From assembly GCF_030684315.1 (NCBI RefSeq), contig NC_081396.1, forward strand, positions 5,704,001-5,768,000: DNA of 64,000 nucleotides. The letters run 5' to 3'. Shown piece after piece: positions 1 to 64,000 of the stretch. How positions within the stretch are numbered: position 1 is the first letter of the stretch; the number at the start of each line of letters is the position of its first letter. A program made the position numbers and the translations under genes. The stretch comes from Stegostoma tigrinum (Eukaryota). Under the pieces are notes generated by a model that was given only the letters and a program-made list of their open reading frames with translations, had not been told where the DNA came from and did no database searches.

Positions 1-518
1 CCGGAATGAGCTACTCCCTCTGTTTATGTCATATTTTCTGCCTTTCCACACTTATTGCTCAAACTGTCCGCTTATTTATTTCCAGCAGATTGAATGCTAA
101 CTCAGCTAGTACTATGACAGCTGAGTTATTGTTGATGCTTCACTTCGTTTAATCATTTCTGTCATTTTTGCACATATTAGTCAACACCTTGAGTTGTTAA
201 TGGGATTTCTATACTTCTAAAAATTAAAGTCTTTTATCTGCCCACACACAGGTGTGCCGGCACTGCCCTGAAGCTTACTGCCCAGCTAAGAATTCAATGT
301 AAAAACTTTTGTAACTCCTTATCTTCCCACACATCGGTTTGCAGACACTGTCTTAAGCTTCCTGACTGAATAAAATTAGAATTACACCGTTTCAAGTACG
401 GTTAAGTAAGGAGCATTTGTAAAGGTGTGAGGCTTCTCAAGCATGTAACTTCTGTCGCTGACAAAGGGGCCAGGGCACTGACTTTGTTCTAGCCAGACAC
501 ACTGGCAAATTGAAATCG

Positions 519-650
519 CTGATGAAGGGTCTAGGCCCGAAACATCAGCTTTTGCGCTCCTGAGATGCCGCTTGGCCTGCCGTGTTCATCCAGATTCACA
601 CATTTTTATCTTGGAATCTCCAACATCTGCAGTCCCCATTATCTCTGATC
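519..650 (+). mobile_element. Penelope-like element terminal fragment with hammerhead-like core
   Basis: CTGATGA-AGGGTCTAGGCCC-GAAAC-ATC followed by the same terminal sequence seen at 3747-3972, 14600-14740 and 23130-23260. Confidence 0.65.
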
Positions 651-689
651 ACAATTTTATCTTCGTTACTTATTTACTGGATGAGGGCT

Positions 690-1000
690 TCACTCACTGG
701 GCAGAATTTATGGCCCATTCCCAACAGAAGCCATTTAGTAGTCAACCACATTGTTGTGGAACTGGAGTCACGGAATTCAGAAAGGATGGCAGTTCCCTTC
801 TCTAAAAGACACCACTGAGCCAGTTATCTGTTTCAGACAATCAATTCATAGTCACCAAAAGGCTATAATCCCAAATTAGCCTTTTTTGTTGAATTCAGAT
901 TCCACCACCTGCCGTACTAGGGTTCAAAACTGGGTCTGAACATATGGTCAGGCTGTTTGGATTGACAGCCTAGGGATTATGCGACTAGGCCAATCTCTCC
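690..1000 (-). mobile_element. Degenerate tRNA-derived SINE (SacSINE/Deu-like)
   Basis: Reverse complement resembles the + strand copies at 44670-44960 and 58080-58430 (shared GTGACTCCA...CACAACAATGTGGTTGACT core). Confidence 0.5.
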
Positions 1001-2392
1001 TCTAATCACCTAGCAATCCCTTATGAGTACCAATTCCAGTCAGTGAGAATAGGACCACAGAATACAGTGGATTTAGTTCAGACACCTGCGACTTGTTCAG
1101 CCAATGATGCATCGGATGTGTTTGAGATGAACCCGAAGTGAAGAGCGAAGGAGAATAGCGCCACAAGCTGCGGATTGAAGACATTCAACTTCCATCAGCC
1201 ATCCAGCTCAATAATGATGCTCGTTTGAAACTTTTAAGCAAAGATATTTTGTCTTAGAAAGTGCTTTACAAGATCAAATAGAGCTAAAAGTGACCATCTA
1301 CAATCAAGTACTGCTGTGAAAGTTTGTTCATTTTCAAACACTCTATGTGGGGACTGCTGAAACATCTCGACAGTTTCTATTTTTTTTTCTTAACGAAGGG
1401 TTTCCAATAGTTATTGGACAATAACTTGAGAGGGTTAGACAAGAAATTTGCTGAAACCGAAAGAAATTGCGAACATTGCAAAATATTTTTTAAAAAAACA
1501 AACTGGCATAGACGAAATGGTTAGAATGATCTGTTATTGTTTTGTGTTATGTCGTGATTTCACTTTAGAAAGCTTTGTCACCAGCATTCCGAATCAGCCA
1601 AGCCAAATTCTACTTATTCAATTGAAAGTGCTCTCTAACTGCAGAGATTGGAAGTCTACCTAGGCCTCTTTTGACCTCTCTCATACTGTGTTTCTGTAAT
1701 ATCATATTGATCATATTGTCTTCACAGGGAAAAAAGTATGCACTTTAAATTCGGATGTAGAGATAAGTTAATATCATTCCCCACAAAGTTTGCATGAGTA
1801 GTTTTACGGTTCTGTTCTGACACTCTGTGGCTCTTGAAGTCCCTCAACATTGAATAATTTTCTGAATTGATTTTTCATTTTAAGCTGCTTCCATCAGTAT
1901 TTCATGGGCATAGTGGACCAGCTGTGTCCGTGGTGTGTCCGGCAGCCATATGCATTGGTTATTCCTGTAGTGATATGAATATACTTTTGTCCATAGGATC
2001 GAATTATGAAGTATTTGATCGTGTACCAGTGTTTTCTTGCTGAATGCCACCAAGAAGTCTCGAAATTGTGTTTGTGATGGAACAGTGCATTGATGATGAC
2101 CAGCTGTCATTCAATACATTTGTTGTGGAAGAGGATTCCTTTGTAATTGGGTTTCAAGAACCCTTATTTGTCAATGTTTCCTTTCCAGAGTTGGGAGTCC
2201 AATCCAACCCCGATGTTCAAGACTCAACATTGAAGGTACACATTGATGTCAGTTCAATATCATTGGGAAGTGCCATCAAACCTGTTCGTGATAGATTCTC
2301 AACATTAGCTGGAGACCTTGAATTAGTGAACAGTTCCAGCATTCCAAGCCTTGATCATCTCAATCCAACTCTGCTGATTTACTATACCTGAG

Positions 2393-2640
2393 TTCCGACT
2401 ACCAAAGTATATCTTCATTTTCTGTCTCAAGGAAGGCACTTGAGCAATAGAAAAGAGAAAAGGAAGCGTTTCAAGGATATCCTGAAGTCTTCTGTTAAGA
2501 AACCATTAAGACATCAATGCATGAGAGAATCTCATTCAAAAGGAACAGATCAGTATCGTTTGTATGAAGGGATACAACTCCTTGTGAACACCCACACACC
2601 GAGAAATAAATACTAACGATTTCAAGGGCAAAGATTAATT
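2393..2640 (+). mobile_element. RTE-type LINE 3' fragment (degraded)
   Basis: Broken translation RLPK...KRKRFKDILKSS is typical of the RTE ORF C-terminus. Confidence 0.45.
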
Positions 2641-3746
2641 CTACCCGTTATTCCCCCCACCAAGCACAAGCCAGATGCATGGTTATAATTGCCGATATTG
2701 AATGAGGCTCATCAACCATGCAAGAACCGATAGAACTTGAAATATGGAATTTCGAAGGTCGGCAATCAAACCCCATAACAAGTGATTGCCTACCGATTTT
2801 GAGAAGCACAGCCAGTTTAGGCATCTTGCAAACTGCACTCGAACGACGTGGGAGGGAAATTTACAACCTGATGATTAGTAGTCAGTTGTGCGCTGCATAA
2901 AAGCACTGCCATGCGTCAGAGCTTTAATTTACATCCCGTAGGTTTATGGTATTAACAGGTTTATGAATGGAAATGCTAATATTCATGTAGTGAACAAACA
3001 GCAAATGCAATAACCGCTACGATTTCAGCAGAAACTTGAAAAGTGTTCTCTCGTTCTAGAAACCAAATCATCGTTGCCCTTAAGTGGAGATTCTGGTCCA
3101 CCTCTTTCTCCAATGGGACTTTCCATCGTTCCAAGCAAACTCATTCCTCCACTTTGTAATATGCTCGAGGGAAATGTACCTTCATGGCTTTTGTGAGGTC
3201 TTTTGAGATCAAATCGCTGAACAAATTCAGTGAGAAGCTACTCACCATTTCTAGCCTGGAGGTAGAATCATACAAGGTGAATCTCAAATTTTATGGATGT
3301 TACCCATTCTTTGCAGCTCAGTGCCTAAAAACAGGCTTCTGTTAGCATCATCCCGTTCTGTAACTTCTTGCAATACATCTGGTGAACACATTTTGAGATT
3401 ATCAAACCTCTGTTTTCTTCACATTGAAACCTAAGACGAGATGATGAACGGTTTCAAAGTTTAACACTGTGCATGGGGCTGGAAGGAGAGTTTGATGGTG
3501 AATTACTGTCTCTGCACACTGCTGAAAACCGTATCTTGGTGAATCAGAATGAACAGTATTCTTATCTATTTTAAAAGCCATGTGCAATCACAACGCTTCT
3601 CAACACCTTGTGTCTACACTTCCCTGGCTCAAGTTTCCAATTTCAAATTGACCAACATTGAAACAAATGGATGCAAGTAGCTGTAAACAAGTGGAGGAGG
3701 AAATGGAAACATCAATAGAATGTGTGGGAAACTCTGTGGTGTTATG

Positions 3747-3972
3747 AGTGATAATGGGAACTGCAGATGCTGGAGAATCCAAGATAATAAAGTGTGAAGC
3801 TGGATGAACACAGCAGGCCAAGCAGCATCTCAGGAGCACAAAAGCTGACGTTTCGGACTTAGACCCTCCATCAGAGAGGTCTCTGATGGAGGGTCTAGCC
3901 CCGAAACGTCAGCTTTTGTGCTCCTGAGATGCTGCTTGGCCTGCTGTCTTCATCCAGCTTCACACTTTATTA
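3747..3972. mobile_element. Penelope-like element insertion forming a ~96-bp-arm inverted repeat, with 14-bp TSD
   Basis: Arms ~3782-3877 and 3880-3975 are near-perfect reverse complements; TCTGTGGTGTTATG is duplicated at 3733-3746 and 3973-3986. Confidence 0.8.
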
Positions 3973-4732
3973 TCTGTGGTGTTATGGTTCAGTCAGATGA
4001 AGCCCTTTACCCGATAAATGTGAAATTCTCGATTCAGATTCCAACAGCACTTCTACATTTATTTTAAGATCTGTTAGTCACATTTTCTGTACTAGTATGA
4101 TATTCACCCAATCAGAAATCTGAAGACGCCTGAGTTAGAATATTACCAATGACTCCCAAGTGAACTCTGGTTAAAAATAGCGTTCAGTCTGGGAGTTAGA
4201 AACTTGCGTCAGAAGAAACTATGCTGAACTGGAATACGGTAATTCCATGGTTATCTCAGGAACTTAAAGAAAAAATCGCTTTCAAAAAGTCCCTGTTGAG
4301 AAGTTCAGTGGCAAGAAAGAGGATTGGAATGGAATAAAGAAAATGATGGTGCAAATGCACTGCTAGAACCAAACGAAAACTGCCTACCAATTTAAAAAGA
4401 TTAGTGACCCTCCAGTGTGCACTGAGTAGGTTGTACGAGGAAAGTGGAGACAAAGAAGCGAGGCTGATGATGTTCGTCTCATAGAAGATCCAGAGCACCA
4501 TTTGTAACATCATCTGTCTGATTATGTTGCCAATTTCAACCAGTTCGTATTTTTCAACTTAAAATTCAAAGTCGTCTTAATAGATAGTGATTGATTTGTA
4601 AATTCGGGAGTGATTCAATGAGGCATGGATGTCATTGCATATCAGGCACTGAAAGAAAGCATGCAACAGGAAGGAAGTTGGAGGAAGGATGTTAATTCAT
4701 GAAAATTATACAATTATTTGTTTTTCCATATT

Positions 4733-7700
4733 TGATTATGCTGTTGCTTTAAAAAGGTTATTTTGTACCTTGTTTGAAGGGAGGTTGTAAACGAGCAACA
4801 CGGAGCAACAGTTTAACAATAGAAGGGAGCGGCCAGTTCTCCCAGTTCATTTGCTTTTATAGTTTATTTTAGCCAGAGCTGTCACAACATGTTTTGAGTG
4901 CCAGAGGGTTGCAAGCTTCAGTAAATAATTCCTCAGTGAATTTCTCTGAAATACCTCTGGCTGTTGTTCCGTCCTGCCCGTGAGAATCGCTGTTTGCACT
5001 TAGCATTTTGCCTCGAGGTGCGTTTAGGGGATGTTATATAGTGCAACAGTTAATGAGTTAAATTGCTGTACCGGATCAGTTAAGTTTTCCAAAAGGCAAG
5101 TTGCTCTAAATGCCAATTTCTTTTGTTTGTTTTTCAACAGTAGTACTTAAGTAAATTCTGTTTTGTTTGAAGTCGAGTTGTTCGAACAGTTGCACAACAC
5201 TCAGAACATCGAATTAACATCTGCCTTTAAAATAAGAAGAAGTTCAGCTCTCGGCTACCTTCTTAAAATATTTTGAGGTGTCTGGCCTGGCCACTAACAG
5301 ACTGTGTGTCTTGCTGGGATGATGCTATGATTCAAATTTAGGTTTAGTTTTGAGACTTAGGGTTGATGGATACAAAGGCACTCCATGCTTGGTGTTAGTT
5401 GTCTTCTGTTTCAGAAGTTGAATTCGGTTGTTTTAAATACTGCTTGGTGTAGTATTGGCTCTTTCAGTCACGACGCCTTTTATGGGGAGGGAGGAGGAAG
5501 TGACTTTAGTCATTTCACGAAAGATGGCCAAGGCTAAGCTGTTGGAAGTGGCAGTCAAGCTGGAGTTGGGATTGCCTTTGACTGTGAGTAAAGGAGATTA
5601 TAGCAATAGCCCGACATTGAAATTTGCTGTAAATGCCAACAGAATCTTTGGAAATGTCTAGAAATCAATTGCAGATGAAACAACTTGGACGTGAAAGGGA
5701 GCTGAAACAGCTTGAATTATGGTTAAAAATCAGAGGAAAGAGAAAAGAAAAGAACTGCCCTCACAAAACAAAAAGAAAATGACAGAATTTCCCAAGCAGA
5801 ACAAAAAGGAAAGGCTGTGAAGACCCGAGCAGAAGAAAGGGAGAAAGAGAGAGAAGGAAAGCAGAAAGAGAGTTTGAATTTCAGGTGCTGGCATTTAGGC
5901 AGGAAAGCCGACTGAAAAGAATGGAGGTGAAGGTAGAAAGATGGTCAGTGAGGAGGATAGTGATGATCACCACGTCCATCATATCGAAGGACCTGATGGA
6001 GATCTATTTAACTATATTCAAGCAGTGTCTAAATTTGATGCAGAGGAAACTGAAGTAGTTTTCATTTCGTTTAAGGAAATGGCTAAACAAATGAAGCAGA
6101 TGGTGAACGTGCAGAATTTGTTGATACAAACAAAACTGCGAAGGAGAGCTCGTGACTTATTTGCATCATTATCCGACTAGGTACCTGAGGAGTATGATGA
6201 GGTGAAGAAATCCATCTCAGGAGCAAATGAAATTGTGCCAGAAGCCTACAGGCCACCATTCAGGAATGCAAGGAGGGATTCTGATCAAATGAACATTGGG
6301 TTTGAAAGGATCAAACAAAGCAATTTCGAAAGGTGGATGATGGCATTAAAAATATATCAAACATTTGATACTCTGAGAGAGACGAATATTTTGGAGGAAT
6401 TCAAAAATTCTCCTCCTAAGGTCGTGAGAACTCATGTGGAAAACCAAAGAGTTAAAACTGCAAGGTTATGAGTTTGCTCAAAATTCAAAGTTTGGCTTCC
6501 AACATCAATTTCTATCCATCAGGGATAGAAACTGGGCAAAAGAGAAATCCTCAAGTAGTCAGGGAAAATTACATCTCAGTGAATATAGTAAAAATGGCTT
6601 AACATAGAGTAAAAATGCAACCCGTGAAGGCGAACGAGAAGTTAAAAATATCTTGCACGTGTTTTCACTGCAATGAAGTAAGCCACATGAAGTCGTAATG
6701 CTGGTGGATTAGAAAGAACACCGGGAAGACGAATGGAGAAAAATAGGATCAGCCAGTGAATTTTGTAGAACTGGTAAAGGAAAAAACGGTGGAGGTTAAA
6801 ATGATGCACCAGAATGTGCAAGGTAGTTCCAGATCTTCTGAGGACATTTACTTGCGAATGTAAGGTTTACTTGCATAGTCCGAGATCAGGAAGTAAAGAA
6901 GTTACAGAATTAAGAGATTTGGGATCATGTCAATCTCTGATGTTGATAGATGAGAAGATATGCTGTTCACAAGAACAATAAAAGTTACAGCTTATGGAAT
7001 TCATGATGAGACGAGAAGTGTTCCATTATGTCGAATGAAGTTGGAGAGTTCAGTGAAAGGTGGAGACGTTGTGGGAGGAGTACTGGAGAAAATCTTTTCT
7101 CCTGGAATACAATTCATCCTTGATAATGATATCGCTGGATGACAGGTAGGAGTGCTGCCTACTGTGGTTGAAAAGCCAGTGGAAAATCAGGAAACTGACG
7201 TATTGTTGAAGTATATCCTGAGATCTTTTTCTGACTGTATGATAACAATCTCACAAAGCTATCAGATGAAACAAGAGTAGAAATCAAAGAATACAGATAA
7301 GGAAATTGAAGTAGAATTATCAGAGACCAACTTTGATTGAATGGTTGGGGGGAAGAAAGAACAGATGGAGGGCAAAATGGATATTATTAGCTCAGAGAAA
7401 TTAACTGAATTACAACTGAAGGATGAAAAACTGAAGTAATTGTATCAAAAAGCGTACACAGAAAAAGAATGTAACCGTATTCCTCAATGCTACTATCTTT
7501 AAAATGATGTATTGATGAGGAAATGAAGACCATCGGTTTTTTCAGACTAATGAGAAATGCACAGTCGTTCATCATATTTTATTACCACCGAGCGTTAGAG
7601 AGGAGGCATTGAGTGTAACACCCGATTTGCTAGTAGGATGTCCTTCGGGGTTAAGAAAAATGCAAAAACATTTTACTGGCCTGGACTTCATAAGAATTTA

Positions 7701-8880
7701 GTTGAATTTTGCCAGATATGTCGTATATGTCAGGTAATTGGAAAACCTCAAGCAGTAATAAAGCCAGCACCAATAACACCTATTCCTGCATTTGAGGAAA
7801 CCTTTTACAAGGTTTTTAATGGATTGCGTAGCACCCCTATCTAATGCAAAAATTTGGGATCAGTGTTTGTTGGTGTGCCCAGTAGATTTCCAGATGCCAT
7901 CACAATATGCAATATCCAAGATAAAACGATTGCAGAAGAGTTATTCTTATTTTGTTTTCAATAGATACGGACTATCCACTGAGATACAATCATATGAAGG
8001 GTCACATTTTGCATCAAAATTATTCCGGTAAGTTATGGGTTGCGTACCAGAATCGTACAGAGTGCTAGAAATGTGGCATCAAATTTTAAAGAACATGTTA
8101 AGGGCTTAAAGTTAAAGCTATCCAGATACTTGTGATAAAGGAATTCTGTTTGCATTTCCTGCAATTCGGGATGAACCAAATTTATCGACAAAATCCGATC
8201 TATTTGAATAAGTATTTGGGCATGAAGCGAGAGGACCACTGAATTTAATTAAGGAGAAAATTGTAAGTCAGACTACAGAGATCACATGCTTGGACTCTGG
8301 ATCAAATTTTGGGGAGCGATTACATAGAGCACGGAGTTGGCTATGCAGCATTTAAACATCGCACAAAACATAATGAAACAGGAAGCAGACATGAAATTAA
8401 ACGGTCGTAATTTTCTTAGTTTTCCAGATAAAGTTTTAGTACTACTTCTGGTGATAGGTAAACATTTAAAAGTAAAGTTTAACGAATCTTATCAAGTCGA
8501 AAGAAGATTGAAGTGAAGTATTTGGTAAGTATTCCTGACAGAAATACATCAGAGTGTGTCATGAGAATGTACTCAAAAGGTACCTTGACAGGGAAGGTAA
8601 GCCAAAGGAGAATGTGTTACTGGTTTAAACACAGAGTGAAGGATCACGAGAGAATTGTGAATTGTCCATTCCTCAAATTAAGTTGGATGATGACGAAGTT
8701 CTTAAAAATTGGGATAACTTATTGAGCTACCTTCCAGAGGAATATCGAAATCATCTGAAAGAGTTATTATTATCGCATGGGGAGATATGTGGTAATAAGC
8801 TAGGAAGTAATAATTTAACTATGCATGATGTAGATACAGAAAATGTTGTTCCAATTTTTTAATATTTTGAGGTGTCCGTT
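4733..8880 (+). mobile_element. Degraded Gypsy LTR retrotransposon, Gmr1-like (LTR ~4733-5299, gag, PR, INT, start of RT)
   Basis: Gag-like ORF pieces 5455-6471; zinc-knuckle remnant ~6660; protease-like LRDLG ~6910; integrase Zn-finger FYWPGL...CQICRIC (7638-7844) and core (7792-8031); then the RT-entry HDVDT..PI at ~8820. Homologous to the copy at 23740-29388. Confidence 0.85.
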
Positions 8881-11572
8881 TTGTTAAACTCACCCTTCAT
8901 TTTTTTCTATCATCTCACCATTCCCGAATTGTGACATTCTGCAATCTGGTCTCTTTGCACATCATGAATTCCCATCACTCAGTTGGTATAAGTTATGCCT
9001 GCAGTTGCCAGGGCTCTGAGAGCTAAAACAAACCCACCTCCCCACCGCCCCACACTACTCCCAATAGGTCCGTCTTTGATTCCTTCTGTAGAATGATCCT
9101 GCGAACCAAAATGATTGATCACATTTTGGTGATCTACTGTAATGCTTCCTTCTGCTGTTCAGTTTCAGATTGTTTGTCATATCTCGTGTGAATTATCCAC
9201 CACAGTGCCCACAGCAGTAGCTGGAGAAAACAGTTGCATTCTAGTTCCTGAGACAAATACCAGAAATAGGCATCATAATACAAGCAGAAACTGATGGCGA
9301 ACCTCAGTCATTTGACCTTCCCTATGGACACAGAAACTGAGGAAACATTCAGAGTCCAACGGAACTCTACATGAGCAGCATATATTCGCTGTGGAAACAA
9401 CATTCACATCCCACTAACAGTTAAAACAAATTATGACCACATTAACAGTGGGAATATCAAGTGGGTGATCACCGTACGGTAAGGTACTGTAACAGTTAAG
9501 TCATTCCTGAAGCCAGAGTATCCATGAGTGTAACGACCAAATATATTGTATGTTACAATTTATTAAATAAATGTAATCATCCATTTTCAGATACATTTGT
9601 AAGATGCAGTCATGCACTTCACGGACTTTGATTCATTGTTACTTTCATCAACACTAACTCGACGAAAATGCACTTTGCAGAATTATGGTAAAACCTAATG
9701 CTAAATAATGACAATTATTAATGATACAGGCAACACCATACTTTGGCATACATGTTTCACAAATCGACTAAAAGCTATTTCTGTGAACGCAGAGTATTAC
9801 AACTTAATTAAGAGCATGCTTTACTGCATAATACAAACATAATTGCTACACTTTACACAATTTACTTATCACATTCTGTCAGGTATAGTTTTAAACAAGT
9901 GTAATTCATGCAGCAATGAATATTTGAAATAAAAATGAAAATGACGAAACAAAATCAGCTGAGATTTAGAAAACAATAAATAACTTATTTAACATCGTGA
10001 CTTATCAGAGACGCCAACAACAGCGAGAATGGGGTACAAAATTGCAAAACTGTGCACATTCGCTGCCACGTGCATTGTGTTTCGGAAACTGTTGGAATTG
10101 CACAAACTCTATGCCTTTACTCTGTGACACTTCCAAAGCTTCACTCATTTGTTTCTGGTGAGACTCTCCAGCCTTCTGAAGACTTGCCCTTCGCCTGTCG
10201 TGTTGGTTACCCTAAGGTTGAACTTACCATCAGTCAGATATTTTAATTGATAGCCACCATGTAAGCCTCTAGAATTAGAGTGAATGTGCTTCACCAATGT
10301 AGTGAGATGAACTGATCGTTCAAAAAGGAGTATTCAGTGTAAGGAAGGCCTGTAAAGACGCTGGCTGCCAGCAAACGATTTTGTTTTGTTGTTCATAGAT
10401 TGTCTACAGAACCTACCAGGGAGCTAAATCCATGCCGGGCCTAAAACGAGCCAAATTAGAATAAAACTTCCTCCCCTTCCAATAGCAAATTGTCTAAATA
10501 ACTCTCAATTCCTCTTTGACTGCAACCTGAACTAATTTTTGCGCCAGTTTCTCTTCTATTTCCTGTCACAATTTGACAGAGCTTGTCTTACACATGAGAC
10601 CAGACCCCTACTACCTCAACCCATTCATTCTAAATGATTAATCGTCAGCTTACCCATGTTCACCAATGTAGTTTACAGAGATCTCATTGGTTCTATATCT
10701 CTCACTTCTTCATCCATTGTCATTTCTCATATGGAGCAAAAAATAGTTGGCCCCATTTGTTCTTCAAAATGCTGTTACCTACCCCATTCCTACACCGCTG
10801 TGGCAAAATTGGTGACCCCAAAAATCCATTTATGCTCCTTCTATTTCTCACCTACACCATCCTCCAAGGTAGCATCAACCTGAAACATAATGTTTCACAC
10901 AACACGAACAACCCCAATCTCAGCATCATTACTGCCACATTCTTAAAGAACGATGTGGGACAGAATCACCCTCACAATCTCAGCCATAGATTTAACTCCA
11001 AGATAATCTGCATATATCCAAACTCTTGCTGACGCCAGATATATCCCTCCCTATGCCATTGCACATTCACAACCCAGCACAGCTAATCTGCCACTGAAAT
11101 GTTCATTAATCTGTGTGTTCACGTTAATCTTGACGATTTTAATGCTCAAATGCTCAATCTGTAACTTTCACCCCCTAAACATGGCTGTTGGTGTGCGCCC
11201 TCAGACTTAGTGTGCGATAGGAGCCCGTGCTGGGAACTCGTAATTGGTGCACTCAGCATGGACCTTACTCGCTTGAGTGAAGTACCTTATATACAAACGA
11301 GAAATTGTGCTACACATTGAAATAACCTGATGAACTGAAATAACAGGAGGAAGTTTTTCCTGTTTGAATAATAAAACCAATCAATGAGGATGCCGGAAAC
11401 CTGAAATAAGAACAGAAATGCTGGAAAAAATTCAGCAAGTCTAGCGACAGCTGCAGAAAGAAAGTAGAGTCAACATTCATGTCTAGTAATCCTCCTTGTC
11501 TGGTTATCACACTCGCCACTTTCATCAGTGATGAAGAATCACTGGATTCGAAACATCGACTGTGGATTTGTT

Positions 11573-12474
11573 TCACTGTTTAATACAAGCAGTAATCATA
11601 GTAAAGGGACACATCAGCATATTCTTCAATTCCTCTCGAAACCTGATCTGTGATATTGCATAAATGAAGACGTTGTTACAGGAGCTTAGTAACTGGAGCA
11701 TGTTAGCCATCTCTTGAAAGATGTACAATGGGTCATTGAAATTCAGACCCGTGAAATATCCCACACCTGTAACCCGCACATAGAGGAACTGCCCGACGTA
11801 GGTCACCCACAGGAAGAGGAAGCTGAGAGAGATGGTGAAAAGCAGCACGATGGACTTATTGCGGTTGGCCATCTCTGAATCTTTGTGACTCAATGCACCT
11901 TGAAGCCTCTTGCGGGCTCTGCTGGCCACGAAGATGTGTCTCACAGTTAGTGCATTAAGAAGCAGTATGAAAAGAAATGGAAGAAATGGGGTTAAGATGT
12001 GGTCCAGCCAGTGGTAGGCCTTCCAGACAGGCAAAGTATAGAAGGAGACTTTGACGTCACAGAACCACGGCACTTTATCCTGAATGTACAAGGGTTGGTA
12101 GATGAAATAAAAGGGAATATTCTTGATGCAGCTCAGGACACAAATAGTTCCTATAACCAACAGTGCAATTTGCTCAGTACAGTATCTGGTCTTCAGGTTC
12201 TGGCAACAGATGGCGACAAAGCGGTCAATGGTGAATGCCACTGTCAGCCAAACAGAGCTATCCCGAGTGCAACGAACCAGCACCGCACTAAGCGTGCAAC
12301 CAAGTGTAGTTGAGAGAGCACTGTACCTTAAGTAGATACGTCCAATCCGGTTGAGGATGACAGAGGTGATAATGACAAGGAAATCAAACACCCCTATGAC
12401 CAATAAGTAGTAAGTGACGCACCGAGAGAGTCCACAACATCCTCGGGAAAGGATTATGATTGCCACCAAATTGG
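11573..12474 (-). CDS. Exon 2 of GPCR copy 1
   Basis: Uninterrupted ORF (track 11573..12469) extended to the AG acceptor; in frame with exon 1. Confidence 0.92.
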
Positions 12475-15400
12475 CTGTGAGAGATCAAGAGAGAGGAATG
12501 TTACTGAAATGACTCTGAACATTAGCTACAATCTAATTTGGTGCATAAACACGGCTGGTTAGACTTTATTTGTTGTGAGTCACGAACAGACCCAATTAAC
12601 AGCTATTCATGCTCCAAGCCAAATCTCGATCACTCTCTTTGTCTATCCCACTGCTCTTCTCTCTCTTTGGGCACTATCCTTTATCCTATCGTTTACTCCC
12701 TATCCGATTCACTCTCCTTACCTTCTGTATATAAACTGACGTTTTCCTCGCCACCATCAGTTCTGAGGAAGGGTCACGGACCTGAAGCGTTAACTCTGTT
12801 TTTTTCATCACAGACGTTGCCAGACCTATTAAGCTTTTCAGCAACTTCTGTCTTTGTTACGACTGTTTAATCATTATCCATAACCACCCGCTGACTAGTG
12901 CACAAGTATCAGTAATTGTTTGAGTTCCAACATTTGAGAAATACGGCTGGCTATTAATACTAAACTGAGGGAAAACATTTGACCATCTCATCAAGTGCCG
13001 TCGACAAAGTGCATTGACCTGCATGTTTGATCTTTTGCTCCACCAGTAACACCCACTTATTTGGGGTCTATTTTTAACTGTGTGTAGTAACGCAGAATTT
13101 TATAACGTTGTTGTTTTAACAAATACAGTAAACATCAATGGTTCATAAGTGTTTACTTGTAGCTAGAATCGCTTGATGTGTCATAGTCATTCTTATTGCG
13201 GAGAATTTTGATAGAGTACTGTGGACTGGGAGACGGGAAGTTGGAATTTGGTGCTTGTAAAATATCGTGCGATTTTTTTTCTCTGCCTAGAAATTTAAAA
13301 TGGATGTCTCTGAGAGCTACATGAAAGTTTGCAAGCACACAGAGAGCACCTGAATTGAAACATTTCTCTCAAAAGGCCGTACAGTTAGCAGGTGAAGCCG
13401 CAGGGTTTTATTTTTAACCCAGACATCAGGCTTTTGAATTTAGCCATCGATTTTGAACCAGGTACTTAGATACAAAAAACCTAATAAATTTAAGCCTCAT
13501 GGTTTTGACAACATAAGATCAATCCTATTGTAAGAAATATTCCTTTTTTCTCATCAGTATAAAAATAAATATGCACATGGACAAAGACTCCAGAGCTAGC
13601 TGCTATTCGCCTGAGCTAACAGCCCTCATCTGTCAAGAGGGAATCATTGGCTATCATGGTCTCCGCTATGGCTTAGTAAAAGCAACATTTCAATGTACCA
13701 ACGGCACAACTCGTTCATATTCCTGACAGAAGAATCAACGGAGAAGGCATTCCTGACAAAAGAATCGATGGAGAAGGGATAGAACATTGCAGAAGAAAAG
13801 CAACCTGGCTGTAATTTCGACATGAACACAACAGGCTAAGCAGCATGCGAGGAGCAGGAAGACTGGGCCAAGACTGAGAGATTTCGAGAGACTAAATTCG
13901 AGTGTTTTATTATGTAAGTGGAGCATGTATTTATGAGAACAGTGTACCTCTAAAATCTTGCTTTCTTCAATAATTGTTAGTAGTTAGAAAGATTTTATTC
14001 GGTTTGTTGACAGTTTAATTAACTTGTTCCCTGTTAAATTTAGATAAGTAAATTGCTATTCTTGGTTTTAGTGTGCATATAAGGATTTATTTTGTTTAAC
14101 CACTAGAAGATGCTGAAAGGTAGATTACAACACTTTTCAAACTCTTTTGCGTATTACAGGGCGAGTTGCTCCTCTTTGTTTATTACAGTTTTAGTCCTCC
14201 GAGGAGTCAACCTCTGCTTTATATCATTATACAGTACAGAAATCAATAAAGTCAACCAAGTTGTGGAAATGTGCATAAATTCATAACATCATTGACCTTT
14301 TGTGTTGTTAAGGGAATAGTAGCATGTACCTTTCAATGTGCTACCTTCGTGAGGCTTAATACTACCGAGTGCCTGATCTCTGATAAGCCTTCATACAATG
14401 GAAGTCTCTCCTTAATTCATGGGGACATTCTTTATACCCTTCTAACTTGTTAACCCCAAGGTTTTCGATCAAATAGCTTCCTGTGTAATTCGATATTAAA
14501 TTTGTTTGTTGAAGTGTGATGAGGTCCCTCGATTCAATTATTTGAGGCACAAAAAATCGCTAATTCCTGAATTCGAAGCTATAAATTAGGCATACATGAT
14601 CGCAAAATGTGGAGCTGGATGAACACAGCAGACCTAGCAGCGTCTTCGAAGCACAAAAGCTGATGTTTCTGGCCTAGACCCTTCATCTAACTTTGTTATC
14701 TCGGATTCTCCAGCATCTGCAGTTCCCATTATCACTGATACAATTAGGCATGCATGTTGACTTCACGACCAACAATTACCTCTCGTGAATGAATTCAAAC
14801 ATGATTATTCAAAATATCATTTAAGTGATTAGTGCAAAGTAGCACAAGACAAATTACAAAGTAGATTGAAATCATTGCAACATATTTCACACTTTCAAAT
14901 CTCTCCAACATTTATTCCTAATTATGCTTCAATATTGTGCGCTGGCAAATGGGAATGCACAACAGAGTAACTATTACGTATTTCCAGAGGTGGCACCGCA
15001 GATTTGAGCAATTAATGGATGAATCCTTATATTGCCATGCATCTAAGACTGTTCTTGCGTGCTATTATTTCTTTTTAGATACGGAAATAAGATTAGTTTC
15101 TCACATTTGAGCTGCATCCACACTGTCGGGCCCTGTAAAATGTATGTTTTGATCATATCACCGATCATTTTCCGAAATTTGAATGAAAACCAAACCTACT
15201 CTCACCCTTCAAAACAATTCTGTTGTCCGAGGAATTATTATGTTGAAATCCATTGTATTCCCGCTATGATATCTTCATTCCTCCTCAGATAAGGAGGCCA
15301 ATAATGTTCGCAACCCTCCTGTTTAGGCCAGAACAAGGCTATATGCAACTTATGCAACAAATCTTTACTCCTATGGAAGGAAGGCCAACGTTAAATTTGT

Positions 15401-18400
15401 CTTTCTAATTACTTCGTGAATCTGGAACCTCACTTTTAGTAATTGATGAATCAATAAAGGGCACAAAGTTACTCTGGGTTGCTCACACTGCTCAACCTCT
15501 CACTTCACAAGAAAAATTGTGTCTTTCTTTCTCATGTTAAAATAAATGATTTTGTACATCTTGTCCCTTCCACAGGCCAGTCGGATCAAATATACCAGTC
15601 TTCACTTCATTTGATTAGCTCGACGTGACTTCAAAACAAATTTGAGAAATTAGGTACGGCAAACGCAATGGCTCCGAACAAGATTCTGGCAATAGCACTG
15701 AAAACTTCTGCTTCAGAATGTTCTGCGCCCTTCGCCAGGTTGTTGAAGTACAGCTACGACATTGGCATCTGGCTAACCACACAGAAATATTATCCAGGTA
15801 CAACGTTTGCAAAAATGGTTGACAAAAGCCTCACAACCGATTACTGCTCTGTCAATCTAGCCTCGAACATGGGTTAAGCAAGTGAGGGTGTCGTCAACAG
15901 TGATATCAAGTAGCAGTTGCCCAACGATAATCTGTTCACTGCTGTGAAGTTTGATATCATGTCAGGGCACTCAGTTGTTAATCTCATTCCAGCTTTTCAG
16001 CAAATGTGATCTTAAGAGCTGAATTCTATGGATGAAATCTATAATCGACCTTCAATAGTACCTGCATGGATTATCAAAACATGAACTGCAAAAATTCACC
16101 AAGACTCCCTTGACAAAATCTTCTAAACTTCTGACAACCTCTATCTGGAACAATAACGATCAAACGTGAATATGCAAACCACCACATGCAAGCTCCCCAC
16201 CAAAACTCTCATCATGCATACTGAGTACTATACGTCCATTCCTTTCATGTTGCTGGGGAAATCTCCTGATCTACCTCCATTAGTGAGTTTATCTAAACCA
16301 CGTGGACCGTATGGGTTGAAGACTGAAGCTCATCACTGCCATATCCAGGGCAACCACGCATACGAAATAAATACATGTCCAGCCAATGATGCCTATTTCC
16401 CGTAAATGGATTTTTAAATGTTTTTCTCTTTTATTCACGGGTAATTAGATGTACACTTGCGATGTCAAATCGTACACCTCTCGACGAACAGTTGGAAGAT
16501 TGGATCGGAATAAGTCAGTGCTTGTATTCGGCCATTGCAGACTTGATATGTGGAAAGGCTTTTGTTTAATTTGAGAGAGATCTGTGTGGCTGTTTTCCAT
16601 TTGCTATGTACAGCCTATTATTTAGCCTGTCGAAGTTCATTTAGAAATCCTGGCATCCTCTCCACAACTGACATTTTTGCAATAGGGCCATAATCATCCA
16701 CCAAACCTGATTCCACGTCATGATCCTTCGACCTGAGGCCCACTGATCTCGTCCCACACTAAAAGTGTCACTTTGTTTTCATTTTAGCTATATCTCCTGT
16801 ATATTCAATAACCTTGGATATTCAGTCCTAGGTGCTGGTCACCCTTAGCAACTTCACCGAATTGACAATCAATCATGTCCACTCACCAGAATGTACACCT
16901 TCAAAACATCAATTCTTTTTCAAATGCTACGTGCAAACAGATATATTGCATTGAATTTTATTTGGCCATTATTCTGCGTTCTGATCCTTTTTGATATTTG
17001 TTTCTCTTTTATTTATCATTCATTCTTCTTTGTTTTCATCTACTGCAGTCAACTCTGAGCTTAGGTTTAAGTCCTCATTCCCCAATCTACTTTGAACCTT
17101 CCCCATCAGCACGAATGATTACTCCTGCGAGGATATTTACCCGTCTCCTGTTAGAGTACGTCAAGAACATTGTGTAAAAGTTACACCTGCGTTGAACCAG
17201 TTACAATTGCCCAGGACACTTGCTGTACTCACCAGCTTTCCAGACATACGTTCAATCGCTGTGTCCCATTTCTATGCTGAACAGCAATTTGGATCGGGAA
17301 TAATACTGACATTGCTACTTTTGAGTTACTTCTTATCAATCTTGATCCTAGTTTCTGCAATACTGATGTCAGGATGCCGTCTTCATTCTGCCTGAGACGT
17401 TTGTAACTGCGTGATCAAACTTCTGGATGTTCACAATCCTCCAGGAGAATGCCCTGCTGTCATGCTGTACCGTAATCCTGGCACCAAGGAGACAACATGC
17501 TAGCAACATATCATATATGACCACAGCAAGAACTGCCTGTTCTCCAAACACTCGAATCCCCCATCATTTATTTCTTCCTCTTCCCCTTCTAACCTTGCTA
17601 TCCAGTTTAACAATACGCAATGACATTGGCTGAACTCATATGAGGATCCAACGCCTTTGCCAGTATCGAGGATGAAAATTTGCTGAACAGGTGGGAATTC
17701 AGGAGCTTGTGCATTACTGCCTTGGACTGAATGAGGATATTTATTTCCCTTTTTGCTTCCATGTTTCTAACCTGTGAGGCATGTCCCTTGCCAAACAGAC
17801 TCTTCAAAGTGGATTGAGACCCACATATGCGCCATTGTTACTCTCAACTCTAAAATCCCAAGTCGAGAGTCTGCAGCTTGTAACACTCCTTAATTGTATT
17901 TATCTAAACCCTAGACGTGACTATATCTTCCTATATATTATATGCCAGATGGTCCAAGTGCTGCTGAGCCGCCTTGCAAAACCATACTAATACTTCACTT
18001 TATTCTACTTTGGTTTAATTACATCAACAATTTTAGGTGGCCTTAACTTCATACACCTTGCAAATAGTGATAAATCTTTCTATTCGCACTGATAAATCAT
18101 CTCAATAATTACCACACTTTACTAAGTCCAATAAACCTGACTTAAATAATTTCTTTCACTTCTGAATCAAATTTCCACATAAATATAATTCATTACTCAA
18201 CTAGCACAGGCCTTCTTCAGGTGTGTCTGAGTGCCCTTAATTACCAAACAAAAACAAAGTTGCTGGAAAAGCTCAGCAGGTCTGGCAACATCTGTGGAGA
18301 AGAAAACAGAGTTAATGTTTCGCGTCCGGTGACCCTTCCTCAGAACTGATGGTGGCTGGGAAAACTTCAGTTCATATGCAGGAAATAGGGACGTGGGAGG

Positions 18401-19270
18401 GGTAGGGAGTAAACGATAGGATAGAGCTCAAAGAGAGAGAAAGACAGTCGGAAAGACAAAGGAGTTGCTAGCGATCCGGTTGGGAGGGTGAATAGTTGTA
18501 ATTGGGGACTGTTCGTGACTAACAACAGGGGTTGTGTAATGGCAGGCTATGTGGTAACAAGGCCTGGTGTGTGTGGTGGGGGGCTGGGACATGGGGTAGT
18601 TTAGGCCCTAAAACTATTGAACTCATTATTTTGTCCAGAGGGCGACAGGGCCCACAAGCAGAAAATGAGGCGTTGTTCCTTCAGCTTCATTGAACCACTG
18701 TAGCAAGCCGGAGACAGAGATATTGGCCAGGGAGCAAGGTGGTGCAATGAAGTGGCAGGCAACAGATAGTTCAGGGTCTTTTTTGTCTTTTCCGCTTAAT
18801 TACCGGGTGTTTTGGAAATTTCTGATTGACAGCGTCTGATGAGTCATTAACTGTTTTAGCTCCCTGCTGCAAGAACCAGCAACAACTAGATCAGCTATTT
18901 TTAGCTGATTGACAGATGTCTTTAATCCTCAGGTCATTCCCTCTTTGTAAAAATCTATTTGACTTATTTGTTGACTGCTAGTTCTTTATCCAAAGAGTAA
19001 CCCATTTCTATATTTACACCTGAAAACACCAGCCCCAGCTTGTTGGATGGACCTAATCAGCTCCCCATCCAGTTTTTACTTCACTTACATGGTTCTTCTA
19101 TCTCTGCGTCCCTCACTATGAAACAAATCAGTTTTATCCTGAAAGATAAGAGGAAATAATCCAGAGGCAAATAAAGATGTATCCAAGAGTTATGACTTAC
19201 CAGGAGCACCAATAACTGCAAGAATGGGATAGCAAATTGCAAAGAAGAGACCATTAGCTGCTCCATGCAT
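11573..19270 (-). CDS. GPR139/GPR142-like class A GPCR, 323 aa, two exons: join(19201..19270, 11573..12474)
   Basis: Exon 1 MHGAANGLFFAICYPILAVIGAP ends at a phase-1 GTAAGT donor; acceptor TCACAG precedes 12474. The ORF has seven hydrophobic segments, TM3 SVWLTVAFTIDRFVAIC, an ECL2 WFC and TM7 NNVFIY. Motifs and the PA|N intron position match GPR139 as recalled. Confidence 0.9.
12615..12862 (+). mobile_element. Penelope-like element 3' terminal fragment (in GPCR intron)
   Basis: CTGAGGA-AGGGTCACGGACCT-GAAGC-GTTAACTCTG terminal motif; same family as 18246-18795. Confidence 0.65.
14599..14741. mobile_element. Penelope-like terminal fragment with ~15-bp TSD
   Basis: AATTAGGCAT(A/G)CATG flanks both sides; internal sequence matches 3747-3972. 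Confidence 0.65.
18246..18795 (-). mobile_element. Penelope-like element 3' end with GIY-YIG C-terminal remnant
   Basis: Minus-strand translation DPELSVACHF...ISVSGLLQ / KLKEQRLIFCL...NNEFNSFRA* followed by the terminal repeat with CTGAGGA...GAAAC; CTTAATTACC is duplicated on both flanks. Confidence 0.75.
19201..19270 (-). CDS. Exon 1 of GPCR copy 1
   Basis: ATG at 19270; 70 nt; GT donor at 19200. Same length as and clearly homologous to exon 1 at 54443-54512. Confidence 0.88.
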
Positions 19271-20317
19271 TTCCTTTCACGAACGACGAAGATGTTCTGA
19301 AGCTGCAGACTTTAGCTCTGGGGCACAAACTTCCCGTGAATTATACCAGGCGAGAGTCTCCAGGGGAACGAAGTCACAATCTACACATTAGTTACAGTTC
19401 GGTGAGCAAAATGAATAATGTATGATTTCATGCATTATCTTTGTAGCCTTGGCAAGATTGATGACGCCATCATACAGTCAGCAAATTTCTGGCTGCAAAT
19501 TATATCGATGTCATGCCGCAAAGCATGCTCTTACACCTCCATTAAGTGGAACCATGGATGGTAGAAAGTAAGCCGAGGTCATCTCAATGGCCTAAAAACA
19601 TATTTTCTCATTTCAATCAGATTCCCAATTGTGTTGAGCAATTAGGAATTTTATTCGCCTTGTATTTCATTAATTGGTGAACCTGACAGCACAGTGGTAG
19701 TGCCCCTTCCCCCGGCCAAGAGCCTGGGTTCAAAACTTAGCTGCTGTCGAAGTGCGTAACTACATCTCTAAATGGTGTGATTAAAAAAAGTTAACTTCTT
19801 TTAAATGGAATTATTGCATCAACTGCACGAGCAAAGGAAGCAATGTAAGCGCAATGGAAACAGCTATAGTTTCTCGTGCAGTAATAACTGAAACAGCGCT
19901 GACTGTGAGAACGAAGCCAGGCATCATTAAATTAGAAATAGAGTCACGTTCTCCTGCTGGAATAGATAAGAGCCATTCAGTTGAATAAACCCAGACATGG
20001 TTAAGAATAGAATCATTATATACATTTCAACAAGAGGGAGATGAAATCACTCAGTTGTATAGATGACTTGAATATGAGGCAGAATGATGCCAAATGTGCA
20101 TGTTCAAACGTCGTACCAGTTTAGGTTGTCCTGTCTCTTTATATTGACAGACGATTGTGAAGTGATTGCAATGGGTCTAAAGTACATTGTATCTCTATAA
20201 TCGCAGATAACTATATTTCTAAGTGGATGAAGACTCCTTACATTCAAAAGGAATGGTCCAAATAACATGGAGTCGCTCATTGAGAATAGATGCTTGTGTT
20301 TGTTCACTTCTTTACTC

Positions 20318-21395
20318 CTTTATCATATTCTTTCTACATTTTCCCATCCATTCAAACTTATCTCACTTCCTTCCTTTGTCACTCTCTCCCTTCTTACCTT
20401 TCTTTTCCTTCTCGTACCTTCCGTTGCTATCAAACCCAGTCTCCATTTCACAACACCCTGCAACGTAACATGCTCCTTAAGAAGACCTACCACCCAGTCG
20501 AAGGGTTTGAACTGCTTCTTCTGAAAGGAGGTGTGTTGTTGGTTGTAGATTTTGTGTTTTCCCTCCACTCTCCTGTTGATAAACCTCAGATTATTTAATT
20601 TTGTGACAACATCAACTCCAGTTTCTGTATCAGAATTCTATTTTTATGATTATCTTTATTTTAATTTAAAAATAATTAATTTTTAAAAGAAATAAAATGC
20701 TAGTGAAACTCAGCAGCTGTGGCCACGTCTGTGGAGACAAAGTCGAGTGCAGTGACCCTACGCCAAGATTCTTCAATAAATTCTTAGTTTCTTTACGCTG
20801 CTGACTCATTTAGTATGTTTATTTTAACTTATTTTTCAGGAAGGCAGAATCTGCATTTTTGGTCACAGATTCGGTTTTTAATTCATTTGTATGTCTGATG
20901 ATCTCTGGTCGTCAGATCTGCTTTTACACAAGTGAGCATGACTAATGCTGCACCTCATGGTACATTCCAGTATATTTATTTTGTCGACATTGACAAACAT
21001 GCTTTTCAGCCCCTGTTAAGTTGTATTTGTTCAATTTATTTCACCTAGGTGAGGAAATAAATCGAGGAAAGAATTCACCCTAGTTCAAAATACAATTTGT
21101 AAAGAAATGTGAACAGTATTTCCTCCTTAGGTACCACTTAGAAGTCCTCCCCAGTCAAACCAGATGCTGAGCAGCTGCACTGCATTGTCCACTATTCAAA
21201 AAGAGACTCAGATATTTGAAGATACCCATTATAAAACACAGACATCAATAAACTACTGTCCTCTGCCTGATGTTTCCATCACATGTCAGTCGGAATTTTG
21301 TTCGGTAGTGAGGCGGAGAGTTGACTCTCGCTGAATTGACCCAAGCTGACCTGGTCACAATCATTAAGCCGGCTCACTGTGCATTTTGACACACT
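20318..21395. repeat. Segmental duplication block X, copy 1 (paralog 43250-44392)
   Basis: Colinear same-strand similarity, e.g. CCCAGTCTCCATTTCACAAC...TAACATGCTCCT.AAGAAGAC and GATGCTGAG.AGCTGCACTGCAT in both copies. Confidence 0.85.
20873..21240 (-). pseudogene. Highly degenerate V-segment relic with decayed RSS
   Basis: Broken frame TMQCSCSASGLTGEDF*/KWY (Cys-Trp spacing ~14) ... MLTCVKADLT, then ACCAGAG-21nt-TTAAAAACC; supported by the paralog at 43836-44225. Confidence 0.45.
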
Positions 21396-21409
21396 GAACG
21401 AAAGAACAA

Positions 21410-21780
21410 AACAGAACAGAAGCGAAGTACAGCATAGGAACAGGCCCTTCAAGCCTCCAAGCCCGTGCTGATCATTATGCCCTGAATAAACTGAAAAAAA
21501 TATCCTTCTAGCCTTATTCAGTCCACATCTCTCTATCCCTCCCTATCCAACTAATTATCCAGGAGCCTCTTAAATGTCACCAAAGTGCCTGCTTCCACCA
21601 CCTCCTCCGGCAGTTCAATCCAAGTTCCTGCCACTTCCTGCATGAAAACCTTTCCTCCCACATCTCCCTTAAACTTTTGCCCTCTCACCTTGCACCTGTT
21701 CCCCCTTATAATTGAAGCCTCAACCCTGAGAAAAAGCCTCTGACTATCCACTCTTTCTGATCCTCTGACAATTTTGCAGT
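21410..21780 (-). mobile_element. CR1 LINE 3' fragment
   Basis: ORF 21551-21850 RVDSQRLF...RGNRCKVRG...FKRLLD matches the CR1 ORF2 C-terminus seen at 34260-34470. Confidence 0.8.
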
Positions 21781-22291
21781 CGTCTACATTTTTACAAAAG
21801 TTTTCATTTTTAACCAAGGCTGCATGATCCTGGAATACTAAATCTATCACTCACCATTCTGGGGCAACAATAATGAAGGGGCAGGGACTGTACTCAATAG
21901 CTCGCAATGTGTTTGTCAATGTTCGAGTTGCACGAGGGTTTTATTGTTAGAATCACATCTCAGGTTATTGTCTCACAGACTGAGCGCTGCAATTCTCTGC
22001 GTCACTGGAGGATTCTATTTAAGCTGAACTGGTTGTTGCATTTTCGACATCATATCGTCTGTGAAACATTGAAACACTTTGGGTCATGTCAAAAAAACAC
22101 GCAATAATTTATTTGTTTTTCATTCAATGAACTGACTACATTTGTTTATTTTAATAGCAGATTATAAATGATTAAAGTTTTGTGTTCGAACAAGAGGCAT
22201 GAGATATCACCGTGAATTCGGCAACCACTTCATATCTGGCCCTGGTCTCACTGTTTCATAATTGTACGGTCATGTTCAGTGGCTCTCTGTC

Positions 22292-22330
22292 AGTTTTTCT
22301 GCGGAGTCAATCCAGTTTAGAGTCTCTGTG
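22292..22330 (-). other. 23-RSS of V pseudogene
   Basis: CACAGAG + 23 nt + AGAAAAACT. Confidence 0.85.
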
Positions 22331-22622
22331 GGGCTCACGACAGTGTCTGTCAGCTCTGTTTTCGATACTTTCAAGTGAATAGTGCGGTTCACATGATCAA
22401 ACTTGGAGGAAAACAGGTGTCCTGGAATTCCCTCTGAGTCCCTGATATATTGGTTTCTCTTCAGCAGATACTCTATGCATCCGCGGGAATGCTGACGGTA
22501 CCAGAACAGATAATCATCACTGCTTAATGCAGCTGCATGATTACAGAATGACAGGCCATCTTCCCCTTCATTCACTGCAGTTGTGGCCGGTGTTTGTGAG
22601 ACAGAATCTGCACGACAAAGTC
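22331..22622 (-). pseudogene. TCR alpha/delta V pseudogene (lacks second Cys; leader exon not found)
   Basis: After an AG acceptor: GLCRADSVSQTPA...FCNH...LFWYRQH...KTELTDTVVSP. Paralog of 61795-62098 with an in-frame 15-nt deletion removing YFCAL. Intron homology stops at 23129, where a Penelope fragment replaces the leader. Confidence 0.88.
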
Positions 22623-23129
22623 CTGTGAGAACCAGGAGTGACACTAAAGTTAAAAAGAAATTTCATTCATTCTTACCGCCTAGAATCAGCCCATTCACCT
22701 TGAACAATAACCAAACAAATAACGCAGGGAAGCTAAACAGGAATCCATTTCATACAACTCAGAGACAGGGACCCGGAAGAGCTTAAACAGATGAAATGAA
22801 ACGTCCTCTCATACAGAGGCTGCACCTTCGAACGAGGTGGTTTCCCATTTCATCTCCCGACTTTAAAGGAAAACTGGAAACAGTCGATGATTTTAAAAGC
22901 CTGGCCCTTGTCATATCATCTCAATGGCTTCACTCCTGTCTCGATATCCAGCCGAACTCTTACATTTTCATTCACTCAGGAACATTCGCTAATTTCTCCA
23001 TGACAGTGCTTCGTGTTGGGACAAGGTTAGATCCAGATGGCTTTCTTCTGGGGACGGTGTGTTCCTGCTTCGGGGTCGCCAGTACTGTTCGAGTAAATAT
23101 GATTCCAGGCAAAGAGCTGAAGCATAGAA

Positions 23130-23260
23130 TGTTCTGAAGAAGGGCACGGACCCGAAACATCAGCTTCCCCGCTCCTCTGATGCTGCCTGGCCGGCTGTGT
23201 TCATCCAGCTCCACACCTTGTTATCTCAGACTCCAGAATCGGCAATTGTTACTATCTCTG
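23130..23260 (+). mobile_element. Penelope-like terminal fragment
   Basis: CTGAAGA-AGGGCACGGACCC-GAAAC-ATCAGC and the shared terminal sequence. Confidence 0.65.
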
Positions 23261-23739
23261 CCTTTATTTTGGAACAACTCTAGTCTTACTCTATTGATAC
23301 TAAAATACAGATACATTTCATTGACTCTAAGCAAGCAAACATTCACTGGTACAATCCATTTGGATCCAATCTTTTCTCCTGCCACTGAACGCCTCTGTCT
23401 TCCTTCGTCAAAGCTGCAACAATGAGACAACACAGTTTTCTCTTGCCCTGCCACATGTAGCTTTTTCAAATTGAATGACTGCAGAAATAAGCTCCAACTG
23501 AACAGTCTGGAAATTTTATCCCTCAATATCCCAGAAACACTAATGGGTTGTGACTAAGATATACAATTGTCTCAGACACATTTGAGTTGATATAAATGTT
23601 GGAATGTTGCAACGTCAACACCAAGCTTAAAGTCTCCTCATCAATCATGGTATATTTCTTTGATGATTAACCAATTTTCCAGAAAAGTCCGTCTTTCTAA
23701 CTTCTCTTCATTGCAGGTGTACAGCACCAACACCCACAT

Positions 23740-26700
23740 GACTGGCATCAATGGCCACATTGAATAGGCACACATAATTAGGAGTGGCTAACACTGGGGG
23801 AGTGGTTAACACTGCTTTTGCGCTAACAAATATCTTCTGACCTTCGTCCATCCACTGAAATTTCCTGCATTTCTTCAACTATTCAGTCATTCAAGCACAG
23901 ACACTGTTAAAATTTGGTACAAACTTCCAATGACAACCACACAGTCCCAAGAATTGCTGTACTTCCTTCTTCGTCCATGGAAAGGGAAACTCCCCAATAA
24001 CATTTGTTTTCATATCCCGTGGGGCCATTTGCCCATTTCCAATTAAATGTTCCAGGAACGTGACCTGGACCTTTGCAAACTAACTCTTTGCCGGAATTTT
24101 CACCAAGTCTACCTCCCGAATTCGATTGAATAAGTCTAATAGATGCTCCAAATGGTCCTTTCATGTGTGACTAAAAGCTACAAGATCGTTGATGTACACC
24201 ACATATTTGGGAAATCCAGAAATGACTTTGTTAATTAGTGTTTGAAATGTGCTTGGCATATGTTAATACTAATTGGCATGTCTTTAAAATTGCACAGCCC
24301 ATTTGGTGTCACGAAAGCAGAAATAGCTTTCACTCTTTCAGCTAAACGTCTATGCCAGTATCCTCTAAGTTCAACTTAGAAACAAAAGTTTTTTGTCCCA
24401 CTTTCTCAATACAGGCTTTTAAAATTGGAATGGGATATGAATCAGATTTCAGAACTGCATTGATTTTGTGATAGTCCACAGACAATCGTTGTGTAGCATC
24501 CGGTTTTGGGACGGTTACTGTGGGTGAACATCATTAGATGCAATTCACTTTGATTAAGTTGTCTTCAAGAATGCGTCCAATCTCTTTTTCAGCCTATGCC
24601 AAGTTTAGCGTTCAATAGAAACAGTGTTTCTTCTATCTACATCATGCATAATTAGAGTCGTACTTCCCTGCTATACCCACATATCTGCCTATGTGTCAGC
24701 CTTTCAGGACATTTCGATTTTCGTCTGGAAGGTAACACAATTATTAATCCCAGTTTTTCAGAACTTTCTTGTTGTCAAATTTAATTTGAGGCATGTCCAA
24801 TTCAGAATCATAGGATCCCAAAGAGTGGAAACAGGCCTTTCGGACCAACAATTCCACACCGACTCTCAGACATCCCACCTAGACCAATCCCTCATAACTC
24901 AACTAATCAGCACATCCCTGAACATGATGGGCAATTTACCATGACCAATCCACCTAGCCAGCACATCCTTGGATTGTGGGACGAAACTCGAGCACCCAGG
25001 ACTTGGTTTTCTCTCTGTGTTGTGATCAGTAACATATTCTGCATTTGTTTACCTTCCCTATCAAAATACCTTTGAGCATATTCACATGACACGGTTTGTA
25101 AGATTTTTTCCAATGTGGCGTTCTCATTAAATAATTCGCCTCATTCAATCTCGTTTCAATTTGATAACGCTAACCAGACCTTACCTTCCAAAGTTCATCT
25201 GTGACTGGGATTAAGAGCAACCCCACGAGTAGAATTGCAAACTTGTGATTTCCTGCCAGCACGTGCTGTGATACTGTCAAATTCTCTCGAGCCACCTCAT
25301 TTGTTTTCGGTAATAGCACTTCTAACATTTGACATATGGCTCCAATGTGTAGTCTTTGAAATCTGACTCATCAAATTCTCCATAATTAATTTCAGTGGTC
25401 CTTTCACCTCATGCCAAACAACTAATTGAAATGGGCTGAATTTGGTCGATTCATCTTCTGCATCCCAATCCTCTGAACAGTCTTGACTGTAAGCCCTCAA
25501 CATTGTCTTTATATTTTGATGCCACTGTTCTAATTAGGACGGCATAGTGGCTCAGTGGTTAGCACTGCAGCCTCACAGCGCTGGGGACCCGCGTTCGACT
25601 CCAGCCTCTGCCAACTATCTGGGTGGAGTTTGCACATTCTCCCCGTGTCTGCGTGGGTGCCCTCCGGGTGCTCTCGTTTCTTCCCACCGTCCAAAGATGT
25701 GCAGGCTAGGTGGATTAGCAATGCTAAATTGCCCGTAGTTTTACAGGGTGTGTGGGTTATAGGGGTATGGGTCTGGGTGGGATGCTTCAAGGGGCAGTGT
25801 GGACTTGTTGGGCCAAAGGGCCTGTTTCCACACTGTAGGGAATCTAATCTAATGCTCCCTGCGATTCTAAATGGCACACAGTGGATTTAAATTATTTTAG
25901 TTCTCAGCTATCCATAATCTCCCTCAATAATTTTGATGTAAATTTTGACCCCTTGACCTGATTGTACCTCTGTGGGTAATCCGTTTCTGCTGAAGATTTT
26001 GAGTAACTCTGACACAATCCTTTTAGCTGTGATATTGTGCATCGGAATGGGCTCCAGAATTCCTGTAGATACTCCATTATTGTTAACAAATACTGATTGC
26101 CACTTCTCGTTTCTTGTCGAGGTCCTCTGCAATCCATTAAAACGCTTTAAAGAGGTTCCTCAAATGCTGGAAAGGTTACCAAAGGTGCTGATTTTATCAC
26201 TGCCTAATGTTTTCAAATTACCTGACACGTATGACATGTCTGTCAAAATTCAATTGCGTCCAATTGCAGACCAGCCCAGTAAAAATGCTTTTGCATTTTG
26301 CTTTGAGTTTTTCTTACCTAAATGACCTCCTCGTGGTATTTCATGTGCTGCTGGCAATACCTCCTTTCTGTAACTCATTGGTAAAACAACATGACGGACG
26401 CCTGTCCATGTCACACCTGCCTAGATATGCGATGGCCTCCATTACCTCATCAAGTTGCCAATTTTAAGATAGCAACATTCTGGAATATACTCAGATTCTT
26501 CTTATGCGCACTTTTTTGATGCATTTACTTCGGCTTTTCATCTTTCTGTTTTAACTCAGCTAATTTCTCTGAATAAAAAGAATCCCAAATTAGCCTCTAC
26601 TTGCAACAGAAACAGAAGTTGCTGGAAAAACTCAGCAGGTCTGGCAGCATCTGTGAAGAGAAATCAGTGGGAACGTTTCTAGTCCAGTGAACCTTCCTCA

Positions 26701-29388
26701 GAACAACTGCTTTTTTCTCTTCCTCAAACATTCGAGCAAACATGGTCTCTGATCATTTTACTTCTTATATTTATTATTTGATTTCTCCTCCTACTTTAAC
26801 CTGTAACTCTATGACATTGTAATCATGCAGTCAGGAATAATCCCAGCATATACCTTCTGTAATACCTCATTAGCCCGATTTTCCAATGGCTTTTCAATCA
26901 CGTAGGTAGCGTTCCTAACTGTTGCACAGCAGTATCAATACCAACTATCAACTGAATTCCTGGAGCTCAGAGTTTCTCCAACACTCCGACAAACACTGCT
27001 CTGCTTTTCAAAGAACATTCCAGCCTCACTTTACATAAAGGAGCACTTCTTGTCTCACCGTGAGTTCAAGTATGAGCAACTTTTCCGGAAATAGACCGTC
27101 TGAATTCCATATCTCCTCATCTCTCAACACCAAAGATTGACATTATCCTGTATCTCTTAAAACTCTAATTTCATTACCCACTTCTCCTGGCATATGTGAG
27201 CCAACCTTACCCTCGCAAGTAAATTGTTTAAGACAATCTGGAACTTTCTTCTCAATAAACCACCGATCACGTTGTACACTCCAATGCAAATTTTTAGCCT
27301 CCACTGTGCTTTCCTTTACCACTCCAACAAAATTGACTGGTTTATCCTGTTTTCCGACATCCATCCTTTTCTAAAAACGCCAACATTGCGACTTCATGTG
27401 GCCTACTTCATTGCATGGAAAACACCTGAGTTTTTTTTAACTTCTTTTTCGCCTTCATGGCTTTCCTTTTGATCCAATGGGTAACTATCATTATTATCTT
27501 GAATGAGATCCACATTTCCCTTACCATGTGAGGATTTCTCTTTTCCCCAATTTCTATGCCTCACAGATTGATATTTATGTCGGAAACCAAACTTTGAATG
27601 AGGAAACAATTTATAATCGTCAGCCATTTCAGTTGCTAATCTTGCGGTTTTGACTCTCTGCTCGTTCACTTTAGTTCTCACTCTTTCAGGAAGTGAATTT
27701 TTGAGTTATCGTTTACTCCAATTTTAATCACCTTATCAACGAATCAAAATTACTTTGTTTGATCCTTTCAAACTCAATCTATGTTTGACCAGGGTTCCTC
27801 CTTAGATACCTGAAACATTTTCTGTCGGCCTCTAACACGAGATCGTTTGTAATTAAAATGGCTTTCTTCATAGCCCCCAGATACCTCCTCTGGTAGCAAT
27901 GCAAATCATTATCTCTACTTCTCAAGTTTGTTTGGATCAACAAAATCCACGTGATCACCTGCCAACCCATTTGTTTAACCATCTTCACAAATGAAATTAC
28001 AAAGTCTTGTACACTCTTATCGTCAAATTTATACAATGATTGAACATATTTAAACAGATCCCCACCAGGTAGCTGGCGACGATAGGTTTGGTAACAGTCA
28101 GCCTAATTTTTAAATTCATACTTTCAAGTCGTCATTCCCGGCTGATTGCAAACTTTTGAAGTTCAAACCCTTTCTCTTTCTGCTATTCTTCTGTCAATTT
28201 CTCCTCTTCGTCGCTGAGGGCCTTCCTCTCCTTTCCTGTTTGTTCTGCCAGGGATATTTACTTTCCCATTTACTCTGCCAGGGTTAATCTTTAATTTTCT
28301 TTTTTATTCTGTCAGGGCTATTCATTCCATCTCTCTTTCTTCTGCATTTAATCGTCATTCAAAGTGTTTCGTTTCCTTTTCAGGTCCAAGCTACTTCATC
28401 TGCGATTGAATTCTAGACATTTCCAAGGATTCTGAAGATATTTCCAGCTATTTTACATGCTGACCTGTTGTTGTAATTATCTCCCATTTTCTCACAAAGA
28501 CAAAACCTTTTCTAGCTTGCCATCCAATTCTAACAATTTTCCCTTTCCCACTTTTCCATAGAAATCCAGAAGTCACTTCTTCCATCCCAAGAAAACTCTT
28601 GGTCACTCACAGAGCCATATTTGAAACTCCCGAATTCAACACCTGAAACAAAAGACACTAACATGGACGATTCCCCGCCATTGAGTCCAACAAACCTGAA
28701 ACAAAACTTGAAATATAGGACGAGATAGAGGACTAGTCTCCCGTTCACTATGCAGCAGTCCAGACCCCCTCAAAATATTTTAAGAAGGTTACCTGCATAC
28801 TAACTTTTCCTTATTTTGAAGGTAGAGTGAAGTGTGAGTTCCAGATGTGAGGCAACAGGTCAAGTCACTCGACGTTCACAAAAACACAATTTATTTAAAC
28901 ACTATATTTAATATACAAACAAAATAAATAGGGATTTAGAATAACTTAAGTATTGGAAAATTACATACCGTACCTATTAGCAATTAACGGCTCCAATATA
29001 ATAATAGCAACATTAACACAACACTTGGCAAAAAGGTAAATTCAGACCCAAATACTTACGTGCAGTTTCCCACTCCACGAGGGAACAACATGAAGAGAGA
29101 TTTCAGAGAAAGCTACGGTTAGTAAATATTTATTGAAGCTTGCAGGCCTTCTGGGACCCCAAAAGCCTCTACATGTCAAGGTAAAATAAACTAAAGAAAA
29201 AGATCCTGATCTGGGCAAACTTTGTTTGCCACTTCCATTGTTCCGTCTTTTTAAAAAAAAAACTCAAACGCCTCTTAAATTAGTGAATTAGGTGGCATCC
29301 AGCAGACGGATGAATATTTCGGTCTTTACAACCTGTCTTCAAAAAAAAACAAGTGTAAAATAACCTTTTAAAAGTGATAGCATTATGC
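23740..29388 (-). mobile_element. Degraded Gypsy LTR retrotransposon, Gmr1-like (LTR ~28745-29388, gag, PR, INT, RT)
   Basis: Minus-strand order: gag (27403-28036), protease LRDTG (27143-27364), integrase (25297-26340; SGNQYLLTIM, YSQD..W), then RT remnants (DSYPIP ~24440; ~24200-23740). Homologous to 4733-8880. Confidence 0.85.
25537..25852 (+). mobile_element. Full-length tRNA-derived HE1/V-type SINE nested in Gypsy integrase
   Basis: A box TGGCTCAGTGG, B box GTTCGACTCC, central GTGGAGTTTGCACATTCTCCCCGTGTCTGCGTGGG, CR1-like 3' end with TCTAA repeats. Confidence 0.85.
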
Positions 29389-31106
29389 GTGATCCAGAGA
29401 ATAGGTATGAGGCAGTGGATTCAGAGGTCAATCTTTCACAGCTCTGTTATAACAATCTACATCTTCTGATTTACGTTGGTAAAGACTCTTCCACACGGTC
29501 AGTAGTCACGTCTCACTGAACAACAACACCTTAAAGACTATAGTTTGAAAGTAAGAAAATGCCTCGGAGTTTCACAGGAAATAAGATCAAATTAAATCAT
29601 ATGACCAAAAGCTTGGTCAAAGTGGTCGGTTACAAGGATATTTCCGGAGGAAATTCCAGGTTTTAGTTTCCATGCACTGGAGGCACTGTCACCAATATTA
29701 CAATATTTAAAACAGGATTTAAAGTGCGTCTGGAATTGGCGTTTCATGTTTGTGCGTCCATAGCGCAAATTGCTGTGGATATTGGAGATCTGAGACGCTG
29801 ACACCGAAGTGTTGTCGAAATTTAGCAGCTCTGGCAACATCTGTCGAACAGGTCCCAAAGGAGAGTCGTTGAAATCGGAGCTGTAACTGTTTCTGTCACT
29901 GTGAATGCTGGCAGTGCTCCAAAACTTAATCATTCAATTAACATCTTGAAAGCTTATTCTTTATCGATAGGATACTAACTGAGCGCCACTCCAATCCTCC
30001 TGCTATGGACAGGGATTGACTTTAACAGACGTAAACTCCTCTGGGTATCGGTGTTCCACCCAGACCAAGTTATAACAGAGGTTTATGGAAAAGAACAAAA
30101 CTCAGCGACATTAAAATCTGATAAGAACAGACATCGGGATATTCACAGCAGGTCTCACACCATTGATAATGATAAAGTCTTAGAGATACTCCTTCACTCA
30201 GAACCAGCACTAACTGCTATTGCAGAGATGGAGATCAAAGGTGCTTCACAAACTGATTAGTGGAATGTTCGGATCGCCCGCAGAAGAGTCTCAGACTGTT
30301 TTCTTTACAGGTTAGACGAACAGGCAATAATCTCATTCAAACGTATAAAATCTTTCTAGCATTAAATTATGACAACAGTCAGAAAGAGCTGCTTTGTCTA
30401 AAAGTCTGTGAAAGTCTGTTGATTTGTAAACTATATAAGTTCACCGCAACATTCTCACTGGACTACATCATCTTGCGATCCGGTCCTCTGTTGCAATACA
30501 GAATGAAGCCATTGGATTTGAGTTTCAGTTTTCCTGATCAGATGTTTGACCGAGGTCCCGCTGATCTGCTCAGCGTTAAATAATCACTAGAACTGTTGAA
30601 TTAAAATGAGGACGTGGTGGAGCAAGGAGTAAAAGAATGTACTGTTGGGGATGGTGGAGTGGGGTTTGATTTTGGGTTCTCGAGCATCACACCTCCACGT
30701 TCTTTGCTCAACGCATCTCACCCAATGGAAACACGGAACGTGCGCCCACCTCATTTGTGCGTGGCCAAGGAGGGCTGCAGCGACTACTGAAAAAACATGT
30801 CCCTACATTCATCCCCACTCCCACTCCTGTGAATTGGGCCAATAAGGGAGGGGGTTGCATATCCAGATCATAGAGCTGATGAAGTGACATAAAACAACAG
30901 GTTTTAAACTCTTTAAACCTCTCGCTTATTCAGACAAGGCACGTCCAGAGACCCTGAATCCATTAGCCTATTAATCACCTCAAGGGTACTGCCACCTGCA
31001 AATCAATTCCATCCTTCTGCACCAGGTCAAGGCAGCTCACGACTCAGTCTCCCGGAGTATTTTGCCATTCCCATCACTAAAACCGACAACTCTCAGCACG
31101 GGAACA

Positions 31107-31583
31107 ATGGATGCACTCCTTTTTTTGATCCTATGTCTATGTTTTCCGAGTAAGTACTGATCACAGAAAACAACATTGTACAGAAGTAAAATGACATTGC
31201 TGGCTGCGCTCGTCCGAATCACAGACATGGCAGGGGGTTTTAACATCGTTGTGAGGGTCTCTTCTAATTCCCAATAAACTCTCTCTGTTTCATTTCCAGG
31301 TTATTTCGGTCAGTCAGTGACACAGAACCCGGCAGCGGTGACCAAGAAGGAGTGTCAGTCTGTCAGCATCAACTGTGTTTTCAATAGCCGTAATTCTTAC
31401 CATTATTTTAAGAGTGGAAGTTTCTTCAGAAAAACACGGGAAGCGACGGAATGGGAGCGGATCTCGGGCGATGGAAGATTTGTTGTGTCCGTGAATAAAG
31501 CACAAAAGGCATTTTCGTTGGAAATTCGGGATCTCAGAATTGAAGACACTGCCACATATTACTGCAAGGCTCAGTATTACAGA
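31107..31583 (+). CDS. NAR-TCR variable segment (VNAR-like NTCR V) with leader: join(31107..31149, 31300..31583)
   Basis: Leader MDALLFLILCLCFP with GTAAGT donor and TTTCCAG acceptor. Mature QSVTQNPAAVTKKECQSVSINC...WERISGDGRFVVSVNKAQKAFSLEIRDLRIEDTATYYCKAQYYR. Only 62 aa lie between the canonical Cys (CDR2 deleted), with an extra FR1 Cys and F at the Trp position. Confidence 0.9.
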
Positions 31584-31621
31584 CACAGTGATACGCCTTG
31601 ACTATTCATCGCTCAAAATCT
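31584..31621 (+). other. 23-type RSS of NAR-TCR V (22-nt spacer)
   Basis: CACAGTG + 22 nt + TCAAAATCT. Confidence 0.75.
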
Positions 31622-31973
31622 CTCACTGGAGATCATCACAAAAACAAACTGAAAACCGAATTAATTTGCCTGGAGATTCCCGGAGTTGTGCCTCGCAGTT
31701 CTGCTCTACAGTCCAATTTACAATGAGATTCGATAATTGTCAACAGCATCTTGAGTTTCACACGTCCCAAGTGTGTTCCTCTGGCGATGTCTTTCCCGGG
31801 ATTAATGCCGATCAATGCAAATTAAGAAAGACTGATCACAATTATAAGGATGCACACATGAACTGGGATCTTTTTTGAACAACTGGAATCCAGAACTACA
31901 GTCCAGCTGTTTCGGGAACGTCCACACATGTGACTCAGTCCTCGCAAGATTTACACGGGTTTGTCACATCGTG

Positions 31974-31989
31974 TAATATTGGGGAGATA
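31974..31989 (+). other. NAR-TCR D segment (TAATATTGGGGAGATA) flanked by 12-type RSSs
   Basis: 5' heptamer CATCGTG (31967-31973) and 3' heptamer CACAGTG (31990-31996); G-rich core like TCR delta D segments; lies between V and J. Nonamers are degenerate. Confidence 0.72.
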
Positions 31990-32333
31990 CACAGTGAAAG
32001 TGGCCGACGAAATTACTCTATATAAATAAAACACAAATTCTCCAACCCCTGTAGTCAATTGCAGGTGCGAAGTACCCTTTGTTGCATTGTGGGTTAATTT
32101 ATTTTTTACTGTCCAGCAATAAATATTGTTTCCTTTTTTCAGATTCTCCTCCATTTGTGTGAAATGGACATCTGCCTCCTGTACTGGTGCACGATTTGCC
32201 ATAAGTTTAGGAGAGGAGATTGAATCACGGGAAACTTGGAAAAGTAGGATATTGGTGATTTATCTCAATCTCCGGAATAAATTAACTAATCAGCCCGCGT
32301 AAAGATGATTTCTCATCTCTTTAAGGTAGCACT

Positions 32334-32372
32334 GGTTTTTGTCCAGGGGATAGCGAGAGGAGCATGACTGTG
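32334..32372 (+). other. 23-RSS of NAR-TCR J
   Basis: GGTTTTTGT (perfect nonamer) + 23 nt + GACTGTG. Confidence 0.9.
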
Positions 32373-32422
32373 ATAAGATTACTATGTAGATGGATCCGGG
32401 TCGGTGCTGAATGTCATAGCTG
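32373..32422 (+). CDS. NAR-TCR J segment (DYYVDGSGSVLNVIA)
   Basis: Follows a 23-RSS; NAR-type xGxG motif; ends at a phase-1 GTAAGT donor that splices in frame to 36304. Confidence 0.88.
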
Positions 32423-33469
32423 GTAAGTGACAATGCACTCCGCCTTTCTATATACTGGGCAGGTGAATGGTCAGTTTAGTATTGTACCCTTTATTTGCAA
32501 CAAAATTCAAACAAGCAATTTCGGAGAAATCATTCACATTGTAGTGCTCATATTGGCAGCGGAATACGGGAGTCTGGTCAAAGCTTGCAGGCATAAGTCT
32601 ATGAAACGGAGTCACGAGTCGACTGTTTCACTGCACATGTAGCATTATAAGTCTAATAGGTCAACAGCGTGGTACCATCACCATTGGTGAATTCTGGTTT
32701 CAATGTGTGGACAGTGACAACAACCCGGACTCCACTCTAGGAGTTAACTGTGAACAAAGTAGCTCAGTCTATCACTTAGGTCAGAGCAGTGGCATCGTGG
32801 AGCTCTGTACCGGGCAGACATTGAACTCCAAGTCAGGATGCCGGACGAGAAAAGCATTTGCCTCACAAAAAACTTGGACGCATCACTAAGCGAACATAAG
32901 TATATGAGATCCGGCTGTGTCTCAAGATGAATTTTACTCATTGGCGAATCAATGAGACAAATGATCGAATTGCCATTTTTTCAACTGTTTTCACATGTAT
33001 GCCTTCATAAAACTAATGACATTTCTAACTTTCCGGCTTCAGGCTTGGATGTGAAACTGTAGGTATGTTGATTTTTAAACGTAGACGTTTCGAGACATCG
33101 GCTTACTGCAATTTAGCTGTTAAAGGGATCCAATGCAAATTGAAAGAATGCTCATTTAAAACAAGCAAGTTAAAAAACATCAAAAGGAATATATGACAAT
33201 TTCTGGGCCATCGATGAAAGTACAAGTTCTCACCAGGCTGTTTCGTGAGCTCTGAGGAGGGAAGGACTGGACTGGTGGGTAAAAGTTTGATCTCCTTCGT
33301 TGAGGACAAATCCGTTTGTTTTGCAGCAAGTGCAGGTCGGATTCATCATGCAATCTCTTGAGATAACGTCATTCTCCTTTGTTCAGCGATTGTGACGCCT
33401 GAGCTGATTTTCCTACTGTTTAGAAGAAGGATAAGTGATCTAATTTGAATACAATTGTTAAGGAATAGC

Positions 33470-34565
33470 TAATAGCTAAGGGGAACTTAGCTGCTTGGAT
33501 ACAGAATTGGCTGGCCAACAGAAGACAGCGAGTGGTAGTAGAAGGAAAATATTCTGCCTGGAAGTCAGTGGTGAGTGGGGTTCCACAGGGCTCTGTCCTT
33601 GGGCCTCTACTGTTTGTAATTTTTATTAATGACTTGGACGAGGGAATTGAAGGATGGGTCAGCAAGTTTGCAGACGACACAAAGGTCGGAGGTGTCGTTG
33701 ACAGTGTAGAGGGCTGTTGTAGGCTGCAGCGGGACATTGACAGGATGCAGAGATGGGCTGAGAGGTGGCAGATGGAGTTCAACCTGGATAAATGCGAGGT
33801 GATGCATTTTGGAAGGTCGAATTTGAAAGCTGAGTACAGGATTAAGGATAGGATTCTTGGCAGCGTGGAGGAACAGAGGGATCTTGGTGTGCAGATACAT
33901 AGATCCCTTAAAATGGCCACCCAAGTGGACAGGGTTGTTAAGAAAGCATATGGTGTTTTGGCTTTCATTAACAGGGGGATTGAGTTTAAGAGTCGTGAGA
34001 TCTTGTTGCAGCTCTATAAAACTTTGGTTAGACCGCACTTGGAATACTGCGTCCAGTTCTGGGCGCCCTATTATAGGAAAGATGTGGATGCTTTGGAGAG
34101 GGTTCAGAGGAGGTTTACCAGGATGCTGCCTGGACTGGAGGGCTTATCTTATGAAGAGAGGTTGACTGAGCTCGGTCTCTTTTCATTGGAGAAAAGGAGG
34201 AGGAGAGGGGACCTAATTGAGGTATACAAGATAATGAGAGGCATAGATAGAGTCGATAGCCAGAGACTATTTCCCAGGGCAGAAATGGCTAGCACGAGGG
34301 GTCATAGTTTTAAGCTGGTTGGTGGAAAGTATAGAGGGGATGTCAGAGGCAGGTTCTTTACGCAGAGAGTTGTGAGAGCATGGAATGCGTTGCCAGCAGC
34401 AGTTGTGGAAGCAAGGTCATTGGGGTCATTTAAGAGACTGCTGGACATGCATATGGTCACAGAAATTTGAGGGTGCATCCATGAGGATCAATGGTCGGCA
34501 CAACATTGTGGGCTGAAGGGCCTGTTCTGTGCTGTACTGTTCTATGTTCTATGTTCTATGTTCTA
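33470..34565 (+). mobile_element. CR1 LINE, 5'-truncated, uninterrupted RT C-terminal ORF
   Basis: ORF 33532-34470 with SGVPQGSVLGP, KFADDTK and RPHLEYC; (TTCTATG)n tail. Confidence 0.95.
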
Positions 34566-35559
34566 TTAAATGGAATTTAAGCCATCCTAAAAAGTCCACA
34601 CAGTGGTCATCGTTTGAAATAAAGACATCAGTAATTAGAACTGTGAAGACATGAATAACTTAGCCAAGCCATTGACTTCAGCCTGTGGCATTCTGTATGT
34701 CAGAAAACAGTGGAGGGTCAAAGCTTAACTGTTTTCGCCTGCTCTCTTTCTCTGTTGATGAAAGAAGTACAGGACTTCATGGAAATCTTATGTATCATGA
34801 TGTAGCAAATAGAATGAGTGAGACAGAGCCAAGAGCAATGAACCATTAATGCCGTTTTCTCCATACCAGAACAAATCAAGGCATGTAGGCGGAGGAGAAC
34901 ACAAAATGAGTAATGGAATGTGAAACTTGCAACAAAAGTGATTTGAGCACTTTGTACTGAGTCTTGAAGGTTTTGAAAATATACCGACATAGTGTACTGG
35001 ATGGACAATATAAATTAAACTTCAGATTGGGGTGGGCATACCACTGGAGCTGAATGACCTGATACTTATCTAAATATCCAATGCAAAACTTTAAAAAAAA
35101 CACACTCCACCCAGAGGACCCAGAAGAAAGTAAATCGATTCAATGGTTTGAAACTGAGGGAGAGCTAGAGGGGAGATCCCACCAGTAACAGCAAACCCAC
35201 CGCCTCCCCCGTCCCGAAGAAACAGTACAGACTGAAAGCAAGCGATGTCTAAGTGATGCTGACGCAAATTACCACGATTGCAAGAAAAGAAAAAAAGCAC
35301 AAAGAAAAAGCAGAAATGAAATGATACTAATTCAAAATATTTCACATTGTGGGTAAACGGAGAAGATAGTGATCCTACTTGGAAGTCAGATATAGGCAGA
35401 TCAAAAGTCAGGTAGAATCTCCTGTACAGAAGTAAACTGCTTTAAAAAATCTTGAGCTAATCGGTGCTGGTCAAAAGCACCGTTTAAATTGGATCTTGCA
35501 GTGCATATTGGCACAACACAGTTGGGTAACTTTTGCACGGTTACTTATGGAAATTGATC

Positions 35560-35830
35560 ACAAAGTGATCGTGTCACACAGCACGGAAACACACCCTTTC
35601 ATCCAAATGGTCCAGGCAGGCCAGGTTTACCAAACTGAAGTAATCCCATTTCCCTGTGTTTGGCCCATGTCCATCCAAACATTTCCTCTTCATGTACTTG
35701 TCTACTTGCCTTATTTTTAACCGCACCCAACTGTAACACTTCCGCTGGCAGTTCATTCCATATATGCAACCTGTGTGAAAGCAATGCTACGCGGGAACAT
35801 TTTAAATCTCACTACTTTCAATTTAAAAAT
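35560..35830 (-). mobile_element. CR1 LINE 3' fragment (degraded)
   Basis: Minus translation IWNELPAEV; CR1-type 3' UTR. Confidence 0.6.
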
Positions 35831-36303
35831 ATGCCCTCCTTGTTTGAAGGTTAGTATAAGATATTGCCTCGGGCTTGCCTATCAACAAAATAAATAGTTG
35901 CCGAAATATAACATACATCACAGAACTTACACGATAGCATTGAGCCCCACGTGTGGTTATTGTTTTCCCCAGAGTTCTTTGCAATTGTTCCCCGGTCCTT
36001 CTGCTCTCCCCATAGCCCTGTACTTTCTCCCCGAATCTACTACTGTCGATCAACCATTTAAAAGTCGCTGTCAAATCAATATTGTCCACGAGTTTTGGCA
36101 ATGTTTTGTACATTATAAGAAGAAAATATATGAAAGAAACTATCACCTCATTCGTTCATATTTCTATAAAAGAAAATAGATTCAAATGGATGATTCAAAT
36201 TCAATAAAATGATTTGCCACAAAAGCAGAATAATTTCGGAGGTTTACAATTTCTCCCTGTAAGAGACGTTGGATAAGTAATGATGTCGAATATTATCCTA
36301 CAG

Positions 36304-36611
36304 ATTCTAATTCCCTGGTGTCCCAGAGTCCGCCTCTGCAAACTTCTGCTGCAGGTGACACAGTTACTTTAAGCTGTGACTATTCAGGATTCGATCAGTA
36401 CACAGTTTACTGGTACAGTCAGTCCCCAGGACACGCTTTGAAATACCTCCTTCAAGGAGACACTTCAGGAAAGCAGAGAAAAGAAAATGCTGCCGGAGGA
36501 CGAATTTCTGCTTCTATTGATCCTAAGACGACAACCAGTCGGTTAATGATCTCTCAAATACAACTGAATGATTCTGCTGTTTATTACTGCGCAAGGAGTC
36601 GGTGCTCAGCA
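36304..36611 (+). CDS. Leaderless supporting TCR delta V segment (STCR-delta V) of NAR-TCR
   Basis: Acceptor CTACAG, then (D)SNSLVSQSPPLQTSAAGDTVTLSCDYSGFDQYTVYWYSQSPG...DSAVYYCARSRCSA. Both Cys and Trp are intact; no leader exon found; phase matches the upstream J donor. Confidence 0.9.
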
Positions 36612-36650
36612 CACAGAGATACAGAGCACGGAGAAAGCTCAACAAAAACT
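36612..36650 (+). other. 23-RSS of supporting V-delta
   Basis: CACAGAG + 23 nt + ACAAAAACT. Confidence 0.92.
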
Positions 36651-37956
36651 TTAACATCGTAGCCAATACTGAGGCAGAAAGTTATACAAAATCCTGAGCT
36701 TGGGGAGATTATGGCACAAAGATACAGAACATGGTGAGTGCTGTACAATAGCCTGAACTTGTTGAGGATTATAGACACAAATTGTAGAGAGAGCTGCACA
36801 AAATCGTGTTTGCAGAGGTTTGGAAGGCTGGATTCTGAGCCCGGGGTTGTGGTAGGGTGCGTGAGATGGTTCGTAGTCAGATTTTGCGTGATTAAATCAC
36901 AATTATTGTTTGGCAATGGACTGTTTATTGAGGAAACGTCTTATTCAGAGGAAAAATACTGGTTTTCGTGTAAATTAGTGTCTTATGTAGGTTGCTTGAT
37001 CTTTATACCCTGTTAATGGAAAGTCAGTCCGTAAAAGAGATGGCATGTTATGTTTTACAAAAGCGGTGGTTCGTATGAGTGGATTTAGCAATAACTTATG
37101 AATTCTAATTGGATGAGTATTAGAACAGGAATTGTGCTGGACTATTAGGAAAGAGCAAAGATTCGCGATCGAATTGGTTTACAACTTCATGGAGGGGGAT
37201 CATGCATAGTCAAAGAGTATTCGTTTGTTTAAAAGATAAATCAAAATAAACGTTCTGGCACCAATGAGACATTTTTTTCCAAAAACTCTGTTTCCAAGAA
37301 TGAGCCAGCGAGGTTCTTTCACTGCTGCCAGAAAGATACAACCAAAAGCATAAATTAACTTAAATTTAACATTGACTGTCAGAGGCCAATGATTTTGACA
37401 GAGCAATACTTTCAGAAATGTTCTATTACTCCTCCTTTTATGCCTTTTATTTTAGCCATTAGGTTGGTCAACTTTACTGATTTCAAATTAATGTCAATTT
37501 TCACAGTGCCTTCCATTGTATTTCTTTGCTCTGCTTGTGGTTTGTGCCATCGTGGGAGCTTGTCCCAGAGTGTCTCAGTTGTCGGTTGATTTCAGTTTGT
37601 GCAGATTCTGCTGTGGTTTTACTGGTTCTCACTGGGAGCTGCGTCTTCAGTATCTCTGATGATTTCAATCCCCTCAAAAATATTGCCTGATTCTCTCCCG
37701 TGGTCTCTCGGCCTAGTGACCTCTGAACTTTGTATCATATACAAGCTTCATAACAGGGACAGGAAATTGGGTAAAATTTACAGCACCAGTGTTTGTTTGT
37801 CACAAGACCAGCCCTCTCCGCTCTCTGTATAGTGATTTATTAGCAGATGGAACCATGAAACCCTCTCATCCTTCCTCCATTCGGTCGTTTGTGTGTTCCA
37901 CTAATTCCATACATCAGTGGTTCTATTCTGGACTACTGTATGTTTGTGTGAGTGCA

Positions 37957-38352
37957 ATAGAACATAGAACATAGAACATTACAGCACAGTGCAGGCCCTT
38001 CGGCCCTCGATGTTGCGCCAACCTGTCATACCGATCTCAAGCCCATCTAACCTACACTATTCCATGTACGTCCATATGTTTATCCAATGACGACTTAAAA
38101 GTACCTAAAGTTGACGAATCTACTACCATTGCAGGCAAAGCGTTCCATTCCGTTACTACTCTCTGAGTAAAGAAACTACCTCTGACATCTGTCCTATATC
38201 TTTCACCCCTCAATTTAAAGCTATGCCCCCTCGTGCTTGCCATCACCATCCTAGGAAAAAGGCTTTCCCTATCCAAACTATCTAACCCTCTGATTATTTT
38301 ATATGTTTCAATTAAGTCACCTCTCAACCTTCTTCTCTATAATGAAAACAAT
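37957..38352 (-). mobile_element. CR1 LINE 3' fragment
   Basis: ORF 38052-38327 is nearly identical to the 3' end of 51186-52397; (CATAGAA)n tail. Confidence 0.92.
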
Positions 38353-38954
38353 CTTCTTAATATCTCTGTCTGCTTTTTTTCGTGAACTTTGATATTTATG
38401 GCTCTTTGTCATGGAGTCACGCACAAGGACAATTTTCCAAATTAATTTCACTGAGCTCATACACCATTTAAAATATTTCTGCTCAATCACCTCCTGGTTC
38501 CATGTTTTCCGTACAAAAGTAATTGAATCAGTTCAAACTCTTTTGAGGGACCTTAATTGCTGCTGACCCCTTTTTCAGCTGAAGAATACCCCATCGCTGG
38601 TCATGTACGAACGTAGAAATTAGAAACACAGAAGAACATTCGAAATTCGAGCTTTCACTACCACTTTGTATGATGGTGGCTGATCTTCTCAAGCTGATGG
38701 AGAATCCGCACTTTCCTGGATGAGTGAAGCTCCATTATGACTCAAAAAACCAGACGTCATCTCGTTGAAATCAGCCAGTTGATGTGCAAAGCCTTCAGAA
38801 CATTTCACTCCCTGCATGACAGATACTTAGTAAAAGAAGAGTGTATGATCGACACAATGGATTGCAGAAACATAGAAAGTTGGAACATGAGTGAGCTTCT
38901 TTTTGTCGATGAACAGATTTTGATTAGTACAGGAACAAACGTACATCATTTGAA

Positions 38955-39625
38955 TGACAGCAGGCTGTGAAGAAAGCTAATAGCATGCTGGCCTTCATAA
39001 CAAGAGGAATTGAGTATAGGAGCAAAGAGGTCCTTCTGCAGCTGTACAGGGCCCTGGTGAGACCGCACCTGGAGTATTGTGGGCAGTTTTGGTCTCCAAA
39101 TTTGAGGAAGGACGTTCTTGCTATTGAGGGAGTGCAGCGTAGGTTCACGAGGTCAATTCCCGGAATCGCGGGACTATCATATGTTGAAAGATTGGAGCGA
39201 CTGGGCTTGTATACACTTGAGTTTAGAAGGATGAGAGGGGATCTGATTGAGGTGTATAAGATTATTAAGGAATTGGACACTCTGGAGGCAGGAAGCATGT
39301 TTCCGCTGATGGGTGAGTCCAGAGCCAAAGGACACAGTTTAAAATTAAGGAATAGGCCATTTAGAACAGAGTTGAGGAAAAACTTCTTCACCCAGAGTGG
39401 TGGATATATGGAATGCTCTGCCCCAGAAGGCAGTAGAGGCCAGCTCTCTGGATACTTTTACTAAAGAGATAGATAGAGCTCTTAAAGATAGAGGAATCAA
39501 GGGTTATGGGGATACGGCAGGTCCAGGATACTGATTGTGGATGATCAGCCACGATCATAATGACTGGTGGTGCTGGTTCAAAAGGTCGAATGGCCTACTC
39601 CAGCACCTATTGTCTATTGTCGATT
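38955..39625 (+). mobile_element. CR1 LINE 3' fragment (second subfamily)
   Basis: ORF 38967-39464 KKANSMLAFI...RPHLEYC...RGDLIEVYK; CTATTGT repeat tail. Confidence 0.92.
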
Positions 39626-42457
39626 GAATTTTAGATGAGCTCTGACTTAGTTAGTGAGTTGACATTCCTCATTATTATTTTGCTAATTCCTGTCGGCTTA
39701 ATAAGCTTTTAAGCTTGTTTTTCATTATACTTTCCCAGATACTATGTAACATTTCACAAGCCCTATTTCCTTTTCTACCAGTGTTCGTATGTTGATGGGC
39801 CGACAGTGTTGACGCATCCTATCTATCAATAGTATAATAACTGACAATCGCTTCAACTGTCCATCAATTTATTACCAGGAGAATGTACGTTGCTTCAACT
39901 AGTACAGCGATAGCTATGTTATTGTTCACACTTAACTTCGCTGCATCATTTCTATCGGTTTTTGCTGATGTTACATCACACCGGATTATTGTCTCCAATA
40001 AGCTGTGTCATGCCTCTGCTTCCATTAAGATCCATTCCTTTTTTTTTCTAGACTGTGTCAATGGCATTGTACAATCAAAAGCTGTTTACTACATTCGACT
40101 CTGTTTGAGTCCATATTGCACCTTCAGGTTTCTTAATTATTCCTGCAACGTTATATTCTTCTTTTTAAGTTGTGTTATCTCTGCACCTATGAACACTGCC
40201 GTTGGCTTTAGCTCATTTGTTACCGCACTACAGTATGAACCTTGCTGCATTGAATCGACCGTGTCATTCTTGTGGATGAAGTAGGCATTTTAATTTTCAG
40301 CCATCTTCCAGTCACTCACTAAACTGATGTTTGTCTCGTTATATTAAATATTGACATTAGTCAACTGTGTCTGCACCAGAAACTCTGAACACAAACTTGA
40401 GCACTTGAGCTCCCTTCGTGCACTTGTAATTGATCTGACAAAATGAAGGATTTTTCAGACTCAACATGACCAAAATTTTCATTTGATGCTCTCTACCACA
40501 TTAACCTCCCGTGTTTGCTAACTGTGCATTCTAATTTATTGAACCGTTTAATCAGCGTTCACGTATTCGGCACTAAAACGTAGATGAATGAATATGTATG
40601 GTGAAGTAAATTGACACTCGAAATAAAAATCAAACTAAGAAATACCAGAAAAAAAACAGAAACAGAAAGGATAGTTTTGCAACACCACTCAGCTCAGTAT
40701 CTGCTGTCAGGGAGTTCACTTGATCCAGTCACAAAGTCATGTTTTGTCGGGTTGGATGAACCAAAGAAATTAAAACGAGCCATTCCAAAATTGAAATTCA
40801 ATCATTGACATTGTTGGAGGACGTGCAACAGTAAGATAATCTGTCTGTTCAGCGAAAGTTAAGCAAGGTGCATGTTATAACGTAATTGCCCATCACGAGA
40901 CAATCATTCAAACTAAATAGAGACACATTTAATTATGTCACAGAGCAAAAATCCACCAAGATATCAACGCTAGTAGTTACTGAACGAGGATGCACTCGTC
41001 AGACATTACTTTCTTCGTTGTCATTTGCTGTTCATAAAATGCCGCAAATACTCCCTCTGATAAGTCACTGATGCTCAAGAAAAGTTTTGTCATGTTTGTG
41101 CATTTCCACAAATTTATTCCCCTTTCATGATTCGGTGGAATTCTTCCAACATGAAACATTTTGATTTTAAGGGACTTCAACCCGCCTCCAGTACATTTAT
41201 TATGTTATTGGATATTATTTGTGCTGTGGCAAATAATCAAACATTACTTACAATTTCAGTATTATGAAAGGCAAGCTGTTCTTGAATTCTGCATATTGTG
41301 TATTTATGGGAAAGTTGCCTACTGACGCTGAACTACAAATCGTGATGAATGACTTTGCATCAATATTATACTATAATACTGTCACAAATTAGGCTCCATT
41401 CCAATTCGGTAGTATGCAAACAGTGTTTCAATCCATTGTCAGATTAATTGTTTCGCATTGTGCTAAAATGCCTATTTTGCGCATGTATCATTGCATTATC
41501 TGAATATTATTTTCCCTGTGGTAGTACCTTATGTTTTGTAATACAAGCATACATTCAGTGATTAATGACTCTACAGCCTATTTCATGGTACAATATAATA
41601 GAGTTCCCAACGGACTGCACCAATATTAATGCGGTCTTTAGAATTAATTAGAGTTTAGTCTAAAAGACACCCATGAAGATTCAAGACTTTTAAGCTGTTG
41701 TTAATTTGCTTCCTTGCTGCGAAGTTCCACGCTTTTGGATATTTGCATTGTTTCATAAAAACCAGAAAAGGCGCACTTCATCTTAAGCCACGTCACTGCA
41801 GAGGTGAAACGCCAGAACAATTTAATTAACCATTTTATACTGAATGTATATGACATATTATTAAAAGGTTTGATCAAAAGAACGTCTGAAAGAAGGTGTC
41901 AGTCGTGGAGCAGCTGAAGTGATACTTCCAGCGATTAGGGCTTTACTCATTAAATCATTAATTGACATAGATAGAAGTACCAATGTGAGCTACAGGAGGG
42001 AGAGAGAATGACAGTTAACATGAGATTTATAACTGTTGTTGGGTGTTACAGGAATGGATATGGCGAAACTCTGGGACTTCTGAAAGATGTAGATGTAGAA
42101 GGATGAGATTGTAAATGGTAAGACAACATTAGCGAGGAGCCAATGTTGGTCACAGTTTGTGGGTCAAAGGATGAACAGTGCATGGCAGGAATTAGATCAT
42201 GGGCACCACATTGTTCCGCTTATCCTGAATTAAACAAGTAGCCGCTGAAATTTATTCAGTGACCAGAGAGCAACATTTATTCCCAGTGCTTATCATATGA
42301 ACAGATGTGTTATGCTACACTGGATGTCCAACACTTGTCAATAGTTTAAAAATTGTCGGAGACTGGAAGTGACAAGGTGATGGCTGGAGATTGCAGGAGG
42401 CAACCCCTGCTGCCTAGAAAGAGTTCAGTCATAGCTATCTCTTTTGGGAAGTCACAT

Positions 42458-42978
42458 CAACTTGTTGGCGATTTTAATCCAACTCGAGGGTGGTGCAGTC
42501 TCTCCAGCTGCATTATCTACTAATATTTTGGTGATTGCAGTGAGTGATTTCCATGTTACAACCACCAGAGTTATCCTCAATGGAATCAGTAGTATCAAAT
42601 TCTAGGCAAGTGTCTGACCTACACTTCTGCGTGCAGATTCAGCATCTTGATGGCCTATGTCATAGTCGATTGCTCCATCTGATGACAGTTGCCTTCGCCA
42701 TTGACTTTTTTGTGGTTATCTGCAACCAGAAACCGAAGACCAGACATGACACGGAGGAAACAGCATCATTGATCAATGGACTGATCTGTGTCCTGAGCTT
42801 TATCAAAAACGTCCCTTTTTACTTTGCATTCAAGCCTTTGTTCATTTTGTATGGAATACCATGGATTTGGAGCATCAAAGCCAACATCTGCATCTGGCCA
42901 GCTTGGCAGGCTTATGATTATTTCTTTCAGATCTTTACCCTTTCTCACCTGTTCATCCTCATTTGTTGCAACCCTTAA
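42458..42978 (+). pseudogene. GPR139-like GPCR pseudogene (exon 2 remnant, TM1-TM5)
   Basis: TCACAT (mutated acceptor), NLLAIL, frameshifts and stop, then MTVAFAIDFFVVICNQKPKTRHDTEETASLINGLICVLSFIKNVPFYF..PW..WQAYD, colinear with both intact GPCRs; truncated in TM5. A possible decayed exon 1 lies near 41160-41230. Confidence 0.85.
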
Positions 42979-43249
42979 GCAATGAATGTTTGGAAAATCC
43001 CTTCATTTTGATCTTTTTTTCCCACCACACTGGCTATGTGTGCGCTGCTCCTATATGCACCCGTTCCAGCAATCTGATCAAAAGAAGCTCCAGTAAGTAA
43101 AGGGATATAAAAGCAATTCTCCTATTTTACAGATACCTGAAGCATTTCCAGAACTATTGTCAATTCTTCACTGCCAGACGAGAGGCAAACTTGTGATTGA
43201 TGTCCAGCCTCATTGTTTCCACTGCCCATTGGTCACGTCCTGCTGCCAT

Positions 43250-44392
43250 TTGTTTATTCATTTATTTCCTTCTGAAGTATTTTCTTTTTACTTTTCCCCA
43301 TCGATTCATTGCTTACTTATGTCCTTCCTTCTAGACTTCCTTCATCATTTTCTCCCTTCGTGACTTTCTTTCCTTTTTCAGAACTATCGTTTCTCTCCAT
43401 CCCAGTCTCAATTTCACAACCACTGCAATGTAACATGCTCCTAAAGAAGACTGGCAAACCAGTACAAGTGTTTGAACTGTATGATCAGAACGATGTGGCG
43501 TGTTGATTGATGACTTTGTGCGTTTTACACTCCCTTCTTCTGTTCATAAAACATGGATTATTTAATATTGTACCAACATCATCAGCTCCAGTTTCTGCAT
43601 TAGTAATCTGTGACCTCCTTTTATTTCAATTAAACATATTAATTTCTTAAATAACGTTGAATTGCTGGAGATACTCAGCAGATCTGGTACAACTGTGGAG
43701 AGATAGCTGAGTTCAGTGACACTTCTTCAGGATTCATTGATAAATTGGCAGTTTCCTTCACTATCAATTCATTTTGTAAGATCTTTTTCTTACTTATTTG
43801 AGGAAGACAGAATCCAAATTTTTGTTCAAAGTTTACCTTTTTAAAATTAATGTATACATCTGACCTTCACTGTTTGTCGATTTCGCTCTTTTAAACAAGT
43901 TAACATTCCTAATCATGCAGGTGCCCCATTTCATGGTCCATTTGGATATATTTTTGTTCTCGATATTGACTAATATTAACCCCCCAGAAATGTGGAGTTG
44001 TTCAATTTTTTTTCACCGAGATGAGGAAATAATTCAAGAGAAGAAATCACCCTTTCAGCCTGGAGCTGGTTCAAGATACAATTTGAAAAGACATTTGGAC
44101 AGTAGCTCCTCCATAGCTACCTGTTAGTAGTCCTCCACAGGCAAATCGGATGCTGAGTAGCTGCACTGCATGGTCCACTGTGCAGAAAGGGAGTCAGATA
44201 TTTGAACATACCAATTTGAAACAGAGCCCCACCTTCAATAAAATGCTGTCTTATACCAGATACTTCCACCTCACCCTTATGTGTTGGTAGAAATTTTGTG
44301 ATGGCATTAGGAAAAGTGTTGATTCTCACTTCCTTGACCCATGATGTGTTGGCCACAGTCATTAAACTAGATGAGCAAGCATTTCAACACAC
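43250..44392. repeat. Segmental duplication block X, copy 2 (paralog 20318-21395)
   Basis: Colinear similarity to 20318-21395. Confidence 0.85.
43836..44225 (-). pseudogene. Highly degenerate V-segment relic with 23-RSS remnant
   Basis: TMQCSYSASDLPVEDY*; GAT-TA-GGA-ATG-TTA-ACT-TGT resembles DSGMYYC; then AACAGTG + exactly 23 nt + TTAAAAAGG. Confidence 0.5.
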
Positions 44393-44669
44393 TATCTACC
44401 ATCGATGATAAGCAATTCTTCAAATCGCCAGTGATCCTACACTCAGGTCTCCCGATTTCTCTACCCCTCTCCTTCATTTTACTGCTGTTTATCTTGTTAC
44501 AAATTTAATGTACGCTGCTAACTTGCTCACACACGACACATCCGTTAATTCCCCTCCAAATTAAAATCCCGGTGGCCCCACAAACTCTCATTTCCCACAT
44601 TATTGCTCTCAATTTCAGCCTCATCTGTCAGCATCTCTAACGTCATTCACCTATCTCCGCGCCCAAAAT

Positions 44670-44960
44670 GAAGGTGATGGCCTCGTGGTATTGCCACTGA
44701 CCTATTAATCCACAGATCCCAGTAACGTTCAAGGAAAGCAGGTTCGATTCCTTCCATAGGGGAATCAAAATTAACAAATATGCCATAATTGAGAATGAAT
44801 AATTTGTCTCAATAAGGTCCTTTAGGGAAGGAAGCTGTCGTCCATGCCTGGTTTATTTGAGCTGACATGTGATGCCAGACCCACAGCACTGTGGCTTCCA
44901 CTAATTTTTAGAGGTGGAGAAAATGCCACCAAAGCCCATAATCGCATGCATAAGTTAAAA
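44670..44960 (+). mobile_element. Degenerate tRNA-derived SINE (SacSINE/Deu-like)
   Basis: TGGCCTCGTGG A box, GGTTCGATTCC B box, core shared with 58080-58430. Confidence 0.55.
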
Positions 44961-45504
44961 AGGCACTAATTATGTTTCTCTGTAATAACTCAGTTTGTCT
45001 CTCTCACCCTGCAGTCTTATTTCAGGACCTGCAGTTGAACAAAAGATGAGGGAAATTGAGTTTAAAGGAGGCGCTCGCACCTGATTTTTGTTAAATTGTA
45101 ATCTTTCAAATCAAACTCAGTCTGATTACCTGTTTATATATATTCAGAAAGAGCGCGACAGAAAAGGGGAATGAAGGTGAAACTCATATCAAGAAAGAGA
45201 GATACCATCAGAAAGAGATAAGTATGGGACTGAGTGATACACAGAGGAACGAGCAAAAGGGTGCGATAAAAGTGAAATGGTGGTCACTGAAACAGAGAAA
45301 TTCCAGGAGAGAAAGAAGTACCAACCCAGAGACACACACAGACAACCGAGCTACATGTTGTGCCCTAAGTGAATAGACAGAGACCGACGCAATCACATGA
45401 ATGATGCAATGATTGAATTAGCATTTCTGTGGCAGTTTAAAGCCAACATCGCCGGTGAGCATATGAGTTACGCTTGTGAATTTATATGTTTGCTCTGATT
45501 TGTC

Positions 45505-46370
45505 TGATGACTATGCCAGTGGACTGGAGGATAGCTAATGTGCTACCATCATTTCATAAGGAAGCAAGGGATCGACGCAGAAACTGCAGTCCAGTCATTA
45601 TAACCTCTGCAGTGGATAACCTGTTTGAAGCAATTCTAAGTGATAGAAGTAATGTGAACTTACAGGGGTAGGATTAACGAAGATCAGACAGCATGGTTTT
45701 GTTCAAGACAGCTCGTGGCTGACCACCTTGATTGATTTTTTGGAAAGCTGATCAGGAGTACAGAAGAGAAAAATGCATTTAGCATGGGCTATTTGGACGT
45801 CAGCAAGGCTTTTGCTAATTTCCTGCATGAGAGACTTATAGCAAGAATAAGAGTACATGGGATGCGAGCCTAACAGCCCATTTAATTTAAGCAAACTTCA
45901 CTGTTTCTGGATCCTGAATTAGGCGAAACGCAGGAAGAAGTGGGCAATGGTCAGGGGTTTTTTTTGTGACTGGAAACATGATTTCAGTTGGGTTCTGAAG
46001 TGGTCAGCGTTGTGGGACTTTTATTTATGGCTAATATAAATGATTGAAACTTTGAAGACAACAGTATTGATCAGTACCTTTGTGGATGCTATGAAGATTA
46101 GTCATGATATGATGATAGTGGGTGAAGATCGTCTTAGATCACAGGAGAAGAAATATGGGATCATCAGATAGGCCAATCCGAGAAAAATCGAATTCCGTCC
46201 GGATAAGTGTGAGGTAATCCACATGGATAGAACAAGGAAGGCAAGGAATGATCAGCCATAGCATACCGGGAAGCCCTTAGAATCCAAGAGTCCTTGCCCA
46301 CTCATCCCCTAAGGTAGTAGGACAGAATATGGCAACAACTGGGATAACTGCCTTTATTAGCTGAATTATA
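45505..46370 (+). mobile_element. Old CR1 LINE RT fragment
   Basis: PVDWRIANV..F.K, QHGF, D.SKAF and DKCEV motifs with many disablements. Confidence 0.7.
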
Positions 46371-47259
46371 AACTTTATGATAACATAATAGCTTGTAACA
46401 AATGGTCATCTTCTCAACTTGGGCCTGGCCAAATGGTTAGAATTTTTCATCAGCTCCCGAAAGAATTTAATACACAAGATACAATAAGCAAACTGCAAAG
46501 TATCTGTGATGAGAAAAGGCTTTGCAGATTCGTGTAGAGAACTTTCAACAGATGCAGTCTGATCTTAATGTTCAGCTCTGTGCAAAATTCAAAAACTACA
46601 TTAATCTTGAGGCTGATGGCAACTGAACAGTTCATTTTCACTAGTGCCATTTCACTCAAATTAAAGCTTTAAGTTTCCAAGTAGGACAGACTTTAAGATG
46701 GATTTTTTTTAAATCCGTCTTTATTTTCTTCATGACTAGTTAAAGCTCTGTTATGTTTGTCCTGCAGATCCATTTAATTCATGAAAAAAGTATTCCCTGT
46801 TTTACATCGTATGATGTATCGCATAAACATTACCAAGTAACCCGTAATACCCCCAGCCCCATGGAAGACACAGAAGTCTACTCGTCCACCCTGCACGATT
46901 TGTCAGCACAAAGCCCCAAGAATCGTGCCTCCCCAAGGTGCAGAACAATGTCCCAGCCATCGCTGCATAATGATCATGAACTTGTCTCCATTATTTCCAA
47001 TGAAAAGAATGTAGAAAAAGAAATTTTAAAATAAATGAAGTTTCAGCAGAAATCGATGTTGCCAACATTTCCACTCCCCCCAGCACAAGCTCCACCTCCC
47101 ACTCCCACTCCCCCGCCAAGTTCCATTGAGGCCAATTTACTGTGCCGACTATAACATCCCACTAATGTCACTGGATACACGGATAGCATGACCTGTTCTA
47201 GTCCATCAGTATTCATATCAAACCCATCATTATCAGCTCAAAGTCAGTCATTATGGGTA

Positions 47260-47387
47260 TAACAAAATGGTTCCGAGCTTTCAACATTTCAGTGGCAATC
47301 TCAATCTCGTACAAAGTACTTTTCAAACGTCCGTGAATATTTTGAAGATGACAGTCAGCACCGTGTATTACTGCTGTCTGAGACCGC
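47260..47387 (+). pseudogene. TCR V-segment 3' relic (FR3 only recognisable)
   Basis: + strand frame QHFSGNLNLVQSTFQTSVNILKMTVSTVYYCCLRP is directly followed by an RSS; 5' part has stops. Confidence 0.75.
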
Positions 47388-47426
47388 CACAATGAATTAG
47401 GATGCCTCAAACCTCATACAAAAACT
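47388..47426 (+). other. 23-RSS of V relic
   Basis: CACAATG + 23 nt + ACAAAAACT. Confidence 0.88.
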
Positions 47427-48184
47427 GAACGTCTGTAGAAATCAATGGTGAGTTCAACAAAATGCAGGTGATGGAATCATTCAGTATCTGTACAGGGAAT
47501 CATAAAATGCATACAGAATCAGAAGCAAGTGCAGTCGTCACAGCCACTACATGATTCTCAGTCAGAGAGTCGGAGAGTTGTTGATCCTCGGCACCTGACT
47601 TTACTTAACATTAATTATGATAGATGATTCGACAATGTGGTCAATGGGGATAGTTCTGAGAAAAGTTACTTGGTGCAGTCAATTATATTGAGAGCAAGCT
47701 CAGGTCACATACTCCTCCTTGTTCAGACATCATGGACAGTGGGACAAAAATGCTGGAAGTTCATTGGGTGTCACCTTTGGACACTGCCAGCTGTGAACCA
47801 CGACTGGATTTGACTCCTCGTCTAAACTCTGATCTGATACTTTTCGTCTTCGCCTCCCTCCGTTCAAATCCAATATCAGCTCTGAAAACATGACACATCA
47901 GCTATTATTATTTACACATTCATCATAGCTGCAACTATCTAATAATATAAGTTTGACAAACTGTGATACCTCTCTTTTGCAAGTGACACTGACATCTTGT
48001 CCTTTAAATTATGCTCTTCCTAGATTTGTGACATGGCCTGTTACATTGATTGTCAAAGGGACACAACGACAGAATCAGAGGGCGCCTCGCCCAGAAACTC
48101 TGTTGTAGCAGCCATTGTATTGGGGACAGAATGTAAAGAAGCCTGGACCTACTAAACTTGGCAGCAATTTATGCTCCTTTAAAA

Positions 48185-48610
48185 TAGAAACGTAGAAACA
48201 TGGAAAATAGCTGTCAGAGTAAACAGTTGGAGTTTGCAACGCCATTCAATGTAATTATGGCTGATCATGCAATTTCAGTATCCCACTCCTACTTTCTCTC
48301 AATGCCTCTTGAACCCATTGGCCACATAGACCATGTCCAACTCCCTCGAAAATGTATCTACAGAACAGGCCCCAACAGCTGCTTGAGTTAGACAATTCTA
48401 CAGTTCACATGAATGAAGAAATTCTTCCTCAGCTCAGTCCTGAATGGCTTACCCTTTATTCTTAGACTGTGACCCCTAGTTCTGGACATTCACAATATCG
48501 GGAGCATTCTTCCCTCATCGAGCCACTCATTCCCAATATGATTTCAAGTGCTTCGACGTGATCCCACCCAACATTTCCCTGCCCGCATTCTTCTAAATCC
48601 CAGTGAGTAC
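48185..48610 (-). mobile_element. CR1 LINE 3' fragment
   Basis: Reverse complement resembles the 3' end of 38955-39625 (GGGTCACAGTCTAAGAATAAAGGGTAAGCCATTCAGGACTGAG). Confidence 0.65.
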
Positions 48611-48974
48611 AGGTCTATCTGCAATGTTGTAAAATCCAAGTGCGACGGATGGGAAAGTTTATATCTGCACTTTTAACATCGAGAGCTTTGTGAACATAAT
48701 GTATAAACTGTTCATAAAAGCTGACCAACGTATCTTACTTGGTATTCCTGATGAATCAGAAAGTCGATTGAACAAAAAATCTAACCTGAAAAATAGAAAA
48801 CAGTTTACAACAAGCACAAGCAGAGTTTTGAGAATTCTGAAGAGTGCAGATTTAAGGCTTGATGTCAATATGACATCGACATGCATTTTCCCCGCGTGCC
48901 CAGATATTGGTGCAAACCGGATTCTCCATGTCTGCTTTTATGTCTGCATCTGAGTTCAGCGAATCGCTGCATCT

Positions 48975-49275
48975 TATTGAATTTCACATCCACTGAACTA
49001 CAGAACCCCAGCACTGTGGAAGCAGGCAATTCGGCCCATCGTGTCCGCACTGCCCTTTCAAAAGCCATCTCACCCAGACCCACCAACACAATCCCTGTAA
49101 CCCTACATTTCCTCATGAACAATCCACTGTACTTGCACATATTTAACTGAGTGAGGAAACTGGGGCACAAGGAGGAGACTCACAAGACACGAGGGGAATG
49201 CGTAAACTCCACAAAGACATTCTTTCAAGGGTGTAATTAAACCAAAGTCCGTGGGCATGTGAGGCAGCCACTTTG
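48975..49275 (-). mobile_element. HE1-type SINE (degraded)
   Basis: Reverse complement of the 25537-25852 family. Confidence 0.6.
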
Positions 49276-49576
49276 GCATCATATTGCAAGTTTCTTTTTT
49301 CTGCCCAATTTGATCTGTCCAATGAACAGCAACATCCATTAATTTAATTCACAACCATTCATTTTAATTTCATTTCAGGTTAACTGATGCCGGTTGTCAC
49401 TTCGCAGAGAGACCCAGCCTGCAAATATGTTTTCCTCCTGCGTTTCCTTGTATAAATAGCACTTCGCTCCCCATTTGGTCTCTGGTCACTGAACCTACGT
49501 ATTTTGTTATTTGAAAAAGGTAGGAATACATAAATGCATTTCTACTTAATATATTTGCCAGAATTCGAATGCATGG

Positions 49577-49712
49577 TGACTTGGGAGGAAACACACAGAG
49601 ATGTGGGGACAATGTGTATACTCCACACAGACAGTTGCCCAAGAATGTAATTGAGCCTGGGTCCCTGGCGTTGTGAGGCAGCAGTGCTAGCCACTGAGTC
49701 ACCGTGCTGCCC
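49577..49712 (-). mobile_element. HE1-type SINE 5' half
   Basis: GGGCAGCACGGTGACTCAGTGGCTAGCACTGCTGCCTCAC on the minus strand. Confidence 0.7.
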
Positions 49713-51185
49713 TAAATTGGCATTGCAGGGATTATATAATTGACATGACTTATGCATTCTACTTGTTTTCTTCTTGCTATTTCCATTGAACTGTGAGATA
49801 TCATGTTTGGGATCCCTAAATTAAACAAGAAAATCACAGAATAATGCTGTTTTTAACGAAGTAGATCATCAATAATTTACCCTGCAAAATCCTGAATGTT
49901 GCTTTTGAAAAAGCTGACGTTTTGTCGTTTTTTAATCACCAGGACCACATTCCAAATTTAACAATTCCATGATACGAGAGTGGTGGGCATTTTGTTTCTT
50001 GCACTTGTGTCGTGAGACAAAGACAGCATTTTCACCCACGTTCCTTCCAAAGGTGGTATGAGCACATGTCCATCATTTTATGGTCGGGTGTAGCTGTCGA
50101 AAAAGTAAAGTTCTTCTAAAATTCCCAGACCATCACATCCCTTCAGGTTGACTTTGATACTTCAAGTGGGAATGACTTAAAGACGTGCAACATGACCAGA
50201 GACAGGGTGGGGTAATTTCGTCCAATGTGGTAACAAATGCAAAACATCTGACTATAATTTAAACAGGGGCATCATCTAGCTTCATAGAAAACTTATGGAC
50301 AGATTGTTTAAAGCAACCAGAGAGAGGATCAAGTGTGAATTAAACTGATGAGGCCCATCATCATCTAATGAGTGTCAAAATCAATGCAAGTCTAAACATT
50401 GACGTGATCTGGTGTCTTATTCACAGTATTATTAAATTAACACGACGCATGTAATGGAAATAACGAATTGGTCAAATTTTCAGGAAATGTGGACAGTCAG
50501 ATTTTTGCAAAAGCAGAAACAGGAGCAAACGCAGCATTACATGAGACATCATTATCTTTGAAAGACAGATCGAGTTCATTGACTGTGGACTGGTGTCTAT
50601 TGAATTACAGAAGCAGCCCCACACTTCTACAAAAATAGTGAGCTCGATGCAGGAACAATTAGCATGTTGAAAAAGACAATTGGATGTGTTGGTGAATTCA
50701 AAAGGTTTTGAGGGATCTGGGTCAAATGTAAGTCGGTGGGGCAAAATTAGATTGAGAATATGATCGGCATTGACTGGTTGATCTGAGGGGGCCTTTTGCA
50801 CGTTGCATGACTCGATTTTGTGTGAAAATCAAGACATATAAGCATGTGGAATTATGTAGAAGAGCTAGAGAACTTGAAGAACCATAACAATATTTGCACG
50901 GTTTGATGTTAATGTGACGATCAAGGAGGTATGAACAATTAAAAACATAATCTGCTCCTCAAGGAATACAATCTGAGGCAAAGACATATGGAGAATGCAC
51001 GCGAGTGTGTGGCAAGGGTTATTCAATTTTTTTAGAAGGTTTGGCTGAAACACCAACACAGACCGAGGCTAAATTGATATTAAAGGAGAGAGAGATTCGT
51101 GAAACAAGTATCAGGGCCTTACTAACACTAGCACAACTATACCTACAAATCAATGAGGCAGGGAAAGGTTAAATCATAAGTCATA

Positions 51186-52397
51186 GGTGACCAAACAGGT
51201 AGATGAGAGTAAACCGGTTGATGTGGTGCATATGGATTTCAGCAAGGCTTTCAATAAGGTTCCCCACAATAGGCTATTGTACAAAATGCGGAGGAATGGG
51301 ATTGTGGGAGATATAGCAGTTTGGATTGGAAAATGGCTTGCTGAAAGAAGACAGAGGGTGGTCGTTGATGGGAAATGTTCATCCTGGAGACCAGTTACTA
51401 GTGGTGTACCGCAAGGGTCGGTGTTGGGTCCACTGCTGTTTGTCATTTTTATAAATGACCTGAATGAGGGCGGAGAAGGATGGGTTAGTAAATTTGCAGA
51501 CGACACTAAGGTCGGTGGAGTTGTGGATAGTGATGAAGGATGCTGTAGGTTGCAGAGAGACATAGATAAGCTGCAGAGCTGGGCTGAGAGGTGGCAAATG
51601 GAATTTAATGCGGACAAGTGTGAGGTGATGCACTTTGGTAGGAGTAACCGGAAGGCAAAGTACAGGGCTAATGGTAAGATTCTTGGTAGTGTAGATGAGC
51701 AGAGAGATCTCGGTGTCCATGTACACAGATCCTTGAAAGTTGCCACCCAGGTTGACAGGGCTGTTAAGAAGGCATACAGTGTTTTAGCTTTTATTAATAG
51801 AGGAATCGAGTTCTGGAACCAAGAGGTTATGGTGAAGCTGTACGAAACTCTGGTGCGGCTGCACTTGGAGTATTGTGTACAGTTCTGGTCACCGCATTAT
51901 AAGAAGGATGTACAAGCTTTGAAACGGGTGCAGAGGAGATTTACTAGGATGTTGCCTGGTATGGAGGGAAGTTCTTACAAGAAAAGGCTGAGGGACTTGA
52001 GGCTGTTTTCATTAGTGAGAAGAAGGTTGAGAGGTGACTTAATTGAAACATATAAAATAATCAGAGGGTTAGATAGGGTGGACAGGGAGAGCCTTTTTCC
52101 TAGGGTGGTGACGGCGACCACGAGGGGGCATAGCTTTAAATTGAGGGGTGAAAGATATAGGACAGGTGTCAGAGGTAGTTTCTTTACTCAGAGAGTAGTA
52201 AGGGAATGGAACGCTTTGCCTGCAACGGTAGTAGATTCGCCAACTTTAGGTACATTTAAGTCGCCATTGGATAATCACATGGACGTACATGGAATAGAGT
52301 AGGTTAGATGGGCTTGAGATCGGTATGACACGTCGGCACAACATCGAGAGCCGAAGGGCCTGTACTGTGCTGTCATGTTCTATGTTCTATGTTCTAT
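51186..52397 (+). mobile_element. CR1 LINE, 5'-truncated, uninterrupted 371-aa RT ORF
   Basis: DFSKAF, SGVPQGSVLGP and KFADDTK motifs; TTCTATG tail. Confidence 0.95.
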
Positions 52398-54442
52398 ATT
52401 GGGGACCTGGTACAGAACTGATGCAATAAATGCATCCTGAAATTGCCTTGGTGTCAGTAACTAGTGCAATATCATCAGGGTCAGTTAAAATGGAAGCACG
52501 AAAAATCTCGGATGGTAAAGATTACATCAAATATTCAGTTCGAGGTGAAAATCCAACACAGGCAGAGAACAGAGAAGTTGGGTAATAAATCAGGGCCCAT
52601 CTCAATATTACAGAGCGCCCACATTTCATTCTCAAGTCACATCACATAAATTTTGGAGGAAAGTGTATCCATAACGCGTGATTTAGTTTTTCGGTATCTT
52701 CCAGACTAAACTATGAATCAACAAGATGGAGACAAGCTATTGAATATGTGAAATTTGCAGTTATTTTTACACAGATACGAAGAAATTGTTAATCGTGCTT
52801 AGTCTTGTTCATATTCGGGAGAGGCACGAAAGGTCCCTTTACTCAAAACTAGAGGAGGCCAGAAAATTAGTGCTGAAGGCAAGTTTGAACTGTTGTCCCC
52901 CATCTTTACGCAGGCGTGCTCAGTGACCACTCCGTGTTGGCATTTTCCTGAGTTCCCAGAACACACCAAGGCTGTGTACAACTTCAGCACGATACCTTGA
53001 CTTTTATATTCTATTCATCTTACAAGGAAGACCACATTTTCATCTGCTGGCTTATTTTGCATCGTGGACAAGGAGTCCCTGATCCCTTTAACCGCCTGCA
53101 CGACCCATATTTGACAATTTGAGAAAAATTCTGCTTTCTGTGTTTCAAACGAATGTGGGTAACGTCGGAATTAATCATATTAAGTAGCATTTGCCAGTTT
53201 CATTTCCATATAGGTAGTCTGCCTCGGCCCCACTCAATCCTCCCTGTGGCTTACAACAATTAGGTTACAAACCAGTTTTATGGCATCAGTAAACTTAAGA
53301 ATGCTATGATTGATTCCCACAGACAATCATTGTATAGAATGTCAAACTCTGTTTCCCAATGGAGGTAAGCATGACACTCGCACTGTTACTGGTTGGCGAC
53401 CTCAAAATATTACATTTATTTCTGCTGTTTCATTTCGACGTATTAATTAATGGCAGTATATTAACGTTAATCTTGTATTTTTTTTTATTTCCCGCCTTCC
53501 TTGTGGGATTTTATCCAAAGCTTTCAGATGTTCAAATACACTATATCGGTGTACATTTGTCAGCTCTCCAACTAACCAACTCAAACGAATTCAAGTGAGT
53601 TTGGCTAAAACTATTTCCCTTTTCTGGCTTCAAATTGACTCAACACAGTTATGTTACTATTTTCGAAGTGCTTACTTATCACTTTCTTTATTATATTATT
53701 TGACATTTACCCTGCTGCTAACACTGAACACGCCTTTGTTAAATATATCTTCACCCGCCCTTCTTTCCAATCCCCAGAAACATTCCTGGAATTTCTCAAG
53801 CTTCCAACAATAACCATCAAGGCACTCACGGCCTCTCCAGACACATCGTTCAAGAATTTGGAATGCATCTCGTCTCGTCCAGAGATCTATCAACCATTCA
53901 TGCAAGAAGTATTCTGTTCTCACTCGCAAAAGAATTTGCAAGAGCTGGCCTCCTCCTCGGGCATCGCTCCATATTGGTAAAACATTATTTCGTACTGTTC
54001 AGTTGTAAATGCAGACAAATGTTAAAATAAAACTAACGTGGTTCAAAACTCTTTCAATAATCTGACTGCTTAATATATGAAACATTTGGGATAATCGCAG
54101 AGAACGTCTGAGATTTTCTTCAAATTAGGCATTGGGCCTCAGCTCAAATTTAGCCATCGGGAGTCAGTTTGATCGGGGCATCAAAACACGTGGAAGGGGA
54201 TTTCAGAATTTGCACACAGCTGTTCAGCTATAAAGTGTATTTAACTTTGCATCTTCCCAATGTTGTGTAAAATACGTGAAACGATGAGTTAACATGTTTG
54301 TTCAGTGAACTGGAACTCAGGTACATTTTCAAAATTAATTGAACCTCTCGAGACGCAGACGTTGAATAAATGAGAGAGGTTTCCATTGGAACACAGAGCT
54401 CAGGTGAGGGCTTTCGAGAAATCTATCAGTTTGTGACAAAAG

Positions 54443-56089
54443 ATGCATGGCCCAGCAAATGGCCCGTTCTATGCCATTTATTATCCAATTCTTGCTGTTA
54501 TTGGTGTCCCTGGTAAGTAACAGGTTCCAAATGTTTGTTTTTAAGTGCAACAAAATCGTTCTGTTAAATATCAGGATTTGGTGATATTCCCAGTTGAAGG
54601 AAACTCAGCCCAAGTTCGAATATGCACATGCAAAACGTTAAGTTATACTGAATGACACCCATTTGCAAGGCGCAAGGTTATATCTAACCTGTGAAGGAGA
54701 AAACAAAGTTAACATTTCGGGTCCAGTGACCCTTCCTCAGAACATTCTGAGGAAGGGCCACCGAACCCCAAACGTGAACTCTGTTTTTACCTTCACAGAA
54801 GCTGCCAGATTTGCTGAGCTTTTCCAGCAACTTTGATTTTGTTTCTGATTTACAGCGTTCACAGTTCGTTCAGATTTTATTATATCTAACTGTTACACTG
54901 AGAAATTAGACAACAGTTGTTGGTTAGATCCTGGATTTTTGAACTGCAATGCGGACCATTGACTGAGCAGATAAACTGCCCAAGTGTAAATTCCATTGTT
55001 ATGGTGGAAACTGAAATCTAATGTTATTGGTGTTATTTGGCATAATCGGCTAACATTGCGTCCGACATTTTTCGGCACAGATTTCATGATAATTTCAACA
55101 GAAAGTACTGAAGATCTGTCGTTGTTTTAAACATTAAAACTATATCTAACAAACACTCCAGTCAGTAGAGTCATGTTTTGAAATTTCTCGCAGCCAACTT
55201 GCTGGCCATCGTTGTACTGTTACGAGGACGGTGTGGACTCTCTCGGTGTACTACCTATTATTTGATGGGGATAGCAGTGAGCGATTTTCTGGTTATCATC
55301 ACTGGGTGCATCCTAAATCGGATTGGTGGCATTTATTTCCGGCACAGCGCCCTGTCCACAACAAACGCCTGTGCACTCAGCACTGTGATGATCTATGCCA
55401 GCCGAGATGGTTCAGTCTGGCTGACAGTGGCCTTCACCATCGACCGCTTTGTCGCCATTTGCTGCCAGAGTCTCAAGGCCAGGTACTGCACCGAGAAAAC
55501 GGCCTCATTGTTCATCGGAGTGGTTTGCGTCCTGAGCTGCGTCAAGAACCTGCCTTCCTACTTCGTCTACCAGCCCTTGTACGTTGTGGATGGTGTGGCC
55601 TGGTTCTGTAAATTCAGAGACGCATACTATAACTCACCTGCATGGAAATCCTATGACTGGCTGAATCACATCTTGACGCCTGTTCTCCCATTGCTTCTTG
55701 TTCTGCTATTCAATGCTTTGACTGTCAGGTGCATCTTAGTGGCCAACAGTGCCCGAAAGAAGCTCCGGAACACAGGGAGACGCGGGGACCCAGAGATGGC
55801 CAATCGCAAGAGGTCTATTGTACTGCTCTTCACCATCTCGCTGAGCTTCCTCCTTCTATGGGTCCCTTATGTCGGGCGCTTCCTCTATGTGCGGGTTACT
55901 GGTGAGACCTACTTCAGTGGCTTGGATTTCACTGACTCACAGTTCATTCTCCAGGAGACCACCAACATGCTGCAGATACTCAGTTCGTGCAACAATGTCT
56001 TCATTTATGCAATATCCCAGAACAAATTCCGAGACGAGCTTAAGAAGGTTCTGTTGTCTCCCTTCACAACTCTCACCGGCTGCAAATAA
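54443..56089 (+). CDS. GPR139/GPR142-like class A GPCR, 321 aa, two exons: join(54443..54512, 55194..56089)
   Basis: Exon 1 MHGPANGPFYAIYYPILAVIGVP with GTAAGT donor; acceptor TCGCAG. 7TM ORF with TIDRFVAIC, WFC, LWVPY and NNVFIY; roughly two-thirds identical to copy 1 by eye. Confidence 0.92.
54688..54880. mobile_element. Penelope-like inverted terminal fragment in GPCR copy 2 intron
   Basis: CCCTTCCTCAGAA / TTCTGAGGAAGGG head-to-head, with complementary flanks. Confidence 0.65.
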
Positions 56090-56653
56090 TTTTGTCATGT
56101 TGTTTTGCTTTCACCAGGATGGATCAGTGTGAAATGCGTTTTCTTTCTCTCTCACTTAATTTTTTAAAATACTTGTGTGTTTATGCTTTTCCATTTGAGA
56201 AATGAACAGTTAGAATGTGAGCCTTGAAATGCGTTGTTGCTAAAACTAACAGAATGTAAAACCAGAAGCTGTGCATTTCAGGGTGAGAAGCTAAACCACA
56301 ATCTGTGTTCGTGATCACTATTTTAGATTTCTAATGGTCTGGAACATTTCATTTGATATTCAGCTCTTTCTGTCCTTCCCACTCAGTAGCCATTCTTCTG
56401 TCAATCCTTTGTTCCATCGCCCTCATTAAAGTCTCAGGACTATTGCATCTATTTCCCTGAATCTGTCACTTTTAACTTCACTTTCATACTGTACTGACGA
56501 ACAGCTCATTATGACATTGATCTTGGCTGTTTTCATTTTTTTGCCTGGATTGTACGACCTGTGCGATCATTCAGTAATGCTCAGGTTTAGGTTATATCTT
56601 TCACATTAACAGCAGATCCAGATAAAGTCTCACCACCATTCCCCCCCTCGGCT

Positions 56654-56656
<3 letters not shown>

Positions 56657-56712
<56 letters not shown>
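56657..56712. repeat. (CA)n microsatellite, ~28 units
   Basis: Direct read. Confidence 0.98.
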
Positions 56713-56715
<3 letters not shown>

Positions 56716-58079
56716 GAATTACGTGCTCCACCTTCCCTCTACCACAAAATACATCAATGTTATTGATTAAGGTGATTAATATTAATCGAGTAAGGATATT
56801 TTGCATGTTCTTCAGACAAGTAATTACATTTTCCAGTCCGAACAATGGTTTCTCTCTTGTCCCTGCGTGAAGATTCCTAATGGAGAAAGTGCACCACCTA
56901 GTGGGGGATTCGGATAAACGTGGTGAGTTAATTTTCAGTCACTGAAACCTTGATTGACTGGTCTTCATTCTTCAAGGAAAACTATATTCTGATGAGTAGA
57001 AATTATTCCTCCTCTACTGCAAATTTTGTAGGCATCAACATTGTTATTTATTTATTTTGAATATCACTCAATAATTAAAACATATGTTTAATCTATTTTT
57101 GAAAAATTGTGTAATCTTTTCTTGGGATTTGAATATGACCAACAAGTCTGATGCTTATGATTCAAACTCAAGTAAAGTTCGGAATCACGGAGGTTCCAAT
57201 ACTCGTAGATGTTGAAATTGGTACTGTAAGATTACCCTCATGACATACTTTTAATTTGGCATGGACAGTCAACTGGGACAGACAGTTATGACAAAGAGTC
57301 ATCGGGCTTGATAAGTTGATTCTCATTAGTCCTCACAGCTGCTGCCAGACCTGCAGAGTTTCGTAAGCAATTTGTCTTTTGTTTCAAATCTATAATATCC
57401 GTAGGTCCTGGTTTTATTGTCACGGTATTCAAGTAATCAATGAAAACACAACTGATGATATTCTACAGTAAACTGAAAGATTCTGAAGTAAAAGTGTACA
57501 TTAACAAAATCCATTAGTTTTTCATTGCACAAATCTACGATTTGACTAAGTGCATGATTTTCATCTGGCACACAGTAAAGGTTTTTTCCCACAACTGAGT
57601 GACACGAATAAAAATGGTTACAGAACTCAAGACGGATCCCAACCATTTTGTCGATCAGGACTTTTCTAACTCAAGTCAGATATAACAGAGGCCAACGAAG
57701 AAGATCAATAAATGCATTTGCTCATCAGTAAAATATTTCTATTCATATTCAATTGCGATGAAAGTATTGTCTATCTTTAATCTGAGCATATTACTCTGAG
57801 CTCCCGAAATTATCTTAACTTAGCTGTAAAAGAATTTTCTCTGCTGCAATCAATATTTGGGGGGAATTGATTGCCGCTAAATAGCACATCAGTCGTGAGG
57901 TTGTGAACTGGTATGCAGTGAGTTGTCAAAATTTGGGATATTCAGCCAAGTTACTGGTAAAGCAGGAAAGAAAGAAAGGCTTTGAGATGGTGCCAGGATA
58001 ATTCTGTATGTATTGGAGGATGGAGACACCCGGTCTGTGGAATGAGTAGAGGAGAGGAAATCATTCATTCATAGTTATG

Positions 58080-58430
58080 GGGGAGGCAGTAGTGCACCGG
58101 TGTTTTCGCCGGACTGTTGATCCAGAGACCCCAGAACTGTCTGGGGACATGGGCGCGAATCCCACCAAGCTAAATTGTAGTCTTTAAATTATGTAAAGTA
58201 TCGGGAAGTACAAATCTAATGACAACCCTGAATCTACTGTAGATTGTGGGGAAAACAGCGAACTGGTTCACTGACGTCTTTTGAGGAAGTAAACTGCCAT
58301 TCTTACCTGGTCTGGCGTACATGTGACTCCAAACCCCCAGCAATGTGGATGACTTTTAGCTGTTCTCTGGGCAAGTAGGAATGTTCAATAAACGTTGCCT
58401 TGCCAGCAACGCCCTCATCCACTGAATGAA
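58080..58430 (+). mobile_element. tRNA-derived SINE (SacSINE/Deu-like)
   Basis: tRNA-like head, CTGGTTCACT...CTTACCTGGTCTGG...GTGACTCC core, TGAATGAAT tail. Confidence 0.6.
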
Positions 58431-61320
58431 TCAAGGAGAAGAGGTTTTGAACCAATAGGCAGGATATGAAGGTCGAAATGGTATTCTCGTGTAATTTGCG
58501 ATAATCATATTCCATGTGCATTTGCAAACAAGTGTATTTTGGTGTGTAGAGAAAAGCAGGAAAAAAATCATTTCCTCCAGATAGTTTTTATCCATAGATT
58601 TCCACACTTTTCAAAGAAAATCTGTCGAAGAGACTGAAGTAAATTACACACCAAAGGTGCGGACTTTGAGGAAATGAGATTTCATTCGTGATATCAGGGA
58701 GCTTCAACGCTGACAAAAGTTCAGGCCTGAAGACTCCAACAAGCATAAAAAAGAAGCAGAATTTATGCAATGGTCCAAACAAGTTCAAACAAACTGCATT
58801 TGTGTTATGTTTCAGCAAGGCATGGTCATTGCTTAGACACACACATAAGAGTGTACAGATGTTGTGAGCTCTACCTTTTTACTATCTAACCTATGTGACT
58901 TCTCAGGCTAGGGAAAGGCAGGCTGCATTTACAGCGATATGTACATTCTCATAACACAAAAGTTTCTCAACTTAGTGCTCCTAGTCATGTATTATTTTAA
59001 CTCATTACTACTCAGCCAAAATTAAACAGTCTCAACATACAATTAATACACAGAACCATGGAAGTTGAGCAGTGAAACCGATTATCTTTGCTGATTCTCC
59101 AGCTTGTGAATTTTGCCATTCCATCAAATGTCCATAATCACAAAAGGCACACAAAGCAGGATGTGAGCTTATCCCCTGCCTGCTCGCTAGTGCAACGCGT
59201 AATGTGCCTCGTGCTGCACAAGGAGATTTCATGTTTGATTTCTACATGTCTACAGCGAATGTTACAAACTTGGTGCTCATCACGTCTCAAACTGGACGGG
59301 TTTTCTTGTCCTACTTAGACATTTGGCAAATGAAGGGGTGGTGTGAGACATAGCTCGTAGGATTCCAACATCTGCAAGTTTATTGTCTTGCCAATTTAGT
59401 CATGGCCACTAAACAGACGTTGATAAATGTGGTCTAGAATGATGTAATTATCCCACAAGTAAAAATGGGCAATCCATCAGATGCATCCGTGCCATTATGT
59501 GATATTTCTCAAACAACCCACACCCTCTCTTCATTCCTAACGTATTGGGAAGGAAAGAAAGAAGAGAAACACTGCATTTTGTAGATCCCAAGGGAAACTG
59601 ATGGCAATATTAGCAAATTGTGTTTTGCTTTAATGTAGACATACCTGATGTCGCCATTGACTACCTGCACTTAGATTCTCTGAGCGATTGTTTCGTGCTA
59701 ATCTTTATAAATGCTCAGCATTCCAAATGCCTTCAATGTACGAAGTTTGCGTGGAGAGAATAACTCCAGCAGCGTTGAGCATGGTACAATTATGAAAAAC
59801 ATTTTCATCACCATCGGGCAATGTGCGAAGGGCAGAATACAAAATAAATAAATTGCTGCAGTGTTTGGGGCAGATGATAGGTTAGTACAATCTTGCAAAG
59901 GGAACGCATGTAATATCATTATTTCCTCGCCATCAGAATACAATGGGAGATAACGGTGTCTCTGATATTCAAATGTCACACCAGTGTTCTGAAAAAAAAG
60001 ATTGTAGAGAAAGATGTTCAAAGCGACAGATGAAGATCGAGGAACCTTATTTTCAAGCAGCAAGAAAAGGACTCTTCTTAAACACAACATATTACAACGA
60101 GTTGCCAGTTTTCTGAATCTAATTGTATGCTGTGAGATTGTTCCTTTTGTCATGTTGAGGATGACTGGTGTGTGAAATAATGCTTCATATGGAATCTGGG
60201 AAAAAGATGGGAAAATACACTGGGTTCATTGTTTTCTGCAATTGATGCTGAAGCATGAATCTGCTACAGTGAGAGATTAATCATGAAAATTGCATCCTAC
60301 GAACTCTCAGAGGCAACAACACTGGCTGAGTGCAGCACTGGTCGCCACACAATAGGAAACGGTGCATAAAGATATGTACCAGGATGTTGCTTTGGTCGGA
60401 GTGTATCAGCGAGAAGGAGAGCTTGCATATACCCAGATTACCTTCGCATTAGTGTCAGATGTGAGAGACGACTTCACAGTGCTAACAGTGAAGGGGATAG
60501 AAGCAAATATGCTAACAATATTTAATGCGGACGCATCAGCAATGAATAAAGGATGCGGACTATGAGTATGTAACACAATTAGTTTATAACGGCAATGTAA
60601 CCAGTAGAGATATGGTGGGCCGACGTTCTGTGCTTCTGTGATGACCAAATGTCACTTGGGTCATTTTCTCTGAAATTATTTAAAAGTGAGTCATGACATT
60701 ATTGGTGCTGGTGGCACTCAGCTGTCAGACACTGCAGTATATCACTATACAATGGTGCACTGAGACATAGACTGAGCACTCCTGTTAATCATCTGTGAAG
60801 CTGCCTATCATCAACTCTCAAGACCGTGCACTTCTCAAAATGTGCCTCACTTGTCTGATCCATATCAACGGCTTTGACACGTTTTACGTTGAAAGTGGAA
60901 TTCTGACTGTGCACAATGTATTATCGCCTGAGGGATGCCTCGTCCCACATGCATCCTGTTACCTGCAGAAACAGGTTTCACTGTATTTGAACACCCAGAG
61001 TCAGGAATATCTCGTTTGTGACTCACTATAGAGATGGAAGTCAGTTTCTCTCAAATGTCACGTTAGGGAATAGAGGAACCCGCTGGTATGTGCACAACTT
61101 GAATGTCCGAATCTGAATTGCCAGCAAAGAATGAGCAAATTGTTAGCTGTGATGAAAAATGTTCATTTCCATTCAGCCTAACATCAAAAGACTCAAGTAA
61201 CTGTGACTTTCATTGGAGGCTCTGACTCATTAATCAGGTGCGATAAAATGCTTTTAAATATTTGTGTGAGTTTTTCAGGTACGACTTACATCCCACTTCC
61301 TCACTAGTAGTTTCGAGCAG

Positions 61321-62514
61321 GTCTGCATGATCCTGGACCTGTGTATCTCTCACTTGTCATTCTGGAACTGTAACGTGAGGGAGAACCCACAACGTGCTTG
61401 ACAAAATTCAGTTCACTCCAGTGTTTCATTTCTAGCATCCTGCTCCACGTCGTTGCCTCTCAAATCCAGTTCCGTCTATTACTGGAGGATTTTGCTTGAT
61501 CAACACCAATTGCTGAATTTTCGATCGGACCTCATTGCTGTAATTTGGAACATCATGAAAGACACAAACTCAATCATTTGTTTAGTAGTCACGAAACTGA
61601 CGGCACGAGATTATTTCAAAGATAGATTTCTAATGATGAAAGCTTTGTGTCCGAAGTAGAAGTGTGAAACATCACAGTGAATTCGGGAACTACTTCAGAT
61701 CCATTCCTATCTCACTGTTTGCCTGACGGAGTATCGTGATCAGTGGCGCCCTCAGAGTTTTTGTACAGGGTCAGCTCAGTTCTCAGTGTCTGTGGGGTTC
61801 AGTGCGCAGAAATACACTGCGGAGTCTGATAGTTCTGTTTTCAACACTCTCAGCTGGATAGTGCGGTTCACATGATCAAAATCCGAGGAAAGCCGGTCAT
61901 TCAGTAAGCTCGCTCGATTCTCACTATATCGGTTTTTCTGCAGTAGAAAATGTATGGAGCCGCTGGAATGTTGACGGTACCAGAACAGGTTAGGGTTACT
62001 GCTTGTTGTAGTGTAATTACAGAACAACAGGACATCATCACCCTCATTCACTGAAATTGCAGCCGCTGTTTGTGAGACAGAATCTCCACGACAAAGTCCT
62101 GAAAGAATGGAGAGTTTCAGAAAATTGAATAACAGACTTCAACATTCTGTCGCTCAGAATCAGCCCATTAACCGTCATCACTAACATGAGAAATGAATCA
62201 GGGAAGTTGAACTACAATCCGTTATGAGGAGGTCATTTCCTGAAACTTAAAGGGAAAGCTGAAAACAGTTGGTGGATTTTAAACTCTCCCCTCGGTTGAA
62301 TCACCGTTTTGTCCTCCGTCCTGACTGAATGTCCAGCCTAACTCTTCCACTGTCATTCACTCAGGTACGTTTGCTGATTTCTCTCAAACTCTGCTCACTG
62401 TTCGGACATGTTTATATCCATTTGGTTTTCATTTGGGGAGAATGTATTGCTGCTTCCATGTTGCCGATACTGCTTGAGCAAATGGAATTCATGGCAAAGA
62501 GCTGAAGCATAGAA
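61321..62514. repeat. Segmental duplication block Y (paralog 21820-23129)
   Basis: Colinear similarity covering the V 3' flank, V exon and intron, ending at GCAAAGAGCTGAAGCATAGAA in both copies. Confidence 0.88.
61756..61794 (-). other. 23-RSS of TCR V
   Basis: CACAGAC + 23 nt + ACAAAAACT. Confidence 0.9.
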
Positions 62515-62587
62515 AGAGACAACTTTTCAACCTACCCATGAGAAGAGCTGCTACTGGGAGAAGCAAACGCAGAGCTCCAGGCGACAT
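61795..62587 (-). CDS. Apparently functional TCR alpha/delta V gene segment: join(62536..62587, 61795..62098)
   Basis: Leader MSPGALRLLLPVAALLM with phase-1 GTAGGT donor and TTTCAG acceptor. GLCRGDSVSQTAAAISVNEGDDVLLFCNYTTTSSNPNLFWYRQH...KTELSDSAVYFCALNP with Cys/Trp/Cys intact. Confidence 0.92.
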
Positions 62588-64000
62588 GTTTGCAGACAGA
62601 TCACGACGGAAGTGAGCAGAACTGGCCGAAGATAAGTTGGGTTTCAGCAAGTGTTGGAAACAGGTTGAGTCATTTCCGGATCTCCACTCATTGGTTCATT
62701 GTTGGCAAACACAACAGATGGCAGCCAATGAGCTCCAAGATCCTTTGTTCTTCGATTTAACAAAGCCGTTTCAAACTCCTTCGACGACACTGTGTGGAGC
62801 TGGAGGAACACGACAGGTCAGGCAGCATTACAGAAGTTTCATTAACTTCACACCGTTGTGCCTGACTTCAGCATCTGCAGTAATTGCTATCTTCAATCCC
62901 CTCCATATCATGGCTCTTCTGAGAAAGGACCAAAGTTCGGAAGAAGGTTTGCAGTGCCCGTAAAGTTAACTCAGTTATCTCTTCACAGTTGATGCTAGAC
63001 CTGCTGAGTTTCTCCAGCTATTCCTGCTTTTGCTTCAGATTTCAAGCACCCGCTGTGCTTTCTTATTTTTGCTTAAGGAGCTGTAGAATTTGCAGACAGG
63101 TGGATCTCACTGACAATGAGATCGATGGTTGGCTTATTAACTTGCGCGAGACAGGGAGCCCTGGGCAATTTATATAAACAGGAGGCTGTGAATCTTCTAA
63201 TTTCAGGGGACTGACTCTGAGCTGGCTGGCCACAGCCAGTGTAGTCAGTATGTGTGAATGAAGGGCCACTTGGTGAGGAAATGTCGGCCTCCGTCCAGTC
63301 ATTTCAGGAGCAAAATAAATTTGCTCATTAATAAACAGCGTTTTGGACAGAGGTCAAATCAAATGTTGTCCCGTAACAGTTATCATTTCTGTAAGCGAAA
63401 CCAGTGAAGGGACTTTGTTCGAGTATCAGAAATGCGTTTCCCCACTTACAAGGTGCTCTTGGACTTTGTAGACTCCCTGCAACTGATGCAGAGGACCAGA
63501 AGGTCTGAGACATTGCATATAGTAATGAGAAAAATAGCCAAATATATAAAGAAACAAGCAAATTTCTAATGAACTAAGCAGTAGAATGGAATGTTGCTTT
63601 TGCTGCATTTACTGGGTAAGATCCATTGCTACCAGATTTGGTTAAATTTTCTTATTGACATTGTAAATGTAACACCAGTACCTGTATCAGATGCACTGCA
63701 GTGGTTCAAATCGATTTTCATTGCCATATTGTCACGGGCAATTAGAGATGGAGGCTCACGTGGCTAGTCACGCGTGCACAAGAATAATGGATTTTTAAAA
63801 ATACATATTGTTGTAAAGTCTCCTTCATCGAAATGGGAGTGGGGCAACAGCAGACATACACGTCAGTGCACAGTCCAAATTGTGATTGAAGTGAAGGTAT
63901 CACTGCCGGGATTACAGGTGACACAAGAACAAAGCGGAAGAAAAGTGGTGAGGATGACTGAAATAGTCTACAAGAAGACAAACGTTTCTACTGTTTCAGT

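What the first reader, a model, noticed from the sequence alone, without database searches (positions are those of the whole stretch)
11573..62587. An orphan GPR139-like GPCR family is interleaved with rearranging TCR V segments
Seen: the order is GPCR1(-), V relic, V pseudogene, NAR-TCR cassette, GPCR pseudogene(+), V relic, V relic, GPCR2(+), functional V. Two GPCRs are intact with identical 70-nt first exons. Established: other antigen-receptor loci carry passenger families (olfactory receptors at mammalian TRA/TRD, trypsinogens at TRB), and GPR139/142 are aromatic amino acid/peptide sensors, single-copy in mammals. Inference: this is a paralog-rich receptor family evolving birth-and-death inside the shark TCR alpha/delta V array. 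It may be opened by the same chromatin programme in thymocytes and act as a lymphocyte sensing repertoire. I do not know of a functional description of this linkage.
Basis: partly seen in the sequence, partly recalled or inferred. Interest (0 to 1): 0.85.

Follow-up and report, generated by a model that had tools for sequence, protein, structure and literature searches.

The report
Orphan receptor genes among shark TCR segments
Two intact orphan G-protein-coupled receptor genes really do sit between T-cell-receptor gene segments in a zebra-shark chromosome, but they belong to a huge, undescribed shark-and-ray receptor family found on many chromosomes, and nothing yet links them to immune cells.

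Summary
Two intact two-exon class-A GPCR genes lie among a functional TCR alpha/delta-type V with a 23-RSS, a complete NAR-TCR cassette and V relics. A truncated GPCR pseudogene and an orphan exon-1 relic lie there too. The two first exons are both 70 nt long but only 56/70 identical. One reported V relic could not be found.

GPCR1 exon 2 is 100% identical to a RefSeq Stegostoma tigrinum protein on a 16.4-Mb scaffold.

The family is an elasmobranch-specific expansion: at least 1,772 protein clusters at E<=1e-20, on many chromosomes. Human GPR139 is the nearest solved receptor, but distantly (67 bits). The window's genes belong to one subfamily that sits mostly on a single chromosome per species. 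They are under purifying selection (dN/dS 0.13).

Best reading: functional passenger receptors that duplicated alongside V segments in a duplication-prone region, like olfactory receptor genes in mammalian TRA.

The lymphocyte-sensor idea has no support here.

First readers of this scan noted the same interleaving in about ten other windows of this scaffold. Those notes are unchecked.

The parts
11573..12474 (-). GPCR1 exon 2 (TM1 end to stop; 299 codons plus stop)
   Evidence: ORF; Pfam 7tm_1 at 8e-16; acceptor seen; 100% identical to RefSeq S. tigrinum P0046.
19201..19270 (-). GPCR1 exon 1 (70 nt, MHGAANGLFFAICYPILAVIGAP, donor GTAAGT)
   Evidence: Matches the family-wide N-terminal consensus MHxPxxGxxxAIYYPxLAAxGVPAN.
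15100..15168 (-). Alternative first coding exon used by the RefSeq model of GPCR1, inside the intron; not conserved in the family
   Evidence: tblastn of the P0046 N-terminus.
10006..10075 (-). Orphan GPCR exon-1 relic (70 nt; donor GT changed to AT; no exon 2 found in the window)
   Evidence: tblastn; sequence.
22279..22644 (-). TCR alpha/delta-type V pseudogene (second Cys / YYC region lost). The homology block 22093-23129 matches the functional V including its intron and leader.
31108..31583 (+). NAR-TCR V: leader 31108-31150, intron, V exon 31300-31583, followed by the heptamer CACAGTG
   Evidence: Sequence; best PDB hits are shark VNAR domains at 1.5e-18.
32334..32422 (+). NAR-TCR J: RSS GGTTTTTGT-23-GACTGTG (32334-32372), J coding 32373-32422, then a GTAAGT splice donor
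36304..36650 (+). Leaderless supporting V (splice acceptor at 36303, coding to 36611, RSS CACAGAG-23-ACAAAAACT at 36612-36650)
   Evidence: Sequence; Pfam V-set at 3e-16; best PDB hits are antibody VH domains.
42435..42978 (+). GPCR pseudogene (TM1-TM5 only, in-frame stops, DRF changed to DFF)
   Evidence: tblastn; sequence; no Pfam hit.
45031..45159 (+). Weak V relic (FR1/CDR1-like, with a stop)
   Evidence: tblastn E=0.016.
47204..47426 (+). V relic (FR3 ...VYYCCLRP) with an intact RSS CACAATG-23-ACAAAAACT at 47388-47426
54443..54512 (+). GPCR2 exon 1 (70 nt, MHGPANGPFYAIYYPILAVIGVP, donor GTAAGT)
55194..56089 (+). GPCR2 exon 2 (297 codons plus stop)
   Evidence: Sequence; Pfam 7tm_1 at 7e-23; 90% identical to the Rhincodon ortholog P0001.
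61756..62587 (-). Functional TCR alpha/delta-type V: leader 62587-62536, V exon 62098-61795, RSS CACAGAC-23-ACAAAAACT at 61794-61756
   Evidence: Sequence; best PDB hits are TCR alpha chains at 5e-15.

Best explanation
GPCR1 and GPCR2 are functional members of a very large, elasmobranch-specific expansion of an orphan class-A GPCR family. Its nearest characterised relative is GPR139.

One subfamily of this expansion has multiplied by local block duplication with birth and death. This happened on the chromosome that, in the zebra shark, carries the multi-megabase TCR alpha/delta V array. V segments and receptor genes duplicated in the same duplication-prone DNA, so they became interleaved. This resembles olfactory-receptor genes in mammalian TRA/TRD and trypsinogen genes in TRB.

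Shown here:
- gene structure and intactness
- purifying selection
- the size of the family and its spread over many contigs
- the subfamily's concentration on one contig per species

Inferred:
- The linkage is a by-product of shared duplication dynamics, so the receptors are passengers.
- They act as ordinary G-protein-coupled sensors of small or peptide ligands, bound in a transmembrane pocket with a very short N-terminus.
- The tissue is not specifically lymphoid. A sensory or neural tissue is the likeliest guess.
For: Intact genes:
- Canonical GT-AG splice sites and conserved class-A hallmarks: N in TM1 (PAN), D in TM2, the TM3 and ECL2 cysteines, DRF, the TM6 LW.P motif, the TM7 N...Y motif and the helix-8 F.
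- dN/dS between the two window genes is 0.13, with dS about 1.5.
- Each gene has a 1:1 ortholog in Rhincodon (P0049 and P0001; G2 to P0001 is 90% identical at protein level), both on the same 11.73-Mb scaffold.

Family size and spread:
- 548 hits to GPCR2.
- 1,772 hits at E<=1e-20 to a divergent catshark member.
- 136 clusters at 50% identity with E<=1e-30.
- Copies lie on 18 or more contigs in Heterodontus and on 3 contigs in Stegostoma. Some gene models are fused to hemopexin or sodium-channel neighbours, which places those copies at other loci.
- Elasmobranch sequences form one clade against the salamander and coelacanth relatives.

Subfamily concentration: the clade holding the window's genes sits mostly on one contig per species. 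Counts are Rhincodon 10/11, Stegostoma 5/6, Cetorhinus 6/6, C. punctatum 8/12 and Heterodontus 8/12.

Old duplications inside the window involve both gene kinds at similar divergence: G1/G2 72% nt, V/pseudo-V 71% including the intron, and a 4-kb inverted pair at 66-74%.

No paper in the searched library links GPR139-like genes to sharks or to TCR loci.
Against: - No expression data of any kind could be obtained, so a lymphoid role is untested rather than excluded.
- Interleaving at roughly one receptor gene per V, reported by other first readers over about 8 Mb of this scaffold (unchecked), is denser than the mammalian OR/TRA example. It could reflect more than chance co-duplication.
- Within this window, V and GPCR copies are not arranged as one simple repeated cassette, because their orientations differ. 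Co-amplification as a unit is therefore not shown here.
- Whether the orthologous clusters in other species also lie within TCR alpha/delta loci could not be tested.
Confidence: 0.62

Rival explanations
1. Lymphocyte sensing repertoire. The receptors are opened by the same chromatin programme as the V array in thymocytes and act in T cells. V-to-J deletion would then give clones different receptor gene content.
For: - Physical interleaving with functional V segments and a NAR-TCR cassette.
- A subfamily concentrated on the same scaffold.
- Long-term purifying selection.
Against: - There is no expression evidence at all.
- The family is genome-wide, with large arrays on chromosomes that are not this one. 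Family function therefore does not depend on the TCR locus.
- Established knowledge: deletional V(D)J joining removes the DNA between V and J, so many T cells would lose these genes. That argues against a stable T-cell role.
- The OR and trypsinogen precedents have no known lymphocyte function.
Confidence: 0.07
2. Undescribed elasmobranch chemosensory receptor family. The whole expansion, including this subfamily, would be expressed one or few per cell in olfactory, taste or other sensory epithelia. The TCR linkage would be incidental. This refines the passenger reading rather than excluding it.
For: - Very large, lineage-specific, tandemly arrayed, compact genes showing birth and death.
- Variability is concentrated in ECL2 and ECL3, with a conserved TM core and intracellular face.
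- Sharks have very small OR, TAAR and V1R repertoires according to PMC6368271 and PMC10116579 (found).
- Established knowledge: GPR139 is activated by aromatic amino acids.
Against: - There is no expression evidence.
- The catshark sensory atlas found no GPCR among the 50 most specific olfactory-library genes (PMC11979771).
- Paralogs are fairly conserved (55-70% identity across orders), less divergent than typical odorant receptors.
Confidence: 0.25
3. Decaying or mis-assembled sequence: the ORFs are relics, or the juxtaposition with V segments is an assembly artefact.
For: - A pseudogene and an exon relic are present.
- GPCR2 has no RefSeq protein among the hits.
- The RefSeq model of GPCR1 uses a different first exon.
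Against: - dN/dS is 0.13 and all hallmark residues are kept.
- Orthologs are 90% or more identical in whale shark.
- Contigs of an independent run of the same organism tile most of 54000-57000 with no differences, in short pieces (182-424 nt).
- Both genes and the V segments lie within single uninterrupted sequence with no N.
Confidence: 0.04

Closest known systems
Human GPR139 (PDB 7VUG/9M42) and its paralog GPR142
   Same: - GPR139 is the top solved structure for the family profile: E 1.1e-17 and 67 bits over 305 positions, against 1e-10 for the next hit.
- Shared motifs in the alignment: TM1 YY..L...G.PAN, TIDR(Y/F), TM6 LW.P, TM7 N.F.Y without proline, and helix-8 K.FR.
- Both have a short N-terminus.
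- A single intron in TM1 is also recalled for GPR139. This is from memory and was not tested.
   Different: - The relation is distant: a single sequence scores GPR139 no better than CCR5 or GPR21.
- Salamander, coelacanth, teleost and amphioxus proteins score higher than human GPR139 does.
- The shark family keeps an invariant ECL2 cysteine (WFC) in a stretch that is a gap in the alignment to GPR139.
- It has hundreds to thousands of copies rather than a single copy.
- Orthology was not tested with a tree containing bona fide GPR139 and GPR142.
Olfactory receptor genes inside the mammalian TRA/TRD V region, and trypsinogen genes inside TRB
   Same: A multigene family with no known immune role lies between functional V segments of a rearranging locus, and both gene kinds evolve by birth and death. 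The comparison rests on established knowledge. The interleaving itself is shown here.
   Different: - The receptor family is different.
- Density is much higher: about one receptor gene per V in this window.
- According to unchecked scan notes, the pattern extends over about 8 Mb.
- The family also has large arrays elsewhere.
NAR-TCR (doubly rearranging TCR delta) cassettes of sharks
   Same: The window holds the published layout: a NAR-type V with leader and RSS, a J with RSS and splice donor, then a leaderless supporting V with a splice acceptor and 23-RSS.
   Different: - No D segment was identified.
- A LINE reverse-transcriptase fragment sits in the intron between J and the supporting V.
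- The supporting V resembles antibody VH most closely in the PDB.

Membership tests
Class A (rhodopsin-like) GPCR, Pfam PF00001 | Significant match to the 7tm_1 profile over seven helices | tested here: met
   58.7 and 81.9 bits against a cut-off of 30.5; profile positions 15-260 and 2-260 of 260, from exon 2 alone.
Class A (rhodopsin-like) GPCR, Pfam PF00001 | Hallmark residues: TM1 N, TM2 D, TM3-ECL2 cysteine pair, D/E-R-Y/F, TM6 W-x-P, TM7 N-P-x-x-Y | tested here: met
   These are invariant or nearly invariant in 30 family members: N1, D30, C59/C138, D83-R84-F85, W222 (followed by x-P) and N267...Y271. The TM7 proline is replaced (NVFIY), as it is in GPR139 (NFFLY).
GPR139/GPR142 subfamily | GPR139 or GPR142 as the nearest characterised relative | tested here: met
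   Profile against PDB: GPR139 at E 1.1e-17, next hit (CCR5) at 1e-10. A single sequence does not separate them.
GPR139/GPR142 subfamily | Orthology: groups inside the GPR139/142 clade in a tree | not tested
   No bona fide GPR139 or GPR142 sequence was available as a tool reference. Score gaps argue for a separate family: 67 bits for human GPR139 against 113-211 bits for bony-vertebrate relatives and over 300 bits within sharks.
GPR139/GPR142 subfamily | Same intron position (within TM1, before the PAN motif) | not testable with these tools
   The shark genes split after G-x-P in phase 1. No GPR139 gene structure was available here.
TCR alpha/delta V gene segment | Split leader, V-set domain with both cysteines, 23-bp-spacer RSS, best similarity to TCR alpha/delta V | tested here: met
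   V at 61756-62587: leader and intron, the C...W...YFC pattern, and CACAGAC-23-ACAAAAACT. PDB top hits are TCR alpha chains, with delta also listed.
NAR-TCR cassette | NAR-type V with leader, own J with RSS and splice donor, leaderless supporting V with acceptor and RSS | tested here: met
   The D segment was not searched for conclusively.
Passenger gene family in an antigen-receptor locus | Non-Ig genes located between functional rearranging segments | tested here: met
   Both GPCR genes lie between RSS-bearing V segments.
Passenger gene family in an antigen-receptor locus | Expression and function independent of lymphocytes | not testable with these tools
   No RNA run holds the gene, and the laid runs are DNA-like.

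The most novel reading that the evidence does not exclude
The TCR-scaffold subfamily is transcribed in developing T cells because it shares the V array's open chromatin. Deletional or inversional V-to-J joining then leaves each T-cell clone with a different set of receptor genes, giving a clonally variable sensing repertoire. Alternatively, at a higher probability of about 0.25, the whole family is the missing large chemoreceptor repertoire of sharks and rays.
Probability: 0.07. Interest if true: 0.9.

Novelty: new member of a known kind. Interest (0 to 1): 0.6.

Why it matters
Two things would matter.

First, an expansion of well over a thousand orphan class-A receptor proteins across sharks and rays exists in public annotations under the automatic name 'probable GPR139'. 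No paper in the searched library discusses it. Sharks have famously few conventional odorant receptors, so this family is a concrete candidate for unexplained ligand sensing and can now be tested.

Second, one subfamily is interleaved gene-for-gene with TCR alpha/delta and NAR-TCR V segments. This is a second, much denser vertebrate example of a receptor family riding inside an antigen-receptor V array. It could show how V arrays expand. It also allows a test of whether V(D)J deletion or V-array chromatin affects embedded genes.

Tried and rejected
The genomic neighbourhood of orthologs in other sharks could not be fetched.
- I tried to use contig length as a fingerprint for TCR-bearing scaffolds by searching the functional V. 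Only 6 proteins came back, none on chromosome-scale contigs.
- I looked for RefSeq models that fuse a V domain to a GPCR, as a proxy for adjacency in other species. There were none. The fusions found were with hemopexin, a sodium channel and a TRIM coiled coil.
- The sequencing-run search gave no RNA holder. Run X1 is DNA matching the window. Runs X5 and X6 are small, extremely deep, DNA-like runs of another organism that also cover the intron and flanks. Run X24 holds only a repeat. Expression is therefore unresolved.
- Literature searches (GPR139 with shark or elasmobranch; 'coupled receptor 139'; NAR-TCR locus; shark TCR V chromosome) found nothing on this family or this linkage.
- The newt and axolotl TCR papers do not mention it. 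The catshark paper has no supplements held as text.
- The protein-atlas search only returned the same automatically named clusters.
- I rejected a simple V+GPCR tandem cassette within this window, because the orientations of the homologous pieces disagree.
- I rejected the pseudogene reading for GPCR1 and GPCR2.
- Method note: the two exons of each gene were joined inside a script. The joined models were translated and compared with the window itself.
Full report
**What is in the window**

The 64-kb window has no N. Two intact rhodopsin-class receptor genes are present.

- GPCR1 is on the minus strand. It has a 70-nt first exon at 19270..19201 ending CCTG|GTAAGT, a 6.7-kb intron, and a second exon at 12474..11573.
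- GPCR2 is on the plus strand. It has a 70-nt first exon at 54443..54512, a 681-nt intron, and a second exon at 55194..56089.
Both second exons match Pfam 7tm_1 well above the cut-off.
- The two first exons share length and phase but only 56 of 70 bases, and the proteins are 67% identical. 'Identical first exons' is therefore true of length only.
- A third copy at 42435-42978 is a truncated pseudogene with stops and a broken DRF motif.
- A fourth first-exon copy at 10075-10006 (minus strand) has lost its splice donor (GT to AT) and has no second exon in the window.

Method note: the exons were joined inside a script. The joined models were translated and compared with the window itself. Every database search used exon 2 alone, by reference, and the joined models were not searched.

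**The antigen-receptor elements are real**

- The V at 61756-62587 (minus strand) has a split leader, both cysteines, and CACAGAC-23-ACAAAAACT. It is most similar to TCR alpha chains in the PDB, with delta chains also listed.
- The NAR-TCR cassette is complete in outline:
  - a NAR-type V with leader at 31108-31583, whose best matches are shark VNAR domains;
  - a J at 32373-32422, preceded by GGTTTTTGT-23-GACTGTG and followed by GTAAGT;
  - a leaderless supporting V at 36304-36611 with a splice acceptor and a 23-RSS.
- NAR-TCR is used only with TCR delta (established knowledge). The window therefore lies in the alpha/delta V region.
- A V pseudogene lies at 22279-22644. Relics lie at 45031-45159 and 47204-47426, the latter with an intact RSS.

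**Which genome**

GPCR1 exon 2 is 100% identical over 299 residues to a RefSeq protein of Stegostoma tigrinum. That protein is named 'probable G-protein coupled receptor 139' and lies on a 16,414,262-bp contig.

The RefSeq model uses a different first exon at 15168-15100, which lacks the N-terminus conserved in the family.

GPCR2 has no RefSeq protein among the hits. Its best matches are a EukProt fragment (93%) and a whale-shark ortholog (90%).

**What the family is**

- A single-sequence search of the PDB does not single out GPR139: E 1e-6, behind GPR21 and CCR5.
- A profile of 30 family members does: GPR139 at E 1.1e-17 and 67 bits, next hit at 1e-10. Shared motifs lie in TM1, the DR(Y/F) motif, TM6, TM7 and helix 8.
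- The relation is still distant. In the 1.84-billion-protein library, 136 clusters score E<=1e-30. The nearest non-elasmobranch proteins are from salamanders (211 bits), coelacanth (183), teleosts (160 and 113) and amphioxus (137). All of these score above human GPR139.
- In a tree, all sampled elasmobranch sequences form one clade apart from these. This is a lineage-specific expansion of a GPR139-related family, not GPR139 itself.

**How big it is and where it lies**

GPCR2 finds 548 proteins. A divergent catshark member finds 1,772 proteins at E<=1e-20, nearly all from sharks and rays.

Contig lengths serve here as contig fingerprints. Copies lie on at least 18 contigs in Heterodontus, one of which holds about 20 copies. 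In Stegostoma they lie on three contigs (16.41, 108.38 and 13.97 Mb). The family is therefore genome-wide.

A tree of both hit sets splits into two supported subfamilies.

| Species | Copies of the window's subfamily on the main contig | Main contig |
|---|---|---|
| Rhincodon | 10 of 11 | 11.73 Mb |
| Stegostoma | 5 of 6 | 16.41 Mb (the window's own scaffold) |
| Cetorhinus | 6 of 6 | 65.16 Mb |
| C. punctatum | 8 of 12 | 76.23 Mb |
| Heterodontus | 8 of 12 | 59.49 Mb |

- The other subfamily sits on other chromosomes.
- Both window genes have 1:1 whale-shark orthologs on the same scaffold.
Paralogs are genome-wide, but a locus-concentrated clade exists.
- These counts come from truncated top-120 lists and are biased towards relatives of the queries.

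**Functional state**

Thirty diverse members keep the class-A hallmarks invariant, as well as an unusual conserved first intracellular loop, RGRCGLSRC. dN/dS between GPCR1 and GPCR2 is 0.13, with saturated dS. Variation is highest in ECL2, ECL3, ICL3 and the tail, and lowest in the TM core. These are working receptors.

**How the interleaving arose**

Self-comparison of the window shows old duplications of similar divergence for both gene kinds:

- G1/G2 exon 2: 72% nt.
- V and pseudo-V, including intron and leader: 71%.
- A 4-kb inverted pair, 4860-8836 against 29193-24634: 66-74%.
- A 1.1-kb direct pair.

Orientations do not fit one simple repeated V+GPCR unit here. Shared block duplication in a duplication-prone region is inferred, not demonstrated.

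About ten unchecked first-reader notes report the same interleaving from 4.4 Mb before to 3.8 Mb beyond this window on the same piece. One note reports an array on another piece. Independent partial support: four other RefSeq family genes lie on the 16.41-Mb contig but outside this window.

**Expression and cross-species linkage were not testable**

- No RNA run holds GPCR2. The four runs laid are DNA-like or hold only an intronic repeat.
- V segments are hardly represented as proteins in the database.
- No RefSeq model fuses a V to a GPCR.
- The literature library holds nothing on this family in cartilaginous fish or on its linkage to TCR loci.

**Verdict**

The proposed lymphocyte role rests on position alone.

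The most likely account is a functional passenger subfamily that duplicated alongside V segments. A chemosensory role for the family is a reasonable but untested guess. The finding is a new instance of a known kind of arrangement, and it exposes an undescribed large receptor family.

Noticed in passing
window 10006-10075 (-): Orphan copy of the 70-nt GPCR first exon (MHVAANVHSFAILYPILAVVGVS) with its splice donor changed from GT to AT. It lies 1.5 kb beyond the stop of GPCR1, and no matching second exon is in the window.
   Followed up: partly
window 15100-15168 (-): The RefSeq model of GPCR1 (P0046) starts in a non-conserved exon inside the intron and lacks the family's conserved N-terminus. 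The whale-shark models P0001 and P0049 also have odd N-termini. Automatic models of this family often miss exon 1.
   Followed up: partly
window 36304-36650 (+): The leaderless supporting V of the NAR-TCR cassette ends in YYCAR. Its best PDB matches are antibody VH domains rather than TCR V domains.
   Followed up: partly
window 4860-8836 and 24634-29193: A roughly 4-kb inverted duplicate pair (66-74% identity) brackets the unit made of the exon-1 relic, GPCR1 and the V pseudogene. Whether it is a transposable element or a segmental duplication was not checked.
   Followed up: no
window 54000-57000 (runs X5, X6): Two very small runs (about 44 million letters, 2020) of another organism hold this stretch, intron and flanks included. 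They give thousands of short, very deep contigs at 90-99% identity. This looks like targeted or clone sequencing of the orthologous region in a related shark, but the origin is unknown.
   Followed up: partly
window 54606-54908: A short interspersed repeat inside the GPCR2 intron, with enormous depth in run X1. Copies also lie at 12760-12858, 18246-18346 and 26605-26704.
   Followed up: no
window 33532-34470, 37957-39464, 51187-52302: LINE reverse-transcriptase fragments (Pfam RVT_1). One lies in the intron between the NAR-TCR J and the supporting V.
   Followed up: partly
family alignment A1, first intracellular loop (GPCR2 exon-2 residues 10-18): A nearly invariant motif RGRCGLSRC with two cysteines in the first intracellular loop across sharks and rays. 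It is aligned to different residues in GPR139. This is unusual for class-A receptors and is unexplained.
   Followed up: no
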